64,000 nucleotides of DNA from a virus (taxonomy: Duplodnaviria > Caudoviricetes), in the IMG/VR virus record IMGVR_UViG_3300031867_004305, positions 64,001-128,000 of that record; one strand, given 5' to 3'. Below, one piece after another: positions 1 through 64,000 of the stretch; positions within the stretch are counted from its first letter, which is position 1; each line of letters begins with the position of its first letter. The notes below the pieces were generated by a model, which searched no databases, was not told where the DNA came from, and saw only the letters and a program-made list of their open reading frames with translations. The position numbers were made by a program, and so were the translations under genes.

Positions 1-37
1 GCCGGGAGTTTGACTATCTTTGACCTTTGACTTTCAT

Positions 38-317
38 CATAGTAAAGTAGTAGCATAGTAGCATGGTAAAGTAATAGCATAGCATCATAATAAAGTGGCA
101 CCATAGTAGTATAACATCATAGTAAAGTAGTAGTATGATAACATGATAGCATAGTAAAGTGATAATATAGCATCATAGTAAAGTGGTAGCATGGTAGTAT
201 GATAAAGTGGTAGCATAGTAAAGTGGCAGTATGGTAAAGTGGCAACATAATAAAGTGATAGCATAGTAGCATAGTAAAGTGGCACCACTTTACCATGATA
301 AAGTGGTAGTATAGTGA
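38..317. repeat. Degenerate 8-bp-period tandem array (~35 units, mostly nnTRRYAn; e.g. CATAGTAA, AGTGGTAG)
   Basis: Sequence parses cleanly into consecutive 8-mers; related units recur at 14533-14572. Confidence 0.9.
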
Positions 318-330
318 TAACAAGCCGGCC

Positions 331-372
331 AGTTAGTTTAGACTAACTAACAAGAGTTAGTTATAACTAACT
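331..372. promoter_or_regulatory. Tandem pair of 18-bp palindromic operator-like sites AGTTAG-N6-CTAACT
   Basis: 331-348 and 355-372; further copies at 484, 3700, 5337, 10960, 14405, 14424. Confidence 0.7.
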
Positions 373-660
373 ATGGGGTCCCCCGTATATTATACCACAT
401 CAATGTTAACTGCGTATTATCCTCATATTAAAAGTATATGAAGTTTTTTGTTAAGAATAGGTTAAGAAATGATCCGGCCCGCGAGTTAGTTTAAACTAAC
501 TAATCAACTGGTGGTTGCACAACCTGGAGTAGAATCAACCTGGAGTAGCAAATTCTACCATAGGTTGAATCTCACAACTTTACATGGATTTAATCAAAAA
601 ATGCTTACCAGTTAACATTGATCTGTTATAATGTATACAGTTGAAAGAGAGGTGCTTGAA

Positions 661-1128
661 ATGAAGATGACCCGCGAAATTAACCTGACTTACACCTACG
701 ACGCCACGCGTAAGGGAGCCAAGTACAGTATCAACGGAGGCGAAAGCTGGCTCAATGGTGGCGAGTTCGCGGAAGCTGTCGCCAAGGCACTCCACGGGCT
801 GGATCCCCGGAAGGACGCTAACACCCGCTTCGACGAAGGCTCCGACGTGCCCGAGTTCCACGCGAGCGTCAAGAGCTCCAAGGCGAGCCTGACCAACATG
901 AAGCTGGCTGACAGCTTCGAGGCAAGCCTGACTGCCTACTTCGAGCAGGTGGCAAGCTCCGAGTTCTGGTACGTGACTACCACCGACGAGCTGGCTACCA
1001 TCTACAAGATGAACGCCACGAAGTTCGAGCGGTTCCTGCGGAAGTTCGCTAAGCTCAACGAGCGTGGGGTCATCCGGATCGCGGCCACCAGCTCCAAGAT
1101 GCTGGCATGGTTGGACGCCAACGCCTAA
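661..1128 (+). CDS. Hypothetical protein (GC3-rich, possibly PD-(D/E)xK-like)
   Basis: ORF with GAGAGGTG RBS, TGnTATAAT upstream, hairpin across stop; SD...SVK motif only weakly suggestive. Confidence 0.75.
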   Translation: MKMTREINLTYTYDATRKGAKYSINGGESWLNGGEFAEAVAKALHGLDPRKDANTRFDEGSDVPEFHASVKSSKASLTNMKLADSFEASLTAYFEQVASSEFWYVTTTDELATIYKMNATKFERFLRKFAKLNERGVIRIAATSSKMLAWLDANA

Positions 1129-1174
1129 CGGCGAGCGTCCAACCACCTGGCTGGGAAATTAACAAAACCTTAAC

Positions 1175-1203
1175 TTGACAAGCTACGCCAGCTGTGATAT
1201 AAT
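1175..1203 (+). promoter_or_regulatory. Sigma-A promoter TTGACA-N17-TATAAT with extended TG (representative of ~35-40 in the array)
   Basis: Consensus match; similar at 1432, 1668, 2159, 2402, 2761, 3163, 3433, 3841, 4389, 4596, 6648, 6740, 6914, 7457, 8274, 8637, 8855, 9490, 9685, 10247, 10349, 10449, 11053, 11191, 11370, 11915, 12238, 12468, 12952 and on the minus strand near 5770, 5875, 6540, 13912. Confidence 0.9.
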
Positions 1204-1228
1204 GAGTACAACGAAAGGCAAGGAGGAA

Positions 1229-1375
1229 ATGAGAATGAAGATGTGGCTGGTTGACTACCGCGGCACCGACGGTGCCACCTACACCCGCAGGATGTCCTGC
1301 GAGGTCCTGGAGCTCCTGGAGGAGCTTGGGCCCCAATACGGGGTTGAGGTCTTGGGAGCTATTGAGCTTCCTTGA
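1229..1375 (+). CDS. Small hypothetical protein
   Basis: AAGGAGG RBS then ATG; own promoter. Confidence 0.75.
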   Translation: MRMKMWLVDYRGTDGATYTRRMSCEVLELLEELGPQYGVEVLGAIELP

Positions 1376-1489
1376 CCTCAAGGTATAAAACGAAAGCAAT
1401 TAACCAAATACAAATTTCACTAAAACTTAACTTGACAACTGAATAAATCCATGATATAATAAGTCCATCAAAGGAAAGGAGAAAACAAA

Positions 1490-1615
1490 ATGTTTGAGAT
1501 TTACAAGATCAGCACTGACAGGATTATCCTGTCTGGTCTCTCCCTGCGTGAGGCGCAGGCTCTCCGCCTGACTTGGGCGGATCGGGCGGACTTGATTGTC
1601 CGCCCCATGGCCTAA
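1490..1615 (+). CDS. 41-aa hypothetical protein (not in ORF track)
   Basis: Promoter 1432, AAAGGAG RBS, MFEIYKISTDRIILSG...RPMA*. Confidence 0.7.
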   Translation: MFEIYKISTDRIILSGLSLREAQALRLTWADRADLIVRPMA

Positions 1616-1728
1616 CGGAGAGCATAGGCTCTCCGCTGGCCGGCCCGTTTATTAACAAACTCTTAACTTGACAATTCTCTTTTTAAGTATTATAATATAT
1701 ACAGAAAGTAAGGAAAGAGGTAATCAAA

Positions 1729-2100
1729 ATGTTGTTCGGACGTAAAAAGAGGATGCTTAAGCGTGAACGCGAAATGTATTGGGAGTGTTCTGGTGAATGG
1801 TACTTTCGCGTGGAATACCATGAGGATTTCGCTCCCACGCCTTCTTACATGTACTTTGAAAGTTTGCGAGACGCAGAATATTGGGCAAAGACTGATCGCC
1901 GTGCTTCTTTCATTCTGTGTGTAACTGACAGACAGGGCAACAGGATTATAACTGACTGGACTGGTTATACTGGTGCTGGTACTGTTAATATGTGGACTAA
2001 TATAATGGGGCGTCAAGTTCTTGACTTGCGAAAAGACCATAATGAGTTGTGGGTATCCAACAACAGTCCTCGTGCCAAAGAAGTAAAACAGGGATTGTAA
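1729..2100 (+). CDS. Hypothetical protein
   Basis: Promoter, GAGGT RBS, hairpin across stop. Confidence 0.8.
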   Translation: MLFGRKKRMLKREREMYWECSGEWYFRVEYHEDFAPTPSYMYFESLRDAEYWAKTDRRASFILCVTDRQGNRIITDWTGYTGAGTVNMWTNIMGRQVLDLRKDHNELWVSNNSPRAKEVKQGL

Positions 2101-2212
2101 AATCCCTGTTAATTTACTGGCCGGCCCGCAACTTAACATACTCTTAACACAAAACCTATTGACTTTCCTGGCTCAATGGTGTATACTAGTATCAGAAAGT
2201 GAGGGAAAGAAA

Positions 2213-2389
2213 ATGAAGTTTTTGATGATTCCTTATGTGTTAGTTGCTTGCCTGTTTGGTTTCTTTGGTATTCTCCATGCGAATGATGTTGATGAAAATG
2301 ACTACTTCAAAGTTAATTGGCGTATGATTGTTTTCCTTATTATGATGATGTTGTCACCCATTCCAGCTAAGATCTTTGGTTTGCTTTAA
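2213..2389 (+). CDS. Small two-TM membrane protein
   Basis: Two hydrophobic stretches; similar C-end (P..AK..GL) to 8692-8847. Confidence 0.75.
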   Translation: MKFLMIPYVLVACLFGFFGILHANDVDENDYFKVNWRMIVFLIMMMLSPIPAKIFGLL

Positions 2390-2461
2390 CAAAAACTTAA
2401 CTTGACAACCACCAACCAATCTGCTATAATAAATACAGAAAGAGCGAAGGGAGTAATTCAA

Positions 2462-2713
2462 ATGAAGTTCTACATGGTCATGTGTCACAGAGGTCATTGC
2501 GGAGTGGGTCACAGCACTGAAATCAAGTTCGCAATCGCGGCGAACAATCTGCTCGAAGCGTGTGACAGGGCAAAGCGGATGCCGAGCGTGAAGCATACGC
2601 GAATGGCAATCTACGGCAAGGAAATCACCGAGGAAGAATATAGAGAGTATCGCTCCATTAGTGCTTACGAACGCTTCAATCAGAGCCAGCACAAATCTCA
2701 ACGCAGACGTTAA
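2462..2713 (+). CDS. Hypothetical protein (His/Cys motif CHRGHCG)
   Basis: Promoter 2402, GGGAG RBS, hairpin across stop. Confidence 0.8.
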   Translation: MKFYMVMCHRGHCGVGHSTEIKFAIAANNLLEACDRAKRMPSVKHTRMAIYGKEITEEEYREYRSISAYERFNQSQHKSQRRR

Positions 2714-2836
2714 GTCTGCGTTAACTTTCTGGCCGGGCATCAACTTAACATAGAATTAACTTGACTTCTTACAAAATCTATGCTATACTATATACAACAA
2801 GTGAAGGAAACACTTTAAAACCAGGAAGGTAAGAAA

Positions 2837-3100
2837 ATGAAGAAGATTATTACTATTGCTTTGATTATCACTCTGTGCTTGACTCTCACCGCGTGCCAAA
2901 TTGGCAATCGCAAAATCGGTTTCGACACTACGCAAACTTTCCGTTGGGCTATTGTTCAATTGGGCAACGGTGAACTGATTGAAGGTTCTGTAGATTCTTG
3001 GCGAGACTTTGACAACTCTGACACTATTCAAGTTACTATTAATGGCATTACTTACTTAACTCACTATAGTAATGTCATCCTAACGACCGAGAAGCCTTAA
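2837..3100 (+). CDS. Putative lipoprotein
   Basis: MKK + hydrophobic stretch + LTAC lipobox. Confidence 0.8.
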   Translation: MKKIITIALIITLCLTLTACQIGNRKIGFDTTQTFRWAIVQLGNGELIEGSVDSWRDFDNSDTIQVTINGITYLTHYSNVILTTEKP

Positions 3101-3197
3101 TAGCTTCTCGGTTATATTTATGTTAAATTCGCAGCCGGCCCGTGACTTAACAAACAATTAACTTGACTTCGCATCAAAAATATGCTATTATATATAT

Positions 3198-3363
3198 GTC
3201 GAAAGGAAAGAGGGAGTGATTCCATTGGGTTAGAGTAAGGGGCAACAGACCACTTGGCGGTGGAGAACTGACCTCACGATTACATGAAAACCGTTCCCCA
3301 TTAACCTTGGGCAAGTTAATGATGTTTGAAGCCTACCGCGAGAGACTGATCAACTCTCGCGGT
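3198..3363 (+). ncRNA. Promoter-driven transcript lacking an intact ORF (ncRNA or frameshifted micro-gene)
   Basis: Promoter 3163-3191; terminal hairpin ACCGCGAGAG/CTCTCGCGGT; RBS followed by TTG-GGT-TAG. Confidence 0.4.
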
Positions 3364-3496
3364 TTGTTATTTTAATGTTAATTTTCTGGCCGGCCAGAAA
3401 TGTTAATTCTATGTTAACTATCCTAAAAACACTTGACATTTTATTTTACTTATGATATAATAATTACAGAAAACAAACGAGAGGAGACATCCTAAA

Positions 3497-3646
3497 ATGA
3501 CAAAGCACAATTTCATTTCTACATGGGAAGATCTGAGCGATCAGGAACAAGTTTACATGTGGTGGGAATATAACGCGGCGAACCCTAATGAGGAAATTTC
3601 ATTTTCTGAGTTCGATGAAATGATGGCGGGATTCACTTTCGAGTGA
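3497..3646 (+). CDS. 49-aa acidic hypothetical protein (not in ORF track)
   Basis: Promoter 3433, GAGGAG RBS, MTKHNFISTWED...FTFE*, hairpin across stop. Confidence 0.75.
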   Translation: MTKHNFISTWEDLSDQEQVYMWWEYNAANPNEEISFSEFDEMMAGFTFE

Positions 3647-3900
3647 ATCCCATTTCATTTTAATTTTTAATTTAATGTTAAGGTACTGGTCGGCCAGCGA
3701 GTTAGTCATAACTAACCCACCTCTTTTTTATTTATTATACCATTCCAATTTCATTTTCGCAAGCACAATAATGTTAATTTCATTTTAAATTTTCACCCGG
3801 CCCGAAATGTTAAATCCAGGTTAAATCATCCTTTAACCTCTTGACTTTTGCCGTCGCCTGCTGTATAATATATACAGAAAGAGGAAAGGAAGTAAACAAA

Positions 3901-4341
3901 ATGAAGCAGACGATCTGGTTTGACATGGACGGCACTATCGCGAACCTCTACGGCGTGGAAAATTGGCTCCCGATGCTGATTGACAGCAATCCCGCTCCCT
4001 ACAAGCTGGCGACTCCGCTGGTCAACATGAACAAGTTGGCGCGGACGCTGAACAAGCTCCAGCGAGCTGGCTACAAGCTCGGTATCATCAGCTGGCTGAG
4101 CAAGTCCAGCACTCCCGAATATGACAAAGCTGTGACCGCCGCGAAGCTATGGTGGCTCCGCAAGCACCTTAACTCGGTAAAGTGGGATGCGGTTAACATC
4201 GTCGCCTATGGTCGCAACAAATGGGACGTGTGCGGTGAAGGAATCCTGTTTGATGACGAAAAACCGAACCGTGACAATTGGGGCGGTGAAGCCTTCCACC
4301 CTGACGAAATGATGAAAGTTCTGTCGAGCCTGACCGCTTGA
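3901..4341 (+). CDS. HAD-superfamily phosphatase (5'-nucleotidase/deoxyribonucleotidase-like)
   Basis: FDMDGT motif I and ILFDD motif IV. Confidence 0.8.
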   Translation: MKQTIWFDMDGTIANLYGVENWLPMLIDSNPAPYKLATPLVNMNKLARTLNKLQRAGYKLGIISWLSKSSTPEYDKAVTAAKLWWLRKHLNSVKWDAVNIVAYGRNKWDVCGEGILFDDEKPNRDNWGGEAFHPDEMMKVLSSLTA

Positions 4342-4441
4342 CAGAACTTTAACATTCGGCCCAGCCCGCAATTTAACACATAATTAACTTGACTTCATAC
4401 ATAATTTTTGCTATACTATATACAGAAAGAGGGAATGAAAG

Positions 4442-4594
4442 ATGAATGAACTTGATAACATTCGTGTGTGGATTATGCGTCAACCTGCTTCTCCCGCAAT
4501 TCGCACAATGCGACTTCACCTATTCGATCTCTATCGTTATGGCGAAGAATACGAAAAGATTTACCAAATGGTAGAAGAACTAACAAATAATTAA
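4442..4594 (+). CDS. 50-aa hypothetical protein (not in ORF track)
   Basis: Promoter 4389, GAGGG RBS; stop lies in the TTAAC box of the next cassette. Confidence 0.65.
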   Translation: MNELDNIRVWIMRQPASPAIRTMRLHLFDLYRYGEEYEKIYQMVEELTNN

Positions 4595-4672
4595 CTTGAC
4601 ATCCTCTCCAAACTCTGCTATAATAAGTACATAAGAGAAGGAAAACTCTTCCAAACCAGAAAGGGAAACAAC

Positions 4673-4996
4673 ATGACTAAGATGGAGATTCGCACCAACG
4701 TTAAGACCGCCGTTGCCGAGCAGTTTACTGAGTTTTTCGCCAACGCAATCCAGATCGACGACTTCACCTATGTGATCCCGATGGGAACCGCTGAGGATAA
4801 TGGTCGTCCGCTGTTCGCCAAGGTTGAGATTTCCTGTCCCAACTGGTACGCGACCGCCAAGACTGAGCCCTTCAACATCGACGCCAAGGTGGAGGCGTAT
4901 AACGCCGAGCTTGCCGAGCGTGCGGAGAAGGCCGCGGAAAAGGTACGCAAGGCCGCGGAAAAGGAAGCCAAGCGTAAGGAGAAGGAAGGGGAGTAA
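4673..4996 (+). CDS. Hypothetical protein, paralog family A (K/E/A-rich C-terminal helix)
   Basis: AAACCAGAAAGG leader; resembles 5374, 9763, 12547. Confidence 0.85.
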   Translation: MTKMEIRTNVKTAVAEQFTEFFANAIQIDDFTYVIPMGTAEDNGRPLFAKVEISCPNWYATAKTEPFNIDAKVEAYNAELAERAEKAAEKVRKAAEKEAKRKEKEGE

Positions 4997-5058
4997 CCCC
5001 TTCCTTCTTTTGTTATATCTGTGTTAAAAATCGGGCCGGGCTCCCGCTTAACATTTTC

Positions 5059-5232
5059 TTAATGAAAGAATGCGGGAAAGAAAATCAAAGCACCAAGAAT
5101 AATAATAGCAGTAGCTATATCAATAGTGATATTACGAGTATTAGTGTACATTTTTACAATGTCTTTCCACGTCAGACGATAGAACCACATCCGCACTTTG
5201 TAACCAGTAGTATTTCGCACATTTCGTTTCAT
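5059..5232 (-). CDS. Small membrane protein (inverted cassette)
   Basis: GAGGT RBS on minus strand, C-terminal TM helix. Confidence 0.65.
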   Translation of the reverse strand: MKRNVRNTTGYKVRMWFYRLTWKDIVKMYTNTRNITIDIATAIIILGALIFFPAFFH

Positions 5233-5373
5233 ATTGCTTACCTCACTTTCTATAAATAGTATAGCATATTTTATCCTTAAAAGCAATGACTTAAAGTTTT
5301 TTATATTATGACAAAATTATGCCAATCACCCGGCCCGGTTAGTCATAACTAACTGCCAATCAAAAAAGGAGGC

Positions 5374-5697
5374 TTACGCCTCCTCCTTCTTTGCCTTAGC
5401 CTTGGCTACCTTGGTAGCCTTTTCGGCATCCTTGATAGCCTTGGCATCAGCCTTGATCTTCTTCTCAGCTTCCCACTCTTCCGCGACCTCATAGGGGTCG
5501 AACGCCTTAGACACCTTGGTGTCCTTGTACGCCTTGGACTTGACGGTGACTTCCGTCCAAACTTCCTGACCGTCAACAGTCTGGAGGATGGCGAAAGACG
5601 CATCCGCGAACTTGACAGCCTCGTTCTCCATCAGGGCAGGCATGATAGCTTCGATGGTCATCTGACGAGCGGTGGACTTGATCTCATTAGCGTTCAT
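5374..5697 (-). CDS. Hypothetical protein, paralog family A (inverted cassette)
   Basis: AAACCAGAAAGG leader and promoter on minus strand, K/A-rich tail. Confidence 0.85.
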   Translation of the reverse strand: MNANEIKSTARQMTIEAIMPALMENEAVKFADASFAILQTVDGQEVWTEVTVKSKAYKDTKVSKAFDPYEVAEEWEAEKKIKADAKAIKDAEKATKVAKAKAKKEEA

Positions 5698-5790
5698 ATT
5701 ATTCCCTTTCTGGTTTTTGAGCCTTTTCCTTGGCTTCTGTAATTATTATAGCAGATTCAGCGACGCTTGTCAAGTTAATTCTTTATTAAC

Positions 5791-5845
5791 TTTGGCTCTG
5801 TCCCCAGTGCCCAACTCACGCCGTCCTTACCTCTGCCCTTGGAAC
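5791..5845 (-). ncRNA. Candidate small RNA
   Basis: Minus-strand promoter TTGACT(5880)-N17-TATAAT with no ORF before the next promoter at ~5770. Confidence 0.4.
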
Positions 5846-5948
5846 AATTATATTATAGCAGAATTTCCGCCAGGAGTCAAGCACTTTACAAAAACTTAAC
5901 AATCGCGGGCCGGCCAGAGAGTTAACATAGAAATAACAAAGAAACCGC

Positions 5949-6485
5949 TTACGCGGTTTCTTCATCTTCACATTCTTCAATGTAAGCATAATCTACAATC
6001 ACAGGTTGATGATGTCTAATGCCCCAATTCCAATCATGAAAATCAGTTAAACCAATACTTCTAATCCAACTCAATTCATCATAAGAGAGCATTTGTTCAA
6101 ATGTATATTTGTGACAATTAGGGCCTATTGCCTTGATACGCGGCATAATAGAAAAGATATAACCGCGATAGGTTATAAGCGTAGTTTCCGCGAACAGATA
6201 TTCATAACCAGCATCGCAAGCCATTTTATAAACCGCCGCTTCACGTTCACAGCCACCAATGTCCGCAACACATTCCGCATCATAATCCCACTTAATGACA
6301 TAATCAGAAGTAAGAAGGGCAATACGTGCGGAACCAGCTTCTGAAGAAACACGCCGCGAAGGATGATCGCAAATATAGCGACCTACTGCCTGTTTTACAT
6401 CCCATTCGGAAAACAGGTTATTTTCGATATAGGGAAAAATAGACTTCAAAAACTGGAAAGCACGAGTACGATAATCGGATTTCAT
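5949..6485 (-). CDS. Minimal protein-kinase-like protein (inverted cassette)
   Basis: GSAR..DYVIK, DFHDWN, IVDYA motifs; similar to 28578-29366. Confidence 0.65.
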   Translation of the reverse strand: MKSDYRTRAFQFLKSIFPYIENNLFSEWDVKQAVGRYICDHPSRRVSSEAGSARIALLTSDYVIKWDYDAECVADIGGCEREAAVYKMACDAGYEYLFAETTLITYRGYIFSIMPRIKAIGPNCHKYTFEQMLSYDELSWIRSIGLTDFHDWNWGIRHHQPVIVDYAYIEECEDEETA

Positions 6486-6683
6486 TTTATTTGCTCCCTT
6501 CGCTTTTCTATATATAGTATATACCAGTATGCTTATAATGTCAAGTTAATTTTATGTTAAGTTTCGGGCCGGGTGATTGTTAATTTCATTTTAAGTTATT
6601 ACCCGGCCCGCCAATGTTAAATCCAGGTTAACTTTCCCATTAAGCACTTGACATTTCATTCAGATTCTGCTATACTATATACA

Positions 6684-6723
6684 GTTGAGGGCGAGGGAAA
6701 CACTTCCCAAAACCCGAGACAAC
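6684..6723 (+). ncRNA. Candidate small RNA 1 of module 1
   Basis: Promoter 6648-6676; GTTG...CAAC ends, internal GGGAA/TTCCC hairpin; no ORF. Confidence 0.45.
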
Positions 6724-6773
6724 TTCACGAAATCTTAACTTGACAAGGTTGGGAAATCGTGATATAATGAGGA

Positions 6774-6903
6774 TGTTGAGAGGACAAGAGCCAACTTGAA
6801 TAAAAATGGCCACAAACAGACTGCCAAGTAGAGAACGGGATTTATGAGCGTACACCTTTGGTTAAGGCACTGTTATTGTCTCCCGAAATAAAAACTCTCA
6901 ACA
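6774..6903 (+). ncRNA. Candidate small RNA 2 of module 1
   Basis: Promoter 6740-6768; 9-bp closing stem TGTTGAGAG/CTCTCAACA; no credible ORF. Confidence 0.55.
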
Positions 6904-6993
6904 AACTCTTAACTTGACATTATACCAAATCTGTGGTATAATAAATACATCAAAGGGAAGGAAAACCCACCAAACCAGAAAGGACAAAACACT

Positions 6994-7329
6994 ATGAAGA
7001 AGAACACCATCACCGCTCTGTACAACTACTTCGTGAACTCCGACGACACCATCGACCTGTCCGCTGTGGTTGAGGACATTCGTGCTGAGTATGAGCGTAC
7101 CACCGCGAAGTCTCAGGAGAAGGCTAACGCCTACGATACCGCGAAGCCCATCGTGTTCGGCGTCATGACTGAGCCGATGACGGTCAAGGAGATTTTCGCC
7201 AAGTGCGAGAACGACCTGCCCGATGGCTTCACCTCGCACAAGATCCAATATGCTTTGCTGAACTACTGGTGCGACGAGGTTGCCAAGATTGACAACGGCA
7301 AGGCTCCCTTCACCTACATGGTGAAGTGA
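6994..7329 (+). CDS. Winged-helix-like protein, paralog family B
   Basis: MTVKEIF...DGFTSHKIQYAL...KAPFTY; similar to 10528 and 11451. Confidence 0.8.
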   Translation: MKKNTITALYNYFVNSDDTIDLSAVVEDIRAEYERTTAKSQEKANAYDTAKPIVFGVMTEPMTVKEIFAKCENDLPDGFTSHKIQYALLNYWCDEVAKIDNGKAPFTYMVK

Positions 7330-7333
7330 GACT

Positions 7334-7360
7334 AAACCGCCCTTCGGGGCGGTTTTCTTT
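7334..7360 (+). terminator. Intrinsic terminator
   Basis: AAACCGCCC-TTCG-GGGCGGTTTT. Confidence 0.85.
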
Positions 7361-7517
7361 TACATTTCATTCTGTTAAGTTTTCGTTAATTTTCGGGCCG
7401 GGCGTGGAGTTAACAATCATTTAACTTGCCCGGCCGCGAGTTAACACAATCTTAACTTGACTTTTATTCCTGGCGAATGTATAATAGATACAGAAATTAG
7501 GAAAGGAACTAAACAAA

Positions 7518-8228
7518 ATGATTCTTAACATCACTGACCGTTACATTCTGATTCTGGACGTTGAAACCGCAAACGACACCATCGACGCTATTGTCTATGA
7601 CATTGGCTTCATGTTGGTTGACCTTTACACAAACGCAATCTGTGAGCAGGGTTCTTTCGTAATTCGTGACACTTTCGTTTATGAACGCGAACTCGTAAAG
7701 GTTGCCTACTACGGCGATAAGATTCCTGAATACGTCGCAGACATTCAGCAGGGAAAGCGTCAAATGATTGACTTTTTGACGGCAAGGCGTCATATTCTTA
7801 ACTTGATGGAAAAGTATGATTGCCATACGGTTGGGGCGTACAATTGTAACTTTGACCGCAACGCTCTTAACACAACTCTCCGTTTCTTAACGAAATCTAA
7901 ATATCGCTACTTCTTCCCTTACTCTACTAATTTTGTGTGTATTTGGAATATGGCTTGCGATACCATCTGTCAGACAAGCGAATATAAAACGTTTGCCGAG
8001 ACTAACCGCCATTATTCCAATCATGGCAAAAATTATCGTGCCACCGCAGAGGTTGTTTACTCATTCTTAACAAATAACCCTGACTTCCACGAGGAACACA
8101 AAGGTTACGATGATGTTAAGATTGAAAAGGAAATTATGGAAAAGTGTCTGGAATATGACAAGAACTTTAAGGGAATAAAAAGAAACTGTTGGCAAAAAGT
8201 CAAACGGGGAGCACTCGCTCTCCGTTAA
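7518..8228 (+). CDS. DEDDh 3'-5' exonuclease
   Basis: LDVET (ExoI), AYNCNFD (ExoII), HKGYDD (ExoIII). Confidence 0.85.
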   Translation: MILNITDRYILILDVETANDTIDAIVYDIGFMLVDLYTNAICEQGSFVIRDTFVYERELVKVAYYGDKIPEYVADIQQGKRQMIDFLTARRHILNLMEKYDCHTVGAYNCNFDRNALNTTLRFLTKSKYRYFFPYSTNFVCIWNMACDTICQTSEYKTFAETNRHYSNHGKNYRATAEVVYSFLTNNPDFHEEHKGYDDVKIEKEIMEKCLEYDKNFKGIKRNCWQKVKRGALALR

Positions 8229-8332
8229 TTTTATGTTAAGTTTCGGGCCGGCCGACCTTTACACAGAATTAACTTGACTTCTCTCTTGAATTTTGATATA
8301 CTATATATAGAAAAAGAAAGGAGATTTCAACT

Positions 8333-8587
8333 ATGACTGTTAAGGAATTGATTAAGGAACTCCAGAAAATGCCCGAAGATGCTGTTGTACTCGGCGATAT
8401 GTATCTTAATCAGTATTGCGTTATTGATACAGTTGAATATGATGACGCGACGAACACCATCTCGTTCTATGGCGAGGATACTTTTGAAGAACCTGACATT
8501 CCCGATGATGTAGACGAGACTAACTACGACCCCTACTGCGGTTGTGATATGTTTGAAATCTGCGGATCAATTGATGAGGAATGGTAA
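8333..8587 (+). CDS. Acidic hypothetical protein
   Basis: Promoter, AAAGGAG RBS; common phage MTVKELIKEL N-terminus. Confidence 0.8.
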   Translation: MTVKELIKELQKMPEDAVVLGDMYLNQYCVIDTVEYDDATNTISFYGEDTFEEPDIPDDVDETNYDPYCGCDMFEICGSIDEEW

Positions 8588-8691
8588 TTAACCATTCCTT
8601 AACATTGGCCGGCCCACCATTTAACACAATCTTAACTTGACTTCCGCGTGCGAATCGTGTATAATTATATCAGAAAGTGAGGAATGCCATT

Positions 8692-8847
8692 ATGTTAGCG
8701 TTTAGCATTATTATTTTCATTTGGGGACTGTCGGGAATTTGTGGGTTGATAAATTGTAAAAAAGAAAGGATAATTTGGGAACTCTTAATTTTTGGAATTA
8801 TGATTCCTTTTCTACCTGTTTTTGCTAAACTATGTGGTTTAATATAA
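8692..8847 (+). CDS. 51-aa two-TM membrane protein (not in ORF track)
   Basis: Promoter 8637, GAGG RBS, hydrophobic; resembles 2213-2389. Confidence 0.65.
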   Translation: MLAFSIIIFIWGLSGICGLINCKKERIIWELLIFGIMIPFLPVFAKLCGLI

Positions 8848-8908
8848 ACTTAACTTGACTTTTATTTCCCTATCTGTTATAATAATTCCAGAAAGTGAGG
8901 AAACGCAA

Positions 8909-9049
8909 ATGGAAAAGAAAAATCAGAACCGCGAAACTTGGGTCGGCTATCGCCCCTCCGTCATTCCCGCGAAGAAGAAGAACAAGAAACGCGACCGCAA
9001 AGAAGGCAAGCAGATTTGCCGTAATGCTATGAAAGGAGAAAAGGATTAA
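8909..9049 (+). CDS. Small basic protein
   Basis: Promoter 8855, GAGG RBS. Confidence 0.7.
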   Translation: MEKKNQNRETWVGYRPSVIPAKKKNKKRDRKEGKQICRNAMKGEKD

Positions 9050-9258
9050 TGAGCTTTTGGAAAAAACAAGAATATTGGTATATTATTGATGAAAAATTTT
9101 TCGGATATAACCCTTATTGGTGGGGCGGTTGTGCGGTTGATAATAATTTAAATGGAAATAATAAAGGACTATATAGAACAATATGTCGCGTAGCAAAAAA
9201 TAAAAAACGTAAATCTCGCATAATAGAAAGGAAAATAAAAAATGCGAACCAATCTTGA
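9049..9258 (+). CDS. Hypothetical protein
   Basis: Coupled TAATG start, AAGGA RBS. Confidence 0.6.
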   Translation: MSFWKKQEYWYIIDEKFFGYNPYWWGGCAVDNNLNGNNKGLYRTICRVAKNKKRKSRIIERKIKNANQS

Positions 9259-9445
9259 AATCGCCGCCGAACTTATCGCCGCGGACGTCCGTAATCTCAA
9301 TAATATTGAGGAATATTGTGGCTATCCCGATTTCAATCGGCTTGATGGTATTGAACGCGACAAACTTTCTAAAATGGTTGATGAACTATTAATCATTATC
9401 TATCGGCGGCAAAACCGCCAGCGAATGGAATGGGAGAATAGTTAG
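9242..9445 (+). CDS. Hypothetical protein
   Basis: GAAAGG RBS, hairpin across stop. Confidence 0.7.
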   Translation: MRTNLEIAAELIAADVRNLNNIEEYCGYPDFNRLDGIERDKLSKMVDELLIIIYRRQNRQRMEWENS

Positions 9446-9547
9446 TTCTCCCTAACTCCGCCCGGCCCGAGATTTAACAAACTTTTTACTTGACTTTTCC
9501 TGGATTTTGTGTTATAATAATTATAGAAAGTGAAAGGAGAAAGTCAA

Positions 9548-9688
9548 ATGATTATTAACATCACTATTGACACCGATAACAATTTTGTTTGGGCAGTAGA
9601 TGAAAATCAGGAAACCAGCATTGACTATTCCGCGTGTGATCTTTCCGCAATATCCGTAGAAGAAATTATTAACGATTTCTTAACTTGA
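9548..9688 (+). CDS. 46-aa acidic protein (not in ORF track)
   Basis: Promoter 9490, AAAGGAG RBS; TGA stop lies inside the next -35 box. Confidence 0.65.
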   Translation: MIINITIDTDNNFVWAVDENQETSIDYSACDLSAISVEEIINDFLT

Positions 9689-9762
9689 CTTCTCCCGTCG
9701 AATCTGCTATACTATATCCAGAAGGTGAAGGAAAACACCACAAACCAGAAAGGATAACGCCC

Positions 9763-10167
9763 ATGAGTAAGGCTTCTCTTGAAACTGAAATCCGCAACAA
9801 CGTTCTCCAGACCATCATTGACGCCGTGAATCCCATCAGCGACATTCTCCCGATTAGTGCCAGCGAACTCGCTCTCCCCATCGTTGACAGCGAGGGCAAC
9901 GAAAAGTTTGCCGTTATCAAAGTCAGCATTCCTCGCGGTGAGCGTGACGGCAACGGCGGTTACATCCCCTTTGACGGTTACGCCGCCGCCGAGGATTGGA
10001 AACTGGTACTTGCGGATCGTGCCGATAAGGCGGCGAAACGCAAGGAAAAGGCGGAACGTGCCGAAAAGGAAAAGGAAAGGAAACGACAGGCACGCAAGGT
10101 TGTAAAAGACCTTAACACGGTGGGCTTTAAGGCTCTCGTGTCCCAGCCGATTAATGAGGGTGAGTAA
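9763..10167 (+). CDS. Hypothetical protein, paralog family A
   Basis: AAACCAGAAAGG leader, K/E-rich helix, ends EGE*. Confidence 0.85.
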   Translation: MSKASLETEIRNNVLQTIIDAVNPISDILPISASELALPIVDSEGNEKFAVIKVSIPRGERDGNGGYIPFDGYAAAEDWKLVLADRADKAAKRKEKAERAEKEKERKRQARKVVKDLNTVGFKALVSQPINEGE

Positions 10168-10280
10168 TCACCCTCTTTGTTATTTTTATGTTAATTTTCA
10201 GGCCGGCCCGCTTTGTTAAGATTGTGTTAAATACTCCTAGAACTACTTGACTTTGAGTGGAGATTCTGCTATACTAATAT

Positions 10281-10338
10281 TGTTGAGAGGGCAAGAAAAC
10301 CTCAAGACAAAAGGGTGAAAGTCCCACCCCTCTCAACA
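10281..10338 (+). ncRNA. Candidate small RNA 1 of module 2
   Basis: Promoter 10247-10275; 11-bp closing stem TGTTGAGAGGG/CCCTCTCAACA, same ends as the 6774 RNA. Confidence 0.55.
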
Positions 10339-10383
10339 AAATCTTAACTTGACAAACTCCAAGATTTCTGCTATAATGATTAC

Positions 10384-10431
10384 ATCAGAGAGGGAAACGA
10401 GAGGTTCAAAGTTCGAGAGGTTCCGAGAGAA
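10384..10431 (+). ncRNA. Candidate small RNA 2 of module 2
   Basis: Promoter 10349-10377; GAGAGG(TTC) repeats; no ORF. Confidence 0.4.
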
Positions 10432-10527
10432 CTTAACAGAGACTTAACTTGACAAACTACTCCCAATCTGATATAATAAAGACAAGAGAGGGGAAGGAAA
10501 ACCCCACAAACCAGAAAGGGAATCATT

Positions 10528-10923
10528 ATGAAGAACACCATGACTTATGCCGTCGCTCTGTCCACCGCTATCGAGACCATGAAGGACACCAATCCCGAAG
10601 TTGCGGAGCGTCTGACCGCTCTGCGTGCGACCCTTGCGAAGCGTTCCCAGCGTAGCGAGGATTCCAAGGCTAAGGCTTCTGCGAAGCGGAAACAGCAGAA
10701 CGCCGAGAAGCGTGCCGAGATGTGTGCGGAGATCGTGCCGATTCTGCGTGAGGTCATCACCACGGACATGACCGCGAAGGAAATCTTCGCCGTTGCTCAG
10801 GATCGTCTGCCGAAGGACTTCACCGCGAACAAGGTTCAGGCGATTCTCCTGCGTGAGATGAAGGACGAGGTTATCAAGACCGAGACCAAGGGCAAGGCGA
10901 ACACCTATCGCCTTGCGGAGTGA
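10528..10923 (+). CDS. Winged-helix-like protein, paralog family B
   Basis: MTAKEIF...DFTANKVQAIL...KANTYRL; AAACCAGAAAGG leader. Confidence 0.8.
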   Translation: MKNTMTYAVALSTAIETMKDTNPEVAERLTALRATLAKRSQRSEDSKAKASAKRKQQNAEKRAEMCAEIVPILREVITTDMTAKEIFAVAQDRLPKDFTANKVQAILLREMKDEVIKTETKGKANTYRLAE

Positions 10924-10924
10924 T

Positions 10925-10953
10925 AGAAGGGGCTAACGCCCCTTCTTTTTTTT
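10925..10953 (+). terminator. Intrinsic terminator
   Basis: AGAAGGGGC-TAAC-GCCCCTTCT + T run. Confidence 0.85.
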
Positions 10954-11087
10954 ATGGCGAGTTAGCCAGGACTAACTCGGCCGGGTAATGTAAAATGTTT
11001 GTTAAGTAATCGCCCGGCCCGCGATTTAACATAATCTTTACACAGAAAAGTATTGACAACCAGCGGATTTTCTGCTATACTATTATT

Positions 11088-11174
11088 GTCGGTGGGGGAA
11101 ACGGGAGCGCGCAGGCGCAAGCGCGTTGTGGTAATTAGAAACATGCAACAGTTGATCGGCCACCTAAAGCCGAC
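11088..11174 (+). ncRNA. Candidate small RNA 1 of module 3
   Basis: Promoter 11053-11081; GTCGGT/GCCGAC closing stem and internal GC-rich hairpin; no ORF. Confidence 0.5.
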
Positions 11175-11230
11175 TTAACAAAATCTTAACTTGACATTAC
11201 AGCCTAAAAGTGCTATAATGAATACATCAA

Positions 11231-11349
11231 GGGGAGCGAACGTGGCATCAGGGGAGCCACCACGGTAAGTCGCAAGACGATTGCGTAGGCCACTTGCAAA
11301 AGAGGGTCGTCCCATGAGGGATGGAGTTCAATTCTCCCGCTCTCCACCA
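11231..11349 (+). ncRNA. tRNA-like RNA with Ala-type acceptor (G3:U70, A73, CCA) and no anticodon loop
   Basis: GGGGAGCG/CGCTCTCC-A-CCA acceptor, GGAG-TTCAATT-CTCC T-arm, four internal hairpins; promoter 11191-11219. Confidence 0.7.
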
Positions 11350-11450
11350 GATTATAACAGAATCTTAACTTGACAAATAGTTGAGAATCTGATATAATAA
11401 ATACATCAAGAGGACAAGGAAAAGTCCTAAAAACCAGAAAGGGATTTACT

Positions 11451-11840
11451 ATGAAGAATACCATCACTCGCGTTGACGCTCTGAACTACGCTATCAATGC
11501 CATCGACCAGTGTACCGAAACCGATGTTGAGGTCGTCGCTATCCTCGAGAAGATTCGCGATCAGATCGCGAAGCCTCGCAAGACCAGCGACACCGCCAAG
11601 GCGAACGCCAAGGCGAAGCGTGCGAACGCTCGTGCGGAACTGATGAAGGATGTTCTGCCCATCCTGCGGGATGCTCTGACCGAGGGCGGTACCGCCAAGG
11701 AAATCTTTGAGCGGTGTGCCGATATGCTCCCCGAAGATTTCACCAGTGCCAAGGTACAGTACATTCTGCTTCACGAACTGGCGGACGAGGTCGTTAAGAC
11801 CGAAGCCAAGGGTAAGGCGAATGTCTACACCCTGCGGTAA
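11451..11840 (+). CDS. Winged-helix-like protein, paralog family B
   Basis: TAKEIF...DFTSAKVQYIL...KANVYTL; AAACCAGAAAGG leader. Confidence 0.8.
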   Translation: MKNTITRVDALNYAINAIDQCTETDVEVVAILEKIRDQIAKPRKTSDTAKANAKAKRANARAELMKDVLPILRDALTEGGTAKEIFERCADMLPEDFTSAKVQYILLHELADEVVKTEAKGKANVYTLR

Positions 11841-11841
11841 A

Positions 11842-11865
11842 AACAGAGGGCGAAAGCCCTCTGTT
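11842..11865 (+). terminator. Intrinsic terminator
   Basis: AACAGAGGGC-GAAA-GCCCTCTGTT. Confidence 0.8.
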
Positions 11866-11974
11866 AATTTTTTGTTAAAAATCGGGCCGGGCCGTTAGTT
11901 AACCAAATCTTTACTTGACTTCTATCAAAATTGGGAGTATAATAATTATAGAAAAAAGAAAGGGGATACCGATT

Positions 11975-12184
11975 ATGGCTATCAACATTCGTCACACTTA
12001 CAGCACTCACGTTGAGATTACTTTCTATGCTGAAGATGGCATTACCCTGCGTTGTCGTGATTGCGGACAGATGGACGACATCGCCGAGCAGGTTTGTGAA
12101 GTTCTGGTTAAGCACGACTTTGCTTATGCCGATATCTGCTCCGCCGAAACTGGCGAGGTTCTCATGGTGATTGAGCGGACTTAA
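11975..12184 (+). CDS. Hypothetical protein
   Basis: Promoter 11915, AAAGGGG RBS, hairpin across stop. Confidence 0.75.
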   Translation: MAINIRHTYSTHVEITFYAEDGITLRCRDCGQMDDIAEQVCEVLVKHDFAYADICSAETGEVLMVIERT

Positions 12185-12291
12185 CGTCCGCTTAACATCT
12201 TCGCCCGGCCCACCCATGTTAAGTTTCTGTAAACCTATTGACTTTTGATCGCGATTTATGGTATTATATATATGTCAGGAGGGAACAGGAA

Positions 12292-12471
12292 ATGTTAGAT
12301 AAAGCCATTAAATCAGGCAAAGAACATCGTAAACCTTATTACGATACACGACGTTTTGATTGTACTTGTCGCAATCATGGTTCTTGTGATTGGTGTAAAG
12401 CAAATCGACTTTACCAGATTACCAGAGAAAAAGACAAAGCAAACAACAAACTTAATGAATACTTTACTTGA
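12292..12471 (+). CDS. Small Cys-containing protein (CxCRNHGxCxxC)
   Basis: AGGAGG RBS; stop lies inside the next -35 box. Confidence 0.75.
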   Translation: MLDKAIKSGKEHRKPYYDTRRFDCTCRNHGSCDWCKANRLYQITREKDKANNKLNEYFT

Positions 12472-12546
12472 CAAATCCCAAATCCTGTGCTATAATATAA
12501 TCAAGAAGTGAAGGAAAACACTTACAAACCAGAAAGGGTCTACACT

Positions 12547-12882
12547 ATGAAGATTTCCAAGGCTATCGTCGATTCCAACATCCGCACCGCTATCTTCAAT
12601 GCTCTGAACGTTGCCAACATCGAAGGATTCCACAAGATCAACGACCGCCAGTATGGTTGTATCGTTGAGGATGTCAACGGCGAACGTCGCTACGCTCGCG
12701 TGGGTGTCATCGTTGCCGAGGTCCGCGAGGACTGTACCGCCGATGAACTGATGGCGTCTGAGATCGCGGACTACAACGCGAAGCAGGAAGCCAAGGCGAA
12801 GCGTGCCGAGGAACGCAAGGCGAAAGCCGAGCGTGACAAGGCGAAGCGTGAAGCCACCAAGAAGGAAAAGGAAGGGGAGTAA
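12547..12882 (+). CDS. Hypothetical protein, paralog family A
   Basis: AAACCAGAAAGG leader, ends KEKEGE*. Confidence 0.85.
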   Translation: MKISKAIVDSNIRTAIFNALNVANIEGFHKINDRQYGCIVEDVNGERRYARVGVIVAEVREDCTADELMASEIADYNAKQEAKAKRAEERKAKAERDKAKREATKKEKEGE

Positions 12883-13012
12883 TCCCCTTCCTCCCGAAGG
12901 TTAACTTCATGTTAATTTTCGGGCCGGGCCAGAACTTAATCAAATCTTAACTTGACATTTCATTCAAAGCGGAGTATACTATATACAGAAAGAAACGAAA
13001 GGGGACTTCACA

Positions 13013-13246
13013 GTGGGCGTTTACATCGTGACTACCAATTACTTCATGAATGGCTTCTTCGGCATTTACACCACTGTCAAGCGTGCGCGTATTGCGCTTG
13101 AACAGTACTTTGCGGATGACGATGATGTCGTTGCGTTTGAGGACGTAGACAATTACAGCTATACCTTCACCACTCGTAACGGCGCACAGTTCAGCGCGGA
13201 AATTATGTGGGCCGATATTGACGAAGAATTCAAGGAGGATGAATAA
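13013..13246 (+). CDS. Hypothetical protein
   Basis: Promoter 12952, AAAGGGG RBS, GTG start. Confidence 0.75.
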   Translation: MGVYIVTTNYFMNGFFGIYTTVKRARIALEQYFADDDDVVAFEDVDNYSYTFTTRNGAQFSAEIMWADIDEEFKEDE

Positions 13247-13249
13247 TTT

Positions 13250-13441
13250 ATGAAGTGTCCTAATTGCGGAAATGAAATCTACGCGATCGATACCCTTGAT
13301 AGTGATTGTTGCGGTGACTCTTATTTTGATCGCGTTGAAGGCACTTGCCCCAATTGCGGCAAATCATGGCGATGGATTGAGGTTTTCACCTTTGACCATT
13401 GTGAAAACATAGAAGAAATAAAAGAGGACGACCATCTTTGA
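13250..13441 (+). CDS. Zinc-ribbon protein
   Basis: Two CPNC motifs; AAGGAGG RBS. Confidence 0.75.
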   Translation: MKCPNCGNEIYAIDTLDSDCCGDSYFDRVEGTCPNCGKSWRWIEVFTFDHCENIEEIKEDDHL

Positions 13442-13504
13442 TGGTCGTTAACTTTATGTTAAAAAAACGGGCCGGGCAACATCTTAACAAAAAATTAAAG
13501 TGGG

Positions 13505-13858
13505 CTATTCGCCCACTTTAACCCATTCCAATTTTATCCAATCATATTCATACAAACCTACTTCATCATGCGGTAATTCATAACCAAAATAAGAATCAAT
13601 CAATTCCATAGCTTCATGCGAAATAATTTTCTTTACACGAATTTTTTCGCATCTGTCGAAAGCATATTTAATAGCATCTAATCCTTGCTCTACTCCGTTT
13701 AAAAAAATCCAGATATACCCGCCATTTTTCCCAAAGAAATCATAAGCATTAAAAAACTCTTCCAACAGATCAAAAGCCTTGCCCTCATATTCTTCGCATT
13801 CTTCAAAGTTATCAAACTCAGTGTCATCATAAGCAACATAAGTAACAACTTCACGCAT
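13505..13858 (-). CDS. Acidic hypothetical protein (inverted cassette)
   Basis: Minus-strand promoter ~13912 and AAAGGAG RBS; flanked by spacer cores. Confidence 0.8.
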   Translation of the reverse strand: MREVVTYVAYDDTEFDNFEECEEYEGKAFDLLEEFFNAYDFFGKNGGYIWIFLNGVEQGLDAIKYAFDRCEKIRVKKIISHEAMELIDSYFGYELPHDEVGLYEYDWIKLEWVKVGE

Positions 13859-14038
13859 ACTCAGTATCTCCTTTCCTTTTCTACATATATAATATCATAA
13901 ACCCAACCCAAAGTCAAGTTAAATCCAGGTTAATAAACCGCCCGCCGCGAACTTTACATAAACTTTACACAAACTCTGTTGCTTCTTAACAGTCGAATAT
14001 GGTATTATATACATACAAAAGGAAAGGGGATTTCAAAA

Positions 14039-14266
14039 ATGTTGAAGTTCATTATCATGCTCGCGGTTTCCATTTGGCTCACTTCCTCTCTGTTTATGCT
14101 GTTCTTTTGGGCGAATGCTTTCATCACTACCTTGCGGAAAGATGGTAAAATTTTCCTGATGCCGTTTGGTCAATTCCTCTATTTCCACTTCTGCCCTATT
14201 GTACATACTGTCAAGTGCTTTAAAATCATGCGACAAATGGCCGAATTGACGAAACGCGGAGTGTAA
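14039..14266 (+). CDS. Small membrane protein
   Basis: AAAGGGG RBS; hydrophobic; hairpin across stop. Confidence 0.7.
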   Translation: MLKFIIMLAVSIWLTSSLFMLFFWANAFITTLRKDGKIFLMPFGQFLYFHFCPIVHTVKCFKIMRQMAELTKRGV

Positions 14267-14404
14267 ACTCCGCGTTAAGTTTTCGCCCGGGCAGTAATGT
14301 AAATTCTATGTTAAGGAATTACCCGGCCCGAAATTTAACAAAAAGTCAACATAAACCCTCGCACAGATTTAACATTACTATGGTATAATATCGGGGGAGG
14401 CACC

Positions 14405-14441
14405 AGTTAGCCTAAACTAACCGAGTTAGTTGTGGCTAACT
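14405..14441. promoter_or_regulatory. Tandem pair of AGTTAG-N6-CTAAC(T/C) palindromes, mirror of 331-372
   Basis: 14405-14422 and 14424-14441. Confidence 0.7.
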
Positions 14442-14532
14442 AACTTTTTCGGGCTTCGGGCTTCCCCTCTTCAGTATAGCACACTTTGTGTTAAGAATCA
14501 AGCATTTTTGTGTTAAGTTTAGGTTAAGTTCA

Positions 14533-14572
14533 CACTTTAGCATGGTAGCACTTTAGCATGGTAAAGTGGTAA
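14533..14572. repeat. Short 8-bp-period array related to 38-317
   Basis: CACTTTAG CATGGTAG CACTTTAG CATGGTAA AGTGGTAA. Confidence 0.75.
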
Positions 14573-14652
14573 ATCCCTAAAGTCCTACTATTTGACTATA
14601 GTATAAATTTATGTTATAATTATTTTAGAAAGGGAGGGTTATATTACACGGC

Positions 14653-14845
14653 AAGCTGGAAACGGGCCCGCGAGCTGGAAGCTGGACAAGCTGGATACGA
14701 GCTGGAAGCTGAATCACCGGCCAGCTGGAACCAACGCCACACGAGCTGGAAATTCCTGGCCAGGCTGGCGAGCTGGAAAGCTGATGCCAAGTATTTGACA
14801 AGCTGGAACTTTCTGGCCCGTTAGGAGCCATATAGAAGCTGGAAT
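14653..14845 (+). repeat. Cluster of about 10-13 AGCTGG(AA) direct repeats (iteron-like)
   Basis: Direct observation; abuts the AT-rich tract. Confidence 0.8.
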
Positions 14846-15003
14846 TTTTTAAAAAAAATATCCCATTCTAGTATAACATAAATTATTTATTTTGTCAAAT
14901 AAATAATTATTTTTTATTTTAAAATAAAATTTTTTTATTTATTAAAATAAATTAAAATAATTTAAAAATAATTAAAATACTTTTCTTTTGAGAAAATAAA
15001 AAT
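14846..15003. other. Very AT-rich tract (possible DNA unwinding element)
   Basis: Nearly G/C-free run between the AGCTGG repeats and the helicase operon. Confidence 0.5.
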
Positions 15004-15016
15004 TGGAGGTACGAAA

Positions 15017-15265
15017 ATGTATTACCGTGAAGTCATAAAACACCCTTTTGGCGAACATGTCGTAAGTGATTTTATTACATCTGACATATTAGGCATCGGG
15101 GCGAAAAATAAAAAACTTTATAAATGTTATTCTAATGAGCTGGTATACGATTGGGTGGAAAGCTGGGGAGAAAATATGACACCAGAAGATTTTCACTTTC
15201 ATTATATATTTGACACATCTAAATTTGATTGGTATATTAACTTAAAGGAGCATATAATAGAATGA
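15017..15265 (+). CDS. Hypothetical protein
   Basis: GGAGGT RBS; overlaps helicase start. Confidence 0.75.
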   Translation: MYYREVIKHPFGEHVVSDFITSDILGIGAKNKKLYKCYSNELVYDWVESWGENMTPEDFHFHYIFDTSKFDWYINLKEHIIE

Positions 15266-16512
15266 AAGAAGGCTTACACCTATCCGACGCCCTGACCATA
15301 GAAAAACCACAATATCAACGCGGGCGTCTTAATCTTTTGGTAGCCCAGACTGGCCAGGGCAAAACAACCGCCGCAGTCCATACTATTCCAGAACAGCTTG
15401 GCATTCAGCCGCAACGTTGCCTCATCCTTATAGATACCACAATGGGAGAAGAAGAAAAAATAGCACTTGACGAATGTCAAATGTGGGGCGAGAAGCTGGA
15501 AAAGCCCTACATCCTCAATTATCAAAAATTCGCCGCAATGGTCAAACGGGGCGAAATCACAGCTTCAATGTTTGACTATATCGCGTGCGACGAAATTCAT
15601 AATCTAATAAAATACGTAAGAATAGACGAAGCAAATATCTGGCGTCGCAATCCAGAAAGTGATAGAGAAGTCATTTGTTTACTACTCGCACACGAGTCAC
15701 TTTCTTACGTGGCCATAGATACACTTCTCCACTGGGCAGAGCTACAAGGTATATGGTGGTTTGGTCTCACAGCCACCGCGGACAGCCTAGAAAAATGGCC
15801 ACGACTTAAATCTTACATCAATGAAATTCAAATTCAAGAACAGTTAATGGCCTATGAAGTATTCCAGAAATACTCCTACACCAATGTTCATACATTACTC
15901 GAATCTAACCCAGAAGTCAAACGCCTTATCTTCGCACCTACTATAGAACTCGCAGAACAATTCGCACACGAAATCGAAGAAAAAACAGGACGCAAAGTAA
16001 TGTGTCTTTGGTCACGCAGGTCTACCAAACAAATGTCTACTACTCAATTAACCACTATAGAACATCTCCAACACCAACATAGTTATCCAGATAATATAGA
16101 TGATATTATAGCCACAGAAGCCTATGCCACAGGCTGGAACCTAATAGATGATAACGTTCAAATCGTAATCGTTCATAGCGGAAACAAAGACATCCAGATA
16201 CAATTTCCAGGGCGTAAACGAGGTGACTGGCAAATACAATATAACTATGACAGTCAAGCTGCTATAAATGAAAAACGTGTTATTCGTAAGCAGCTGGCCA
16301 GAGAAGAAGTAGCTAACACAAAATGGAATTTACCCACTGAATATCTAGACAGACGATTAACTAAAAAAGATAAAGAACAACTTATTAAAGAAATAGGGTA
16401 CCCAAAGAAATGGACTTCACTTAAAAAAGATTTGGAACCATTCTATACAATTACACAAACTGGGACAGGAATAAACTACGGACATATAATTTCAGAAAAG
16501 TCAAATATTTGA
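15262..16512 (+). CDS. SF2 (DExH-box) helicase-like protein
   Basis: AQTGQGKT Walker A, DEIH Walker B, GLTAT motif III, QFPGRKR motif VI. Confidence 0.85.
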   Translation: MKEGLHLSDALTIEKPQYQRGRLNLLVAQTGQGKTTAAVHTIPEQLGIQPQRCLILIDTTMGEEEKIALDECQMWGEKLEKPYILNYQKFAAMVKRGEITASMFDYIACDEIHNLIKYVRIDEANIWRRNPESDREVICLLLAHESLSYVAIDTLLHWAELQGIWWFGLTATADSLEKWPRLKSYINEIQIQEQLMAYEVFQKYSYTNVHTLLESNPEVKRLIFAPTIELAEQFAHEIEEKTGRKVMCLWSRRSTKQMSTTQLTTIEHLQHQHSYPDNIDDIIATEAYATGWNLIDDNVQIVIVHSGNKDIQIQFPGRKRGDWQIQYNYDSQAAINEKRVIRKQLAREEVANTKWNLPTEYLDRRLTKKDKEQLIKEIGYPKKWTSLKKDLEPFYTITQTGTGINYGHIISEKSNI

Positions 16513-16659
16513 CTGGTAGTAAAAATCACTTGAAAAAAAACGGGTCCGGGGGTGTATACTATACCCCCGGACTCAAATTTTTTCAAATCTTTAAATGGTA
16601 GTGTTTGCTTGGAAATAAGGTAAAAACTATTTTTTAATTTTAAAAGTCAAATATTTGAC
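16500..16659. repeat. Long imperfect palindrome flanked by two GTCAAATATTTGAC palindromes
   Basis: GTCCGGGGGTGTA..TATACCCCCGGAC centred ~16558; 14-bp palindromes at 16500 and 16646. Confidence 0.75.
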
Positions 16660-16977
16660 AAAAGTGGAAATTTGGCGCACTACCATCTACTCTACCTACC
16701 ATTTCTCCCCTACCTTTCCTACCCTACCGAAATTTTTCCTACCAAATTTTTCGTGTCCTGCCAATTGCCCCGTCCTACTCCCTACTTATTACCATACCTA
16801 CATCCTTCCTATCTTTTGTTTACTAGGATGTACCCTTCTGGAAACCTACCCACTTTCTTTTTCTTCTCGTTGAAAAGGAATTTACGCGGCTTTGGTAAGT
16901 TTCAATAAATAGTTTTATTCAAACTTGACAATTCACGCAATTCATAGTATAATAAAAGAAAAAAGGAGTAAATAATT

Positions 16978-17211
16978 ATGGCTTTCAACGCACTCGCAAT
17001 GGCACACATCACCAAGCAATATCGAGCTGACATGCTCACCTATTGGCAAAAGCTCGTAAAGAACATTGAGTGGTCAGCATACCACGGTTATGATTACTAT
17101 GTGCTTGACCCTCATGAGTGGCAACATATAGACAGGTTGCGTGAATATGGGTTTGAAGTTGTATATGATGATGTTTCGCATCAAGATGTTGTAAGATGGG
17201 ATAATGTATAG
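16978..17211 (+). CDS. Small protein, paralog family C
   Basis: Promoter 16925, AAGGAG RBS; GF.V...V.W C-terminus. Confidence 0.75.
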   Translation: MAFNALAMAHITKQYRADMLTYWQKLVKNIEWSAYHGYDYYVLDPHEWQHIDRLREYGFEVVYDDVSHQDVVRWDNV

Positions 17212-17217
17212 TATAAC

Positions 17218-17552
17218 TGGAATTTCATTTTCATTTCAATTTCATTTCTAGAACTGGAATTTCATTTTCATTTTCCCTAAAACATGCGGTTGGAATTTCA
17301 ATTTCATTTTCTCCCGCAATTTCATTTTGGAATTTCATTTTCATTTATCCTGAAACTTTGCCCCTATAATTTCATTTTCAAATGCCCCTTAACCTACCCG
17401 CTACAATTTCATTTTCATTTCTCCCATAATAATGGAAATGGAATTTCATTTTCATTTCTCCCTATACTAGGCCGTCGCGTTGCGACGGCTCGTGGTCCCA
17501 ACTTTTTCGCTACGCGAAAAAGTTGGAATCCACGGAATTTCATTTTCATTTG
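17218..17552 (+). repeat. Array of (GG)AATTTCATTTTCATTT repeats with two GC hairpins
   Basis: About 8 copies; hairpins at ~17471-17491 and ~17496-17527. Confidence 0.8.
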
Positions 17553-17632
17553 AAAGGAGATGTGCGGCCGCAACTACTACATTTGACTTTCCCAAAATTC
17601 CATGGTATAATTAAAAAAAAGGAGAGAAAAAT

Positions 17633-17914
17633 ATGACAGGTGAAGAATTCAATAATGTATTAAAAGATTTTAGTATGATAGCAACCAACGATGAAATTTG
17701 TGCGGCAGAAGCCAATGAAATCGCAATGGAAGCAATAGCATCAATAGAACGTCCCGTTGTTATGCGACGAATACGTGAGGCCGCAAATCAAGGCAAGTTT
17801 CAAACTTTTATTGATTGGGTATCAACCGATACAATTGAGTGGCTAGAACAAGAATTAGGATTTGAAACTGAATCGTGTGGTGGAGGAAGAATAGTAAAAT
17901 GGAGAAGAGTGTAA
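17633..17914 (+). CDS. Small protein, paralog family C
   Basis: IREAANQGKF...LGF...W. Confidence 0.75.
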   Translation: MTGEEFNNVLKDFSMIATNDEICAAEANEIAMEAIASIERPVVMRRIREAANQGKFQTFIDWVSTDTIEWLEQELGFETESCGGGRIVKWRRV

Positions 17915-18192
17915 TTAAATTTTGTGCCGAAGGTATGCGTGAACTTACTACCAAATCTCAACGCTCATTAGAAAATAAAGAATTTGAAAATGCCAAGGAT
18001 AAAATTATTGCGGCCGCGCAACAAGGACGTTATTCCCTACTTTTAACCCTGGAGTGTCCTGTTACAATTAAAAATTTACAAGCATTAGGTTTTGAAGTTC
18101 GTTATGCTACTGACATACCCATCACAGCATATGCGTCTGGTAAAATTCTAAATTACTATGATGTAAGTTGGCTTGACAAGCCAACATTTTAA
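17899..18192 (+). CDS. Small protein, paralog family C
   Basis: IIAAAQQGRY...LGFEV...VSW. Confidence 0.75.
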   Translation: MEKSVIKFCAEGMRELTTKSQRSLENKEFENAKDKIIAAAQQGRYSLLLTLECPVTIKNLQALGFEVRYATDIPITAYASGKILNYYDVSWLDKPTF

Positions 18193-18280
18193 AGTAGTAT
18201 CCCAATGAAAAATTTCTAAATGAAATAAAAAGTCATAAAATTGTGGATGATAGAATACTTAATTTATGGAGGAAAGATAA

Positions 18281-18478
18281 ATGGATATTAGACAAGAATT
18301 ACAAAAAGCCATAGAATTAGGTGTTTCTATTAGTTTTATTGCTAGGAAAATTAATAAAGACCCCTCAACATTAAATAAATGGCTTCATGGCACTAAAAAT
18401 GTTTCATTAGAAGTAGAAAAGGCAGTCCAAGAAACATTAATAGAACTTAAAGAAGCGTGGATGAATATTATGTCATAG
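18281..18478 (+). CDS. XRE-type HTH protein
   Basis: SISFIARKINKDPSTLNKWLHG; paralog of 27323. Confidence 0.75.
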   Translation: MDIRQELQKAIELGVSISFIARKINKDPSTLNKWLHGTKNVSLEVEKAVQETLIELKEAWMNIMS

Positions 18479-18513
18479 TTATCCACAATTCTTTGGATTG
18501 TGGAGGAATAATT

Positions 18514-19434
18514 ATGAAAAGTTTAGATTTAGTAGGACAAAAATTTAATTATTTAACTGTATTAGAGCGAGACTATGAATATCAAAAAGCAAAAAATTCA
18601 GATAAAGTCTTTTGGAAATGTCGATGTAAATGTGGAAATATAACCCATGTTATAACCAATCATTTAACTTCTGGCAAAGTAAAATCTTGTGGTTGCTATA
18701 AAAAAGAAGTTATACATAACAATCATAGTCATAAATTATTAGGTCAAAGATTTGGTCGATTACTAGTAATTGAAGAAACCAATAAAAGAAAGTATGGAGA
18801 TATTGTATGGAAATGTAAATGTGATTGTGGTAATATAAAAGAAATAACGACACGTAATCTTATTTCCGGCGATACAGTTTCTTGCGGCTGCTATCATAAT
18901 GAATTATGGAAAAAACAAATTACTAATGATAAAATAGGAAAAATTTATGGTAAACTTACAGTTTTAGAAAAAACTAACAAAACAGTCGCAGGTGATTGGA
19001 TTTGGAAATGTAAATGCGAATGTGGTAGTATTGTAGAAGTATCATCCGCTTCCTTACAAAGCGGCCATACAATTTCATGCGGATGTATCAAATCAAAAGG
19101 TGAAGAAAAAATAAGTCAAATATTAAATCAAAATCAAATTCCATTTGAAAAACAAAAAACCTTTAATACTTGTATTTTCCCAAAAACTAACGCCCTATTA
19201 TTTTTTGATTTTTATATTGATAATAAATTTTTATTAGAATATGACGGTATACAACATTTTGAACCAATTGGTGGATGGAATACAGAAGAGAGTGTTCAAC
19301 AAACACAATTAAGAGATAACTACAAAAATCAATGGGCGAAAGAAAATAATATTCCATTAAAAAGAATTCCATATTGGAAATTAAATGATTTAACAATAGA
19401 AGATATTATGTCTGATGAATATTTAATAACTTGA
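18514..19434 (+). CDS. Putative homing endonuclease (three Cys-rich repeats + Vsr/DUF559-like nuclease domain)
   Basis: G.KF..LTV...WKCxCxCG...SCGC repeats; FDFY...LEYDGIQH. Confidence 0.75.
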   Translation: MKSLDLVGQKFNYLTVLERDYEYQKAKNSDKVFWKCRCKCGNITHVITNHLTSGKVKSCGCYKKEVIHNNHSHKLLGQRFGRLLVIEETNKRKYGDIVWKCKCDCGNIKEITTRNLISGDTVSCGCYHNELWKKQITNDKIGKIYGKLTVLEKTNKTVAGDWIWKCKCECGSIVEVSSASLQSGHTISCGCIKSKGEEKISQILNQNQIPFEKQKTFNTCIFPKTNALLFFDFYIDNKFLLEYDGIQHFEPIGGWNTEESVQQTQLRDNYKNQWAKENNIPLKRIPYWKLNDLTIEDIMSDEYLIT

Positions 19435-19481
19435 CAAATTATTAAAATTATAATATAATATATACAGAAAGGAGAGAAAGT

Positions 19482-20627
19482 ATGGAACTTTTGAATTATA
19501 TTAACTCTCATGAAAATTGGGAACAAGAACTTTCTCAGATGCCATATTCACTTAAAATTTCTCACAATGGCCCTTATGTACTTTTTAAGTATCAGCAATT
19601 TCTTTCTGATATGGGTCTACGTATCTGTCAAGAAGCACGTGGTGCTATTTTTCGCAAGGATGAAGAAGGCCATTATGTGCCTATTTCTGTTGCTCTGTGG
19701 AAGTTCTTCAATGCGACCGAACCTTATGCTGATACTGACATACTAGATTGGAATAGTGCCATTATCAGTGAAAAAGTTGATGGTAGTCTTTGCCGCCTAG
19801 CCTACGACCATTACGATAAGATTTGGCTTTTGTCTAGCAATGGTACTATTTTTGCACGCGATGTAGACGCAGGAAATACCAATTTTGAAGAAATCTTTAT
19901 CCACATTTTAGGCGGCAAAAAGAAATACGAAGAACTATTAGAAAAGTTGAATAAAGATTATTGTTATTTCTTTGAAATGGTCTCTCCTTATAATGTAATT
20001 TGTATTCATTATAATGAACCTGCTATTTACTATCTGGGCCGTCGTAATATGATTACTATGAAAGAAGATGACTATGTATTGAAGTTTGATAATATCAAGC
20101 ATCCTAAGACATATAAGTTATTTTCTTTGAGTGATTGTACTCGTGCGGCCGAAGAGTACAAAAACGATTTTGAGGGATTTGTAGTGCGTGATGCAGAATG
20201 GCATCGTGTAAAAATCAAAACTCCTTGGTATATTGCCATCCACAAAATGCGTGGTAATGGCCCGCTGACTGTTCTGCGTGTGGTAGAAATGTTTCAGGCT
20301 GGAACTCTTGATGATTTTGTTGCTTACTATCCCGAGTTTAAGGATTTCACTGATGATGTGGTTCAGCGTATTCGCTACTACATTGAAGTGTGTGATACTG
20401 CGTTCAAGGTAGTTATTAGTGTTGTAGGAGCAATGGGTGAGCGTCGTGATTTTGCTATGTATGCGAACACCTATATGCCTATCGTGCGTTCTTTCCTATA
20501 CGCACGGCTAGATGAAAAGGTGAAGGATGGTAGCGATTACCTGATGAATATGCGTGCACGCACTCTGGCTTCTTACATTATGGCAGAAATGGAAACGACC
20601 AAGATTGGAGCAGTAGAAGATGAATAG
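19482..20627 (+). CDS. RNA ligase (T4 Rnl1-like)
   Basis: EARG, KFFN, EKVDGS (motif I), FEMVSP, EGFVV, KIK motifs. Confidence 0.85.
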   Translation: MELLNYINSHENWEQELSQMPYSLKISHNGPYVLFKYQQFLSDMGLRICQEARGAIFRKDEEGHYVPISVALWKFFNATEPYADTDILDWNSAIISEKVDGSLCRLAYDHYDKIWLLSSNGTIFARDVDAGNTNFEEIFIHILGGKKKYEELLEKLNKDYCYFFEMVSPYNVICIHYNEPAIYYLGRRNMITMKEDDYVLKFDNIKHPKTYKLFSLSDCTRAAEEYKNDFEGFVVRDAEWHRVKIKTPWYIAIHKMRGNGPLTVLRVVEMFQAGTLDDFVAYYPEFKDFTDDVVQRIRYYIEVCDTAFKVVISVVGAMGERRDFAMYANTYMPIVRSFLYARLDEKVKDGSDYLMNMRARTLASYIMAEMETTKIGAVEDE

Positions 20628-20880
20628 AGCATGTGAAAGATATTTTCAAGAAGATATTTTAGAGCCCGATAACACTACTGTGCGACAAGCATATTATGCT
20701 GGTTTTCGCCGTGCCTATAATCTAACAGGCAGACAGGCAGAATGGAAGCGTGTGGATAATATGGCAGTTTGTACTAACTGCAATTGTGCTGTAGATAAAT
20801 ATATTAGTATCCATTATGACTTCTGCCCGCGATGCGGTATGAGAATGTGGGAACATAACAATGAAAAGGAAAAAGTATAA
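20620..20880 (+). CDS. Zn-ribbon protein
   Basis: CTNC...CPRCG. Confidence 0.7.
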   Translation: MNRACERYFQEDILEPDNTTVRQAYYAGFRRAYNLTGRQAEWKRVDNMAVCTNCNCAVDKYISIHYDFCPRCGMRMWEHNNEKEKV

Positions 20881-21371
20881 TGACTAATACAAAGAAAATT
20901 ACTTTTACTGCCATTGGAATTGCCTTGTATGTCGTGTTAAGTATGAGTATGAAGATACCGCTTATCGCACATATCAGTCTTGATTTAGGCTATATTGCTT
21001 TTGCACTTTATTGTTATCATTTCGGTACAATTTCTGGAATGATTGTCGGCGGAGTTGGATGCGTTTTAATTTCCCTAATTACTACCGGTTGGTTCCCGCC
21101 AGGATGGTTTCTTGGTAATTTAGTTATTGGTTTAATTTGCGGCTGCCTTTATAGGCATAATGCTACTATTAATAACATTATTATTACTATCATTGCGGTA
21201 GCGATTGGCATTTTAGGAATTAAAACAGTAATAGAATGTAAACTATATGGTATCCCTTATGCTGTAAAGATTCCAAAGAATGCTATTGCTTTTATTACTG
21301 ATGCGATTGTAATGAGTGCAGGTACTTTATTCGCACGAAATAAAACAATTGAGAGGATTTGCCATGAATAA
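20880..21371 (+). CDS. ECF transporter S component
   Basis: KITFTAIGIALYVVL..ISLDLG..G...G pattern; 5-6 TM helices. Confidence 0.75.
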   Translation: MTNTKKITFTAIGIALYVVLSMSMKIPLIAHISLDLGYIAFALYCYHFGTISGMIVGGVGCVLISLITTGWFPPGWFLGNLVIGLICGCLYRHNATINNIIITIIAVAIGILGIKTVIECKLYGIPYAVKIPKNAIAFITDAIVMSAGTLFARNKTIERICHE

Positions 21372-21552
21372 AGTTGTAGAAATCCTTATGCGGCGAGACG
21401 GCATCACACAGAATGAGGCCGAAAATCTTGTTGATGAATGCAGGGAAGAAATGGAACAAGCTATTGCGTACGGCCGCTACTTTGAAGCAGAGGATATTCT
21501 TGCTTCTTATTTGGGACTAGAACCAGATTATGTGTTTGATATTTTGATGTAG
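21364..21552 (+). CDS. Hypothetical protein
   Basis: GAGAGG RBS; ILMRRDG...LGLEPDY. Confidence 0.75.
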   Translation: MNKVVEILMRRDGITQNEAENLVDECREEMEQAIAYGRYFEAEDILASYLGLEPDYVFDILM

Positions 21553-21561
21553 GAGATACAA

Positions 21562-21858
21562 ATGAAGAAGATTATTATATTTATTTTGCTTTGCGTGCTA
21601 GCCTTCTCTCTATGTGCTTGCGGCAACACCACTACTACGTTTGATGGCAACAAACCAGCCCTTAGTGATAAGTTTGCTGTTATTAGATTGGATAGTGAAG
21701 GTTTCCTCGGTGATAAGATTGAATACATCTATGATAAGGAAACAAAGATTGTATATATGTATCTTTGGGGTGGCTATCACGCTGCACTTTCTCCTTACTA
21801 TATAGTGGTAGACGGAGAACCTACTGTTGCTATCTATGGCGTAAATTATGGAGGATAA
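21562..21858 (+). CDS. Putative lipoprotein
   Basis: Signal peptide with LCAC lipobox. Confidence 0.75.
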   Translation: MKKIIIFILLCVLAFSLCACGNTTTTFDGNKPALSDKFAVIRLDSEGFLGDKIEYIYDKETKIVYMYLWGGYHAALSPYYIVVDGEPTVAIYGVNYGG

Positions 21859-22285
21859 TATGAGTATTAGAGATAGAATTATCAAGTTTTTCGGCGGCTA
21901 TACGTTACAAGAATACTTTAAGTTTACTGATAGTATTACTAAGAGTAGTGCTTCTTTGGTAGACGAATTAAATGCTATTCAAAAACAAGTATCAAAACTA
22001 GATAGTTATGTTAATGGCTTAGAAAAGGCTATTGATAGTGCGAAAAATATGGATGTATGTGTAGTTACTCGCACAGAAAAGCCTATCATTTCTCTTGAAG
22101 TATCTAAAGTTTTGCCGCAAATAGAATATAATGATTTAGAGTTGGAAGATTATGTTAGAGGCGATATTGCACGCGAAGTCGGTATGAAAATGCTAGAACA
22201 AAATTTAATTACTTTTGCTATCACACCAGATGACACGTATGATAATTACACTATTCATGCGAAGGCAAAGGTAGTAGGACCATAA
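21848..22285 (+). CDS. Hypothetical protein
   Basis: ORF in operon (start may be 21860). Confidence 0.7.
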   Translation: MEDNMSIRDRIIKFFGGYTLQEYFKFTDSITKSSASLVDELNAIQKQVSKLDSYVNGLEKAIDSAKNMDVCVVTRTEKPIISLEVSKVLPQIEYNDLELEDYVRGDIAREVGMKMLEQNLITFAITPDDTYDNYTIHAKAKVVGP

Positions 22286-22362
22286 GACTAAACCTTTTGG
22301 TATAGTCTTATTTTTTGACTTTTATCAAAATTTATGATATAATAAAACAAAAGGAGAGGATA

Positions 22363-22575
22363 ATGATGGAAGAAATCTTATCGCGTATTTATGATCTTAT
22401 TCATATTGCTTCTCGTGCGAAAAAGAATTCGGTAAATGTTTCCGTACCAAATGATTGTCTAGATGGTGTTCTTTTTGATTTATATGATTGCCATTATCAT
22501 ATTAAAGTGGCAGGGTATGATGAAGCACTACAAGAGGTATTCTTAACTATTTCTTGGGAGGAAGATTATGAGTAA
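22363..22575 (+). CDS. Small protein, possibly family C
   Basis: Promoter 22315, AAGGAG RBS; ends LTISW. Confidence 0.7.
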   Translation: MMEEILSRIYDLIHIASRAKKNSVNVSVPNDCLDGVLFDLYDCHYHIKVAGYDEALQEVFLTISWEEDYE

Positions 22576-22858
22576 TTTTTGGACTGCAGCCGAAGCACGT
22601 GAACATTCTCTTTTTGCCCTCAATCTTGAAGCACAGCAACAGCAACAAGTTCTTGATGAAATTAAACATAACATAGAAACTAACGCGGCGAAAGGACAAT
22701 TTTGCTGTTATTACCATTGCCCTATCCATATGGCAGAATGGGCAAAAGAATTTCTAGAAAGCAAGTGTTTTAAAGTAACTGATTTTAAACATTTAAATGG
22801 TATAGAAACTATTTTCTACATTGACTGGAGTATAAAAAAGAATGATAGCACTAGATAG
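22568..22858 (+). CDS. Small protein, paralog family C
   Basis: TAAEARE...AAKGQF...FKV...IDW. Confidence 0.75.
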   Translation: MSNFWTAAEAREHSLFALNLEAQQQQQVLDEIKHNIETNAAKGQFCCYYHCPIHMAEWAKEFLESKCFKVTDFKHLNGIETIFYIDWSIKKNDSTR

Positions 22859-23114
22859 AGAAATGCCTAAAACTTGTTTGGAGTGCCCTTGTCTTCAAAC
22901 TTATATTATTCCTGACGATAACGCAGATACAGAAGCTTGGATACGTTTTTGTGCGGCTAATAATTATACGCTGTACCATACTACTGCGGAAGAGTATTAT
23001 GCTAGTGAAAAAGTAAGAGAAGAATGGGTTCACTTTCCTAAATTTGAAGTATGTCCTTGGGTAGAAGTAGGAAATGCTGGTTTAAAATGGACTATAACTA
23101 TTCCTGAAGGGTGA
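22842..23114 (+). CDS. Cys-containing hypothetical protein
   Basis: MPKTCLECP...CP. Confidence 0.7.
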   Translation: MIALDREMPKTCLECPCLQTYIIPDDNADTEAWIRFCAANNYTLYHTTAEEYYASEKVREEWVHFPKFEVCPWVEVGNAGLKWTITIPEG

Positions 23115-23120
23115 AATATA

Positions 23121-23534
23121 ATGACTGGACAAGAAAAGGTTTACAATGATTTTTGTAATTGTGTTGCGTTTCCAAAACAGTGTGAGAAATGTACATTAAA
23201 AAATCGTTGTGATTTTAAAAAATATGGTAAGGCTGAAATTCCGCTCAATCTTGCTGTAAATGTAATGTTTTTACTTAAAACGATGCTACAAGCAGAAACT
23301 GAATATCGTATTCCTAAGAAAGTTACGCACACCGCCACCATATATAAATGCTGTACTTGTCCTTCTTGCGGAAATGTTGTAGATAGATTTGATACATTAT
23401 TTGGACAAAAAGTACGTGTTTTAAAAGCATATTGTGAGTATTGCGGCCAAGCACTTGATTGGACAGATGTAGAAAATAATGAAGGAGAGAACATTAATGA
23501 CGTTACGGAATTGTCCACTTTGCGGTGGAGCTGA
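23121..23534 (+). CDS. Zn-ribbon protein
   Basis: CPSCG...CEYCGQALDW. Confidence 0.7.
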   Translation: MTGQEKVYNDFCNCVAFPKQCEKCTLKNRCDFKKYGKAEIPLNLAVNVMFLLKTMLQAETEYRIPKKVTHTATIYKCCTCPSCGNVVDRFDTLFGQKVRVLKAYCEYCGQALDWTDVENNEGENINDVTELSTLRWS

Positions 23535-23736
23535 TTTACATTTCTTTGAAGCAGGTCTTGCTCGTCGTGACGCAAATGATATGTGGTTTACTGAACGCAC
23601 AGAAAAATTTATTGAATGTAATACTTGCGGTCACGAAGCTTCTGGTTGGAGTGAAGAAGAAGCCATAGAAGAATGGAATACAACAGAACCCTATGATTGG
23701 GAAATAAAGTGGTGGAAAAATAAATGTGGTATGTAA
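23497..23736 (+). CDS. Lar-family restriction alleviation-like protein
   Basis: LRNCPLCGG...CNTCG...EEEAIEEWN. Confidence 0.7.
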   Translation: MTLRNCPLCGGADLHFFEAGLARRDANDMWFTERTEKFIECNTCGHEASGWSEEEAIEEWNTTEPYDWEIKWWKNKCGM

Positions 23737-24011
23737 AAAAGAAAATACCAGTTCAAGCAGTCCAAATACCTGAAAATGATTTTGTAAAAGAAGGGACGAA
23801 CTGGTTACGTGATAAAGCACCCCAGTGGCTAATTGATAATTGTGCCCTGGGGACTGTGTATTATTCAGAAGAAGGAATGGTTGTTTCTACCTTAGAGGGC
23901 GATATGCTTTGTCCTTGGGGTAGTTATATGATTTGCGGAGTTAAAGGTGAATTATATCCTTGCCGCCGCGATGTATTTGAAGAAACTTATGAACCGATAG
24001 AGAAACGATGA
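23724..24011 (+). CDS. PGDYG-like phage protein
   Basis: TLEG.M....G.Y.I.GVKGELYPC..DVFEETY. Confidence 0.75.
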   Translation: MWYVKKKIPVQAVQIPENDFVKEGTNWLRDKAPQWLIDNCALGTVYYSEEGMVVSTLEGDMLCPWGSYMICGVKGELYPCRRDVFEETYEPIEKR

Positions 24012-24243
24012 ATAAAATTACAATAACAGACATAACAATTCCAAATAAGGAGAAAGAAATTGCGATTACACATGCAATTCTTATTATAGAAGATTATGAT
24101 TACACATTTAGTAAAGAAACCAAGTGGCTATGTATGCCACAATTGCCGCATGAAACAGCAGGAAATTAAAGATACCTGCTGGTTTTGTGGTTATTTTTTC
24201 TCTAACTATGAAGTTGTGATGTTGGAGAATTATAAGGAACAAC

Positions 24244-24612
24244 ATGAAAACTAATAAAGGAACCGATTTAGAAGTAGCAATACATGGCGGTATATACGCT
24301 ATTATGGTAGACAAAAAGCCTATTTATATAGGATATACTATGAGGCCATTTCCAGAAAGATTTCAAGAACACAAAGAACGTATTGCGGGATTAGCATATC
24401 CAAATATTTCTCTGTATGAAAATATGACTGAATATGAAAAGAAAAATTATTATTTTTCTATTTTATTTGATGTAGAAAAGGTAAAATATCAAAGAAAAAT
24501 GAATGGCCCTTTCAATCGCAGAGAGCTAAAATGTATTGAATGTGCTTTTATTTATGCTTTGAAGCCGAAATATAATATAGATGGACTTATTAAACCTTAT
24601 TCATTTTTATAA
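24244..24612 (+). CDS. GIY-YIG-like nuclease
   Basis: GIY...YIG..RF.EH...E...KPKYN. Confidence 0.7.
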   Translation: MKTNKGTDLEVAIHGGIYAIMVDKKPIYIGYTMRPFPERFQEHKERIAGLAYPNISLYENMTEYEKKNYYFSILFDVEKVKYQRKMNGPFNRRELKCIECAFIYALKPKYNIDGLIKPYSFL

Positions 24613-24655
24613 GGTATTAGGAATCGCGGCAAAGCCGCGAATTTTGGGGGATAAA

Positions 24656-24865
24656 ATGATTAAAGCAAAGGAATTTTCTAATGCTGGTGAACTTCAACAT
24701 ATTATTAATACTCACAATATAAAAAGAGAAGACATTATTGATATAAAATGGGCAGCGACTAGTCATTGCAGTACTTATGGTTTGCTAGTCTATGAATTAC
24801 CAATAGAACCATCTGTAAATGATATTCCTGTTCCAGATTTTATCTATTCAGAATTTGGACTCTAA
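24656..24865 (+). CDS. Hypothetical protein
   Basis: GGGGG RBS then ATG. Confidence 0.6.
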   Translation: MIKAKEFSNAGELQHIINTHNIKREDIIDIKWAATSHCSTYGLLVYELPIEPSVNDIPVPDFIYSEFGL

Positions 24866-24932
24866 AAATATTTGACAAAATCCCCAATTTCTGCTATAAT
24901 AATTATAGTAAAGAGAGAGGGGATAATTCATT

Positions 24933-25223
24933 ATGGAGATTATGAAGGCTACCACCGCTCGTATTATGACCGTTAAAGCAATTGAAGCTAAACGTGCTCG
25001 TCTGTTAGAAAATATGAATAGTCGTATTCTTGCTACTATTTCAGCGGGACAATTTGAATGTAATTTCAGAGTAGATTCTCCTGTTCTTCAAGACGAACTC
25101 TTTGATTATTTTACTTCTCTTGGGTATGATGTAAAATTTATGCCTAATGAGAAGAATGGTCTGAAGTATTATGACCCCGATAGCCGTATTATGACTATTT
25201 CTTGGGAGGATGCTATACAGTGA
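24933..25223 (+). CDS. Small protein, paralog family C
   Basis: KATTAR...AGQF...LGYDV...TISW. Confidence 0.75.
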   Translation: MEIMKATTARIMTVKAIEAKRARLLENMNSRILATISAGQFECNFRVDSPVLQDELFDYFTSLGYDVKFMPNEKNGLKYYDPDSRIMTISWEDAIQ

Positions 25224-25447
25224 TTGTCAAACCTTGTCCTAATTGTGGCCGTCTACCCAAAATCAAAGAAGGTTGTCGTCGTAAAAACGGTAATCGTTTT
25301 TATATGATTGGTTGTCCTAATTTATGCTTTGTATTGAAAACAAAAGATAGATGGACTGGATATCATGCGGCTTGGCTTTCATTTGAAGGCGATTATGATT
25401 ATAATATGATGTATAAAAAATGGAACGAGGAATTAGAAAGTGAGTAA
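25220..25447 (+). CDS. Lar-like Zn protein
   Basis: KPCPNCG...CP...KWN. Confidence 0.6.
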   Translation: MIVKPCPNCGRLPKIKEGCRRKNGNRFYMIGCPNLCFVLKTKDRWTGYHAAWLSFEGDYDYNMMYKKWNEELESE

Positions 25448-25814
25448 ATTTTGCTGTGTTTGCGGCTGCGAGATTAAGGAGCATGAACCTTATTATTGTG
25501 TTGCACCCAATACCTTTACTTGCTTCAGCGATGAATGCCATACTAAGTATCGGTGGGATTTGCTCGCGGCCAGATATGTGGTGCCTGGACAACATGAATA
25601 TTTTGTTGTCAACGGTAAACTCTATCAGATTGGCTCTGATAAGGATGAACCTCGTGGTATGAGCAGCCGCTTCTATGTTATAATGTTTGAAGATAATCAT
25701 GTAGTTACCACACGTTCTCTTTGGTTCATTGGCGACGTCCCGAAATCCAAGCGTAAGATTTTTAAGCAGAATGCGTACTTTATTCAGAAAGGAGCATGTG
25801 GAGATTATGCCTGA
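25440..25814 (+). CDS. Hypothetical protein
   Basis: CxxC N-terminus; in operon. Confidence 0.7.
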   Translation: MSKFCCVCGCEIKEHEPYYCVAPNTFTCFSDECHTKYRWDLLAARYVVPGQHEYFVVNGKLYQIGSDKDEPRGMSSRFYVIMFEDNHVVTTRSLWFIGDVPKSKRKIFKQNAYFIQKGACGDYA

Positions 25815-26688
25815 ATTTGTTATGACGGTCGGTATTAGCGGTAGTGGTAAGAGTCGTTGGTGCTATAATCAGCATAACATTGCCACCGATATAGTGGCGG
25901 ATTCCGATGAAATCAGGAAAGAGCTGTGGGATGATGCTAATGACCAGCAGAACCCCGATAAGGTATTTAGTGAAATGTTCGCACGCACTAAGTCCGCTCT
26001 TTCTCATAATATCAATGTTTTTTACTGTGCGACTAATCTTGCGATGAGGCATCGTATTCATACTCTCAAGCAGATTAAGCGTCTTTTTCCTGATGTAAAG
26101 TGCCGTGCCGTTGTATTTAATACTCCTCTTTCCATTTGTAAGGAATGGAATAAGAAGCGTGAACGTCAGGTTCCTAATTGGTTGTTTGAGCGGCAGATTA
26201 AACAATTCCAGATGCCTGTATACAATGAGGGCTGGGATTCCATTGGAATAGTTACTCCCGCGGAATATGATGTAAAGAAGTTCGCAGAAAATATGTGGAA
26301 CGATGTGCGTGCGACAGGCTCGCAGGATAATCCGCACCACACTCTTTCTCTATACGATCATCTGCTTGATTGTATTAATAAGGTTAGTGTTACTGGTCTG
26401 TCTTATAACGAGCAGATAAATATGTATTCCGCCGCAGGAATACATGACATTGGCAAAGCTTACACTCGTAGTTATGATGGAAACGGAATAGCACATTACT
26501 ATTCTCATGATAACTACGGTGCATATCTTGCTATGAATATGGGACTACCTATTGAAGTTATTCAACTGGTTTGTTACCATATGAAGCCTTATGATACCAA
26601 CGCTTCTTATGTATGGGAAAAGCGTTTGGGGGAAGAATTGTGGAAGAAAGTTCTTATTCTACATGATGCGGACGAAAGGAGCCATTAA
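25807..26688 (+). CDS. Polynucleotide kinase (P-loop) fused to HD phosphohydrolase
   Basis: GISGSGKS P-loop, SDEIR, R..R; HH...HDIGK...H...H..D. Confidence 0.85.
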   Translation: MPEFVMTVGISGSGKSRWCYNQHNIATDIVADSDEIRKELWDDANDQQNPDKVFSEMFARTKSALSHNINVFYCATNLAMRHRIHTLKQIKRLFPDVKCRAVVFNTPLSICKEWNKKRERQVPNWLFERQIKQFQMPVYNEGWDSIGIVTPAEYDVKKFAENMWNDVRATGSQDNPHHTLSLYDHLLDCINKVSVTGLSYNEQINMYSAAGIHDIGKAYTRSYDGNGIAHYYSHDNYGAYLAMNMGLPIEVIQLVCYHMKPYDTNASYVWEKRLGEELWKKVLILHDADERSH

Positions 26689-26692
26689 TATT

Positions 26693-27007
26693 ATGAAATA
26701 TTATAGCCGTGAAATTCTTGAACAGTATCTCAAAGATACTCGTTTAAATAAGATTTTAGATATTATAGATGAAACTGAGCCACATTTAACGGAAGATAAA
26801 ATTGTTCCCGCAAATATTAACGTGCGGTTTTGCCGCGATTGCCCTCTATTTGAGCCTAACTACTGGCAAAAAGACCCAGTAGTTACAAGTGGATGGTGTA
26901 AGCGTATGTCATATTATGAAACTATGGAATATGAACCGCCTTTTTATGTTTATGTAAATAGCAATAGTTTCTGTAATGAAGATGATATAGGTGATGAAGA
27001 TGGATAG
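26693..27007 (+). CDS. Cys-containing hypothetical protein
   Basis: AAAGGAG RBS; CRDC..C..FC. Confidence 0.65.
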   Translation: MKYYSREILEQYLKDTRLNKILDIIDETEPHLTEDKIVPANINVRFCRDCPLFEPNYWQKDPVVTSGWCKRMSYYETMEYEPPFYVYVNSNSFCNEDDIGDEDG

Positions 27008-27079
27008 TATTCTTATCATACTTATAATTATATTTTTTCTAATATGGTTTAATAACTACAATAAGGGTGGCTTTACCTA

Positions 27080-27286
27080 ATGAAAGTATTATTTCCCAAA
27101 TATCCAGGGCTTCTCGCCATTTGTAATGGGTGTGGAGCCCTCCTTCAATATACGCCAGCGGATATTTATGGCACAGTAATCTATTGTCCTCAGTGTAAGG
27201 CAACAACAGAAGTGCCTTATAATAAAGGATATGATGGTTTTGTAAAAAATCCAAAAACTTTGGAAGAAAATGCCAAAGAAAGTTGA
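27080..27286 (+). CDS. Zn-ribbon protein
   Basis: CNGCG...CPQC. Confidence 0.7.
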   Translation: MKVLFPKYPGLLAICNGCGALLQYTPADIYGTVIYCPQCKATTEVPYNKGYDGFVKNPKTLEENAKES

Positions 27287-27322
27287 TAAATAAATTACTT
27301 TATTTATGAAAGGAGGGGTAAA

Positions 27323-27520
27323 ATGACAAGTAAAGAAAAATTACAGTTCTTTGTAGATAACGGTATGTCATTAAGTTATATTGCTAATCGTATGAAAGTA
27401 GATATTACTACTTTAAGTAAGTGGCTTCATAATCAAAAAGGTATTTCTACAAAGAATGAAGAAAAAATGATTTTTACTCTTCAAAATATAGTTGAAGAAT
27501 TTCAACATTCTTTGGAGTGA
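27323..27520 (+). CDS. XRE-type HTH protein
   Basis: SLSYIANRMKVDITTLSKWLH; paralog of 18281. Confidence 0.75.
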   Translation: MTSKEKLQFFVDNGMSLSYIANRMKVDITTLSKWLHNQKGISTKNEEKMIFTLQNIVEEFQHSLE

Positions 27521-27525
27521 TTAAA

Positions 27526-28257
27526 ATGGGTAAATTAATAGATTTAACTGGTCAAGTTTTCGGTGAATTAACGGTTTTAGCAAGAGATTATGATTATGTA
27601 AAAGAACATAACATAAAACAAAATAGGCCATATTGGAAATGTAAATGTTCTTGTGGTACGATAACCACTGTATCTGGTGGAAATTTAACGCAAGAAAATG
27701 GCGTAAAAAGATGTATGAATTGCCGTAACAAAAACATGGTACACGATATAACTGGTCAAATATCTGGTAATTTAACTGTATTAGAATATAGCAAAACTGT
27801 TAATAGAAAAGCATATTTTAAATGTTTATGTAAGTGCGGTAATATTATAGAGGCGTGCGGCAGAGATTTAAATCAAAAGAAAATTCAAAGTTGTGGTTGT
27901 ATAAATTCAAAAGGAGAACAAACTATTATACAATTATTAGAAGAAAATAATATTCCATTTGAAAAACAAAAATCTTTTAACACTTGTCGCTCTCCGCAAA
28001 CAAATAGTTTATTATTTTTTGACTTTTATGTTGATAATAAATTCTTATTAGAATATGACGGCATACAACATTTTAAATATTATAAAAGTGGTTGGAATAC
28101 AAAACAACAATTTCTTTTAAATAAAGAACAAGATGAATATAAAAATAAGTGGTGTAAAGAAAATAATATTCCATTAAAAAGAATACCATATTGGGAGTTA
28201 GATACTTTAACTATAAATGGAATTATGAGTGATTTATTTTTAATTAAGGAGGGTTAA
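27526..28257 (+). CDS. Putative homing endonuclease, paralog of 18514-19434
   Basis: Two Cys-rich repeats + FFDFYVDNKFLLEYDGIQHF. Confidence 0.75.
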   Translation: MGKLIDLTGQVFGELTVLARDYDYVKEHNIKQNRPYWKCKCSCGTITTVSGGNLTQENGVKRCMNCRNKNMVHDITGQISGNLTVLEYSKTVNRKAYFKCLCKCGNIIEACGRDLNQKKIQSCGCINSKGEQTIIQLLEENNIPFEKQKSFNTCRSPQTNSLLFFDFYVDNKFLLEYDGIQHFKYYKSGWNTKQQFLLNKEQDEYKNKWCKENNIPLKRIPYWELDTLTINGIMSDLFLIKEG

Positions 28258-28258
28258 T

Positions 28259-28495
28259 ATGTATCAAGAATATCTTTATTTTACCAGAGAAGGATGGATT
28301 TGTCCTAGATGTAAAATAATTTTAAATCCTTCTATGAATTTTTGTCCTTATTGTGGTATGAAAGAACAAACATTTGCTACTACCACCGCGAAGCCTGAGT
28401 GGATTTATAAAGAAGATAGAACTACAGGTGATGTTTTTCCTACTATGACTTGGCAGGACGCAGTATGGTTGGAGAAGTTTAGAGATGATTGTTAG
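28259..28495 (+). CDS. Zn-ribbon protein
   Basis: GWICPRC...CPYC. Confidence 0.7.
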   Translation: MYQEYLYFTREGWICPRCKIILNPSMNFCPYCGMKEQTFATTTAKPEWIYKEDRTTGDVFPTMTWQDAVWLEKFRDDC

Positions 28496-28577
28496 TAAGG
28501 CAGTAGTTTATATTTGACTTTTTTCTAATTTTCTGCTATAATAGATATAGAAAGAAACGAGAAAGGAAAAAAACATT

Positions 28578-29366
28578 ATGAATAAGAATGAGATTTTCGC
28601 ACACTTTTCTTCTATTCTTGATACTATGCTCGACACTTCTCTTTACTTTGACACCTTCTTTCAGCGTCCGTTTTCTCTGCCAGAAGATATCGAAGGTAGT
28701 ATCGACGATGAAGCTGTGCCCGAAAATCTCTCTATTCATTTTGGGGCCTCTCGCGGTTGTATTGTAGACAACGCTTATGATTACGTCGTGAAGTTCGATG
28801 TAGAAGAAGATAATGAAGGGTGCGTTTGTGAGCGGGAATACCATATCTATCAGCACGCGAAGGAAATGGGAGTAGCAGATTATTTTGCTGAGTCTATCTA
28901 TCTTGGCACTTACGTCAAGAAGATTATGTTCTACGATTGTTCTTCTGTTAATTACTATGTAGATAATTATTACTACGACCCTGAATGTTATGAGAAGAGT
29001 TTCATGGAGCATGAAGATGAATTTGGCTCTATTCATGAAATTGTAATCTCCATTCCGCTCTATGCCTATCCCAAGGCAAAGCATCATTATCCTTCTTGTG
29101 TTGGAAATGATGAAGAAATTTGTAAGACTGCCGCACGCAAGATTATGTCTCCCCTGCGGGAGAACCTTTCTGTTGCGATTGAATTCATTCATGAATATGG
29201 CGAAGAAGCCTACCATACCATTACTGATTTTCTTTACAATGAGAACGTAAATGATATTCATTTTGGTAATGTGGGCAACATTGGGGATAGATATGTAATT
29301 ATTGATTATGCTGGCTATCACTGTGGTGATAGCTACTACGATGACAAGAGTGAAAGCGAAGAATAA
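28578..29366 (+). CDS. Protein-kinase-like protein
   Basis: GASR..DYVVK, E, DIHFGN, IIDYAG. Confidence 0.65.
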   Translation: MNKNEIFAHFSSILDTMLDTSLYFDTFFQRPFSLPEDIEGSIDDEAVPENLSIHFGASRGCIVDNAYDYVVKFDVEEDNEGCVCEREYHIYQHAKEMGVADYFAESIYLGTYVKKIMFYDCSSVNYYVDNYYYDPECYEKSFMEHEDEFGSIHEIVISIPLYAYPKAKHHYPSCVGNDEEICKTAARKIMSPLRENLSVAIEFIHEYGEEAYHTITDFLYNENVNDIHFGNVGNIGDRYVIIDYAGYHCGDSYYDDKSESEE

Positions 29367-29434
29367 TATATACTTGACTTACTTTCTATTTTCTGATATA
29401 ATAATTATATCAAAGAGAGAAAGGAAATATTATT

Positions 29435-29860
29435 TTGAAAAGTGATAGCCATTTGTTTAAGTTGGCACGAGAATGTAGTTTCAAATCTGATTATAGTGGT
29501 TGCGGGCGGGCCCGCATAGGAGCGGTAATATCCTATAAAGGCACCGTACTTGCGAAAGGTTTTAATACCGACCGCACGCACACCGACCAAGCCAAATATA
29601 ATAAATGGCGTTATAAAGATTGCGGGAATAAGTACCTGCCTTCTAAGAGCCATGCAGAAATGATGTCACTTTCTAAAATAAAATACTTGGATATTGATTT
29701 TTCTAAAGTTCATATCTATGTTTATCGTGAACTTAGGGACGGTAAGTTAGGAATGGCTAGACCATGCCCTGCTTGTATGGCCGCGATTAAGCGACTTGGA
29801 ATTAAGAATATTCATTATACAACAGACAATGGTTATGCTACAGAAAGGATAACAGAATGA
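29435..29860 (+). CDS. Zn-dependent cytidine/deoxycytidylate deaminase family
   Basis: HAE and PCPAC motifs. Confidence 0.85.
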   Translation: MKSDSHLFKLARECSFKSDYSGCGRARIGAVISYKGTVLAKGFNTDRTHTDQAKYNKWRYKDCGNKYLPSKSHAEMMSLSKIKYLDIDFSKVHIYVYRELRDGKLGMARPCPACMAAIKRLGIKNIHYTTDNGYATERITE

Positions 29861-30555
29861 AAGTAGTAGGAAAGGTATTATTTGGCTCGCAAAATTACTA
29901 CCTTGACAATTCTGATTCCGACTTTGATTACAAACTCCTCATGATGCCGGAATTCAATGATTTTTATACCTATCATAAAGTAGATAAAAATGACTTGCCT
30001 GAAGGATACGACCACGAACACTACAATGTTATGAGCGTTCTCAAGTTTGACGAGAACCTCCGCAAGGGTAATGTCAACGCACTGGAAATGCTTTTCTCAC
30101 GCGAACAAGAGCTTTCAGACAATATGGCATCTTATTTTGGTATGGCCAAACTTGTTTATAATGAAGGGTATCTTTTTACAGTGTGGGATACTTTTCTCGC
30201 TACCGTAGAAGGTATGGTGAAGAACTCGCTTGACCGCTATGGGGTTAACCGCAAGTCTGCTTCGCGTGCTTTGTATCTTATCAATTTTTGTTCTTTTGTA
30301 GCCAAAGATGACTTTGCGGTTGATAAGTATACTTGGGGTGAATATGAAGTGTTCGCGGCTGCACGCGAACTTCGCTATAACGAAGAAAAGAAACTCCCCA
30401 CACGCGAGGAACTTCTTACCATGTTTGAGGATATGAAGTATGGAACAGAAGTGTATCGTAAGCGTTATCGTCCTTATTCTGCGGTAAATTGGAATGATTT
30501 TCTCGCTCTTTGTATGCGGGAAGCAGTAAAGACTTCACTAAGGAGAGAACTATGA
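29857..30555 (+). CDS. Pol-beta-superfamily nucleotidyltransferase
   Basis: GSQNY.LD...SDFD motif. Confidence 0.75.
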   Translation: MKVVGKVLFGSQNYYLDNSDSDFDYKLLMMPEFNDFYTYHKVDKNDLPEGYDHEHYNVMSVLKFDENLRKGNVNALEMLFSREQELSDNMASYFGMAKLVYNEGYLFTVWDTFLATVEGMVKNSLDRYGVNRKSASRALYLINFCSFVAKDDFAVDKYTWGEYEVFAAARELRYNEEKKLPTREELLTMFEDMKYGTEVYRKRYRPYSAVNWNDFLALCMREAVKTSLRREL

Positions 30556-30776
30556 CATTATTTAAAAATAAGAAGCGTGAAAAGCCAGCACTGCTCTATG
30601 TTCTAGATGAAAAATTACGCGAAGCACGTGAGAAGAAAGAAAACTGTTTCTACTACCCGTTATGGGATCATGAAGTGCTTCTTGCTACTTCTTGGGCAGT
30701 AAGTCATCACATGATGGTAGAAAAAGACCATCAAACTGATAATAACATTTTTTATAAATTCTGGGGCGTTAAGTAA
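30552..30776 (+). CDS. Hypothetical protein
   Basis: AAGGAG RBS. Confidence 0.65.
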   Translation: MTLFKNKKREKPALLYVLDEKLREAREKKENCFYYPLWDHEVLLATSWAVSHHMMVEKDHQTDNNIFYKFWGVK

Positions 30777-30856
30777 GGGAGGAAATACTGTGAATAAGCT
30801 ACAATATGACGACATTTATACAGAATGGGTTGAATCTAGAAACTTTTTAAGTTTCG

Positions 30857-31135
30857 ATGATTTTGAAGAAGAAGAAAGTTATGCCAGAGCAATCTTTGGG
30901 CTTTATCATTGACAATTTTTCACCCTTTCAGAAAAATAGTAATGTTATTTATACTTTTCACCTTTATGGGCGCCCTTATTGTATTCGCAGTATAGACAAA
31001 TTTAAATGGGGACAACCTGAATTTCCTGAAAAAGATATAGAAGATAATTACACAACTTACTTAATATATGATACCTATGAAGAAGCACGTAATTATGTAG
31101 ACAGTATGAAAAAAGTAGAAGGAAGTAGAATATGA
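30857..31135 (+). CDS. Hypothetical protein
   Basis: ORF in operon (start may be 30881). Confidence 0.6.
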   Translation: MILKKKKVMPEQSLGFIIDNFSPFQKNSNVIYTFHLYGRPYCIRSIDKFKWGQPEFPEKDIEDNYTTYLIYDTYEEARNYVDSMKKVEGSRI

Positions 31136-31659
31136 ATTGGATGAATGTATTTTCTCATAGTTGGCGACCACGCTATTATTTAACCCATCCTTGGCGTTTT
31201 ATCCAAGAAGTGTGGTACAATATTCGTGATGCGTGGCATCGTGCAACTCGTGGTTATTGCTACCGTGACGCGGCTGATATGGATGAATATTTACTTCATA
31301 GCATACCCGCACTTTTGCGTGAAGTAGCAGAAGGACCGGCCTACCCAGGGATTAAACCTTTTGAAACTTACGAGAAGTGGCAAGATTTTTGTAATTCTCT
31401 CGCGGATGTATTTGAAGCAGTCCAAGAGGAAAATTGGAGTGAAGGCCATAATGAATGGCAGGAAGAATGGGAAAAAGCATTCGATGTTCTTCATCCGCAT
31501 TCCAATATTACCATTACTCAAGATATGACAGAAGAAGAAGCAAGAGAAGTTTGCTCTCTCTATTGGGAGCGTGAGAAGGAATTACGCAAAGAACGTGAAG
31601 GGATCATCCAAGATGCATATGCTACACTAGTAAAATATCATGATTATTTCTGGATTTAA
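31132..31659 (+). CDS. Hypothetical protein (Trp-rich)
   Basis: ORF with RBS. Confidence 0.75.
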   Translation: MNWMNVFSHSWRPRYYLTHPWRFIQEVWYNIRDAWHRATRGYCYRDAADMDEYLLHSIPALLREVAEGPAYPGIKPFETYEKWQDFCNSLADVFEAVQEENWSEGHNEWQEEWEKAFDVLHPHSNITITQDMTEEEAREVCSLYWEREKELRKEREGIIQDAYATLVKYHDYFWI

Positions 31660-31674
31660 GGAGGAAAAGGATTT

Positions 31675-31806
31675 ATGTTTTTTACAAATAAGGTTGCTAT
31701 TGATCGTATCAATTATCGTATCAATCTACTAAAGGCTCGCGGAGAAGAAATGAATAAGCGTCTTATCAATGCTCTTCTGCGTGAAAAGCGAAAGTTGGAG
31801 GAATAG
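31675..31806 (+). CDS. 43-aa basic protein (not in ORF track)
   Basis: AAGGAGG RBS; MFFTNKVAIDRINYR...KLEE*. Confidence 0.6.
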   Translation: MFFTNKVAIDRINYRINLLKARGEEMNKRLINALLREKRKLEE

Positions 31807-31808
31807 AA

Positions 31809-32015
31809 ATGCCCGAAATTATTACTAAAAGCACTGAGTTGCTTTCATTATATAATCGTCCTACTTTATATTATATTGTAGAATACTATGATAAAGATGT
31901 TCTTAGTAGTGAACGTTATAATTTACTGCGTAATGAAATTATAGAACATCCAACTACTTACATTGAGCGTCTTGATGCTGGTGTATATAGAATTTGGACT
32001 ACATTTCCACACTGA
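31809..32015 (+). CDS. Hypothetical protein
   Basis: GGAGG RBS. Confidence 0.65.
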   Translation: MPEIITKSTELLSLYNRPTLYYIVEYYDKDVLSSERYNLLRNEIIEHPTTYIERLDAGVYRIWTTFPH

Positions 32016-32123
32016 GAAGAAAGGCAACTTTCTTCTTTTTTGTTATAAAAAAAACTAATTATTTGTTTATGTAAACACCTTTTATTGAGAAAATGTTTGG
32101 AAACAAACAGGTGAGGTGAGAAA

Positions 32124-35100
32124 ATGGCATTTGAAAAGAAAACTTGGAAAAGCGGTGATGTTATTACTTATAATGCTATGAACCGCTTGGAGGAACAAGT
32201 TGCGGATAATACAAATAAACTATCTAGTATTGATGATATGGATAGTTTGCGTGATCAAATCGCCGCTATGGTTACAACTGCGTTTGATCCTATTTCTGAG
32301 CAAATATCAGCAACAGAAGAGAATCTTGACAATTTAGTAACTAAAACCAACATTTATGGTAGTAGTGGTGAAATTGATAATGGAAGCGAAGCCTCTCTAA
32401 AGGATTGGATTTCCGCACAAATCGCAAATCTTGGGGATGATATCACCGCACTGGAAGGAACAGATGCTCGCATCAAAAATGCTCTTGGTTCAGTGTATGA
32501 TATAACAGACCCCGAATGGACTCTTGGCGTGAACAAGAGTATTGACACTCGTCTTATTGAATTACATAATGCTATTTTTGGTGATAGTGAAGCTACTGGA
32601 GAATCATTAACTGATAAAGTTGAAGATGCTTTAGGTCGCCCACTAGAACCAACCGCAGAAGAAATTGCGGGAAATAGTAATTATGGTTCTTCTTTACTTG
32701 CGTTAATTGAAGCTATTCAAGCAACATTGGGAATGAATGGCGGAAGTGCTAGTGGTTCTTTAGTAGATACTATTGAAAACGCTCTAGGCCGTCCATTGTC
32801 TCCAACAGAGCAAGAAAGAATACAAGACCCTAATTTAACAAAATCATTATACGAACTTATTCAAGAAATTCGTAGCACTTTAGGTATGGAAGGTGCTTCA
32901 AGTAGTGCTTCTACTTCTACACTAATAAATGATGTAGATACTGCTTTAAATCTACTCTATGGCTATACTAAAACAGTAGAGAATAATGAAACAACTATTG
33001 AACGCAATACTGCCCCAGTTTTGGCTAATTTGAACATTATAAATAGCTATCCTACTTTATATAATGATTTTTATAATGGAGCAAATGGTGCAATTCCTAC
33101 TGTTCTTAGTAATTTACAAAGTACAGTTACAGAAGTTCAAACTAATGCACGAGAACTAAATACAAAAGTAAGCGGATATGATGATGTTATTACTGATTTA
33201 TCTTCTGCTTATCGTGCGGCCGATGTAAAGACCTATAATGATAAAAGCTACTTGATTCTAAAAAGTGATTTAGAAGAAGAAGATGCTACAACCGTTGATG
33301 ACATGACTAACAAAACCAATACCTATGTGGAATTACCACAAATGGGTGGAGGTGGTGGAGGAACAGCTTATGAATTAGATGCTTCATTTACTGCCAGAAC
33401 TCTACCTACTAGTAATGCTATTGCTATAGGTGATAATTATATTGTAGGTTTTACTTGGTCGGTATTAGAAGGTGAAAATCCTGTTGCTATTGACGGTACA
33501 TTGACTATTCGTTTGAACGGTACTATAGTTGATACTATAGCAATAATGTCTAATACATATGATACCTATAATTTAGGACGATATATCACAACTAGCGGCC
33601 GCAATGCTTTCACAATCACAGCGGTAAATGTGGCCACACCAACTCGAACTTTATATACTACTGTTATGGCGTATAATGCTGTATTAGAATCTAATTTTGA
33701 CGCTAGTGTAATACAGACTGGTTCTTCTATCAATTATTCTTATACAGCATCTATTGGTTCTAGCTCAATAGAAAAAGTATTGCATATTTCTCTTGATGGG
33801 ACAGAAATACAAACCTCTAGCAGTTTATCAGAAAGTTTACGTACTGTAGCATTCCCAACCCCTGCGGAAGGAGATCACTTATTAGAAACTTGGTTTACTG
33901 CTAATGTAGGTTCTACAACCGCACCAGTAACTATCACTTCTAATAAATTAGCTTATGGTATTATTTGCGGTCTGAGCAACTCGACTCGTATCGCAACTAA
34001 TTTCAATCAAACTTCAATAGAACAATATCAAACTCTAACAATTGATTATTTAGTCGTTACCCCTAATCAGGACACAACTGTTGTTAATTTCTATGTTGGA
34101 GGATCAGCTACTCCAATCGTAGAAGAAGTAAATACTACTTATCAGTCAATTTCTTTCCCTGTTACTCAAAATGGTGGTACTTTAACCATCCGTATCGTTG
34201 CTGGTAATGCGGAAAAAACTTTACAATTAGAAGTTATTAGTAATGAAACTTATGATTTCTCTATGGTGGATACCGGATTACAAGCACTATATACAGGCGG
34301 TCAAATGACAAATGCTAATCCCAATCGTACCATTTGGGAAAATAGTGCTGAAAGTGTAGGACAATTAGATTATTATAAGAATATTCAAGGTACACTAGAA
34401 AACTTCTTATATTATAATACAAATAATTTTGATGGATGGCTACGTGATAATAACGGCCAAACTTTCTTACGTTTACGTAACAGAGGAAAGGTAAAAATGC
34501 GGTTACCTATTTTCAATTTCAATGTAGATGCCAATGGAAAAATTACAGATGGTATGACTTTTGAAATAGATTTCAAAACCTCTGATGTAACAAATTATAA
34601 TACTGAAATTATTTCTTGTTATGAAGAAGGCCATAAAGAAGATAGAAACATTATTTTTACCGCACAAAACGTAACTCTAAATAACTCTAAAACTTTAGTA
34701 ACTCAATATAAAGAAGAAGAACGTTTGACTATTTCTTTCGTTGTAGAGAATAGTTCTAAGGGGCCATTATATCAGCTAATAAAAATCTATATAAACGGCA
34801 TTCTTTCTGGTGCGGTTCAATATGAATCAACTGCATTGAGTTATGAGGATATAAGTAAAGCTATTATTGAATTAGGTTCAGAAGAATGCACTCTCGATGT
34901 ATATTCTATCCGTTTCTATAATCGTCCTCTTACTTTTGCAGAAGTTATAAAGAACTGGATCTATGATACAGGCTCTTATACAGATAAAATTGCACGATAT
35001 AATAGAAATAATTATAAAGATTCTCAAGGCCGTATCGCATTTAATAGTTTCCGTAATGCTTCACCTGATACTCCTTATATGATTATCGCTGGTGAAGGTG

Positions 35101-38100
35101 ACTGGAATAATGAAGATGGTCTAAAGGCAATGCCTACTACTAAATCTGATGGTACATATAATACAACAGAAAAAGGCATCACAGTAGAATACACCAATCC
35201 ACTTAATCCAGCTTATAGCTTTACTAGTATTTGTGAAGATGGTGAAGTAGGTGTCGCAATACAAGGTACTTCTTCACAAGAGTATAAAAGAAAGAATTAT
35301 AAAATCAAATTATCCATTTTCTTACAAGACGGCAAGTACCATGTAAAATCTCCTGCTAAGGCCGCGAATAAGGATAATTATTATGTTGAAGAATACGATG
35401 GAGAAGGCAAACGCATTTATAATACTCTAAAATCTGAATATACAAAAACAGGTTATAAACTAAGCGAGACTTCTTTACCAACCTTTACTTTTTGCATCAA
35501 GGCCGACGTAGCTTCTTCTGAAAGTGCTAACAATGTTCTAATGGTAAGAATATATGATGATTTAGTACGCACTATTGCAGGACTTACTCCTCCCCAGGAA
35601 GAGAATAGCAGTATACGTCAAGGTGTAGAAGGCTATCCAATGATAGTATGGTATTTGAATAAGAAGACTAATGAATATACTTTCTTAGGCAAATATAACT
35701 TCAATAACGATAAAGGAACAAAAGAAGTCTATGGATTCCAAGATGGCGACGAAAGTTGGGAAGTCGGTAATAACGAACGCCCTCTTTGCTTCTTTGAAGA
35801 AGGAGATGGCTCAGAGTGGAATGAATGGCGCAGAGCTTTTGAAACACGTTATCCTGATGATGATAGTAGTATGACAAAAGAGGAAGACCCATACACTGAT
35901 GAACAAATAGCGGATCGTCTTGCTGGTTTGCGTGAAATGGTACATTGGGTTAGTAGTAGCGTAGATTGGACTGATGAAAATAAAGAAGATGTGGTATTTA
36001 CACAGTCTATTATAAATGCAGTTACACCAGAAGATACTGCTTTAGCTAATACTTTAGGAACTACTCCTGAAATTGAAGCTTATAAGAGAGAGTTCCAGAA
36101 TTATTTCCATTTGAACTTTATGGTGTTCTTCTTTGTTTATACTGAACTTTTCCTAATGGTAGATAACCGTGCGAAGAACATGTTTATGACTCGTTATAAG
36201 GTAACACCAGATCGTCCTTATAGCGGTACAGCTGTTACTTTACACTCTTCAGTCAATGAAACCGCCGAATATACTGGTTGGTTTAGTTTACCATATGATA
36301 TGGATACTGGTTTAGGTACAGATAACGTAGGCCGCTATAAGTTTGATTACCATTATGAATCAGGAGATTATCAACCTGATGGTTCAGTAGTGTTCAATGG
36401 CCAAAAGTCTAAATTATGGGTAACATTTAGAAAAGTTTTCCCAAGTAAAATAAGTGAAACTTTTAGGTCATTCTTTAGTAATATATCTGCACAAATTATT
36501 GATAATATGTATGAAAACCATCAAGGCGTATGGTCCGAAACCATTGTCAATGAAGATATGGAAGGAAAGTATATTGATTGGATTACTTACGACGAAAATG
36601 GTACAGCCGTTTCACGTGATACACGTGCTTTACCCATGTTGCTAGGCTTGAAAGTACAACAGCGTAAAGCCTGGTTATTCAATAGATTCCTCTACTTTAT
36701 TAGCAAAGAGGCACCAGATGCTAACGACTCTATTTCATTAGGTGTAAGAAAAGCAGAATTAAGTATTCCTGTTTCTGTTTATGCTGATTCTTATGTTACA
36801 TTCAAAGTCGGTGCACAAGATCCCGCACCAACTAGAATACGTGTAGGCATAGGAGAAACAAAAACTATTGTACGTGATACAAGTAATTCTTCTGGTACCG
36901 CGGGCGACCGCGTTGAGTCTAGTATGATTCCTGCTTCACGTATAAAGTCTATTGGAAATCTAGCTACTTTACAATTGAATAATGCTGATTTCTCTAAAGC
37001 GATTAGATTGCAATCATTACAAATCGGTAGTGCTAATCCTTCATTAGAAAACACTCGTTTAGACACTATTAACTTAACTGGTAATAGATTATTACGTAAC
37101 TTTGATTTACGTAATTGTTCTAATTATTCTGCAGATTTAAGCTTGCAGACTTGCCTGAGTCTAGAAAAAGCTTATTTAAGTGGTACTAAAATCAAGAAAG
37201 TTATGCTACCAAATGGCGGCGTCCTTCGTACAATTCAGTATCCTGAAACTATCACTGAAATCAAGATCGAAAATCAGCCATATCTAACTAACTTAATTAT
37301 TGGCTCTGATTTGCCGGCGGATGAAATCACAGAGGAAGATGCTCCATTTGTAAATGAGTTTGATATAGCTAATAATGATTACTCTAACATTACTTCAATC
37401 GTGCTAGACAATATCGGTGAAAGTATCAATGTGCCCAATATCGTAGTTCAGAGTGAAAACTTAGCCAGTTGTTCTTTAAATGCACTAGTATTTAGAATGA
37501 CTAGTTCTGCGTTCAAGACCTTCTTTGATAAGTTAGTTGATGTTGACGCAACAGTAACTAATTGTACTTTGTATCTAGAAGATGATTTATCAACTGTTGG
37601 TATGACAGTTAATGATATTACTGATAAGTTCGATATTAAAATCTTTGACAAAACTGGTGCAGAATACTTCAACGTGCGTTTCTATGACTTTGAAGGTAAT
37701 TGGTTAGCTACTCGTAGCGTAGCTAGTGGAACTCAAGTTCTAACTAATGATATTGATAATTACTTCACTCCTGAAGTAGAGTACGCTCATAATAATATCA
37801 CAGTTGATGATTTAGCTAATTATGAGACTATTCAAGGGTTTGGTGGATGGAATGTAAATCTACAAAATGTTACAACTGACTTAGAAGCACGTCCAGTAGA
37901 AGTAACTAAATACCGTATGGCTTATCATTATTTACAAGATTATACAACTCGTGCAGTTCAATATTTATATTTCGCAGAAAACGCAAGCATTACACGTATT
38001 GCTCCACCAGTGTTTATCTATGAATATAATCAGTATAATGCTTCTCGTTGGACCGCAGATAGTAACGAACCAGAGAATTATCCAGAAGAAGATGAGCGTA

Positions 38101-39068
38101 CTGCTGTAAGCCAGAATGCTTTGAAGCAGGCTTCTAGTGAAGATTGGTATTTGTGCTATACTACAAGTGCGGCTGTATATCAAATAAGAGTGTATAACAC
38201 TGACACAGAAGGAAATAAGACAGAACTGTTAGGTAGTTTTGAACGCACCGCTATTGGTTCAAATACTACTGTTACTTTTGCTAATTTGGAACAATACATG
38301 CCTGCGGAAGGTATTATCGCAATCAATAGCACAGAATTAAATGTTCCTGTTGAAGAACGTGAATATCAGTTCTTATGCTGGCAGCCAAAGATTACTTCTG
38401 ATTCTGATGGAGCAATGCAAGTTGTAGGTGATACAGATATTCTACTCCGTTATTACAAAACCGATGATGTTTATACCAATTACTTCCTAAATAAAATAAC
38501 TGAATTGGAACTAAGCGAAAATGTTACTCGTTTACCACCTGGTTCTTTCATAAATAACTCTAATTTGACTAAGTTAATAACTTACGCGGAAAATATAGGA
38601 GAAAATAGCTTCTCTGCTTATTTCAATGATGCTCCTGATAACAAAATACGTTACTTTGTATTCAAGGGCGATAATGTAACATTTGATGATAAATGTTTCT
38701 ATAATTTAGGAATAAACTCTTCTACTTCCTCTACTGATTATAAAACAGTAATTATATTTGAAGGTACTGGACAATTTACCGTGGCAGAGTCATGTTTCAA
38801 TGCTATAAAAAATTGTATTATAATTATTCGTAATAGTGATTATCCAATACGAGGAGTTGGCACAATTCAAAGTTTCGTTAGCTTCAATGGTAATAATAAT
38901 AGGATTTATGTTAGTGATGGTGCTAGGGAAGCATACGATACGGATAATGCCGTTCCTGCTGCGATAAAAGGTAATGCAGGTAGTGTTGTATTGAGAGTTT
39001 CTAATAACTGGACCGCCGGTATAAATATCAAGAGTATTTTAGAGGAGGTGGGAATAGATGTTGACTAA
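32124..39068 (+). CDS. Giant (2314 aa) virion-associated protein: coiled/repeat N-terminus, Ig/LamG-like region, CotH-kinase-like core, LRRs
   Basis: QGTSSQEYKRKNY, KADVASSE, GKYNFNNDK, VDNRAKNMF, YDMDTGLG; LxxLxL repeats. Confidence 0.7.
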   Translation: MAFEKKTWKSGDVITYNAMNRLEEQVADNTNKLSSIDDMDSLRDQIAAMVTTAFDPISEQISATEENLDNLVTKTNIYGSSGEIDNGSEASLKDWISAQIANLGDDITALEGTDARIKNALGSVYDITDPEWTLGVNKSIDTRLIELHNAIFGDSEATGESLTDKVEDALGRPLEPTAEEIAGNSNYGSSLLALIEAIQATLGMNGGSASGSLVDTIENALGRPLSPTEQERIQDPNLTKSLYELIQEIRSTLGMEGASSSASTSTLINDVDTALNLLYGYTKTVENNETTIERNTAPVLANLNIINSYPTLYNDFYNGANGAIPTVLSNLQSTVTEVQTNARELNTKVSGYDDVITDLSSAYRAADVKTYNDKSYLILKSDLEEEDATTVDDMTNKTNTYVELPQMGGGGGGTAYELDASFTARTLPTSNAIAIGDNYIVGFTWSVLEGENPVAIDGTLTIRLNGTIVDTIAIMSNTYDTYNLGRYITTSGRNAFTITAVNVATPTRTLYTTVMAYNAVLESNFDASVIQTGSSINYSYTASIGSSSIEKVLHISLDGTEIQTSSSLSESLRTVAFPTPAEGDHLLETWFTANVGSTTAPVTITSNKLAYGIICGLSNSTRIATNFNQTSIEQYQTLTIDYLVVTPNQDTTVVNFYVGGSATPIVEEVNTTYQSISFPVTQNGGTLTIRIVAGNAEKTLQLEVISNETYDFSMVDTGLQALYTGGQMTNANPNRTIWENSAESVGQLDYYKNIQGTLENFLYYNTNNFDGWLRDNNGQTFLRLRNRGKVKMRLPIFNFNVDANGKITDGMTFEIDFKTSDVTNYNTEIISCYEEGHKEDRNIIFTAQNVTLNNSKTLVTQYKEEERLTISFVVENSSKGPLYQLIKIYINGILSGAVQYESTALSYEDISKAIIELGSEECTLDVYSIRFYNRPLTFAEVIKNWIYDTGSYTDKIARYNRNNYKDSQGRIAFNSFRNASPDTPYMIIAGEGDWNNEDGLKAMPTTKSDGTYNTTEKGITVEYTNPLNPAYSFTSICEDGEVGVAIQGTSSQEYKRKNYKIKLSIFLQDGKYHVKSPAKAANKDNYYVEEYDGEGKRIYNTLKSEYTKTGYKLSETSLPTFTFCIKADVASSESANNVLMVRIYDDLVRTIAGLTPPQEENSSIRQGVEGYPMIVWYLNKKTNEYTFLGKYNFNNDKGTKEVYGFQDGDESWEVGNNERPLCFFEEGDGSEWNEWRRAFETRYPDDDSSMTKEEDPYTDEQIADRLAGLREMVHWVSSSVDWTDENKEDVVFTQSIINAVTPEDTALANTLGTTPEIEAYKREFQNYFHLNFMVFFFVYTELFLMVDNRAKNMFMTRYKVTPDRPYSGTAVTLHSSVNETAEYTGWFSLPYDMDTGLGTDNVGRYKFDYHYESGDYQPDGSVVFNGQKSKLWVTFRKVFPSKISETFRSFFSNISAQIIDNMYENHQGVWSETIVNEDMEGKYIDWITYDENGTAVSRDTRALPMLLGLKVQQRKAWLFNRFLYFISKEAPDANDSISLGVRKAELSIPVSVYADSYVTFKVGAQDPAPTRIRVGIGETKTIVRDTSNSSGTAGDRVESSMIPASRIKSIGNLATLQLNNADFSKAIRLQSLQIGSANPSLENTRLDTINLTGNRLLRNFDLRNCSNYSADLSLQTCLSLEKAYLSGTKIKKVMLPNGGVLRTIQYPETITEIKIENQPYLTNLIIGSDLPADEITEEDAPFVNEFDIANNDYSNITSIVLDNIGESINVPNIVVQSENLASCSLNALVFRMTSSAFKTFFDKLVDVDATVTNCTLYLEDDLSTVGMTVNDITDKFDIKIFDKTGAEYFNVRFYDFEGNWLATRSVASGTQVLTNDIDNYFTPEVEYAHNNITVDDLANYETIQGFGGWNVNLQNVTTDLEARPVEVTKYRMAYHYLQDYTTRAVQYLYFAENASITRIAPPVFIYEYNQYNASRWTADSNEPENYPEEDERTAVSQNALKQASSEDWYLCYTTSAAVYQIRVYNTDTEGNKTELLGSFERTAIGSNTTVTFANLEQYMPAEGIIAINSTELNVPVEEREYQFLCWQPKITSDSDGAMQVVGDTDILLRYYKTDDVYTNYFLNKITELELSENVTRLPPGSFINNSNLTKLITYAENIGENSFSAYFNDAPDNKIRYFVFKGDNVTFDDKCFYNLGINSSTSSTDYKTVIIFEGTGQFTVAESCFNAIKNCIIIIRNSDYPIRGVGTIQSFVSFNGNNNRIYVSDGAREAYDTDNAVPAAIKGNAGSVVLRVSNNWTAGINIKSILEEVGIDVD

Positions 39069-40488
39069 TGCTATACAAAGTAAAGCTAAACTTGAAGAGT
39101 TCTTCCAGAACTCTTCAAGTAGCAAAATAATAGATATACCAGAATTGGTTTATATTGATAGTGCTATGGCACAAGCAAATGGATTATATTTATCAGACAA
39201 CAATATTACTGAAGTAATATTAGAAAATATGGAACAACAACCTTATAGATTGGGCGGTTCAAGTATAATTAAAGTCAATTTGAATCATTTGAAAAAAATT
39301 GATGGTGCTGGTCGTAATAGCGGAAATTATCCAGGAGGATACTTGCCTCATTTTCTATACAACACAAAATTAGAAAAATTGGAATTGCCTCATTTTTTAG
39401 GGCCTACTACTTTCTTTCCGGCCACCAATATCCAATCTGGTAATATTCAACCTCAACAATCTCCTAGTTTTGATAGAAATTATTGGTTGAAAGATGTAGG
39501 ATTAGGCCGCGACATAGCATCAATAGAGGATATAAAAGACTTCAATGGTTTATGGTTTAGAGATCATTATTTCTTATACGCCTTACGTTTATATTATCCT
39601 AAAGTAATAGAGCTAAATCGTACTCCTGAGTTCCTTATATATAGTACTCCAATAGGAACTGGTAATGGTTACATTTACGTGCCTGATAATCTCGTACAGG
39701 ATTATAAACAATCCACTTCTTGGACTGAGCTTAGTGCAAAAATTAAAGGGTTATCAGAGTATGAAACCGATAAGCTTGCATTCCAAGATACAATTACCAA
39801 ATCTTGGAGTGAAATAATCGCAGACTGTAATACACGTACAATGGATAATTCCTATCGTGTTGGTGCACGTAAAACACTTTATATAGATGGCATACCATAT
39901 CAAATGACGATACTAGGTCTAAATAGTGATATTCGTGCGGATGATGGCAGTTATGCAATGATTAGTTGGGGTTTAACCACAGCATACGACTTTACTCCAC
40001 TAGAAGCCATCAGTATGGATACTGCTATTGCGAGAAATTACAGCCAAGAAGGTTCTATTCATACCTATCTAAACAATTTACTACTAAACTTCCCCGCTGA
40101 ACTACAAGCAGAGAATGGAATAAAGGAAGTAGTGAAAAATAGTTATGGCTTCAACGAACAAGGAACCCCTAATTATTATCAATCTAGAGAAAAGTTATGG
40201 GCTTATTCTGATATAGAACTCGGAGTTTCTACCCGTGCTTCTGTATCAAATTTGAAGCCTTACGCCTATTTTGATACTACTCAAATATCTGGTTCTGCTC
40301 CAAACTTTACAAAGGGTGCAACATACAACGATAGCATCCGAAGCTCTATGTATATTCCACTTCGTGATTTTAGTAGTAATAGTAACAACTATCCAGATAG
40401 CCTCCAGTACAAGTCTGCTTCTAGGTCAATGGAAGTTGTATCCGGTGGCAGTACAGCACCTTATGTAGTCTTTGGTTTTTGTACCTAA
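39058..40488 (+). CDS. Putative tail/adhesin protein (LRR-like + DUF6273-like C-terminus)
   Basis: IYVPDNLVQDYK; SWSEII..C; ends VVFGFCT. Confidence 0.6.
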   Translation: MLTNAIQSKAKLEEFFQNSSSSKIIDIPELVYIDSAMAQANGLYLSDNNITEVILENMEQQPYRLGGSSIIKVNLNHLKKIDGAGRNSGNYPGGYLPHFLYNTKLEKLELPHFLGPTTFFPATNIQSGNIQPQQSPSFDRNYWLKDVGLGRDIASIEDIKDFNGLWFRDHYFLYALRLYYPKVIELNRTPEFLIYSTPIGTGNGYIYVPDNLVQDYKQSTSWTELSAKIKGLSEYETDKLAFQDTITKSWSEIIADCNTRTMDNSYRVGARKTLYIDGIPYQMTILGLNSDIRADDGSYAMISWGLTTAYDFTPLEAISMDTAIARNYSQEGSIHTYLNNLLLNFPAELQAENGIKEVVKNSYGFNEQGTPNYYQSREKLWAYSDIELGVSTRASVSNLKPYAYFDTTQISGSAPNFTKGATYNDSIRSSMYIPLRDFSSNSNNYPDSLQYKSASRSMEVVSGGSTAPYVVFGFCT

Positions 40489-40499
40489 GGAGGGATTTT

Positions 40500-41111
40500 A
40501 TGTTAGTTTATGAAACTTACAAGACACCAGCTATGTTAGAACAAGGAACTCGTATTAGTTCTGATAATGGCTTTTATATTTCATATAATAATAATTTATA
40601 CACTGAAATTGTACTAACTCGTCAAGAAGAAATAGAAAAAGTAACTGAAACAGAAATCGCTTATGCTTCTCCCGCTATTACAGCAGAAACTTTTAAATCT
40701 ATCATTATGCCTGACTATGAAATTATTACTCGTGCCGAAGCTATCGCCGCACGCCAAGTAATAGAAAAAATGTTAGATGAATTAGATGAAAGTGAAGTAT
40801 ATGATGTCTTTTGCTTATTTAGTGCTTGGGAACCAGGCGTAAGATATGCCGCTGGACATCGCGTTGTTTTTGGTAATGATATTTACAATGTCGAAAACAC
40901 TCATGTTTCTAATCTTTCTCCTATCGAAGACAAGGCAAGTTATACTCTCATACTTAAGCCTACTAATCTTATTCCTAATTGGTCTGAACAAGACACTCCA
41001 TATGAATTAGGAGCAAAGATAAAAGTTGGCGAGCATGTTTATGAGAGTTTAGTAGAAAATAATCTATGGCAACCTGTAGATTTTCCTGCGGGCTGGCGTT
41101 TAATAAAGTAA
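40500..41111 (+). CDS. Carbohydrate-binding (CBM5/12-like) tail accessory protein
   Basis: W.PGV.Y..G.RV; Y.LG.K....YESLV.NN.W.P...W. Confidence 0.65.
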   Translation: MLVYETYKTPAMLEQGTRISSDNGFYISYNNNLYTEIVLTRQEEIEKVTETEIAYASPAITAETFKSIIMPDYEIITRAEAIAARQVIEKMLDELDESEVYDVFCLFSAWEPGVRYAAGHRVVFGNDIYNVENTHVSNLSPIEDKASYTLILKPTNLIPNWSEQDTPYELGAKIKVGEHVYESLVENNLWQPVDFPAGWRLIK

Positions 41112-41116
41112 AAATG

Positions 41117-41162
41117 GGGAAGTCAAGTAATACTTGACTTCCCTTTTATTTTTTGCTATAAT
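41117..41162 (+). promoter_or_regulatory. Hairpin/terminator fused with a sigma-A promoter
   Basis: 13-bp inverted repeat 41117-41143 containing TTGACT(41134); TATAAT at 41157. Confidence 0.7.
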
Positions 41163-41190
41163 AATTATAGAAAAAGAAAAGGAGAAAAGT

Positions 41191-41325
41191 ATGTTTATTT
41201 TAAAAATTCTATTATGTATGGGTGGTACAATTATTCTGGCAGCGGTGGTAACTAGTATTGAGACATGGCTTGAAAAACATCCAGTAAAAGAAGAAAAAAG
41301 TGTTCCACTTTATTTGGAGAGATAA
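41191..41325 (+). CDS. Small membrane protein
   Basis: AAGGAG RBS; TM helix. Confidence 0.6.
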   Translation: MFILKILLCMGGTIILAAVVTSIETWLEKHPVKEEKSVPLYLER

Positions 41326-41328
41326 TAA

Positions 41329-41547
41329 ATGAATAACCTTATTTGTCCTTATTGCGGGAAAAGCTATTATATGGAGCAATATTCTACTATGACCGCTATG
41401 TATTTCCCGCCCATCTATAAAGATGGAGTAAACATAAATCCTGATAGAAATATCACTACAAGTGTTTGCCGCTGCTTAAATTGTAATGGTATTTTCTCTT
41501 ACCGTACTTGTGGAGGCGAACTTATTGATGATTACGGGATTAGTTAA
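41329..41547 (+). CDS. Zn-ribbon protein
   Basis: CPYCG...CLNC. Confidence 0.7.
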   Translation: MNNLICPYCGKSYYMEQYSTMTAMYFPPIYKDGVNINPDRNITTSVCRCLNCNGIFSYRTCGGELIDDYGIS

Positions 41548-41653
41548 TTTTTTTATAGCATTAATTATATTTTTATTTTGTATTTTATTATTGCCACTAT
41601 CATTGATTTATGCTATAATAAATATTATACTCGATTTATTTAGGAGAGATTAA

Positions 41654-41821
41654 ATGGAAAAAACTGAATCTAAATGGCCCACTTGGAATAAATGGCTTCA
41701 TGAAATTTTTAAAAATTATGAGACTGGCAATAATCATAATTTTCTTGAGTGGCTTAACACTCCGATACCAGAAAATGAAGCTAAACGTTTTAATATTCCA
41801 TTAAAGAAGGAGTTACAATGA
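41654..41821 (+). CDS. 55-aa hypothetical protein (not in ORF track)
   Basis: AGGAG RBS; MEKTESKWPTWNKW... Confidence 0.55.
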   Translation: MEKTESKWPTWNKWLHEIFKNYETGNNHNFLEWLNTPIPENEAKRFNIPLKKELQ

Positions 41822-42159
41822 ATAGATTTATTGTAGACTATAATTATTATAATAATCAAAGATTTTCAAAAGAAGTAGAAGAAAAAATTAAAACTAAAGA
41901 AGTTCCAATGAACGGCCATTTAGGCAAGTACGCGGCAAAAATTCATAACGAGGAAGAACTGGAACTAATCAAAAATTATTGGGAAACTGCACTTGCTTCT
42001 TGTCAGGGAACTGTTATTATTGAAAATGGTGATTTCCGCGGGCCAGATTGGTATTTTATTTACATTATCAATGAATTCGGATATGAAACTGTTTGTACTT
42101 TAGAAACTCTTACAGAGCGTAAACAAGAATGGGAAAATTATATTAACCAATTTGATTGA
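41818..42159 (+). CDS. Hypothetical protein
   Basis: AAGGAG RBS. Confidence 0.65.
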   Translation: MNRFIVDYNYYNNQRFSKEVEEKIKTKEVPMNGHLGKYAAKIHNEEELELIKNYWETALASCQGTVIIENGDFRGPDWYFIYIINEFGYETVCTLETLTERKQEWENYINQFD

Positions 42160-42220
42160 CTTTTATAAGAAATTATAGTATAATATAAGTAAAGAAAAAG
42201 AAAAGGAGAAAAATAAAACT

Positions 42221-42667
42221 ATGAAGATTAACATTACTAAGGATGACGCACGATTTATTGTAGACGAGAAGAAGGGTAAGGTAGTTTGTATTATTGATAA
42301 TACTCGTAACCTTTTTGTACTTTATGCAGAAGATAATCTCAGAATTAGGCCTGATTGTGATGGTGACGATTGGCTTTTAGAGTCTAAGCTATATCCTAAG
42401 CTACTTATGCCCAATCGTTATGTTGGTGTAGCGACTTGTAATCCAGAAGATACTTTCTCTGTTGAAACTGGCAAGCTAATTGCTTTTTCTAACGCAAAGG
42501 ATAAGATCCACAAGAGTTTCTTTAAGCGTGCGAATACCTATGTGAACACCATTGATAGTTGGCTAACTCAGGCCGTTGATAGCATCAATCGTTATGGTGA
42601 AAAGGTTGAATTCAATACCCAGCGTCGTCATGACAAGATTACTGAACTAGTAGGAGAGCCAAACTAA
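42221..42667 (+). CDS. Hypothetical phage protein
   Basis: Promoter 42156; G.A.C.PED.F..E.GK.IA motif common in phages. Confidence 0.75.
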   Translation: MKINITKDDARFIVDEKKGKVVCIIDNTRNLFVLYAEDNLRIRPDCDGDDWLLESKLYPKLLMPNRYVGVATCNPEDTFSVETGKLIAFSNAKDKIHKSFFKRANTYVNTIDSWLTQAVDSINRYGEKVEFNTQRRHDKITELVGEPN

Positions 42668-43230
42668 TGGGGAGTAGAATTATACTCCCCTATGGCGAAA
42701 CAGGAGAATATATTCAAAAAGCAATTCCAAAGGATGAATTATTACAAAACTTTAAATTTCCTTCTTTAGATGCTTACATGAACGACAAAAGCACTTTAGA
42801 AGAACCAATTTTCATTGATGAAGAACAAGAATTTATTTTACCTGTTTGGTCAGCTATAGAGCAACAATATAATGAGTGGTACAATTGGTATTCTGCACCA
42901 GAAGAAATTCGTAATTTTCTTGCTCCAATCGTAGGTTCATCATATAATGAATATCATTTACCTGTTCTCTATTTTCCGCGTTTTATGCCTATTATGGATG
43001 AAGTAATGGTAGATAGTTTAATAGAAAACGATGCTCTTATTGTCGCGGGAATGAGAATGGAACGATTTAATATAAAAGAAATTGATGTTATTCATTTCTT
43101 TCAAGATTTACGTAAAGTTTGTGATTATTTAGAATTAAATGAGGAAGATATTTATAATAATCCATCTAATATTGGATATAATCCTACTTTTGGTTTGCGA
43201 ATTATAGATTATGGACTATCTAATACTTGA
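42667..43230 (+). CDS. Degenerate kinase-like protein
   Basis: D....SNIG...IIDYG C-terminal motif. Confidence 0.5.
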   Translation: MGSRIILPYGETGEYIQKAIPKDELLQNFKFPSLDAYMNDKSTLEEPIFIDEEQEFILPVWSAIEQQYNEWYNWYSAPEEIRNFLAPIVGSSYNEYHLPVLYFPRFMPIMDEVMVDSLIENDALIVAGMRMERFNIKEIDVIHFFQDLRKVCDYLELNEEDIYNNPSNIGYNPTFGLRIIDYGLSNT

Positions 43231-43286
43231 CTTTTTCTTGAATTTCTGCTATAATAATTATAGAACGAAAGGGAAAGGAAAAGAAA

Positions 43287-43532
43287 ATGATGAAGACTTT
43301 TACGCATTATGATGAAGTGGCTGATTGGACTATTATTGACCGCAAGACCATTTATGCTTATGATACGAATGAAACTCCCATTGAAATCGTAGAAGTTCAG
43401 ATTGGCAATCTGGAAGTAATTGAAATTGAAATCAATAATAAGTATAATGCTCACACGTTGCCTATTACTCGCTGGATTACTGCCCATGAGTTGGAACGTC
43501 TGACGGAGGATGCTGGTTATATCGTATGGTAA
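43287..43532 (+). CDS. Hypothetical protein
   Basis: Promoter 43227, GAAAGGA RBS. Confidence 0.7.
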   Translation: MMKTFTHYDEVADWTIIDRKTIYAYDTNETPIEIVEVQIGNLEVIEIEINNKYNAHTLPITRWITAHELERLTEDAGYIVW

Positions 43533-43624
43533 GTTGGATTTGGATACCTATTTCTTTAGAAATAGGAGTAGTTTTAGGTATTATTATTATAGGTTTATTT
43601 TCGGCAAATAGATAAAGGAGAAAA

Positions 43625-43828
43625 ATGAAGTATTACAACGAGGAATCTTATAGGGCTTCACAAGAAACACAACCACAAGAAGTAGTAACTGAAGAAATTG
43701 GATGCGGTTTTTGTTGGGACAAAAAGCGAAAGAGAGATAAGGAACTATTTTTTCTAGACAACGCAAATAACATGCGAGTTTGTAATTTTTGTCCTTATTG
43801 CGGCCGCAAGTATAGTGAAGTAGAGTAA
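43625..43828 (+). CDS. Zn-ribbon protein
   Basis: CGFC...CPYCG; hairpin across stop. Confidence 0.7.
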   Translation: MKYYNEESYRASQETQPQEVVTEEIGCGFCWDKKRKRDKELFFLDNANNMRVCNFCPYCGRKYSEVE

Positions 43829-43963
43829 GGTTTATCCTTACTCTTTTTTACTTTATACAGAAGAAAACAAGGTAGCCCGTCAGTAATCATCATACACTTT
43901 TTATGAAAGATATTTATATCGCGGAGGCTACCTGAATGAATGGATTTATGAATATTAGAACAG

Positions 43964-44275
43964 ATGAATGAACGTGAAGCAGCACGTAAATTAGATCATC
44001 TAATTGAACATGTAGAAAAAGAAATAGAAGCTGCCGAAAATAAAATGATGAATCTTGAAAGCATAGGATATGATATGTCTTATATCCTACAGCAACAAGA
44101 TGAAATGAAGCGTCATTATGCGGACAAAATTCGCACTATGAATGACAAAAATGCTCAATTCCGTCGTCGTAGAGAAGGCAATTATGCTAATTATAATCTA
44201 GATGACGACGATGAATGTGATGAAGAAGAATTTGGGTATTATAACAGACATAATGATTATAGATATTATAGATAA
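43964..44275 (+). CDS. Coiled-coil hypothetical protein
   Basis: Helical, charged sequence. Confidence 0.6.
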   Translation: MNEREAARKLDHLIEHVEKEIEAAENKMMNLESIGYDMSYILQQQDEMKRHYADKIRTMNDKNAQFRRRREGNYANYNLDDDDECDEEEFGYYNRHNDYRYYR

Positions 44276-44292
44276 TAAGTAGGTGATGATAA

Positions 44293-44943
44293 ATGATTAG
44301 GCTGATTCAGCGTCATTTAATCATTCCTCGCGGCGATACCGGTTCATTTACTATTCCCGCATTGGTGACTCCTGATGTGAATGATATTGTTGTATTTTCA
44401 ATTTTTGATCCTCTAACACATAGAAAAATTTTTCAGAAACGTGTTACTGCGATAGGACAAGTTATTACTATTGTATTCGCACATAATGAAACAACTAATT
44501 TACAACCAGGTAAATATGTGTGGGATGTAAAATATTATAAAAATCCTACAATTGAAGATGATGAAATAGTAGATGCAGATGAGGTCAATTCTTATTATGC
44601 AGGATTTACACTTCCTATATGCGAAATTAGAGAAACTGCGGAGGATTGGCCTATATATGAATGGTTAGCTAAGTACGATTTAGGCGATATTGTAAAAAAT
44701 ATCGCCTCTATCGTATTAGAGGATGATTATTCTTTAATGATTTATTTTACTGATGGAACAACATATAAAACAAGTAGTATACGCGGCGAAAAAGGTGATG
44801 CCGGTACTTCTTTTATTCCTTATATAGATAATAATGGTATACTTTCTTGGTCTAATAATGGTGGGAAAGAAAATCCTCCTGATATAAATATAGTAGAAGC
44901 AGTTATCGCGGCCTTACCTTCTGCCATTGGGGTGGGTTTCTAA
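44293..44943 (+). CDS. Baseplate upper (BppU-like) / tail protein
   Basis: I.RGDT..F...T..L.PG.Y.WDV; RGEKGD. Confidence 0.6.
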   Translation: MIRLIQRHLIIPRGDTGSFTIPALVTPDVNDIVVFSIFDPLTHRKIFQKRVTAIGQVITIVFAHNETTNLQPGKYVWDVKYYKNPTIEDDEIVDADEVNSYYAGFTLPICEIRETAEDWPIYEWLAKYDLGDIVKNIASIVLEDDYSLMIYFTDGTTYKTSSIRGEKGDAGTSFIPYIDNNGILSWSNNGGKENPPDINIVEAVIAALPSAIGVGF

Positions 44944-45245
44944 TGGGATTTTATGTAGTATCTGATACGGTGCTTACCTCTATAGCGGATGCTATTAGAG
45001 TAAGGTCAGGAGAAAATAAAGAATTAATTTTCCCTACAGATTTTATTGAAGAAATTGAAACCCTCGCACAAGATTATGAAATATGGAATGGAAATTATAT
45101 CGTTACTCCTACTATCGTGGCTCAAATTTTAGAAACACAAGGAAAAGTAATGAAGAATAATATGGTAATAAATGAAATTCCATATACAGAAGTTAGTAAT
45201 ACTTCTGGCGGTAATACGGTACGCATAGGGTTTTATGGAGAGTGA
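44943..45245 (+). CDS. Tail-associated protein
   Basis: LTSIADAIR...FP..F; N..GG.TV.IG. Confidence 0.6.
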   Translation: MGFYVVSDTVLTSIADAIRVRSGENKELIFPTDFIEEIETLAQDYEIWNGNYIVTPTIVAQILETQGKVMKNNMVINEIPYTEVSNTSGGNTVRIGFYGE

Positions 45246-45250
45246 TATAA

Positions 45251-45856
45251 ATGCCAAATACTTATAGAAATAAAGTTATATTTGGTAATGAAACTTTAAT
45301 TGATTTAACAGGCGATGACGTAAGCCGTAGTGATGTATTAGCAGGGAAAAAATTTCATTTACCAACTGGTGAGCCTACTACTGGTACCTGTGATTATGAT
45401 GCTTACACTAGTGATGCTACGGCTACAGCGGCTGAAATTTTAGCTACTAAAACTGCATATAAAAATGGTAGTAAATTAGTTGGTACAATGGCCAACAATG
45501 GTGCAGTTACAGGTACAATTTCTACTAAAACTGGTCAATATACTGTACCGCAAGGCTATCATGATGGCTCTGGTAAAGTCGGTATTGATAGTGCAGAGCA
45601 AGCTAAAATAATAGCAGAAAACATTCGTTCCGGCATTACTATTTTAGGTGTTGAAGGTACTATGAGCGGTAGTGAAGCAGTAAAAGCAACTTCTGCGACT
45701 ATTACTCCATATACTACAGCACAAACTATTACACCTTCTGATTTAGGTGATTATAATGCCATTACACAAATAAATGTCGCGGCGATTACTTATACAGAAA
45801 CTGATAATGAATTCGGTGGTGTTACAGTACAAATTGGCGATGTCATCCCTACTTGA
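45251..45856 (+). CDS. Tail fibre protein
   Basis: ATA..IL..KTAY..G.K..GTM, VP.GYHDGSG, NIRSG.TILGV.G. Confidence 0.7.
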   Translation: MPNTYRNKVIFGNETLIDLTGDDVSRSDVLAGKKFHLPTGEPTTGTCDYDAYTSDATATAAEILATKTAYKNGSKLVGTMANNGAVTGTISTKTGQYTVPQGYHDGSGKVGIDSAEQAKIIAENIRSGITILGVEGTMSGSEAVKATSATITPYTTAQTITPSDLGDYNAITQINVAAITYTETDNEFGGVTVQIGDVIPT

Positions 45857-45866
45857 GGTGAGATAA

Positions 45867-46127
45867 ATGGCAGTAAATAAAGTACAATTTGGCAATACTA
45901 CCGTTATGGATATTACTGATACAACCGCAGATAGTAACAGTGTACTTGCTGGTCAAATTTTTTACGCAAGTAACGGCACTAGAAGTGTAGGGAGTTTAAA
46001 TGATGCTACAACTACGACTCATGGCCTTATGACAGCAGAGGATAAGATAGCAATAGAAACTTTTAAATCTTTACGATTAAGTGTAGACGCACAAGGGTAT
46101 ATATGTCAAACAGTGGAGGTGAGCTAA
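45867..46127 (+). CDS. Tail-associated protein
   Basis: NKV.FG..T..D.T N-terminus shared with 45251 and 60590; GLMTAEDK. Confidence 0.65.
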   Translation: MAVNKVQFGNTTVMDITDTTADSNSVLAGQIFYASNGTRSVGSLNDATTTTHGLMTAEDKIAIETFKSLRLSVDAQGYICQTVEVS

Positions 46128-46128
46128 T

Positions 46129-47103
46129 ATGCCCGATTCAACTAAAAGAATACTTACAGATGAAACAGGACAAGGTATAGTTAGCGCCCTTCAACAATTA
46201 ATAGGTGTCGTGGATCCAAATGGAACAGCAGTTGCCGCCGCGGAAAAACTAAACGGTCTAACTGTAGAAATAAATGGTTTATCAGCAGGTGCTTCTCCTA
46301 CTGCCGCCTTAACAACTGTAAATAACCATTATCATCTTGCTTTGAATGTACCAATAGAATTGCCTACTGTTACTGCTTCAAATAATGGCCAAATAATAAA
46401 GGTAGAAAATGGAGTTTATACTGTAGCTGAACCGCCAAGTGGTTTACCCACTATTACCGCAGCAGATGATGGTAAAATTTTACAGGCAGATAATGGTGAA
46501 TGGGTCGCGGGTGAAAATTTACCAGCTGAAATGGTTGGTGCCACCGCACAAAGTGATGGAGAAACTGGATTAGTTCCCGCACCAACAAGTGGTGATGTAG
46601 ACAAATTCTTATCTGGAGATGGCACATACAAGAGTGGTGGTTTACCAATGGTTATTTTATCCTATGGTAATTCTACTTGGCAAGATTTTATTAATGCTTA
46701 TCGTAATAACGTTATTGTATACTGTCGTGCTTCTTCTAATAGTAACCCAGCTACTGGTACACAAACGCGAATGGGATTTATGGCTTATGTAAATAATCAG
46801 AATAATCCAACAGAAGTTGAATTTCAATATTATCGTTCTATGAATCCAACTAATAAATCAATTAATCAAATGAGTGACCAAGTATATGTTTATAAATTAA
46901 CTTCTGCTGGCACATGGACAGTTACTAGTCGTGAAGCAAGTATAAAAAAGATAGAAGTAGCTAGTACAAGTGCTGGAAGCGTTGCTTTTGACAAAAACAC
47001 CACTGTTTTAACTATTAACAGTGGATTGCCTAGCGTCACTTCTGAAGACGAAGGTAAAATTCTAAAAGTAGTCAATGGTGTATGGACAGCGGTTGACCCT
47101 TGA
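46129..47103 (+). CDS. Tail fibre protein
   Basis: LP.VT..D.GKIL.V.NG.W repeats; GLVPAP..GD..KFL.GDG. Confidence 0.7.
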   Translation: MPDSTKRILTDETGQGIVSALQQLIGVVDPNGTAVAAAEKLNGLTVEINGLSAGASPTAALTTVNNHYHLALNVPIELPTVTASNNGQIIKVENGVYTVAEPPSGLPTITAADDGKILQADNGEWVAGENLPAEMVGATAQSDGETGLVPAPTSGDVDKFLSGDGTYKSGGLPMVILSYGNSTWQDFINAYRNNVIVYCRASSNSNPATGTQTRMGFMAYVNNQNNPTEVEFQYYRSMNPTNKSINQMSDQVYVYKLTSAGTWTVTSREASIKKIEVASTSAGSVAFDKNTTVLTINSGLPSVTSEDEGKILKVVNGVWTAVDP

Positions 47104-47115
47104 TGAGGTGTTAAA

Positions 47116-47391
47116 ATGAAACGAGAAATCTATGAAGTATATGCCAAAATAGTAGATGCTAATGGTGCATATAATACTTTAAGCGGCTATCCAAAAACAT
47201 TTGATAGCAAAAATTATAATAATGATTTAGATAAAACTCTATTGCGAGCACGTGGTGAGTTCTATGAAACACTCGGTGCTATGTGTAAACGAGACGATAG
47301 GCAAAAACAATTTGTATTACTTATCCGTTCAGATGGATTAGCAATCGATTCACAAAGCATCGGAGAATTGGCTGATGTTGAGATAGAATAA
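47116..47391 (+). CDS. Hypothetical protein
   Basis: GAGGTG RBS. Confidence 0.7.
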   Translation: MKREIYEVYAKIVDANGAYNTLSGYPKTFDSKNYNNDLDKTLLRARGEFYETLGAMCKRDDRQKQFVLLIRSDGLAIDSQSIGELADVEIE

Positions 47392-47413
47392 AAATAATAT
47401 AAGGAGGTAACAT

Positions 47414-47812
47414 ATGATGATAAAAGATATAGCATATGAGCGTCGTCGTACTAGAGATTTACTTCTTGAATACGACATAAGTATTATGCCTCCTCATCCT
47501 CGTGCAGCAGGATTAAATATGATTTATCCTTGGGAAAATATGCCAACAAGTGTTTTAAGTCATCAATTATATATGGTGGCACAACAAAATGGATATAATG
47601 GATCAGAACAATTATTTTTAGATAATTTTGGCAATTTCGTTTCTGATAAAACAGTTCTTTATGCTAGATTTATTGACTTTCCAGAAATGGGAGAAACAAA
47701 TAAATTATATTTTGATTTAGATGAAAAAATACTATATTATTGGGATGGTAAATACATTCCAGTGAACGCGATGTTAATCGCTAATACTATTATAGATGGG
47801 GGTGAAGCCTAA
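47414..47812 (+). CDS. Tail-associated protein
   Basis: FP..GE.NKLY.D....YYWDG motif. Confidence 0.6.
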   Translation: MMIKDIAYERRRTRDLLLEYDISIMPPHPRAAGLNMIYPWENMPTSVLSHQLYMVAQQNGYNGSEQLFLDNFGNFVSDKTVLYARFIDFPEMGETNKLYFDLDEKILYYWDGKYIPVNAMLIANTIIDGGEA

Positions 47813-48762
47813 TGGCGGAGCAAAATAGTTTACGCGCAACTCTTATCATAAGAAATGATACCGCGGCTACCTGGGCTTCTAAAAATCCTAAGTTGGCAAA
47901 AGGCGAGATGGGCGTAGAAATTGATACCGGTTTGATGAAAATTGGTGATGGCTTGCTAAATTATAACGCTCTTCCCTATTTGAATGATGGAAATCAAAGC
48001 CTTGATGGTGTTTTAGTAAAATTAAATAACAATAGTCAGATTTCATTAGCTAACTTTGGTGAAAAATACTGGAAATATGATACCAACACAGGTAACATAG
48101 TTGAAGTTAATGAAACTGATCTATCTAGATGGCCTGAAACAGTAGAGCTTGAAATTCATAATGGTACTCCCCGCTGGGTCGCACCACGAGCTACTTTTAA
48201 TAAATTAGAGGGTACAATTGATGGTGTGTTAGTTACTTTAAGTAATTTGGAACCAATATATGATGCTGAAGCCGCTTCAAAGTATTATGTTGATAATACT
48301 ATAGAACAAAAAATTGCTACAGCTGGTTTATTAAGTCGTCAAATTGTATCTACGTTGCCAGCAAATCCAAGAGAAAATGTTATTTATATGATAAAAGATA
48401 ATTCCGTTACTAGCGGTGACGCATATAAGGAATACTTAGTTATAAATAATACTCTTACTCAAATTGGTGATACCACAATTGATTTGAATGGCTACGCACA
48501 AATTACCGGCACTCTTGTTCCAGGTAATTTAATCCAAGTAGGAGAAAATGGAGTTTTAATTGATTCGGGTATCGACCCAAGTGATATAGGTGCTTTAACA
48601 GTAGCCACTACTTCTAGATTAGGTGGTGTACTATCAAGTAATGCGGCGAATAGCGTATCTGTTGGGGTCACTGGTATTATGTCCTTAAATCAAGTTTCTA
48701 CTAATCTATTATACGTGCCTGATGACGGTAGCGAACTTATTTTAAATGGCGGCACAGCGTAA
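47812..48762 (+). CDS. Tail fibre protein (hyaluronidase/Mtd N-terminal-like)
   Basis: RNDT.A.W...NP.L..GE.G.E.DT..MKIGDG...Y..LPY. Confidence 0.7.
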   Translation: MAEQNSLRATLIIRNDTAATWASKNPKLAKGEMGVEIDTGLMKIGDGLLNYNALPYLNDGNQSLDGVLVKLNNNSQISLANFGEKYWKYDTNTGNIVEVNETDLSRWPETVELEIHNGTPRWVAPRATFNKLEGTIDGVLVTLSNLEPIYDAEAASKYYVDNTIEQKIATAGLLSRQIVSTLPANPRENVIYMIKDNSVTSGDAYKEYLVINNTLTQIGDTTIDLNGYAQITGTLVPGNLIQVGENGVLIDSGIDPSDIGALTVATTSRLGGVLSSNAANSVSVGVTGIMSLNQVSTNLLYVPDDGSELILNGGTA

Positions 48763-48774
48763 GGAGGGGTATAA

Positions 48775-50049
48775 ATGGCTAGTAATACATTAAAAACTAG
48801 AATACAGCTAAAATATGATACATATGTTAGATGGATAACTAGTTCTTTTGTACCTCTACTAGGTGAAGTTTGTATCGCAGAAATACCTAGCAGTTCAGCC
48901 AATAGCGGGCTTACTCCTCCCGCTATTGGTATTAAAGTAGGTGATGGTGTCCATACTTTTGCACAATTAGCTTGGATACAAGGCGTAGCCGGCGATGTCT
49001 ATGCTTGGGCAAAAGCAAGTTCTATAATCAATGAAAATACCAGTACTGATTTATTAAATTTTGTTGAAGAACATTCAACTAGTTATCAAATAGTACAGGG
49101 TACAAATGCTGATGTAAACAAATATTTCTTACAATCTCGAAATGATAGCAACGATCCTTGGACTACAGTAAGTACAATTGATTTATCAGCTACTATTTCC
49201 CGTATTCAAACTTTAGAAAGTGCAATTGGAAACTTGGGCAATGCCGCGACACATGATGTAGATTCTACTATAGATGATCTAGATGCTGACACTAATCTGC
49301 CAACTTCTGCGGCAGTAAAGAGCTATGTAGAAAGAAAATTAGGTACTATTGGCGGAGCAATGAAATTCATTGGAACCGCAACGGTAGATATTACTGATAA
49401 TACCTTCCCTGCTATTGCTAATTACACTACTCCAGAAGCGGGCGATGTAGTGCTTCGTAGCCAAAAAGAATATGTATGGAATGGAACTGAATGGCAACTA
49501 TTTGGTGCAGAAGGCGATTACGCATTAAAAACCATTACTGTAACAGGCACTAATGGACTTAGAGGCGGCGGTGCTATCAGTAGTAATCAAACTATTGAAC
49601 ACTATGTTCCTACTTCCAACGATGGCACATCAACATTAGGTTCTGCATCTGATAACAATGGTCGTACATACGTTCAAACTATTGCCACAGATAATTACGG
49701 TCATATTACCAGTGTTACTGTCGCGGCAGAAACTGTAACTGATACTCGATATGAATTAGTACAGGACCAAACAAATACCAATCAATATACCTTCCGTGAA
49801 GTTGGTGCACAATCTGGTACTACATTTACTATTTCTGAAGAAGGTACAACATACACATTTGCGGAAGGAAGTACAAACGGTGCTTTTAATGTCACTCCTT
49901 CTGATGCACAAACAGCACAGTCTGTACCTGTTCACGGCCTGACCAATATTGCCTTCGGCGGGAACACTAACTATCTCACTCAAGGAAATGATGATTATTT
50001 AGTCTTTACTTGTGGTACCGCACAAACTTTAATTGATGATGGTACCTAA
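48775..50049 (+). CDS. Tail fibre protein (same N-terminal family)
   Basis: TRIQLKYDT...W...P..GE...KVGDG. Confidence 0.7.
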   Translation: MASNTLKTRIQLKYDTYVRWITSSFVPLLGEVCIAEIPSSSANSGLTPPAIGIKVGDGVHTFAQLAWIQGVAGDVYAWAKASSIINENTSTDLLNFVEEHSTSYQIVQGTNADVNKYFLQSRNDSNDPWTTVSTIDLSATISRIQTLESAIGNLGNAATHDVDSTIDDLDADTNLPTSAAVKSYVERKLGTIGGAMKFIGTATVDITDNTFPAIANYTTPEAGDVVLRSQKEYVWNGTEWQLFGAEGDYALKTITVTGTNGLRGGGAISSNQTIEHYVPTSNDGTSTLGSASDNNGRTYVQTIATDNYGHITSVTVAAETVTDTRYELVQDQTNTNQYTFREVGAQSGTTFTISEEGTTYTFAEGSTNGAFNVTPSDAQTAQSVPVHGLTNIAFGGNTNYLTQGNDDYLVFTCGTAQTLIDDGT

Positions 50050-50067
50050 TATAAGGAGGGAGAAAAA

Positions 50068-50202
50068 ATGAGTTTAAAAGATTTATTAGGAATTGACATT
50101 GCGACTGAACGCAATGATTTTATAAATAACCAATCAGAACAAGTTTATGAAAAAGATGAAAATGGAAATCTTGTATTAGTGGAAGGTGAGGAAGATGACT
50201 AA
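50068..50202 (+). CDS. 44-aa acidic protein (not in ORF track)
   Basis: AAGGAGG RBS; MSLKDLLGID...EEDD*. Confidence 0.55.
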   Translation: MSLKDLLGIDIATERNDFINNQSEQVYEKDENGNLVLVEGEEDD

Positions 50203-51124
50203 CCTAAAAAAAGGTAGCAAAGGTAATGAAGTACGTATGCTACAATTATATTTGGTTGTAGTTTCAGATGGTATCTTCGGCCCTAAGACGCAAGCCGCTG
50301 TAAAAGAGTTCCAAAAAAATAATAATTTGCCTGTTACTGGCGAAGTTTCTTCTGTAGAATGGACTGTAATTGCTAAAAAATTACCTACTATTAAATTAGG
50401 TTCTACTGGTGATAGCGTAAAAATTTGGCAATACTTTATGAATGTTGAGGCTAATGGTGTATTTAGCACTGATTTGCGTGCAAAGACACGTACCTATCAA
50501 AATGTTAGTGGCCTAACTGTTGATGGAGTAGTAGGGCCAAAGACTTGGGCTAAAGCACTTATTACTGAGGAAAAAACATCCAGTAAAACTGATACTTATA
50601 ATACCCCAGGCAAGAAAAACGTGAAGCCAAATGATTATAAGCAATACGATAGCCGTTGGGGTTCTGTAATTTATACACAGAACAATACCTACAATAAAAC
50701 TCAAACCATTCGTAATTCTGGTTGTGGCCCTTCTTCTATGTCTGATATAGTTTCCACTTGGTGGGATAAGTCAGTCACTCCAAGGACTTTAGCCGCACTT
50801 TCAGTAGCAAATGGCTACCGCACAAAGAGTAGCGGAACAGATTGGGGTTTCTTCAAGTTTTGTGCGAAAAAGTACGGAGCAAGTAAATTCGTTCAGACTA
50901 CTTCTTACGCTACTGCTGAAGAAGCAATTAAAAATGGTGCCTATGTTGTCAGCTCAATGAAGCCCGGCCTATGGACTAAAGGAGGCCACTTCATTTGCTG
51001 GTGGTGGGTTGATGACACTTATGTATATGTAAATGACCCAGCTTCTTCTGCTTCTGCTCGTGCGAAAGCAAAGAAAAAGTTAATGAAAGAACAATGTAAA
51101 CAATACTTTATTTTTTATAAGTAA
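50195..51124 (+). CDS. Endolysin-like: peptidoglycan-binding repeats + C39-like cysteine peptidase
   Basis: DGIFGPKT, DGVVGPKTW; Q.D.RW, SGCGP, GHF, VNDP. Confidence 0.8.
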   Translation: MTNLKKGSKGNEVRMLQLYLVVVSDGIFGPKTQAAVKEFQKNNNLPVTGEVSSVEWTVIAKKLPTIKLGSTGDSVKIWQYFMNVEANGVFSTDLRAKTRTYQNVSGLTVDGVVGPKTWAKALITEEKTSSKTDTYNTPGKKNVKPNDYKQYDSRWGSVIYTQNNTYNKTQTIRNSGCGPSSMSDIVSTWWDKSVTPRTLAALSVANGYRTKSSGTDWGFFKFCAKKYGASKFVQTTSYATAEEAIKNGAYVVSSMKPGLWTKGGHFICWWWVDDTYVYVNDPASSASARAKAKKKLMKEQCKQYFIFYK

Positions 51125-51158
51125 GGTTGGCTGAAACGATGCCAAGGAAGTGATTTTT

Positions 51159-54100
51159 ATGGCACATAACACCATAAAAACGAGAATTCAGTTGAAAAAT
51201 GATACTGAAGCACATTGGAATTTAGCAACGAACTTTATTCCACGCGAGGGTGAGATCATCGTCTATTCAGCTGATGGATCTCACCCTTTTTCTCGTTTAA
51301 AAGTTGGTGATGGAAATACAAATGTTGTAAATCTTCCATTTATTGACGCGGGCACAATAAATGGAAGTATACCTACTTTTACAGATACTAACACCACTTA
51401 TACTTTTTCTTCTTTACCAAATGGTGATGGTATTCATATACTTTCTTCTGACGATCAAATTCAAATTGTAGAAAGTGAGCCTGATAGTAATGGAGGAATA
51501 GTTGTAACTATAGGAGAAAATGCGAATGAAGCTATTGTAAGAATGAATGCTGCGTCAGATGCTATGCGGTTTTTAGGTACAACTTCCACTTCTATTAGTG
51601 ATGGAAATACTACAGCTACTATTACTTTAGGCTCAACCTCTCACACAGCAACTACAGGTAATGTGGTGGTTAGTAATGGCGTAAAATATGTTTGGGATGG
51701 TACTGCATGGCGAACTCTTTCTTCAAATCTTGATACTTATTTTTCGCAAACAGGCGATATGATTTATAAGGACGCACAAGGTATAGCAACTCTAAGTATA
51801 GGGCAGAATGGAAACTTCTTAATGGTAAATAATGGAGTACCATATTGGGGTTCTTTATCTTTACCTACTGCGACTGATACCGTAAGTGGTATCACAAAAC
51901 TTGGTGCGACAGGCGGTGCCGCGACTTATTCCCATAGTCACGGAAATATAAATAGTGATGGTACTTGGAGCGGTGGTGCCGGCATTATAGTTGCGGATAG
52001 CAATGGTACGCTTTCAACCGCTACTATAAGCCCATCATCCAGTGAAAGTTCTACTTCTACTGATAAATATGTTTCTAATGTAACACAAGATTCGAGTGGC
52101 AGTATCGCTGTTACGAAGTCTCCACTCCCCGAAGCTTCTACTTCTACTAAAGGCATGGTATTCTTGGGTGCGAGTGGTGGTGCCGCGAGATATGAAGATA
52201 TAGTGACCGCCGCCGCGATAAAGCAAGATTTGGGTATAGTAACTGGCGATAATTCCTCTGCTTTTTTGAGAAAAGATGGCAGTTGGATTGTTCCTGATAA
52301 TACTACCTATACCGCTGCGACAAATGGTGGTTTGGCACTTAGCGGAACAGCCTTTAGTGTGGCAGAAGGAGGTATTACGAATGGTATGCTTGTGGGAAAT
52401 ATTAGTAGTGGAAAATTGGCAAATGATGCTACTATTACTATTGGCACCCAGAGTATAAAAGTTGGTAATAGCTTTGATTTGAGTACCATCGCCGCAGATT
52501 TAGGAATTACTGGCTCTATGACTTTCGTAGGTATTACCAGTACTAATCTAGAAGATGAAAGTACAACTTCCACTCTTGTTGAAGAAAGCACTGGCAGTCT
52601 TACCAAGAGAACTAACTTTATTGCTGGTGATGTAGTAATATCAGGGCATTATGAATTTATTTGGACTGGAAGTAAATGGGAAAAATTGGGCGGCGATAGC
52701 TCATATAAAGTTTTACAAGATACAGCCGTATCAAGTCCCGCAACAGTAGGCACAGATACTGCTTTTATCGCTACTATTAGTCAAAATGTAAATGGTGATA
52801 TTACCGCGACTAAAGCCGCGATACCCGAAGCCTCTACATCCCAAAGAGGTATTATACAAATTGCTACTCCTGACGCTAATGGAGTAGTAGGTAGTAGTGA
52901 TATTACGGCAAATGAAAAGGCAGCCGCAGGTAATCATACCCACTACTATGCGGGAAGTGCTACTGTAGGTGGTCCTGCCGCGGAAGTCGCACAAACTTTA
53001 AAATTAGAGTTTGGCCCTTCAAATAATACTTTTTCTGGTGTTGAAGACGCAAACCAATATACCTATAAAGGAGATACAGCTAAAACTGTTCGTGTAGTGC
53101 CAGGAACAGATTTGGAAATTACAGCCAGTAGCAATAGAGTAGTAATCAATCACGCCGCAGCCGCAGAAGCAAATGGCGATGCTCTTTCTACACCTAATAC
53201 AGCTCAAACCCCTGCTTTTGGAGCAACATTTAATATACCTGTTGTGAAAAAGAACGCACGCGGGCATATTACTGCTTTGGATACTACAACTGTTACTATA
53301 CCTGCGTTTCCAAGTTTAAGCGACACCGATGCTTATACTGGAGTATTGCCTATTACAAAAGGTGGTACTGGTACAGGTGTATTAAACGCGGGAGAAGCCG
53401 GTTCAGTTGTTGTGCGTGAGTTAAGTGGTGAAACACTTAGCACTCGTACTATAGTTAATAATACTACACCTACCGCCGCGGTAAGTAGCACTGGAATACC
53501 CACTATGGCTACATTGACAAATACCTTAACTAAAATTAATGGTCTTTCTCAAAGTGGAGACATAGGTACTAATAATAGCGGTATTTACGCTCCTACTAGT
53601 GCTGGTAGTTCTGGACAATTTTTAAAATCTAGTGGTACTGGTGCACCTACTTGGGAAACTGTAACTATTCCCGCCATTACACTAAATAATGCTGTGACTA
53701 ATTCACCTAATTTTTATGCTCCTACTACTTCCGGGGCTGCAGGAGATGTATTAGTTTCAAATGGTACTAGTCAAGCACCTAGTTGGAGTACATTTAAAAG
53801 TTTAGTTTTAGAAACAATTTATCCAGTTGGTAGTATTTATATTACTACGGATGCTACTAGTCCAGCCACTTTATTCGGCGGGACTTGGGATAGGTATGCT
53901 CAGGGCAGAGTTTTGCTTGGATATAGTAGTTCCAGTGTTAGTGATGGTACTAATAGTATGACATTTGATACTCTCGGAGCAACTGGTGGTAAATTCTATG
54001 TACCAGGTGTTGTAAACCATAATCATAGTATCACTGGTAGCGTTGGAGGTAGTGATGGAACTCATACACATGGAAGTAGTATGACCGGATTATCAATTAG

Positions 54101-54518
54101 TGGCGGTAACCATACACACTCCCACACTTTATCTGTTTCTTCACATAACCATAGTTTTACTGTACCAGATCATAGACATTATAATGGAGCAAGTAGTGGT
54201 TTAAAGGGTAGCGGTTCAGGTACTGCTAGCGATGTAAACTATGATAGTGCTAGTCAAAAAACAACTTTTCATACTGGTGGTATCAACTTTACAAAAACAC
54301 CTGCTACTGGAACAACTGGTTCAGCATCTCCTTCTCTTTCTGGCAGTATTAGTTCTAGTACCTCACATTCTCATACTATTAGTGGTTCTGTGACTGTAAA
54401 TTCTACCAATAGCGGCCATAGCCACTCATTTTCTCTAACGGCATCTTATAAGGGTGATAGCTCAGTTTCTAACTTACAGCCATATGTAGTAGTTTATATT
54501 TGGAAACGTACAAGATAA
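51159..54518 (+). CDS. Long tail fibre / baseplate protein with His-rich tip
   Basis: Hyaluronidase-like N-terminus; YPVGSIY...GGTW...GRVL.G; HxH repeats; NLQPY..VY.W.R. Confidence 0.75.
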   Translation: MAHNTIKTRIQLKNDTEAHWNLATNFIPREGEIIVYSADGSHPFSRLKVGDGNTNVVNLPFIDAGTINGSIPTFTDTNTTYTFSSLPNGDGIHILSSDDQIQIVESEPDSNGGIVVTIGENANEAIVRMNAASDAMRFLGTTSTSISDGNTTATITLGSTSHTATTGNVVVSNGVKYVWDGTAWRTLSSNLDTYFSQTGDMIYKDAQGIATLSIGQNGNFLMVNNGVPYWGSLSLPTATDTVSGITKLGATGGAATYSHSHGNINSDGTWSGGAGIIVADSNGTLSTATISPSSSESSTSTDKYVSNVTQDSSGSIAVTKSPLPEASTSTKGMVFLGASGGAARYEDIVTAAAIKQDLGIVTGDNSSAFLRKDGSWIVPDNTTYTAATNGGLALSGTAFSVAEGGITNGMLVGNISSGKLANDATITIGTQSIKVGNSFDLSTIAADLGITGSMTFVGITSTNLEDESTTSTLVEESTGSLTKRTNFIAGDVVISGHYEFIWTGSKWEKLGGDSSYKVLQDTAVSSPATVGTDTAFIATISQNVNGDITATKAAIPEASTSQRGIIQIATPDANGVVGSSDITANEKAAAGNHTHYYAGSATVGGPAAEVAQTLKLEFGPSNNTFSGVEDANQYTYKGDTAKTVRVVPGTDLEITASSNRVVINHAAAAEANGDALSTPNTAQTPAFGATFNIPVVKKNARGHITALDTTTVTIPAFPSLSDTDAYTGVLPITKGGTGTGVLNAGEAGSVVVRELSGETLSTRTIVNNTTPTAAVSSTGIPTMATLTNTLTKINGLSQSGDIGTNNSGIYAPTSAGSSGQFLKSSGTGAPTWETVTIPAITLNNAVTNSPNFYAPTTSGAAGDVLVSNGTSQAPSWSTFKSLVLETIYPVGSIYITTDATSPATLFGGTWDRYAQGRVLLGYSSSSVSDGTNSMTFDTLGATGGKFYVPGVVNHNHSITGSVGGSDGTHTHGSSMTGLSISGGNHTHSHTLSVSSHNHSFTVPDHRHYNGASSGLKGSGSGTASDVNYDSASQKTTFHTGGINFTKTPATGTTGSASPSLSGSISSSTSHSHTISGSVTVNSTNSGHSHSFSLTASYKGDSSVSNLQPYVVVYIWKRTR

Positions 54519-54529
54519 GGAGGTACATT

Positions 54530-54997
54530 ATGTATTATTTTCAAACAAAATCAGAAGATGAAGGATATGTAACCTTAATGGTAATGTACGCTCCTTCACA
54601 AGAGTTTCTAGAACAAGAGCTTAAAAATTCAAACTGTTATTATAGCGACAGTATAGAAGACGCAATCAAGCATTTTAACATTCAAATAAAAGATGGCTCT
54701 TTTTACATCCCCAACAAAGATGAAGAAGCCCTTAAATCAATAGGAGTTGCCGCGAACGAATCAAAAAATTTCCGCACCACTCTTAATTCCCTTCTAGCCG
54801 AAATGCCCAACTCCGAAGCATTACAAAATGTAATCCTCTTTCCGGCTTGGGCACCTGATACGCATTATGTTGCGGGCGAACGCATACGTTATGATAACAC
54901 TCTCTATCGTGTAATTCAAACCCATATTTCCCAACCTGACTGGTTGCCAAATATCGTAACCAGTCTATTTACACCAATCATTTTAGAAGCCGAATAA
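54530..54997 (+). CDS. CBM5/12-like tail accessory protein
   Basis: FPAW....Y..GERIRY...LY..IQ.H.SQ.DW.P. Confidence 0.7.
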   Translation: MYYFQTKSEDEGYVTLMVMYAPSQEFLEQELKNSNCYYSDSIEDAIKHFNIQIKDGSFYIPNKDEEALKSIGVAANESKNFRTTLNSLLAEMPNSEALQNVILFPAWAPDTHYVAGERIRYDNTLYRVIQTHISQPDWLPNIVTSLFTPIILEAE

Positions 54998-55050
54998 ATT
55001 ACTTTAAATAAGCCAAAGCAAACTCCACCTCACATAACGAGGTGAGATAA

Positions 55051-55524
55051 ATGAAAAAAATCCTCGTCGCTCTAATCGCGGCTTTGCTTCTTTGCCCTGC
55101 GGTAAAAGGCATCCCAATTACCGACGAAGCCTTGACTCATTTAGGTAAGCCTTATGTATATGCGACAGCCGGTCCAAATACATTTGACTGTTCTGGCTTC
55201 ACTTGTTACTGCTATAAAGTAGTAGAGGAAGTAGAACTAAAACGTTCCGCGAGAGACCAAGGGTATGACGACTCATATGAAAAGATTGAAAGTGCAGAAA
55301 GCTTGATACCAGGAGATCTCGTCTTTTTCAACACTAATCAATCGGACCTAGACAAAAGCGACCACGCGGGTATGTATCTCGGGAACGGAGAATTTATTCA
55401 TTGTTCCTCTAGTAAAGGGAAGGTAGTAATTTCTTCTCTGCTTGAAGGATTTTATAATGAACATTTTTCTTGGGGTAGAAGAGTTATTACACGAACTACT
55501 AAAACTTATCCACATCGAAGATGA
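55051..55524 (+). CDS. Secreted NlpC/P60 peptidase
   Basis: Signal peptide; GKPY, FDCSGF, PGDLVFF, H.GMY.G..FIH. Confidence 0.9.
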   Translation: MKKILVALIAALLLCPAVKGIPITDEALTHLGKPYVYATAGPNTFDCSGFTCYCYKVVEEVELKRSARDQGYDDSYEKIESAESLIPGDLVFFNTNQSDLDKSDHAGMYLGNGEFIHCSSSKGKVVISSLLEGFYNEHFSWGRRVITRTTKTYPHRR

Positions 55525-55540
55525 AGGAGGAACGATACCT

Positions 55541-56101
55541 ATGGCATATCAAGCAAAAACTTGGGTTGGGCGCGAGCTAATTAGGGCTACCGCGCTCAAC
55601 CATATTGAAGAAGGTATTGAAACTAATAGTGAAAAAATTGAAGCGTTGGAAGAATCCAGCGTTAGTTATAAAGAGCAACAAATTCTTACTGAACAAGAAA
55701 AATTGTTGGCTAGGGAGAATATCGGGGCGGCAGGAGCAGGAGAAGCAGGAATGGCCCAAAATGGAGTTGCTGCCGGCGGTGCTAGCGGCCAGATGCTTGT
55801 AAAAACATCTTTAACTGATTATGTTACTGGTTGGACAGATGTACCGCATACCAATGTTTTAAATCTTACTGTGCTAGCTAATGCGTGGCAAAATTCTAGT
55901 GTAACACTTACTGCGAACGGCGTCACGGCAAGTAATGATATAGTTGTAAGTATGAGTGAGAATATGACAGAAGCACAATATAATGCTGTGCGAGGAGCCG
56001 GTATTATATGTACAGCACAAGGTACAAATAGTATTACTCTAACTGCCTATGATGAAGTACCATCAATAAATATTCCTATTACTGTATTTATTTTACCATA
56101 A
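55541..56101 (+). CDS. Tail fibre connector protein
   Basis: N-terminus like the 32124 protein; C-terminal domain like that of 60832. Confidence 0.65.
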   Translation: MAYQAKTWVGRELIRATALNHIEEGIETNSEKIEALEESSVSYKEQQILTEQEKLLARENIGAAGAGEAGMAQNGVAAGGASGQMLVKTSLTDYVTGWTDVPHTNVLNLTVLANAWQNSSVTLTANGVTASNDIVVSMSENMTEAQYNAVRGAGIICTAQGTNSITLTAYDEVPSINIPITVFILP

Positions 56102-56116
56102 TAGGAGGGGAGATAA

Positions 56117-57691
56117 ATGGCAATTACAAGCATTTTCCCTTCTGGTAATAGCGGCAAAAAAATTAACGATGCTGTTATTACTTTGGTATCGAATAATTTT
56201 GTTTATGATGGTATAAAAAAGACACAACAAGTTTCTTCAGTTGTATTAAATGGGACTACATTGACACAAAATGTTGATTATGTGGTTGTTGGCAACAGAG
56301 CCACAAACGCAGGTACATATATGCTTTCTGTTCTTGGTGCGGGACACTATACAGGCACAGCATCTAGTAGTTGGAATATAGCAAAAGCACAAGGAAGTAT
56401 TGAAGTCGATACAAATAGTATGACTATACAGGGAGAAGGAACAGAAGAAACTGCGGAGTTTTCTGTGGTTGGAGACGGAACTGTGACGGTTAGTAGTAGT
56501 GATAGTAGCGTTGCGGTTGCGAGGATTGAAGAAAATAGAGTATATGTTGAGTGTGTGGGAAGTGGAGAAGCGAATATTACAGTTGTGTTGGGAGAAGGAA
56601 ATAATTATTTGGGAGCAAGTTGTGAGATTGCGGTGAGTTGTAGTACAGTACATATTTATGGGGTGAGTTGGGATAAATCCTCATCCACTGTGCTAACCCG
56701 CACGGATGATGCGGCATTGTTTACAGATCCGAATCCAGCTATCAACAACGGCACAGGTTCCAGTCCATTTGATAACATATTACCCTGGAGTGGTATGGTT
56801 AAAGAAACTATTGATGGTAATACGATGGTCAAGATACCCAAATTCTGGTACAAATGGACTGACGAGAACGGCGCATTAAAGTTACAGATTGCCGATGGGC
56901 CGCTGGATGGCTTCCACGTCTCTCCCGCCCATGCGGATCGCGGCGACGGCAAGGGCGAGCGGGATTACGTGTATGTGGGCCGCTACCATTGCGCCAGCGA
57001 CTACAAGTCCAAGACCGGCGCGTCCCCGAAGGTCAGCATCACCCGCGCCACCGCCCGCTCCGGTATTCAGGCGCTCGGCACCGGCTATTACATGTTCGAC
57101 TACGCCATGTGGTGGACCATCAACATGCTGTACCTGGTGGAGTTCGCCGACTGGGACTGCCAGAAGGCTATCGGCTACGGCTGCGGCGGCGGCACCGTCC
57201 GGAACACCGGCAACAGCGATGGCATGACCTACCACACCGGCACGCGGCAGAGCAGCCGCACCACCTACGGCGTGGGCGTGCAGTACCGCTGGATCGAGGA
57301 TTTGTGGGCCAATGTGTTTGACTGGATGGACGGCATCCGCTTCAACAACCGCGCGGTGTACGCCTACATCAAGCCCTCTGAGTACGGCAACTGCGAATCC
57401 AGCGGCGGCACTCAGGTGTTCTCCACAAGCGCCGATCTGAGCGGCTGCATCTCCGACTACAAGGTCCCCACCGTCTCCGGGCTGGAATGGGCGCTGTTCC
57501 CGAGCAAGGTCACTGGTTCGGACTACACCGTTTACGTTGCGGACTACTGCTACCTGAGCAGCGACAGCGTGGTCGCCTTCGTCGGCGGTTACTTCAACCA
57601 GTTCCGCTACTACGGCCTGTTCCACGTCGGCCGCAGCAGCGCGTCGGCCTCGGACGGCAGCATCGGCGCTCGACTCCAATACCTCCCCTGA
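56117..57691 (+). CDS. Receptor-binding tail fibre: Ig-like N-terminus + C-type-lectin-fold-like C-terminus (DGR-target-like)
   Basis: MVKIPKFW, YLVEFA.W..Q, YRWIEDLW.NV..W.DG, VGG...GLF...IGARL. Confidence 0.75.
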   Translation: MAITSIFPSGNSGKKINDAVITLVSNNFVYDGIKKTQQVSSVVLNGTTLTQNVDYVVVGNRATNAGTYMLSVLGAGHYTGTASSSWNIAKAQGSIEVDTNSMTIQGEGTEETAEFSVVGDGTVTVSSSDSSVAVARIEENRVYVECVGSGEANITVVLGEGNNYLGASCEIAVSCSTVHIYGVSWDKSSSTVLTRTDDAALFTDPNPAINNGTGSSPFDNILPWSGMVKETIDGNTMVKIPKFWYKWTDENGALKLQIADGPLDGFHVSPAHADRGDGKGERDYVYVGRYHCASDYKSKTGASPKVSITRATARSGIQALGTGYYMFDYAMWWTINMLYLVEFADWDCQKAIGYGCGGGTVRNTGNSDGMTYHTGTRQSSRTTYGVGVQYRWIEDLWANVFDWMDGIRFNNRAVYAYIKPSEYGNCESSGGTQVFSTSADLSGCISDYKVPTVSGLEWALFPSKVTGSDYTVYVADYCYLSSDSVVAFVGGYFNQFRYYGLFHVGRSSASASDGSIGARLQYLP

Positions 57692-57720
57692 CCCATCCCA
57701 CCCAACAAAAGGAGGACAAA

Positions 57721-59316
57721 ATGGCAATTATAAGCAATTTTCCCGCCGGTGGTGGCGGCAGTAAATCATTAAATAACGCCGTCATTACATTAGCTACTTC
57801 TAGCTTCGTGTATGACGGTACAGAAAAAAATCAACAAATACAAAGTGTTGTACTAAATGGCACAACATTACACGAAGGTGCGGATTACCTAGTTACTGGC
57901 AATTTGGCTACTGAAGCAGGTACGCATACTATTTCTGTGCTAGGTATTATGGATTATGGTGGCATAGCAACTGCGACTTGGAATATTGCTAAGGCACAGG
58001 GAAGTGTTAGTGTAGAGCCTAGTAGTTTGAAAGTGATTGGCAAAGGTAGCATTATAACAGCGACTATTAATACTGTTAGTAATGGTATTATTTCTGCTAG
58101 TAGTAGTGATGAAAATATAGTAACGGCGAGTGTTAGTGGGAATGTTTTAAGTGTGGTTTGTGTGGGAAATGGAGACGTGATTGTTACTGTCTCGCTTGGA
58201 GAGGAAAATAATTACCTTGGAGCAAGTTGTGAAGTAAATGTGACGTCGAGTTTGGTACATGTCTATGGAGTTAGTTGGGACAAGAGTGATACAACAATAC
58301 TTACTCGCACAGATGATGCGGCATTATTCATTGACCCCACGCCCGCCGTCGGCACCGGCAGCGGCAGTAGCCCGTTCGACGACATTCTACCTTGGTCTGG
58401 TATGGTGAAGGAGACCGTCGATGGTAACGTCATGGTGAAGATACCCAAGTTCTGGTACAAGTGGACGGACGAGAACGGAGTGCTAAAATTACAGATTGTC
58501 GACGGGCCATTGAACGGCTTCCATGTTAGTCCCGCCCATATGGATAGAGGTGACGGCAAGGGCGAACGCGACTACGTGTATGTGGGTCGCTACCACTGCA
58601 ACAGCGGCTACAAGTCCCAAACTGGTATGTCCCCAAGGGTTGGCGACACCCGAGCCTCCGCTCGCTCTGGTATCCAGGCGCTCGGCTCTGGCTACTATAT
58701 GTTCGACTTCGCCATGTGGTGGACAATTAACATGTTGTATCTGGTGGAGTTCGCCGACTGGGATTGCCAGAAGACCATCGGCAAAGGTTGCGGTAACAGC
58801 TACAACACCATCAGAAACACCGGTACCAGTGATGATGTGGCTTATCACACCGGCACACATCAGCCAAACCGCAATACCTACTATGAGGGCGTACAGTACC
58901 GCTGGATCGAAGATCTGTGGGCTGGTGTTTTTGATTGGATAGATGGCATCCGCTTCAGTGGTCGCAATGTCTACGCTTATATCAATCCCTCCGAGTATGG
59001 TAACTGCGAATCCAGCGGCGGTACACAGGTGTTCTCCACAAACGCTGATATGAGCAGCTGCATTTCCGACTACAACGTCCCCACCATCTCCGGGCTGGAA
59101 TGGGCTCTGTTCCCAAGCAAGGTAACTGGTGCTGTGAATTATACCTCTTACGTTGCGGATAGTTGCTCTCTGGACAGCAGCTCCGTGGTCGCCTATACTG
59201 GCGGTGGCTACTACTCCCAAGGCAGCAGCTACGGCTTGTTCCGTATCGGCAGCGGAGCCGCCAGCACGATAAACCCCAACGGCTACATCGGTGTCCGACT
59301 CCAATACCTTCCCTAA
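57721..59316 (+). CDS. Paralogous receptor-binding tail fibre
   Basis: Colinear similarity to 56117-57691; AAGGAGG RBS before 57721. Confidence 0.75.
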   Translation: MAIISNFPAGGGGSKSLNNAVITLATSSFVYDGTEKNQQIQSVVLNGTTLHEGADYLVTGNLATEAGTHTISVLGIMDYGGIATATWNIAKAQGSVSVEPSSLKVIGKGSIITATINTVSNGIISASSSDENIVTASVSGNVLSVVCVGNGDVIVTVSLGEENNYLGASCEVNVTSSLVHVYGVSWDKSDTTILTRTDDAALFIDPTPAVGTGSGSSPFDDILPWSGMVKETVDGNVMVKIPKFWYKWTDENGVLKLQIVDGPLNGFHVSPAHMDRGDGKGERDYVYVGRYHCNSGYKSQTGMSPRVGDTRASARSGIQALGSGYYMFDFAMWWTINMLYLVEFADWDCQKTIGKGCGNSYNTIRNTGTSDDVAYHTGTHQPNRNTYYEGVQYRWIEDLWAGVFDWIDGIRFSGRNVYAYINPSEYGNCESSGGTQVFSTNADMSSCISDYNVPTISGLEWALFPSKVTGAVNYTSYVADSCSLDSSSVVAYTGGGYYSQGSSYGLFRIGSGAASTINPNGYIGVRLQYLP

Positions 59317-59333
59317 CAAAGGAGGTCTAACCT

Positions 59334-59663
59334 ATGAATTACATATTCGGAAACAAGGGTGAAATTGAAGTGCTAAAAACCAAAGGCGACTCTCATACCA
59401 ACCTCACCGGCTATCACTCCATCGAACAAGTCTATCCCGACCAAACTATCACCGACAACTTCCACATTGTCCGCAAAATAGATAGCAAGGAAGACATCGA
59501 GGGTAACTGCTATGATTGGTATGAAATCGACCGCCATTATCGCACTCAAGATAAAGCCACCCCACTTATAGAAAAAATAAACGCAAACATAGACTACATA
59601 AGTATGATGGCAGACATAGAACTACCGGAGGTGGAACCAAATGGAACACAGCCCGAAGTTTAA
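59334..59663 (+). CDS. Tail-associated hypothetical protein
   Basis: AAGGAGG RBS; ANIDYISMMADIEL, typical of genes preceding XkdX. Confidence 0.7.
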   Translation: MNYIFGNKGEIEVLKTKGDSHTNLTGYHSIEQVYPDQTITDNFHIVRKIDSKEDIEGNCYDWYEIDRHYRTQDKATPLIEKINANIDYISMMADIELPEVEPNGTQPEV

Positions 59664-59769
59664 TAAAGTAAAAGACTACTATGATCGTGGCCTTTGGAAT
59701 GAAACTATGGTACGTAATGCCATCAATAAATGGATTACCGCAGAAGAAGCGGAAGAAATTTTAAAATAA
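59641..59769 (+). CDS. XkdX-family protein (42 aa, not in ORF track)
   Basis: GGAGGT RBS; KVKDYYDRGLWNETMVRNA..KWITAEE.EEI. Confidence 0.75.
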   Translation: MEHSPKFNKVKDYYDRGLWNETMVRNAINKWITAEEAEEILK

Positions 59770-59772
59770 TTA

Positions 59773-59807
59773 TACCGTGGGCCTTTTTGGCACCACGGTA
59801 TTTTTCT
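59773..59807 (+). terminator. Hairpin/terminator
   Basis: ATACCGTGG-GCC-T5-GGC-A-CCACGGTAT + T run. Confidence 0.6.
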
Positions 59808-59825
59808 ATATGGAGGCAAAGGAGA

Positions 59826-60251
59826 ATGGAATATATCACTACACGACGAATTAAGCACAAGCGTGGTGCCTGCGGGCAAGAACTCAACATCCCTCGTGGT
59901 ACCAAATTTGAATCTAAAAATGATATGATACTAGATAATTCTGGTCGTCTAATTTGCTTCACAACAAGCCAAATCGGCCACGAATACTTCGCACGCAATA
60001 ACGATAACATGGGTTTGCGGCGTGGTGCCTTAACCTACGCAATTGCTTTTAGTTCGCGTGCAAGAATGAATAATGAAAAAACACGCAGACAGCGTTTTAC
60101 AGATAAAGAAATCGAAACACTAGAAACCAAATGGTCTAAGTTCCTAGTTCCAGATATAGATGTAATTCTCTTCAACCACAACTTCTTTGAAGCAGAAATT
60201 ATGGAACTAGAACACATGGCCACTGAAATAAACATCAAAGTAAAGGAGTGA
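59826..60251 (+). CDS. Hypothetical protein
   Basis: AAAGGAG RBS; MEYITTRR...FARN.D..G..RG.LT. Confidence 0.7.
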   Translation: MEYITTRRIKHKRGACGQELNIPRGTKFESKNDMILDNSGRLICFTTSQIGHEYFARNNDNMGLRRGALTYAIAFSSRARMNNEKTRRQRFTDKEIETLETKWSKFLVPDIDVILFNHNFFEAEIMELEHMATEINIKVKE

Positions 60252-60257
60252 TACATT

Positions 60258-60578
60258 ATGTATGCCGTTATGCACGGAGACGAAATCCTTTCTATATGCG
60301 AAAAACCCACCTACATCAAAGTGAAGCCAAGTACTGGCATATATATCGAAGCCACTCCAGAAGAAGCCTACGGCATCGCTGTGGCGGGAAAAGTTTATAA
60401 TTTGGGTGATAGAGTAATACTGGAAGGAGCAGATAGCGTCTATGTATTAGAGGATAACACAGGAGAATGGATTTATAAGAACTACCAGTCTCTACTACAA
60501 ACAAAACAGGAACTAGAAGAAAAAAATCAAGAACTAGTTGATTGTATCCTCGAAATGAGTGAAACAGTTTATTCATAA
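60258..60578 (+). CDS. Hypothetical tail-associated protein
   Basis: AAGGAG RBS; ends CILEMSETVY. Confidence 0.7.
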   Translation: MYAVMHGDEILSICEKPTYIKVKPSTGIYIEATPEEAYGIAVAGKVYNLGDRVILEGADSVYVLEDNTGEWIYKNYQSLLQTKQELEEKNQELVDCILEMSETVYS

Positions 60579-60589
60579 GGGGTGATATT

Positions 60590-60817
60590 ATGGCTGTAAA
60601 GAAAGTAGTTTATGGCTCTAGAACCCTTATAGACCTAACTCAAGATAATGTTACTAGCGATAAAATGTTAAAGGGTACTTTCGCTCATGATGCTTCGGGT
60701 CAAATAATAGAAGGCTCCATTGAAATTGCTACTGACGCAGAAGTAAGTGCCTATTTTGCAAATATAATTGAAATTGCTGGTGATACAGAAGTGAATACCT
60801 ATTTTGGTATTGGGTAA
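60590..60817 (+). CDS. Tail-associated protein
   Basis: KVVYG..TLIDLT.D N-terminus. Confidence 0.65.
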   Translation: MAVKKVVYGSRTLIDLTQDNVTSDKMLKGTFAHDASGQIIEGSIEIATDAEVSAYFANIIEIAGDTEVNTYFGIG

Positions 60818-60831
60818 GGAGGGATAAAAGC

Positions 60832-62550
60832 ATGGCAACTGATAATAAACTTATGACAGCTAGTCAAATAAAGGCTGTTACTGATACTAAACTCAATGCT
60901 AATAAAGTATATGATGGATTAGATAAAACTGAGGCTGGTTATGTTTTAGATGCAAGACAAGGCAAGATACTAAAGGAAATGGCGGAAAATAGCGTATCAA
61001 ATGTCACCATAAATGGGGATTACCTACAAGTAGGCAGTACCAATTTGACCATTCCCTACGCGACAAAAGCACAGAAGGATGCTAGCGGTAACACCATCAC
61101 AGAAACCTACGCTCCCATAGCTTCTCCTAACCTAACTGGCACTCCTACCGCTCCAACCGCAAATGCAGGCACAAATAGCACCCAAATTGCTACTACCGCG
61201 TTCGTTGCTAATGCGATAAGTGGTATGGCAGCCGCAGCCGAAGTGATGGCATTCAAAGGTACGATTAGCTCTGCGGCAGGCTTACCCGCAACCCACAAAC
61301 AAGGTTGGACTTATAAAGTTACTACCGCCGGCCAGTACGTTGGAGTACAGTGTGAAATTGGGGATATGATTATATGTATTGCAGACGGTACAGCCGCGAG
61401 CGATAGCGACTGGACTGTGGTTCAGGCAAACATAGATGGAGCAGTTATTGGCCCCGCAAGTGCGGTTGACAGCCGTATCGCAGTATTTGATGGAGCAACA
61501 GGCAAAGTAATAAAGGACAGTGGCTTTACCATAGGGACTTCCGTTCCTGCCAACGCAGTTTTTACCGATACCAATACCGACACACATCGTCCCATTCAAG
61601 TAAATGGAACCCAAGTGCTTGGAGATAATACAACTCCCTTAAATCTTGCGGCGGGTAGTAATGTTGGACTTGTAGAGAGTGAAGGAACCGTTACTATAAG
61701 TGCCACTGACACAACCTACGAAAGTAAGGCAGCAGCCGCGAATGGAACTGAAGTTTCGTTGGTTACTACTGGCGAGAAAGCGATATGGAACGCCAAAACC
61801 TCCAATGAAGGTACTGTTACTTCTGTTGCGACAGGAGTAGGTTTAGCGGGCGGAAGTATTACTACTAATGGTACTATAAAAGCAAAACTAAAAAGTGAAA
61901 CTGCTTTGACAAACAATGCGGTCGCCGCGACTGAAACCGCAGGTAGAGTGTATCCAGTTGCAGTGGATAGTAGCGGAGATTTAGCGGTGAATGTGCCATG
62001 GACGGATACTGATACTGATACTACTTATACTGCAGGTACTGGTATTGATATAACAAATGAGGTTGTTACTAATACAGGAGTACGAAGTGTTGCTTCTGGT
62101 ACTACAAATGGCACTATAAGTGTAAATACAAATGGAACTGATGCAGAAGTAGCGGTTGCGGGATTGGGGAATAGTGCTTATGCTAGTATTGCTAATAATT
62201 TGACTACTACCGTTGCTGGTTCGGTACTGGATGCTAGTCAAGGTAAGGAATTGAAAGACAGCGTTGATTTGAAATGCCGTAGATATGTATTCAGTGCTAC
62301 TTTGCCCACTACTGGATGGACTGAAGGAACTGACTTATATAGTATTAGTGTGACTGTAAATGGTATTTTAGCTAGTGATGAAGGTGGCGGTATCGGCACA
62401 GTACAAAGTGGCGTAGAGGAAACTGACGCTGAAATTAGAAGTTCATGGGCTAATGTTACTAGGGTTATTACAGCAAATGATAGTATTACTGTCTATGCGT
62501 TGGATGTGCCTACGGTAGCGGTTCCATTGAAGATAGAGGTGTTTAGATAA
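60832..62550 (+). CDS. Tail fibre protein
   Basis: SP.LTGTPTAPT...GTN.TQIATTAFV; LDARQGK.L repeats. Confidence 0.75.
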   Translation: MATDNKLMTASQIKAVTDTKLNANKVYDGLDKTEAGYVLDARQGKILKEMAENSVSNVTINGDYLQVGSTNLTIPYATKAQKDASGNTITETYAPIASPNLTGTPTAPTANAGTNSTQIATTAFVANAISGMAAAAEVMAFKGTISSAAGLPATHKQGWTYKVTTAGQYVGVQCEIGDMIICIADGTAASDSDWTVVQANIDGAVIGPASAVDSRIAVFDGATGKVIKDSGFTIGTSVPANAVFTDTNTDTHRPIQVNGTQVLGDNTTPLNLAAGSNVGLVESEGTVTISATDTTYESKAAAANGTEVSLVTTGEKAIWNAKTSNEGTVTSVATGVGLAGGSITTNGTIKAKLKSETALTNNAVAATETAGRVYPVAVDSSGDLAVNVPWTDTDTDTTYTAGTGIDITNEVVTNTGVRSVASGTTNGTISVNTNGTDAEVAVAGLGNSAYASIANNLTTTVAGSVLDASQGKELKDSVDLKCRRYVFSATLPTTGWTEGTDLYSISVTVNGILASDEGGGIGTVQSGVEETDAEIRSSWANVTRVITANDSITVYALDVPTVAVPLKIEVFR

Positions 62551-63956
62551 TGAGTGAGTTATTTATTACAGATCAATCAGGTGGCAAAAGTAATATTATT
62601 TCTCTTCAAGAAGCAACGATCACATTAGCAAATAATGAAAACTATGTTTATGATGGAACTGAAAAAACTAGAAGTATTGCTAGTATAGTTATCGACGGGC
62701 AGACGCTAGTTGAAGGAAGAGATTATATTGTAGTAGGAAATAAGGGTACTAATGCGGGAACTTATATTATAAGTGCTTTTGGTATTATGAATTATAATGA
62801 TGTAATCTCTGCTGAATGGACTATCGCAAAAGCACAAAGTTCTATTACTGCCACTCCTTCTGCTATGGAAATCCGTAGTATTGGTAACTCCGATACTTCA
62901 ACTATTACATATATTGGCGATGGTGAATTAAGTGTAAGTAGCAGTAACGAAGGTATTGCTACCGCTTCACTTGATGAAAATATAGTAACTGTTGAAGATG
63001 TTGGAGCAGGTAGTGCTACTATTACTATTACTATTTCAGAAGGCAGAAATTATTTAGGTACTACGGCTACTATTGATGTTACAACATTAGCGGTTTCTAA
63101 TATTTTAGAAGAAAATACCTGGGATAGTATTTCAAGAGTATCTAAAGCAGGTGAAGGAGCATTATATTGGAATGTAGGTGATTCCAAGGCTATTATTGTA
63201 AATGGAAAAATCGGTGATTATCTCACACTGAATAATCAAACTATGTATGTATTTATTCTAGGCTTCAATCACATAGATGGTGGCGTAGAAGATAATAATA
63301 TCATGTGGGGATGTTTTAAAAACGGTTCAAAAAATATAGGGTTACGTAGTGAAGGATATGGTAACTCTTATACTGATAGAGTAGATATGAATATGAATCA
63401 TTGGGGAAATTATAATTATGGAGGATGGAAAGGATGTGATTTACGCTATGACATTTTAGGTGCTACAGAAAAACGTCCTACTGACTATGGCACTCAAGTA
63501 TCACAATATTCTCGCCTCGGTTATAATGCTACGAATATTGTTTTTACTAATCCTAAAGCTAATACGCTTATGGCTGCTCTTCCTAATGATTTACGCAGTA
63601 TTATGCGATTACGCACCCATTATTGTGATAATCATGGAAGCGGTAATGATGGTTCATATTTTATAACTTCTGTTATAGACGGTATATCATTAATGATGGA
63701 ATTTGAAGTATTTGGAAGTCGTACTTCTGCTAATTCTTATGAAAAAGATAAGCAAACACAATTTACTTATTTTAAAAATGGTAATTCTAAAATTTGTTAT
63801 AGACATGATAATACTGGTAATACTATTACTTGTTGTCTTGGTTCTTCATATTCTGGTTATTCTGATAGATTTATAAGTATGGGAGATAGTTCTACATCTC
63901 CAAGTAATGGATATGCTAATATTGTGAGGGGAATCTTTTCAGTTTTTAAAACCTAA
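62550..63956 (+). CDS. Receptor-binding fibre: shared Ig-like N-terminus + DUF6273-like C-terminus
   Basis: N-terminus matches 56117/57721; TW..I..VS..G...W.VGD.K, ILGFNH, GGW..C.LR, EFEVFG, YF..GNS. Confidence 0.7.
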   Translation: MSELFITDQSGGKSNIISLQEATITLANNENYVYDGTEKTRSIASIVIDGQTLVEGRDYIVVGNKGTNAGTYIISAFGIMNYNDVISAEWTIAKAQSSITATPSAMEIRSIGNSDTSTITYIGDGELSVSSSNEGIATASLDENIVTVEDVGAGSATITITISEGRNYLGTTATIDVTTLAVSNILEENTWDSISRVSKAGEGALYWNVGDSKAIIVNGKIGDYLTLNNQTMYVFILGFNHIDGGVEDNNIMWGCFKNGSKNIGLRSEGYGNSYTDRVDMNMNHWGNYNYGGWKGCDLRYDILGATEKRPTDYGTQVSQYSRLGYNATNIVFTNPKANTLMAALPNDLRSIMRLRTHYCDNHGSGNDGSYFITSVIDGISLMMEFEVFGSRTSANSYEKDKQTQFTYFKNGNSKICYRHDNTGNTITCCLGSSYSGYSDRFISMGDSSTSPSNGYANIVRGIFSVFKT

Positions 63957-64000
63957 TTTATAATTATTTCTATAAATAAAATATAGAGTAAAAGGAGGAA

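Follow-up and report, generated by a model that had tools for sequence, protein, structure and literature searches.

The window analyzed here, 64,000 nucleotides of a 181-kb phage genome rated complete by CheckV, harbors an array of small genes that are separated by copies of a composite palindrome. This arrangement raises the question whether the palindrome serves to control the genes, to exchange them, or both. In our judgement it is probable, though by no means certain, that the composite is a regulatory module shared by a class of early promoters, and that its many copies in addition promote homology-based shuffling of the kind known from the promoter-early stem-loops (PeSLs). Joined to this reading, with the same confidence, is the view that the array is an early, host-takeover-type hyperplastic region of a virulent, myovirus-like phage of ~181 kb.

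Extent, content and setting of the array

The array and its gene content are delimited by the following features (positions in the window).

1 to 323, no strand: non-coding repeat zone between two divergent arms, read directly, with GTAAAGTGGTAGCAT-type units and CACTTTA..TAAAGTG inverted repeats
605 to 14266, plus strand: right arm of the early-gene array, ~33 small protein genes with Shine-Dalgarno sites and 7 ORF-less units driven by a promoter, with a single promoter for most units
5059-5232, 5374-5697, 5949-6485 and 13505-13858, minus strand: four genes within the right arm
3901-4341: HAD/5'-nucleotidase, one of two exceptions with a Pfam/PHROG assignment
7518-8228: match to phrog_20187, the second exception
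6994 to 7329, plus strand: winged-helix paralog 1, downstream of two promoter units that lack an ORF (promoters at 6648 and 6740)
10528 to 10923, plus strand: winged-helix paralog 2, whose AlphaFold2 model (pLDDT 85) shows a long helical hairpin with a winged helix at the C-terminal end
11451 to 11840, plus strand: winged-helix paralog 3

The preliminary description had proposed a dense series of self-contained units, and this was borne out by scans of the array, which returned 80 promoter-like sites versus 29 in shuffled sequences and 32 terminator-like sites versus 14. The inverted genes and the paralog families scattered among the array genes, which it had also reported, are real. Its confinement of the motif to positions 324-14345 holds only in part. 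No TTAAC-N6-TTAAC-TTGAC was found outside the array in the 181-kb genome, but a divergent arm of the array, transcribed leftward and with a related grammar, extends ~4 kb beyond the left edge of the window (genome 60.0-63.4 kb). The repeat zone extends ~600 bp further left as well, and similar repeats lie at the right border (14520-14580). All copies of the motif fall within 60-78.4 kb of the genome, the 23 copies of TTAACTTGAC are all located inside the array, and 49 of the 61 GGCCGG sites of the genome lie between 60 and 80 kb. Sigma-A-like promoters exist elsewhere in the genome, yet the motif stays within the array.

Adjoining cassettes differ in GC content, from 29% to 60%. Apart from the two exceptions listed there are almost no Pfam or PHROG assignments, and most cassette proteins could be assigned to no family. 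Winged-helix paralog 2 has 352 metagenomic homologs and no Pfam family; a Foldseek comparison of its model gave weak hits to the PadR, ArsR and Fur folds (E >= 8e-3), and it is, speculatively, a candidate DNA-binding factor. The phage has no DNA-level match in INPHARED and carries only scattered T4-like domains (Gp10_C, RNA ligase 1). The style of its ribosome binding sites and extended -10 elements suggests a Firmicute host. The suggested precedent of SPO1-type host-takeover modules applies to the architecture, in which small early genes, provided with strong sigma-A promoters and strong ribosome binding sites, form a block of 12-18 kb in a large virulent phage that infects a Gram-positive host; PHROGs and Pfam reveal no protein homology. 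The SPO1 module lies in a terminal redundancy. SPO1 genes are arranged in operons, and a symmetric four-arm spacer has not been described there. The array occurs in a widespread clade of uncultured 160-185-kb phages, at least 17 IMG/VR contigs of which harbor multi-copy arrays. It supplies many compact expression units, predicted to be very strong and self-insulated, together with uncharacterized putative anti-host proteins and small RNAs.

Anatomy and conservation of the module

The promoters follow the pattern TTGACA-17-TATAAT, with 14 matching at 12/12 positions and ~43 at >=10/12, and most have an extended -10 TG. The claim that a TTAAC pair runs straight into the -35 proved correct: TTAAC-N6-TTAAC-TTGAC (<=1 mismatch) occurs 26 times versus 0.01 expected, always between 1159 and 13933. 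The reported ~30 near-palindromes correspond to ~30 GC cores, but no more than 19 of these are flanked by an arm on each side, and the complete four-arm palindrome, 50-53 bp long, is present in only 9. A further ~14 promoters have the right-hand TTAAC pair alone and no core. The composites that bear on the argument are the following; R1 to R5 denote five relatives.

1159 to 1203, plus strand: core-less promoter, TTAAC-N6-TTAAC directly before a perfect TTGACA-17-TATAAT
2709 to 2766, plus strand: typical full composite, terminator tail with GTTAA-N6-GTTAA, GC core, TTAAC-N6-TTAAC and directly abutting -35
5023 to 5063, no strand: composite where two genes end convergently, promoter-less on both sides
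6516 to 6676, no strand: two divergent promoters (6544 on the minus strand and 6648 on the plus strand), both equipped with their own arm pair and core half-site (CGGGCCGGG, CCCGGCCCG)
7374 to 7462, plus strand: double composite with deletion scar, TTAACTTG fused to CCCGGCC
10190 to 10252, plus strand: composite whose core resembles a chimera of two cores, the two that in R3 flank an extra 462-bp cassette
12192 to 12243, plus strand: counterpart of two R3 composites around an extra 377-bp cassette, junction interval in the core
12900 to 12957, plus strand: full four-arm composite abutting the -35; in R2 a 448-bp insert begins exactly at the right edge of the core
13447 to 13499, no strand: full four-arm composite between convergent gene ends, no promoter
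14263 to 14345, no strand: last composite, whose core is split, at the array's right border

Across 828 distinct promoters from related IMG/VR loci, conservation is concentrated in discrete blocks of fixed phase, whereas the spacers are free. TTAAC lies directly against the -35 in 57% of them and TTAACA 11 bp further upstream; the extended -10 and the start region are conserved too. The arm logos are near-invariant over six genomes. The palindromic centre varies by lineage and is GGCCGGCC, (C)CCGG or ACGT, with one type per locus; in the ACGT lineage those four bases alone are fixed. The core was found in ~31% of the TTAAC-abutted promoters across relatives and is nearly absent from R4, and in R4 and R5 another palindromic centre occupies this position with unchanged spacing. 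This pattern points to a protein-binding or regulatory site first of all. In R0 the core-bearing promoters are mostly sub-consensus and the core-less ones mostly perfect ([[4,17],[17,6]], p=3.5e-4). The association is weak in R2 (p=0.076) and absent in R5, and could reflect common descent of the module copies rather than function.

The scheme we propose comprises ~45 mostly monocistronic units that would be read by the host primary-sigma RNA polymerase. Each full module is composed of the tail of the upstream unit's own terminator with GTTAA-N6-GTTAA, a short palindromic centre, and TTAAC-N6-TTAAC set directly against the -35 at about -37 to -52. A symmetric protein may bind the arms and the centre; it could be encoded by the phage or be a host factor such as the alpha subunit of RNA polymerase, and once bound it might set, insulate or later shut off the promoter class. 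Positions -37 to -52 are the usual place of UP-element subsites and class I activators. The promoter-less composites at convergent gene ends (5023-5063 and 13447-13499) count against a regulatory reading.

Exchange of cassettes among relatives

Cassettes are patchily distributed among the relatives, and in the comparison with R1 to R5 the junctions of cassette gain, loss and replacement fall inside the module. Among clean empty-site junctions, 15 of 24 lie <=10 bp from a GC core, versus ~7% by chance, although BLAST ends do not resolve the exact crossover point. These 15 agree with the proposed mapping of breakpoints to the core; about half of the junctions lie elsewhere, in the -35/-10 region, the leader and RBS, or terminator hairpins, and breakpoints also occur at arm-bearing promoters that have no core. 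On a broader scale, 67% of homology breakpoints fall at -80 to +60 of the -35 hexamer, versus 35% for random positions. Duplicated module sequence lies on either side of junction intervals, and some cores are chimeric; one interval consists of the two central bases of CTGGCCGGCCAG. A core-to-core crossover fits the composite at 10190-10252, because its two parent-like cores flank the 462-bp cassette in R3. The slot at 7374-7462 holds a 662-bp cassette in R2 and an unrelated 529-bp cassette in R3 and is empty here, where the scar (7422-7432) joins TTAACTT-type repeats.

Clustering of junctions in intergenic modules is expected in part from selection for intact genes. The core, however, occupies an estimated 25-30% of the intergenic space, and junctions at the core exceed that share, which would allow for a specific break at the centre. 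Cassette orientation is fixed, with no true flip in ~200 observations of gene families at ~50 related loci, and inversion as a live process, considered earlier, is not supported. Gene order is colinear in R1-R3 but reshuffled in the more distant R4 and R5. These comparisons support the module as the place of cassette exchange over evolutionary time.

Since ~45 near-identical modules lie within 18 kb, they provide short-homology substrates for general recombination, beside which the Sak4-like AAA_24 protein encoded by the phage (E 7e-48) may be named; RecA/UvsX gave no match in the genome. Recombination between modules would delete, insert or replace whole cassettes and leave the genes unbroken, a pathway that we infer from the junctions.

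PeSLs, composites of a sigma-70 promoter and a stem-loop that mediate indels via homologous recombination in T4-type phages (Arbiol et al. 2010, PMC2839356; Comeau et al. 2014, PMC4122927), proved an apt precedent. They share with the present module ~50 copies per genome, a composite of ~100 bp in which the repeat itself contains a consensus primary-sigma early promoter beside an A/T-rich upstream part and a G/C palindrome, and copies that are gathered in hyperplastic regions before ORFans. Indel and replacement junctions between related phages sit in the motif, and a dedicated recombinase is lacking. The differences are equally clear. The present phage probably belongs to another lineage, the upstream part of its module consists of two exact TTAAC boxes in 11-bp phase rather than being merely AT-rich, and the boxes recur in mirror image beyond the centre, so that the site is symmetric and has four arms. 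The G/C element, a short, lineage-specific palindrome (GGCCGGCC, CCGG, ACGT), has a weak predicted hairpin in place of a stable stem-loop; termination is predicted to occur at separate, strong gene-specific hairpins just upstream. The array would extend the promoter/terminator-mediated modular shuffling earlier described as PeSLs beyond T4-type coliphages, with a cis element that is unusually well defined, being symmetric and changed in its centre between lineages. It would offer a tractable system for the co-regulation of dozens of host-takeover genes in large virulent phages and for their continued exchange without destruction.

Alternative readings of the module

The P1 C1 repressor has more than ten scattered operators, and phi29 p4 has sites upstream of early promoters. 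The present module resembles such dispersed-operator systems in being a short conserved site, palindromic or phased, that adjoins the -35 at many promoters of one temporal class. As a putative operator it differs in being much larger, ~50 bp with four arms and a centre, and in occurring also where there is no promoter. Possibly, and this is offered tentatively, the four-arm palindrome is the operator of a new global early-gene regulator, perhaps one of the array's own paralogs with coiled coil and winged helix, whose specificity was switched by lineage (GGCCGGCC, CCGG, ACGT) while the TTAAC arms stayed fixed, and whose binding at the centre made it the preferred point of break and exchange. 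If so, a single protein-DNA complex would control and shuffle ~45 cassettes without a classical recombinase.

It is rather unlikely that the motif is purely regulatory and the recombination rate unraised, the clustering of junctions being a side effect of selection that removes broken genes and of alignments that end in conserved sequence. The conservation does resemble that of a binding site, orientation is constant, R1-R3 are colinear, and any viable junction would fall in a module because nearly all intergenic DNA of the array is module. This reading is opposed by the duplicated module sequence beside junction intervals, the chimeric cores, the repeats joined at the scar, the reuse of one slot by unrelated cassettes and the excess of core junctions over the core's intergenic share. 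PeSL mini-circles, excised with a chimeric repeat, provide an experimental precedent (PMC2839356) that also speaks against it.

The idea of a true site-specific recombination site, integron- or shufflon-like, with crossover at the palindromic centre by an unrecognized phage or host recombinase, appears improbable. It would explain the junctions close to cores, the interval at the centre of CTGGCCGGCCAG and the chimeric cores; the palindromic design permits inversion, composites bound the minus-strand block at 5059-6544 as inversion at cores would leave them, and the lineage-specific centre could follow the specificity of a recombinase. Yet profiles for tyrosine recombinases (Phage_integrase, PF00589), serine recombinases (Resolvase), DDE transposases (rve) and Y1/RAYT transposases (Y1_Tnp, PF01797) gave no match in the complete 181-kb genome, whereas PF00589 matched in 14 of 14 control genomes, so the reported lack of a visible recombinase extends to the whole genome. 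The constant orientation of every family, the junctions that lie elsewhere and the breakpoints at the ~14 promoters with arms but no core also argue against it. Of the recombination scaffold suggested earlier, the exchange junctions in the module are supported; a dedicated site-specific system and a single crossover point are not.

The label 'integron-like' has to be given up as well. Single-gene cassettes, imperfect palindromes between them and a content that varies among relatives are integron traits, but the array and its module are not an integron: IntI and any other tyrosine recombinase are absent, nearly every unit has its own promoter in place of a single Pc promoter, and orientation, like much of the gene order, is stable. 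The arms read GTTAA...TTAAC, the opposite order to RYYYAAC...GTTRRRY of attC, and the single-strand fold of the composite is weak and inconsistent between copies. Invertible-segment systems (Hin, Gin, shufflons) differ by their serine or tyrosine recombinase and by segments found in both orientations, of which there were none at ~50 loci here; REP/BIME elements differ by their RAYT, as PF01797 had no match.

It is very improbable that the GC centre is a small selfish palindrome of the REP/MITE kind without phage function, which spread into GTTAAC-like sites of an older promoter/terminator grammar: the core is optional and the inner arms G-TTAA ... TTAA-C look like a TTAA target duplication in GTTAAC, but the Y1/RAYT and DDE transposases were not found, R4 and R5 carry another centre at the same spacing and not an empty site, the length is only ~20 bp, and the N6-phased outer arms are left unexplained. 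Equally hard to credit is a bidirectional terminator or RNA-level insulator between strongly expressed units, although composites directly follow gene ends, PeSL stem-loops were shown to terminate transcription and GUUAA can pair with UUAAC. Fold stability resides in the gene-specific hairpins upstream, the composite itself folds weakly and differently from copy to copy (z-scores of -0.35 to -2.2 where the strong upstream hairpin is left out), and on both strands T-rich sequence lies before the core and A-rich sequence after it, the reverse of an intrinsic terminator.

Extent and composition of the array

Between window positions ~605 and 14266 the genome carries a chain of very short units. 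A consensus scan identified 80 promoter-like sites, compared to 29 ± 6 in shuffled sequences. Fourteen promoters are perfect (TTGACA-17-TATAAT), ~43 match at 10 or more of 12 consensus positions, and most have a TG before the -10 hexamer. The units comprise ~33 protein genes, which encode 41-236 aa and have good Shine-Dalgarno sites, and seven promoter-driven stretches without an open reading frame; neither a tRNA scan nor an Rfam scan of the array gave a match. This bears out the preliminary description of units with their own sigma-A promoter and ribosome-binding site, and the four genes on the minus strand and the families of paralogs that it reported within the array are also real. The start at 324 that it gave (for an extent of 324-14345 with ~35-40 cassettes) is wrong, as a second, leftward arm is located just left of the window. 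The units of this arm have consensus promoters, GGCCGGCC cores, TT(A/T)ACA boxes and, in addition, a TTAGTT-N4-6-AACTAA palindrome, which recurs in the window. Both arms diverge out of a repeat-rich non-coding zone that includes window positions 1-323.

Features of the array (window positions, except for L001, the stretch left of the window)
L001:6000-9450 (genome 60.0-63.4 kb), leftward-transcribed: left arm with ~10 further mini-genes or units
331-380, 485-505, 3700-3720, 5340-5355, 14405-14440: recurrences of the TTAGTT/AACTAA palindrome
3197-3375, 6680-6735, 6775-6895, 10280-10335, 10385-10440, 11088-11175: six of the promoter-driven ORF-less stretches, no Rfam match
2795-2836, 4635-4672, 6950-6993, 9720-9762, 10487-10527, 11405-11450, 12503-12546: shared leaders of higher-GC genes

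The GC content of neighbouring cassettes ranges from 29% to 60%, which suggests that they may have been acquired from different sources. In the leaders of the higher-GC genes, a small hairpin whose loop is of the AAGGAAA type precedes AAACCAGAAAGG and the start codon; the hairpin stems differ in sequence, but pairing is retained. Positions 661-1375 have ~59-60% GC vs ~29-30% at 8692-9258.

Repeat arrays of the GTAAAGTGGTAGCAT / CACTTTA..TAAAGTG type mark both borders of the right arm and the left arm's outer border (window 1-323 and 14520-14580; L001:6170-6500 and 9480-9640). Similar repeats are kept at the same borders in R4 and R5, two of the five related IMG/VR phages (R1-R5) whose arrays were compared with this genome. 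Three times, ORF-less stretches stand in pairs upstream of a gene for a winged-helix paralog. The remaining ORF-less unit, after promoter 11191 (11226-11350), folds with z = -3.2 into a multi-branched RNA with an acceptor-like closing stem, a T-arm-like hairpin and a 3' ACCA; it was not called as a tRNA by ARAGORN. R5 harbors a genuine tRNA-Lys(UUU) at a similar place in its array (locus L126, 12063-12138).

Anatomy and conservation of the composite module

The composite module (GTTAA-N6-GTTAA, a GC core, TTAAC-N6-TTAAC) had been described as essentially confined to the array. This holds, as all 23 occurrences of TTAACTTGAC in the whole genome are located there and 49 of the 61 genomic GGCCGG sites lie at 60-80 kb. 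With at most one mismatch, TTAAC-N6-TTAAC-TTGAC was found 26 times (0.01 expected), always within 1159-13933. The number of ~30 palindromes of ~50-60 bp given previously applies to the GC cores, but only 19 of them have at least one arm per side and only nine are complete four-arm modules (50-53 bp). At ~14 promoters the right-hand TTAAC pair is present on its own.

On the plus strand, a full module begins with a gene-specific terminator hairpin, with the stop codon often in or beside its loop. Its T-rich tail is overlapped by GTTAA-N6-GTTAA, followed after 4-5 free bases by the GC palindrome of CGGGCCGG and CCGGCCCG half-sites. Another 4-6 free bases lead to TTAAC(A)-N5/6-TTAAC, which directly abuts the -35 hexamer. 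These right-hand boxes span about -37 to -52, the zone of action of UP-element subsites and class I activators in bacterial promoters. Half-modules, composed of a core half and two outward TTAAC boxes, occur beside promoters, beside terminators and back to back.

Back-to-back half-modules (window positions)
5023-5063, 13447-13499: convergent junctions without a promoter
6516-6676, 13889-14010: divergent promoter pairs

The array structure is real, striking and widespread, and its preliminary description is for the most part correct. An exact-pattern scan of IMG/VR returned at least 120 stretches; among the matches listed, at least 17 contigs carry three or more pattern copies, and three of these multi-copy contigs are complete genomes of 169, 181 and 184 kb. 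In 828 distinct promoters taken from the IMG/VR loci among the matches listed, the conserved positions form discrete blocks in fixed phase with free spacers between them: TTAACA at -16 relative to the -35 hexamer, TTAAC directly against that hexamer (in 57%), the -35 hexamer itself, TGn, the -10 hexamer and the start region. Of the promoters abutted by TTAAC, only 31% have an upstream GC run, which ends 17-25 bp before the -35 hexamer.

When the composites were aligned genome by genome, the arms were near-invariant everywhere, whereas the centre proved lineage-specific. It is GGCCGGCC in this genome and R1-R3, and (C)CCGG inside AT-rich inner arms in R5. In R4 it is ACGT, where those four bases alone are fixed and the four on either side vary. 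One centre type dominates each related locus, and orthologous slots each match their own genome in centre type, for example the slot after the homolog of gene 12547-12882. Blocks fixed in sequence and spacing, together with free spacers and a dyad centre, mark the module as a putative protein-binding site, and such a pattern would not be expected if only duplication or gene conversion were at work.

Most promoters with a core fall short of the consensus (TTGACT and/or TATACT), and most of those without one are perfect (contingency table for this genome [[4,17],[17,6]], p=3.5e-4). R1, R3 and R4 show a similar trend, R2 a weak one and R5 none. This suggests that core-bearing and core-less promoters represent two classes, but common descent of the module copies could yield the same pattern.

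Three further roles for the composite were rejected. It was not read as a terminator because it folds weakly and variably between copies, the stability residing in the upstream gene-specific hairpins, and because its core is T-rich before and A-rich after on both strands. A restriction site or decoy at the centre is at odds with GGCC (O/E 0.92) and CCGG (0.67), which are not avoided in the rest of the genome, whereas GCGC, GATC and TGCA strongly are. A ParB/Noc-type site, an idea raised by CACGTG/CCCGGG-like centres, was dismissed as no ParB_N domain occurs in the genome.

Gain and loss of cassettes among related phages

The arrays of R1-R5 were compared with that of this genome. R1-R3 are colinear with it at the protein level, and the differences consist of single cassettes that are present, absent or replaced. 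In R4 and R5 the gene order is reshuffled, and a block of homologs of genes 5949, 4442, 4673, 13505 and 5374 adjoins the helicase gene. Among the five relatives, a homolog of gene 2837 was found only in the distant R4 and R5 and one of gene 661 only in R2 and R3; genes 1235, 1729 and 9049 have none.

Homology breakpoints at the DNA level (n=132) fall between -80 and +60 of a -35 hexamer in 67% of cases, compared to 35 ± 4% for random positions (maximum 53% in 2000 trials). Between the six arrays, 24 distinct clean junctions with an empty site were identified. In 15 of them a GC core is no more than 10 bp away, a distance at which 6-9% of positions lie by chance in the four genomes with GC-type centres. 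This excess survives an intergenic null, because the cores plus 10 bp make up, by a rough estimate, only ~25-30% of intergenic space. It may reflect a specific break at the core or merely the longest run of identity.

Individual slots illustrate these events. At 7422-7432, this genome and R1 share a scar that joins TTAACTT(G) to a core; the same slot holds a 662-bp cassette in R2 and an unrelated 529-bp cassette in R3. At 10190-10252 and 12192-12243, one composite corresponds to two R3 composites around an extra cassette, with the junction interval in the core. At 12928/12937 the insert in R2 is a promoterless ORF with its own ribosome-binding site, placed precisely at the core's right edge. 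When further loci were included in a second pass, junctions were located in the core (~7 of 15), the -35/-10 region (two), terminator hairpins (two), the ribosome-binding site or start (two) and elsewhere; its strict composite-midpoint measure is too narrow for the GC lineage. Exchange points therefore occur across all conserved regulatory pieces. The ACGT-type and CCGG-type lineages contributed four and zero clean events, too few to show whether junctions hit the 4-bp centre and so to separate site-specific from homology-driven exchange.

Inversion of cassettes, also proposed earlier, did not hold up: no true orientation flip was detected among ~200 gene observations from 50 related loci, and genes of the minus strand keep that strand throughout.

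The module is probably, first and foremost, a cis-regulatory site that the promoters of one early class share, and also a place of short-homology cassette recombination. Its copies would serve these promoters in common, and general recombination between short homologies at the modules would delete, insert or replace whole cassettes. The second role is proposed because ~45 copies occur within 18 kb. The spacer is a recombination scaffold in an evolutionary sense resembling that of the PeSL elements of T4-type phages, but neither an integron-like nor an invertible site-specific system is supported. PeSLs combine a consensus sigma-70 promoter, an upstream part rich in A/T and a G/C stem-loop, number ~50 per genome, and sit in hyperplastic regions before ORFans, where flanking recombination leads to indels and mini-circles (PMC2839356, PMC4122927). 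Both systems would follow the same logic of repeated promoter elements as sites of indel and replacement recombination. However, the present module belongs to another phage lineage, has an exact symmetric four-arm design and contains a short lineage-specific palindromic centre instead of a stable stem-loop. The array also resembles SPO1's host-takeover module functionally (PMC6873191). It is not an integron, because IntI is absent, each cassette brings a promoter of its own and the order of the arms is opposite to that of attC core sites.

The search of the remaining genome for a tyrosine or serine recombinase that had been called for was negative: Phage_integrase and Resolvase, like rve and Y1_Tnp, had no match in the complete genome, with working positive controls for each family. 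RecA and RecT were not matched in the complete genome either. With these families and ParB_N absent, the only recombination-type function found is a Sak4-like AAA_24 gene (G000, the whole genome, C1:4477-5064; 335-aa open frame, E 7e-48). The AAA_24/Sak4 family includes phage single-strand-annealing recombinases, and the protein of this phage is a putative member of that functional group.

Candidate binding factor, phage type and host

The array encodes three winged-helix paralogs.

6994-7329: winged-helix paralog
10528-10923: winged-helix paralog
11451-11840: winged-helix paralog

Homologs are present in all five relatives, and the family comprises 352 metagenomic homologs and matches no Pfam family. 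In the model of the 10528-10923 protein (pLDDT 85), a long helical hairpin leads into a winged helix; its Foldseek matches in the PDB are weak (E >= 8e-3) and include PadR, ArsR and Fur folds. Across related loci the presence of paralogs shows no clean correlation with the centre type. Speculatively, and as a lead only, these proteins are candidates for the module-binding factor.

The window corresponds to bases 64001-128000 of a single virus record of 181,042 bp, rated complete by CheckV. The virus is a large tailed phage, because the genes downstream include those for a helicase, a T4-type RNA ligase, a Gp10-like baseplate protein and tail-fibre repeats. No near-identity DNA match to the array or the next 21 kb exists among the 50,697 deposited phage genomes of INPHARED, and the top protein match of the array-adjacent helicase is from a Clostridioides phage (25% identity). 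A Firmicute host is inferred from ribosome-binding sites of the AAGGAGG type and from -10 boxes extended by TGn.

Outside the array, GCGC (O/E 0.26), GATC (0.38), TGCA (0.47) and TCGA (0.51) are strongly under-represented 4-mer palindromes, which is consistent with restriction avoidance. Inside it, CTAG (0.17) and TGCA (0.20) are almost absent. Directly upstream of the helicase gene, window 14640-15000 contains ~11 (A)GCTGGA(A) copies in the space of 190 bp and, after them, 170 bp of nearly pure A/T. With its resemblance to an iteron plus an unwinding element, this region is a candidate replication origin. AGCTGGAA runs are also present within the arrays of R4 and R5.

Follow-up and report, generated by a model that had tools for sequence, protein, structure and literature searches.

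The early region of a 181-kb genome from an uncultured phage carries three copies of a small winged-helix gene (family B), each with two extra strong upstream promoters, and we interpret these modules as stacks of stable small-RNA genes, possibly counter-defence decoys, a reading to which we assign a probability a little above one half (about 0.55). Judged by comparison of related sequences, RNA-level selection acts on most of the RNA units. In many of them a closing helix pairs the first transcribed bases with the 3' end. Related phages swap the units as cassettes, a process that probably runs through recombination in promoter sequences that are nearly identical. Among the units are genuine tRNA-Lys(UUU) genes, present in relatives, and an anticodon-less tRNA-like family that keeps G3:U70, the identity pair for alanine, and an encoded ACCA. 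The window referred to below is the whole 64,000-nucleotide stretch of DNA that was analyzed.

Promoters and layout of the modules

Consensus sigma-70 sites are found at all nine module promoters (Table 1). The original prediction had placed two extra promoters before each family B gene, with a sequence common to the first of each pair; all are present, and TTCTGCTATACTA lies within the first promoter of all three modules. The region holds 50 promoter-like sites, compared with 17.3 ± 3.5 in shuffled sequence, and a TTAAC-type promoter box is located upstream of all early promoters. That the short transcripts lack ORFs was likewise borne out, in that none of the six upstream promoters has a downstream ORF with a ribosome-binding site; ORFs of at least 30 aa after these promoters start within the −35 hexamer or lack a Shine-Dalgarno (SD) sequence. 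The remaining early-region promoters have a start codon ∼20–45 nt downstream, with the sole exception of a terminator-bearing ORF-less unit at 3163. Seven ORF-less units run directly up to a downstream promoter, and these occur only before B1, B2, B3, and one family A gene, the last with the single unit and extra promoter that had been claimed for it. No terminators are found inside the modules or between the units and B, so the promoters are expected to yield read-through transcripts, from which discrete RNAs would require processing.

Table 1. Features of the three modules and of the family A-linked unit. Promoter scores are matches to TTGACA-17-TATAAT; z, fold z-score of predicted RNAs.
Feature	Position	Strand	Score or z
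Module 1 first promoter (TTGACA-17-TATACT, contains TTCTGCTATACTA)	6648..6676	+	11/12
Unit 1a, 57-nt ORF-less RNA (predicted), small hairpin	6683..6739	+	z −2.4
Module 1 second promoter	6740..6768	+	12/12
Unit 1b, 139 nt, G1-type; closing helix 6775-6782/6895-6902	6775..6913	+	z −1.5
B1 proximal promoter	6914..6942	+	12/12
B1 leader: 5' hairpin, AAGGAAAA loop, then ACCAAACCAGAAAGG ribosome-binding region (family D14)	6949..6993	+	
B1, family B, 111 aa	6994..7329	+	
Intrinsic terminator after B1; first one downstream of promoter 6648	7334..7355	+	
Module 2 first promoter (TTGACT-17-TATACT)	10247..10275	+	10/12
Unit 2a, 67 nt, G1-type; closing helix 10282-10291/10328-10337	10282..10348	+	z −3.2
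Module 2 second promoter	10349..10377	+	12/12
Unit 2b, 65 nt, purine-rich GAGAGG repeats, weak structure	10384..10448	+	z +1.3
B2 proximal promoter	10449..10477	+	12/12
B2, 131 aa; long helix 23-76, C-terminal winged helix 67-131	10528..10923	+	
Terminator after B2	10925..10946	+	
Module 3 first promoter (TTGACA-17-TATACT)	11053..11081	+	11/12
Unit 3a, 103 nt; closing helix 11088-11093/11169-11174; internal GC-rich hairpin	11088..11190	+	z −0.6
Module 3 second promoter	11191..11219	+	12/12
Unit 3b core, 119-nt tRNA-like RNA	11231..11349	+	z −2.9
B3 proximal promoter	11370..11398	+	12/12
B3, 129 aa	11451..11840	+	
Terminator after B3	11842..11865	+	
Family A gene, 107 aa (helix, three-stranded sheet, long C-terminal Lys/Ala/Glu helix)	5374..5697	-	
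Family A-linked ORF-less unit (GUUCCAAGGGCAGAGGUAAGGACGG...)	5774..5845	-	z −0.07, not significantly structured
Extra promoter upstream of family A gene	5852..5880	-	

Structure, conservation and exchange of the units

The closing stems of units 1b, 2a and 3a start at the predicted +1, 7 nt past the −10 hexamer, as had been proposed. Single-sequence fold z-scores are mixed across the units (−3.2 to +1.3), so the argument for structure is carried by comparative data rather than by the window alone. By these scores unit 2b and the family A-linked unit have no significant structure, and the statements on RNA-level conservation and covariation exclude both, although the SD-like 5' part of the latter is conserved in relatives. 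An Rfam search of the units gives no match. Their interiors contain no tandem or dispersed repeats; the repeats present are promoters, spacers and gene paralogy only.

The original prediction had suggested looking in homologues for linkage to this winged-helix family and for covariation, and both are found. One to three units lie upstream of 49 of 54 family B genes in related IMG/VR and metagenome phages, compared with 16 of 57 family A genes and 16 of 323 other genes (all redundant counts), and most of the cases among other genes are mis-called short ORFs or tRNAs; the linkage is conserved in dozens of related phage contigs. The relatives carry ∼50 interior-distinct, unrelated unit types of heterogeneous length (44–190 nt), and ∼30 of 46 distinct types have a helix of ∼8 bp or more from +1 or +2. 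The duplex formed by a unit's own 5' and 3' ends has a mean energy of −12.1 kcal/mol, versus −8.8 for cross pairs (p = 6e-5). Covariation is found in most units. In one homologous trio a single interior is bounded by GUUCCAAGGGG/CCCCUUGGAA in loci L009 and L017 and by GUUGAGAGGG/CCCUCUCA in L026, with four doubly changed closing pairs and one internal pair. With the mixed-interior group set aside, the orthologous groups together show 15 compensatory pairs, 14 one-sided pairs, and 2 that are broken. G-U pairs in the unit structures indicate that these structures are strand-specific.

Retained units are 91–98% identical, whereas synonymous or third codon sites of the adjacent B gene are 65–85% identical. 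Unit 1b is 94.5% identical to its counterpart in L021 (B1 third codon positions, 80%), and unit 2b is 93–94% identical in L002 and L005 (B2 third positions, 74–81%); the values are 91–100% for unit 1a (L010, L024, L021), 96% for unit 2a (L007), and 94.6% for unit 3a (L002). High identity of this kind could alternatively reflect recent exchange instead of purifying selection. Some unit starts are purine-rich (GUUGAGAGGG, AUCAGAGAGGG). These starts resemble the initial transcribed sequences of strong phage promoters such as T7 A1 and T5 N25, and 5' conservation may thus reflect promoter function.

Relatives with B2 proteins that are 83–88% identical have entirely different units, and the same unit types also precede family A genes. 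A genuine tRNA-Lys(UUU), the sole canonical tRNA in these early regions of relatives, lies within the B modules of four related loci. In one it is fused directly behind a closed-helix unit, the 3' end of which must consequently be released by RNase P.

A tRNA-like unit without an anticodon arm

Unit 3b is an alanine-type tRNA look-alike having a 12-bp acceptor/T-arm stack and no anticodon arm. A 5-nt leader (AUCAA) separates the predicted start from the core, which comprises an 8-bp acceptor helix that includes G3:U70, a D-like hairpin with a GG loop, a GNRA hairpin, two further hairpins, and a 3' portion consisting of a 4-bp T stem, a UUCAAUU loop, and ACCA. Examined for the features of canonical tRNA (T-loop UUCRANY, discriminator plus CCA), it has the stack GGGGAGCG/CGCUCUCC, GGAG-UUCAAUU-CUCC, and ACCA. 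A strict minihelix scan (12-bp acceptor/T stack, T-loop, NCCA) of both strands of the 181-kb genome matches only the annotated tRNAs, unit 3b, and one other element; the tRNA-like unit of the original prediction is real. Unit 3b is nevertheless not a canonical tRNA: there is no cloverleaf containing a 5-bp anticodon stem and a 7-nt loop, ARAGORN reports no gene for the window and calls unit 3b only at thresholds lowered to 50–70%, and an RF00005 search gives no match at E up to 5.

The tRNA-like form occurs with three interior versions, and G3:U70, the T-loop, and ACCA are kept through the interior replacements. G3:U70 is invariant in 15 variants (10 of the 119-nt form and 5 of the 158-nt form), in which the D-like stem (UA/CG, GC/AU) and the GNRA hairpin covary. 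A 61-nt form retains G3:U70 while acceptor pairs 5–7 are changed compensatorily. Variant substitutions track helices and not a reading frame. Of 50 unit types, 6 have T-arm-like hairpins, with 0.13 expected. An acceptor minihelix with G3:U70 is sufficient for alanylation.

Proposed function, alternatives, and known systems

In the scheme that we favor, each unit has its own host-type early promoter and no terminator, and the units follow one another head to tail immediately before a highly expressed early gene (family B, sometimes A), the terminator of which would end all module transcripts. Host enzymes would cut the RNAs out of read-through transcripts: tRNA and tRNA-like units would be substrates of RNase P and of the enzymes that process tRNA 3' ends, and endonucleases may cut the other units in the AU-rich linker. 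The non-tRNA-like units are followed by neither terminators nor known processing signals, which counts against the scheme. Unit 3b could be alanylated by the host alanyl-tRNA synthetase. The RNAs would then act in trans early in infection as substitutes or decoys for host factors that are directed at tRNA or bind RNA, such as tRNA-cutting defence nucleases; this is the weakest step of the scheme. A decoy role is possible by analogy, as is counter-defence generally, and it gains indirect support because genuine tRNA-Lys(UUU) genes occupy the same slots in relatives. An increase in B transcription is a probable side effect of the extra promoters. More tentatively, and with a probability well below one half, this lineage of large phages may carry a rapidly exchanged, scaffolded small-RNA library of counter-defence or host-takeover agents that includes alanine-accepting, anticodon-less tRNA mimics. 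Such a library would comprise dozens of RNAs in fixed early-expressed slots, each with a terminal helix presenting a variable structured interior, acting as inhibitors or decoys of tRNA-targeting nucleases, of trans-translation, or of further host factors that bind RNA, perhaps together with the abundant downstream winged-helix protein. If this is true, protein anti-defence islands would have a counterpart made of RNA.

Alternatively, the tandem promoters may serve to maximize transcription of B (and A), in the manner of phage T7 with its three early promoters in tandem, the spacers being only cis-acting 5' leaders whose terminal helices or SD-like purine tracts shield long transcripts from 5'-end-dependent decay. 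This explanation, which we consider unlikely, accounts directly for the linkage to A and B genes and for the lack of a terminator between units and B. Very high expression is consistent with the strongly biased codon usage of A and B genes (GC3 0.70–0.81, versus 0.21–0.59 for most neighbors, one neighbor having 0.72) and with the leader that they share (AAGGAAAA loop and ACCAAACCAGAAAGG). Moreover, unit 2b and the A-linked unit look like unstructured purine-rich leaders, and a helix at +1 is a known stabilizer design. However, a stabilizer needs only a local hairpin and not a closed 60–170-nt domain, and it explains neither interiors that covary internally and are conserved far beyond synonymous sites, nor the survival of G3:U70, T-loop, and ACCA through three interior replacements, nor real tRNA-Lys genes in the slots. 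The window has four family A genes, of which only one is preceded by an extra promoter. In addition, excision of a tRNA or tRNA-like unit would leave the B mRNA with a 5' monophosphate, and this speaks against the idea that those promoters boost B. The tRNA derivation of some units and the shuffling cassette array in which they lie would also suit decaying remnants, that is, degenerate tRNA genes and ORF-less cassette leftovers between useful promoters, but this already disfavored and very improbable idea conflicts with the compensatory changes, with unit identity that exceeds that of the diverged synonymous sites, and with the G-U identity pair, which has been retained and not fixed to G-C. 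Least probable of all are DNA-level inverted repeats for recombination, a replication origin, or protein binding, with transcription incidental. The outer 6 bp of the G1 closing helix do coincide with the TTAAC-type box, and some phage origins have tandem promoters with short transcripts; yet many helix G-U pairs would be C-A mismatches on the opposite strand, and the helices start precisely at the predicted +1 and in every case share the orientation of the promoter.

The original prediction combined the RNAs with B as cognate binding protein in a phage sRNA-protein system. RNA-level conservation and covariation of most units, the tRNA-like unit, the linkage, and the winged-helix fold are supported, whereas the binding role of B is not. 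The model of B (pLDDT 83) has a three-helix bundle with a beta-hairpin wing, and residues 67–131 align to PerR, Nur, ArsR-type, Z-alpha, and histone H5 domains (Z 8–9, rmsd 1.4–2.1 Å over 57–68 residues). That B binds the upstream RNAs, for instance at their closing helices, to form an active ribonucleoprotein is compatible with the conserved upstream units, its basic long helix, and the presence of ROQ and Z-alpha among the fold matches, certain winged-helix domains being able to bind RNA or double-stranded helices. It is nonetheless distinctly improbable: unit type does not track B type, family A genes are preceded by the same unit classes, closing-helix sequences vary between classes, linker histone and ordinary DNA-binding regulators score best in the fold comparison, and B has no sequence family match, including none to an RNA-binding family.

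Among known systems, type III toxin-antitoxin (ToxI-like) antitoxins are tandem direct repeats of a short RNA located beside an endoRNase gene. The units do not fit this type, and the proposed antitoxin mimicry is unsupported: unit interiors have neither tandem repeats nor Rfam matches. Unit 3b resembles the tRNA-like domain of tmRNA in its tRNA-Ala-like acceptor helix with G3:U70, T-arm, encoded ACCA, and replacement of the anticodon arm by other structure, and a true tmRNA in a different phage contig (L028) has the same trailer after ACCA, GATTATAAC, as the unit 3b form. Tag-less mitochondrial tmRNAs of jakobids are a comparable form. Unlike tmRNA, however, the tRNA-like units are only 61–160 nt long without tag reading frame or pseudoknots, and unit 3b has a base-paired D-like arm; identification as tmRNA is rejected, there being no ARAGORN -m or RF00023 match, no tag frame with resume codon and stop, and no SmpB gene in the phage genome. 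CRISPR repeats are typically ∼28–37 nt long. RNA anti-CRISPRs (Racr) are solitary copies of a host CRISPR repeat (PMC10651486), whereas the units are longer and heterogeneous. The PeSL (promoter-early stem-loop) cassettes of T4-type phages, in which stem-loops are terminators flanking ORFs (PMC2839356), share the hyperplastic early region, repeated strong sigma-70-like promoters with conserved flanking elements, and module shuffling by recombination; the surrounding array fits, but the units lack ORF and terminator and their helix spans the whole transcript unit, and they are rejected as PeSL cassettes. Phage T5 uses a tRNA-Lys of its own to overcome PARIS, a defence system that cleaves tRNA-Lys (PMC11464382). 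There as here the RNA genes belong to a phage and are expressed early, and tRNA-Lys(UUU) lies in the same slots of relatives, but the units in the window are not functional tRNAs. Y RNAs and YrlA also have 5'/3' end pairing that closes the RNA, as in the ∼30 of 46 unit types above, a variable or tRNA-like distal module, and often several adjacent genes; they differ in that the units have no Rfam match and no recognizable conserved Ro-binding helix, and the 181-kb genome contains no TROVE/Rsr (PF05731) gene, positive controls being detected. Phage T7 has tandem early promoters A1, A2, and A3 ahead of gene 0.3. As here, three strong host-type promoters ∼100–180 bp apart, with purine-rich initial transcribed sequences and ORF-free spacers, precede a small abundant early protein, but in the present phage the spacers consist of RNA modules, tRNA-like RNAs among them, that are conserved, covary, and can be exchanged, and the layout recurs three times and goes with a single protein family.

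Promoters, units and proteins of the early array

The window covers bases 64001–128000 of a single virus contig of 181,042 bp (36.6% G+C, estimated complete) with 19 tRNA genes at 134–157 kb. Searched with blastn against 50,697 phage records, the region had zero matches, and a baseplate protein gave only short, distant ones; no close cultured relative was found. An early array extends from ∼3 kb before the window start to position 13,000, in which nearly all small genes are individually served by a consensus sigma-70 promoter and start codons lie 20–45 nt past the predicted transcription start, taken as the seventh base past the -10 hexamer. The modules of the three family B winged-helix genes fall within this array. 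Promoter-like sites number 50 in the region vs. 17.3 ± 3.5 in shuffled sequences, and the nine promoters named in the original prediction are all present where it placed them, matching TTGACA-17-TATAAT at 12 of 12 positions (6740, 6914, 10349, 10449, 11191, 11370), 11 of 12 (6648, 11053) or 10 of 12 (10247). As was also claimed, the first promoter of each of the three modules carries TTCTGCTATACTA, and a scan of all strong promoters located ORF-less promoters abutting another promoter only before B1–B3 and the minus-strand family A gene. The gene-less stretches driven by these extra promoters are referred to here as units (see table). No terminator-like site separates the upstream promoters from the B genes, the first terminator being the one after each B gene.

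Units of the window and family A and B genes scored for GC3
Feature	Position	Length	Closing helix	Fold z
Unit 1a	6683-6739	57 nt	none	-2.4
Unit 1b	6775-6913	139 nt	8 bp from +1	-1.5
Unit 2a	10282-10348	67 nt	10 bp from +1	-3.2
Unit 2b	10384-10448	65 nt	none	+1.3
Unit 3a	11088-11190	103 nt	6 bp from +1	-0.6
Unit 3b	11226-11369	144 nt	tRNA-like acceptor helix	-2.9
A-linked unit	5774-5845 (-)			
Family A or B gene	4673-4996			
Family A gene	5374-5697 (-)			
B1	6994-7329			
Family A or B gene	9760-10167			
B2	10528-10923			
B3	11451-11840			
Family A or B gene	12547-12882			

The sole other ORF-less promoter in the scan, at 3163, drives a terminator-bearing unit (window 3163–3373): a transcript of ∼175 nt starting near 3198 and ending at its own intrinsic terminator (3337–3373), which is kept in the related locus L017 and may be a stand-alone small RNA or an 18-aa peptide gene. 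Directly 5' of its -35, each internal early promoter has a pair of TTAAC-type boxes spaced 11 bp apart (NTTAAC-N5-CTTAAC-TTGACA; for example window 6714–6746, 7431–7463, 10323–10355 and 11165–11197). The first promoters of the B modules lack these boxes and have TTCTGCTATACTA in their place, and there may thus be two promoter classes. The motif GGGCCGG, which belongs to a GGCCGGCC-like palindrome with GTTAA repeats on either side, is present in 21 copies at window 474–14329 vs. 1.8 expected; all are intergenic, in early-array spacers, where it constitutes a conserved element placed after a terminator and before the next promoter.

The mixed fold z-scores mean that the window by itself would not settle whether the units are structured RNAs. 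Rfam returned a credible family for none of them at gathering thresholds or at E up to 5, the best match (rli48) being a chance one on the opposite strand, and ARAGORN in tRNA, tmRNA and intron modes at default thresholds recognized none. Small ORFs within units were rejected because they begin inside -35 hexamers or lack a ribosome-binding site. A reading of the units as CsrA sponges was dropped since their GGA motifs sit in stems, as was mimicry of type VI-B CRISPR repeats, which we take the GUUG...CAAC unit ends to resemble, on grounds of size, heterogeneity and promoter type.

B1–B3 are paralogues with 33–51% identity. The B model (pLDDT 83) has a long helix with a basic middle and, after it, a C-terminal winged helix that superposes on Fur/PerR, ArsR-type, Z-alpha and linker-histone domains (Z 8–9, rmsd 1.4–2.1 Å); the modeled fold fits DNA binding and RNA binding alike and does not discriminate between them. 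Sequence searches of Pfam, PHROGs, NCBIfam and PDB assigned neither A nor B to a family, an ESM Atlas search gave only viral hypothetical clusters and weak HARE-HTH and HTH_24 leads, and no convincing structural relative emerged for the family A model (pLDDT 92). GC3 of the A and B genes is 0.60–0.81, with six of seven at 0.70 or more, in a genome of 36.6% G+C; most neighboring early genes have values of 0.21–0.59, the exception being one HAD-like gene (0.72). A leader is also common to the A and B genes: its covarying 5' hairpin has the loop AAGGAAAA and precedes ACAAACCAGAAAGG, and together with the high GC3 it suggests that both families would be expressed very highly early in infection.

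Exchange and selection of units in related phages

Family B has 1,084 homologues in metagenomes and no Pfam family. The pattern recurs across 22 IMG/VR loci and additional contigs, where one to three extra consensus promoters with ORF-less units stand ahead of B genes. Such units precede 49 of 54 B genes, compared with 16 of 57 genes of family A and 16 of 323 other genes driven by promoters. Overlap between some loci makes these counts redundant, and almost all of the last 16 are short ORFs under the cut-off or tRNAs. Non-redundant B modules number 38 (14 single, 20 double and 4 triple) and non-redundant A modules 14, ∼7 of them truly ORF-less. Three short Logan contigs with B genes were rejected as evidence of transcript ends, since they contain promoter DNA or adapter and are therefore DNA assemblies. 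The units form ∼50 groups with unrelated interiors behind 5' ends of a few classes (GUUGAGAGGG, GUUCCAAGGGG, GUCAAGAGG, GUCGGUG, AUCAGAGAGGGAAAC and AUCAAGGGG). Phages whose B2 is 83–88% identical to that of the window have entirely different units, indicating that units are swapped as cassettes, presumably by recombination within the near-identical promoter sequences. The literature searched held no description of this arrangement, neither of its conserved tie to a single protein family nor of the hypervariable RNA repertoire or the alanine-identity family described below.

A lack of structural covariation in homologues was among the grounds on which the original prediction would have been given up; such covariation is present in both closing and internal helices. 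A closing helix of at least roughly 8 bp from +1 or +2 occurs in ∼30 of 46 distinct unit types, and the duplex between a unit's own 5' and 3' ends averages -12.1 kcal/mol vs. -8.8 kcal/mol with the 3' ends of other units (p = 6e-5). One interior is found with two closing helices, GUUCCAAGGGG...CCCCUUGGAA in related loci L009 and L017 and GUUGAGAGGG...CCCUCUCA in L026; between the two forms, four closing pairs and one pair of an internal helix are doubly changed. Over orthologous groups, leaving out one that mixes non-homologous interiors, 15 pairs are compensatory, 14 one-sided but consistent and 2 broken, in structures predicted from the same sequences and hence biased toward consistency. The many G-U pairs make the helices specific to the transcribed strand. 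Retained units are 91–98% identical, whereas third codon positions of the adjacent B genes in the same phage pairs are only 65–85% identical, a contrast explained by purifying selection across entire units, by their lateral exchange in recent times, or by both; in either case they stand out as discrete modules, not neutral spacer.

Some of the conservation at unit ends may reflect promoter function: in the GUUGAG.../...CUCAAC helix, the outer six pairs coincide with a TTAAC-type box that every early promoter has 11 bp 5' of its CTTAAC box, and the purine-rich unit starts are similar to the initially transcribed sequences of strong phage promoters (T7 A1, T5 N25). The inner closing pairs are unit-specific and covarying. 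Separately, a loop motif (Y)AAGCGCGCA occurs on covarying stems in otherwise unrelated units of five related loci (L013, L086, L002, L010 and L001) and at window 11106–11125, and units are ∼24-fold richer in GCGCGC than the genome. We take the 9-nt loop to be identical to the HIV-1 dimerization-initiation loop, a likeness that suggests possible loop-loop pairing between RNAs.

tRNAs and tRNA-like RNAs among the units

The prediction that one unit is tRNA-like is borne out by unit 3b, the core of which (11231–11349) has an 8-bp acceptor helix (GGGGAGCG/CGCUCUCC) with G3:U70, a 4-bp T stem with loop UUCAAUU, a 5-bp D-like hairpin with GG in its loop, and a discriminator A followed by CCA; four hairpins take the place of the anticodon arm. 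A strict acceptor/T-arm/ACCA scan of both genome strands returned only annotated tRNAs, unit 3b and, outside the window, a 135-nt element adjoining tRNA-Leu (G000:C1:149587-149721 of the full genome), the only other non-tRNA match. A pattern search of viral and metagenome contigs identified three interior versions behind the same ends, of 119 nt (10 variants), 158 nt (5 variants) and 61 nt. Acceptor pairs 5–7 change compensatorily between versions (AGC/GCU to CGA/UCG), and G3:U70 is invariant across all three. The D-like stem covaries at two positions, and a small hairpin covaries yet keeps a GNRA loop (GCAA, GUAA, GAAA). At window 11262 unit 3b has A where nine relatives have G, giving an A-C mismatch in the third helix. 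G3:U70 is the tRNA-Ala identity position; with the wobble pair kept exactly there and an encoded ACCA, the natural prediction from sequence is that such RNAs would be alanylated by the host synthetase. Relatives contain two further, distinct ACCA-ending tRNA-like units, and 6 of the 50 unit types contain a T-arm-like hairpin vs. 0.13 expected.

The only canonical tRNA in the early regions of related loci is tRNA-Lys(UUU), found in five loci as several different sequences and in four of the five within a B module. In L026 and L009 the tRNA lies directly 3' of a closed-helix unit with no promoter between, and RNase P cleavage must thus define the 3' end of that unit. The slots therefore accommodate RNAs released by processing from transcripts that continue into B. 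A different 161-kb phage contig (L028:612-966; IMGVR_UViG_3300028591_000099) encodes a full tmRNA (Rfam, 101 bits), and its trailer past ACCA, GATTATAAC, is the same as that past the tRNA-like unit here, which may hint at the origin of unit 3b or be chance.

Interpretation and relation to known systems

The units are best read as stable small-RNA genes arranged in stacks, sharing the terminator of the downstream B gene and released by processing, a reading to which we assign a probability of about 0.55. Transcription would run through B to the terminator of that gene, and processing would free the unit RNAs, which might then act in trans as decoys or substitutes, a role suggested by the presence of tRNA-Lys in the slots, by the alanine-type mimic and by the turnover of units as cassettes. 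In the main competing reading, the tandem promoters serve expression of B and the units are protective leaders. Such leaders account for both the linkage to B and the missing terminators, and may well be what unit 2b and the A-linked unit are, but whole-domain closure, conserved and covarying interiors and tRNA features are left unexplained, so that as a general account they appear rather unlikely. The RNA-protein system of the original prediction, with B as cognate binding partner of the RNAs, is quite improbable and without support, because unit identity does not track B identity.

Phage counter-defence and host takeover have been described almost entirely via proteins, and RNA agents of phages are known in few cases, namely phage tRNAs, RNA anti-CRISPRs and orphan antitoxin RNAs. 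The locus offers a well-defined and comparatively rich set of ∼50 distinct structured RNAs, tRNA-Lys and alanine-type tRNA mimics included, each with a consensus promoter and predictable 5' end in the same genomic slots. If the small-RNA units are trans-acting, the locus would be evidence that phages keep exchangeable RNA arsenals, with many compact natural folds to try against tRNA-directed immunity; if they are only leaders, they still show with unusual clarity that tandem-promoter leaders can be selected for 5'-3' closure of a whole domain. The minihelix family with alanine identity lends itself to direct tests in vitro.

The nearest known design to unit 3b is the tRNA-like domain of tmRNA. 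Tag frames of the tmRNA type were rejected because variants alter the frames but preserve the helices, and no SmpB, TROVE, RtcB or CCA-adding enzyme gene was found in the phage genome; unlike tmRNA, unit 3b has neither tag frame nor pseudoknots, and with SmpB also absent it is not a tmRNA. Cassette exchange of the units parallels the PeSL-mediated shuffling of early modules in T4-type phages (PMC2839356), and tRNA-Lys(UUU) in the B-module slots recalls the phage tRNA-Lys that defeats the tRNA-Lys-cleaving PARIS system (PMC11464382).
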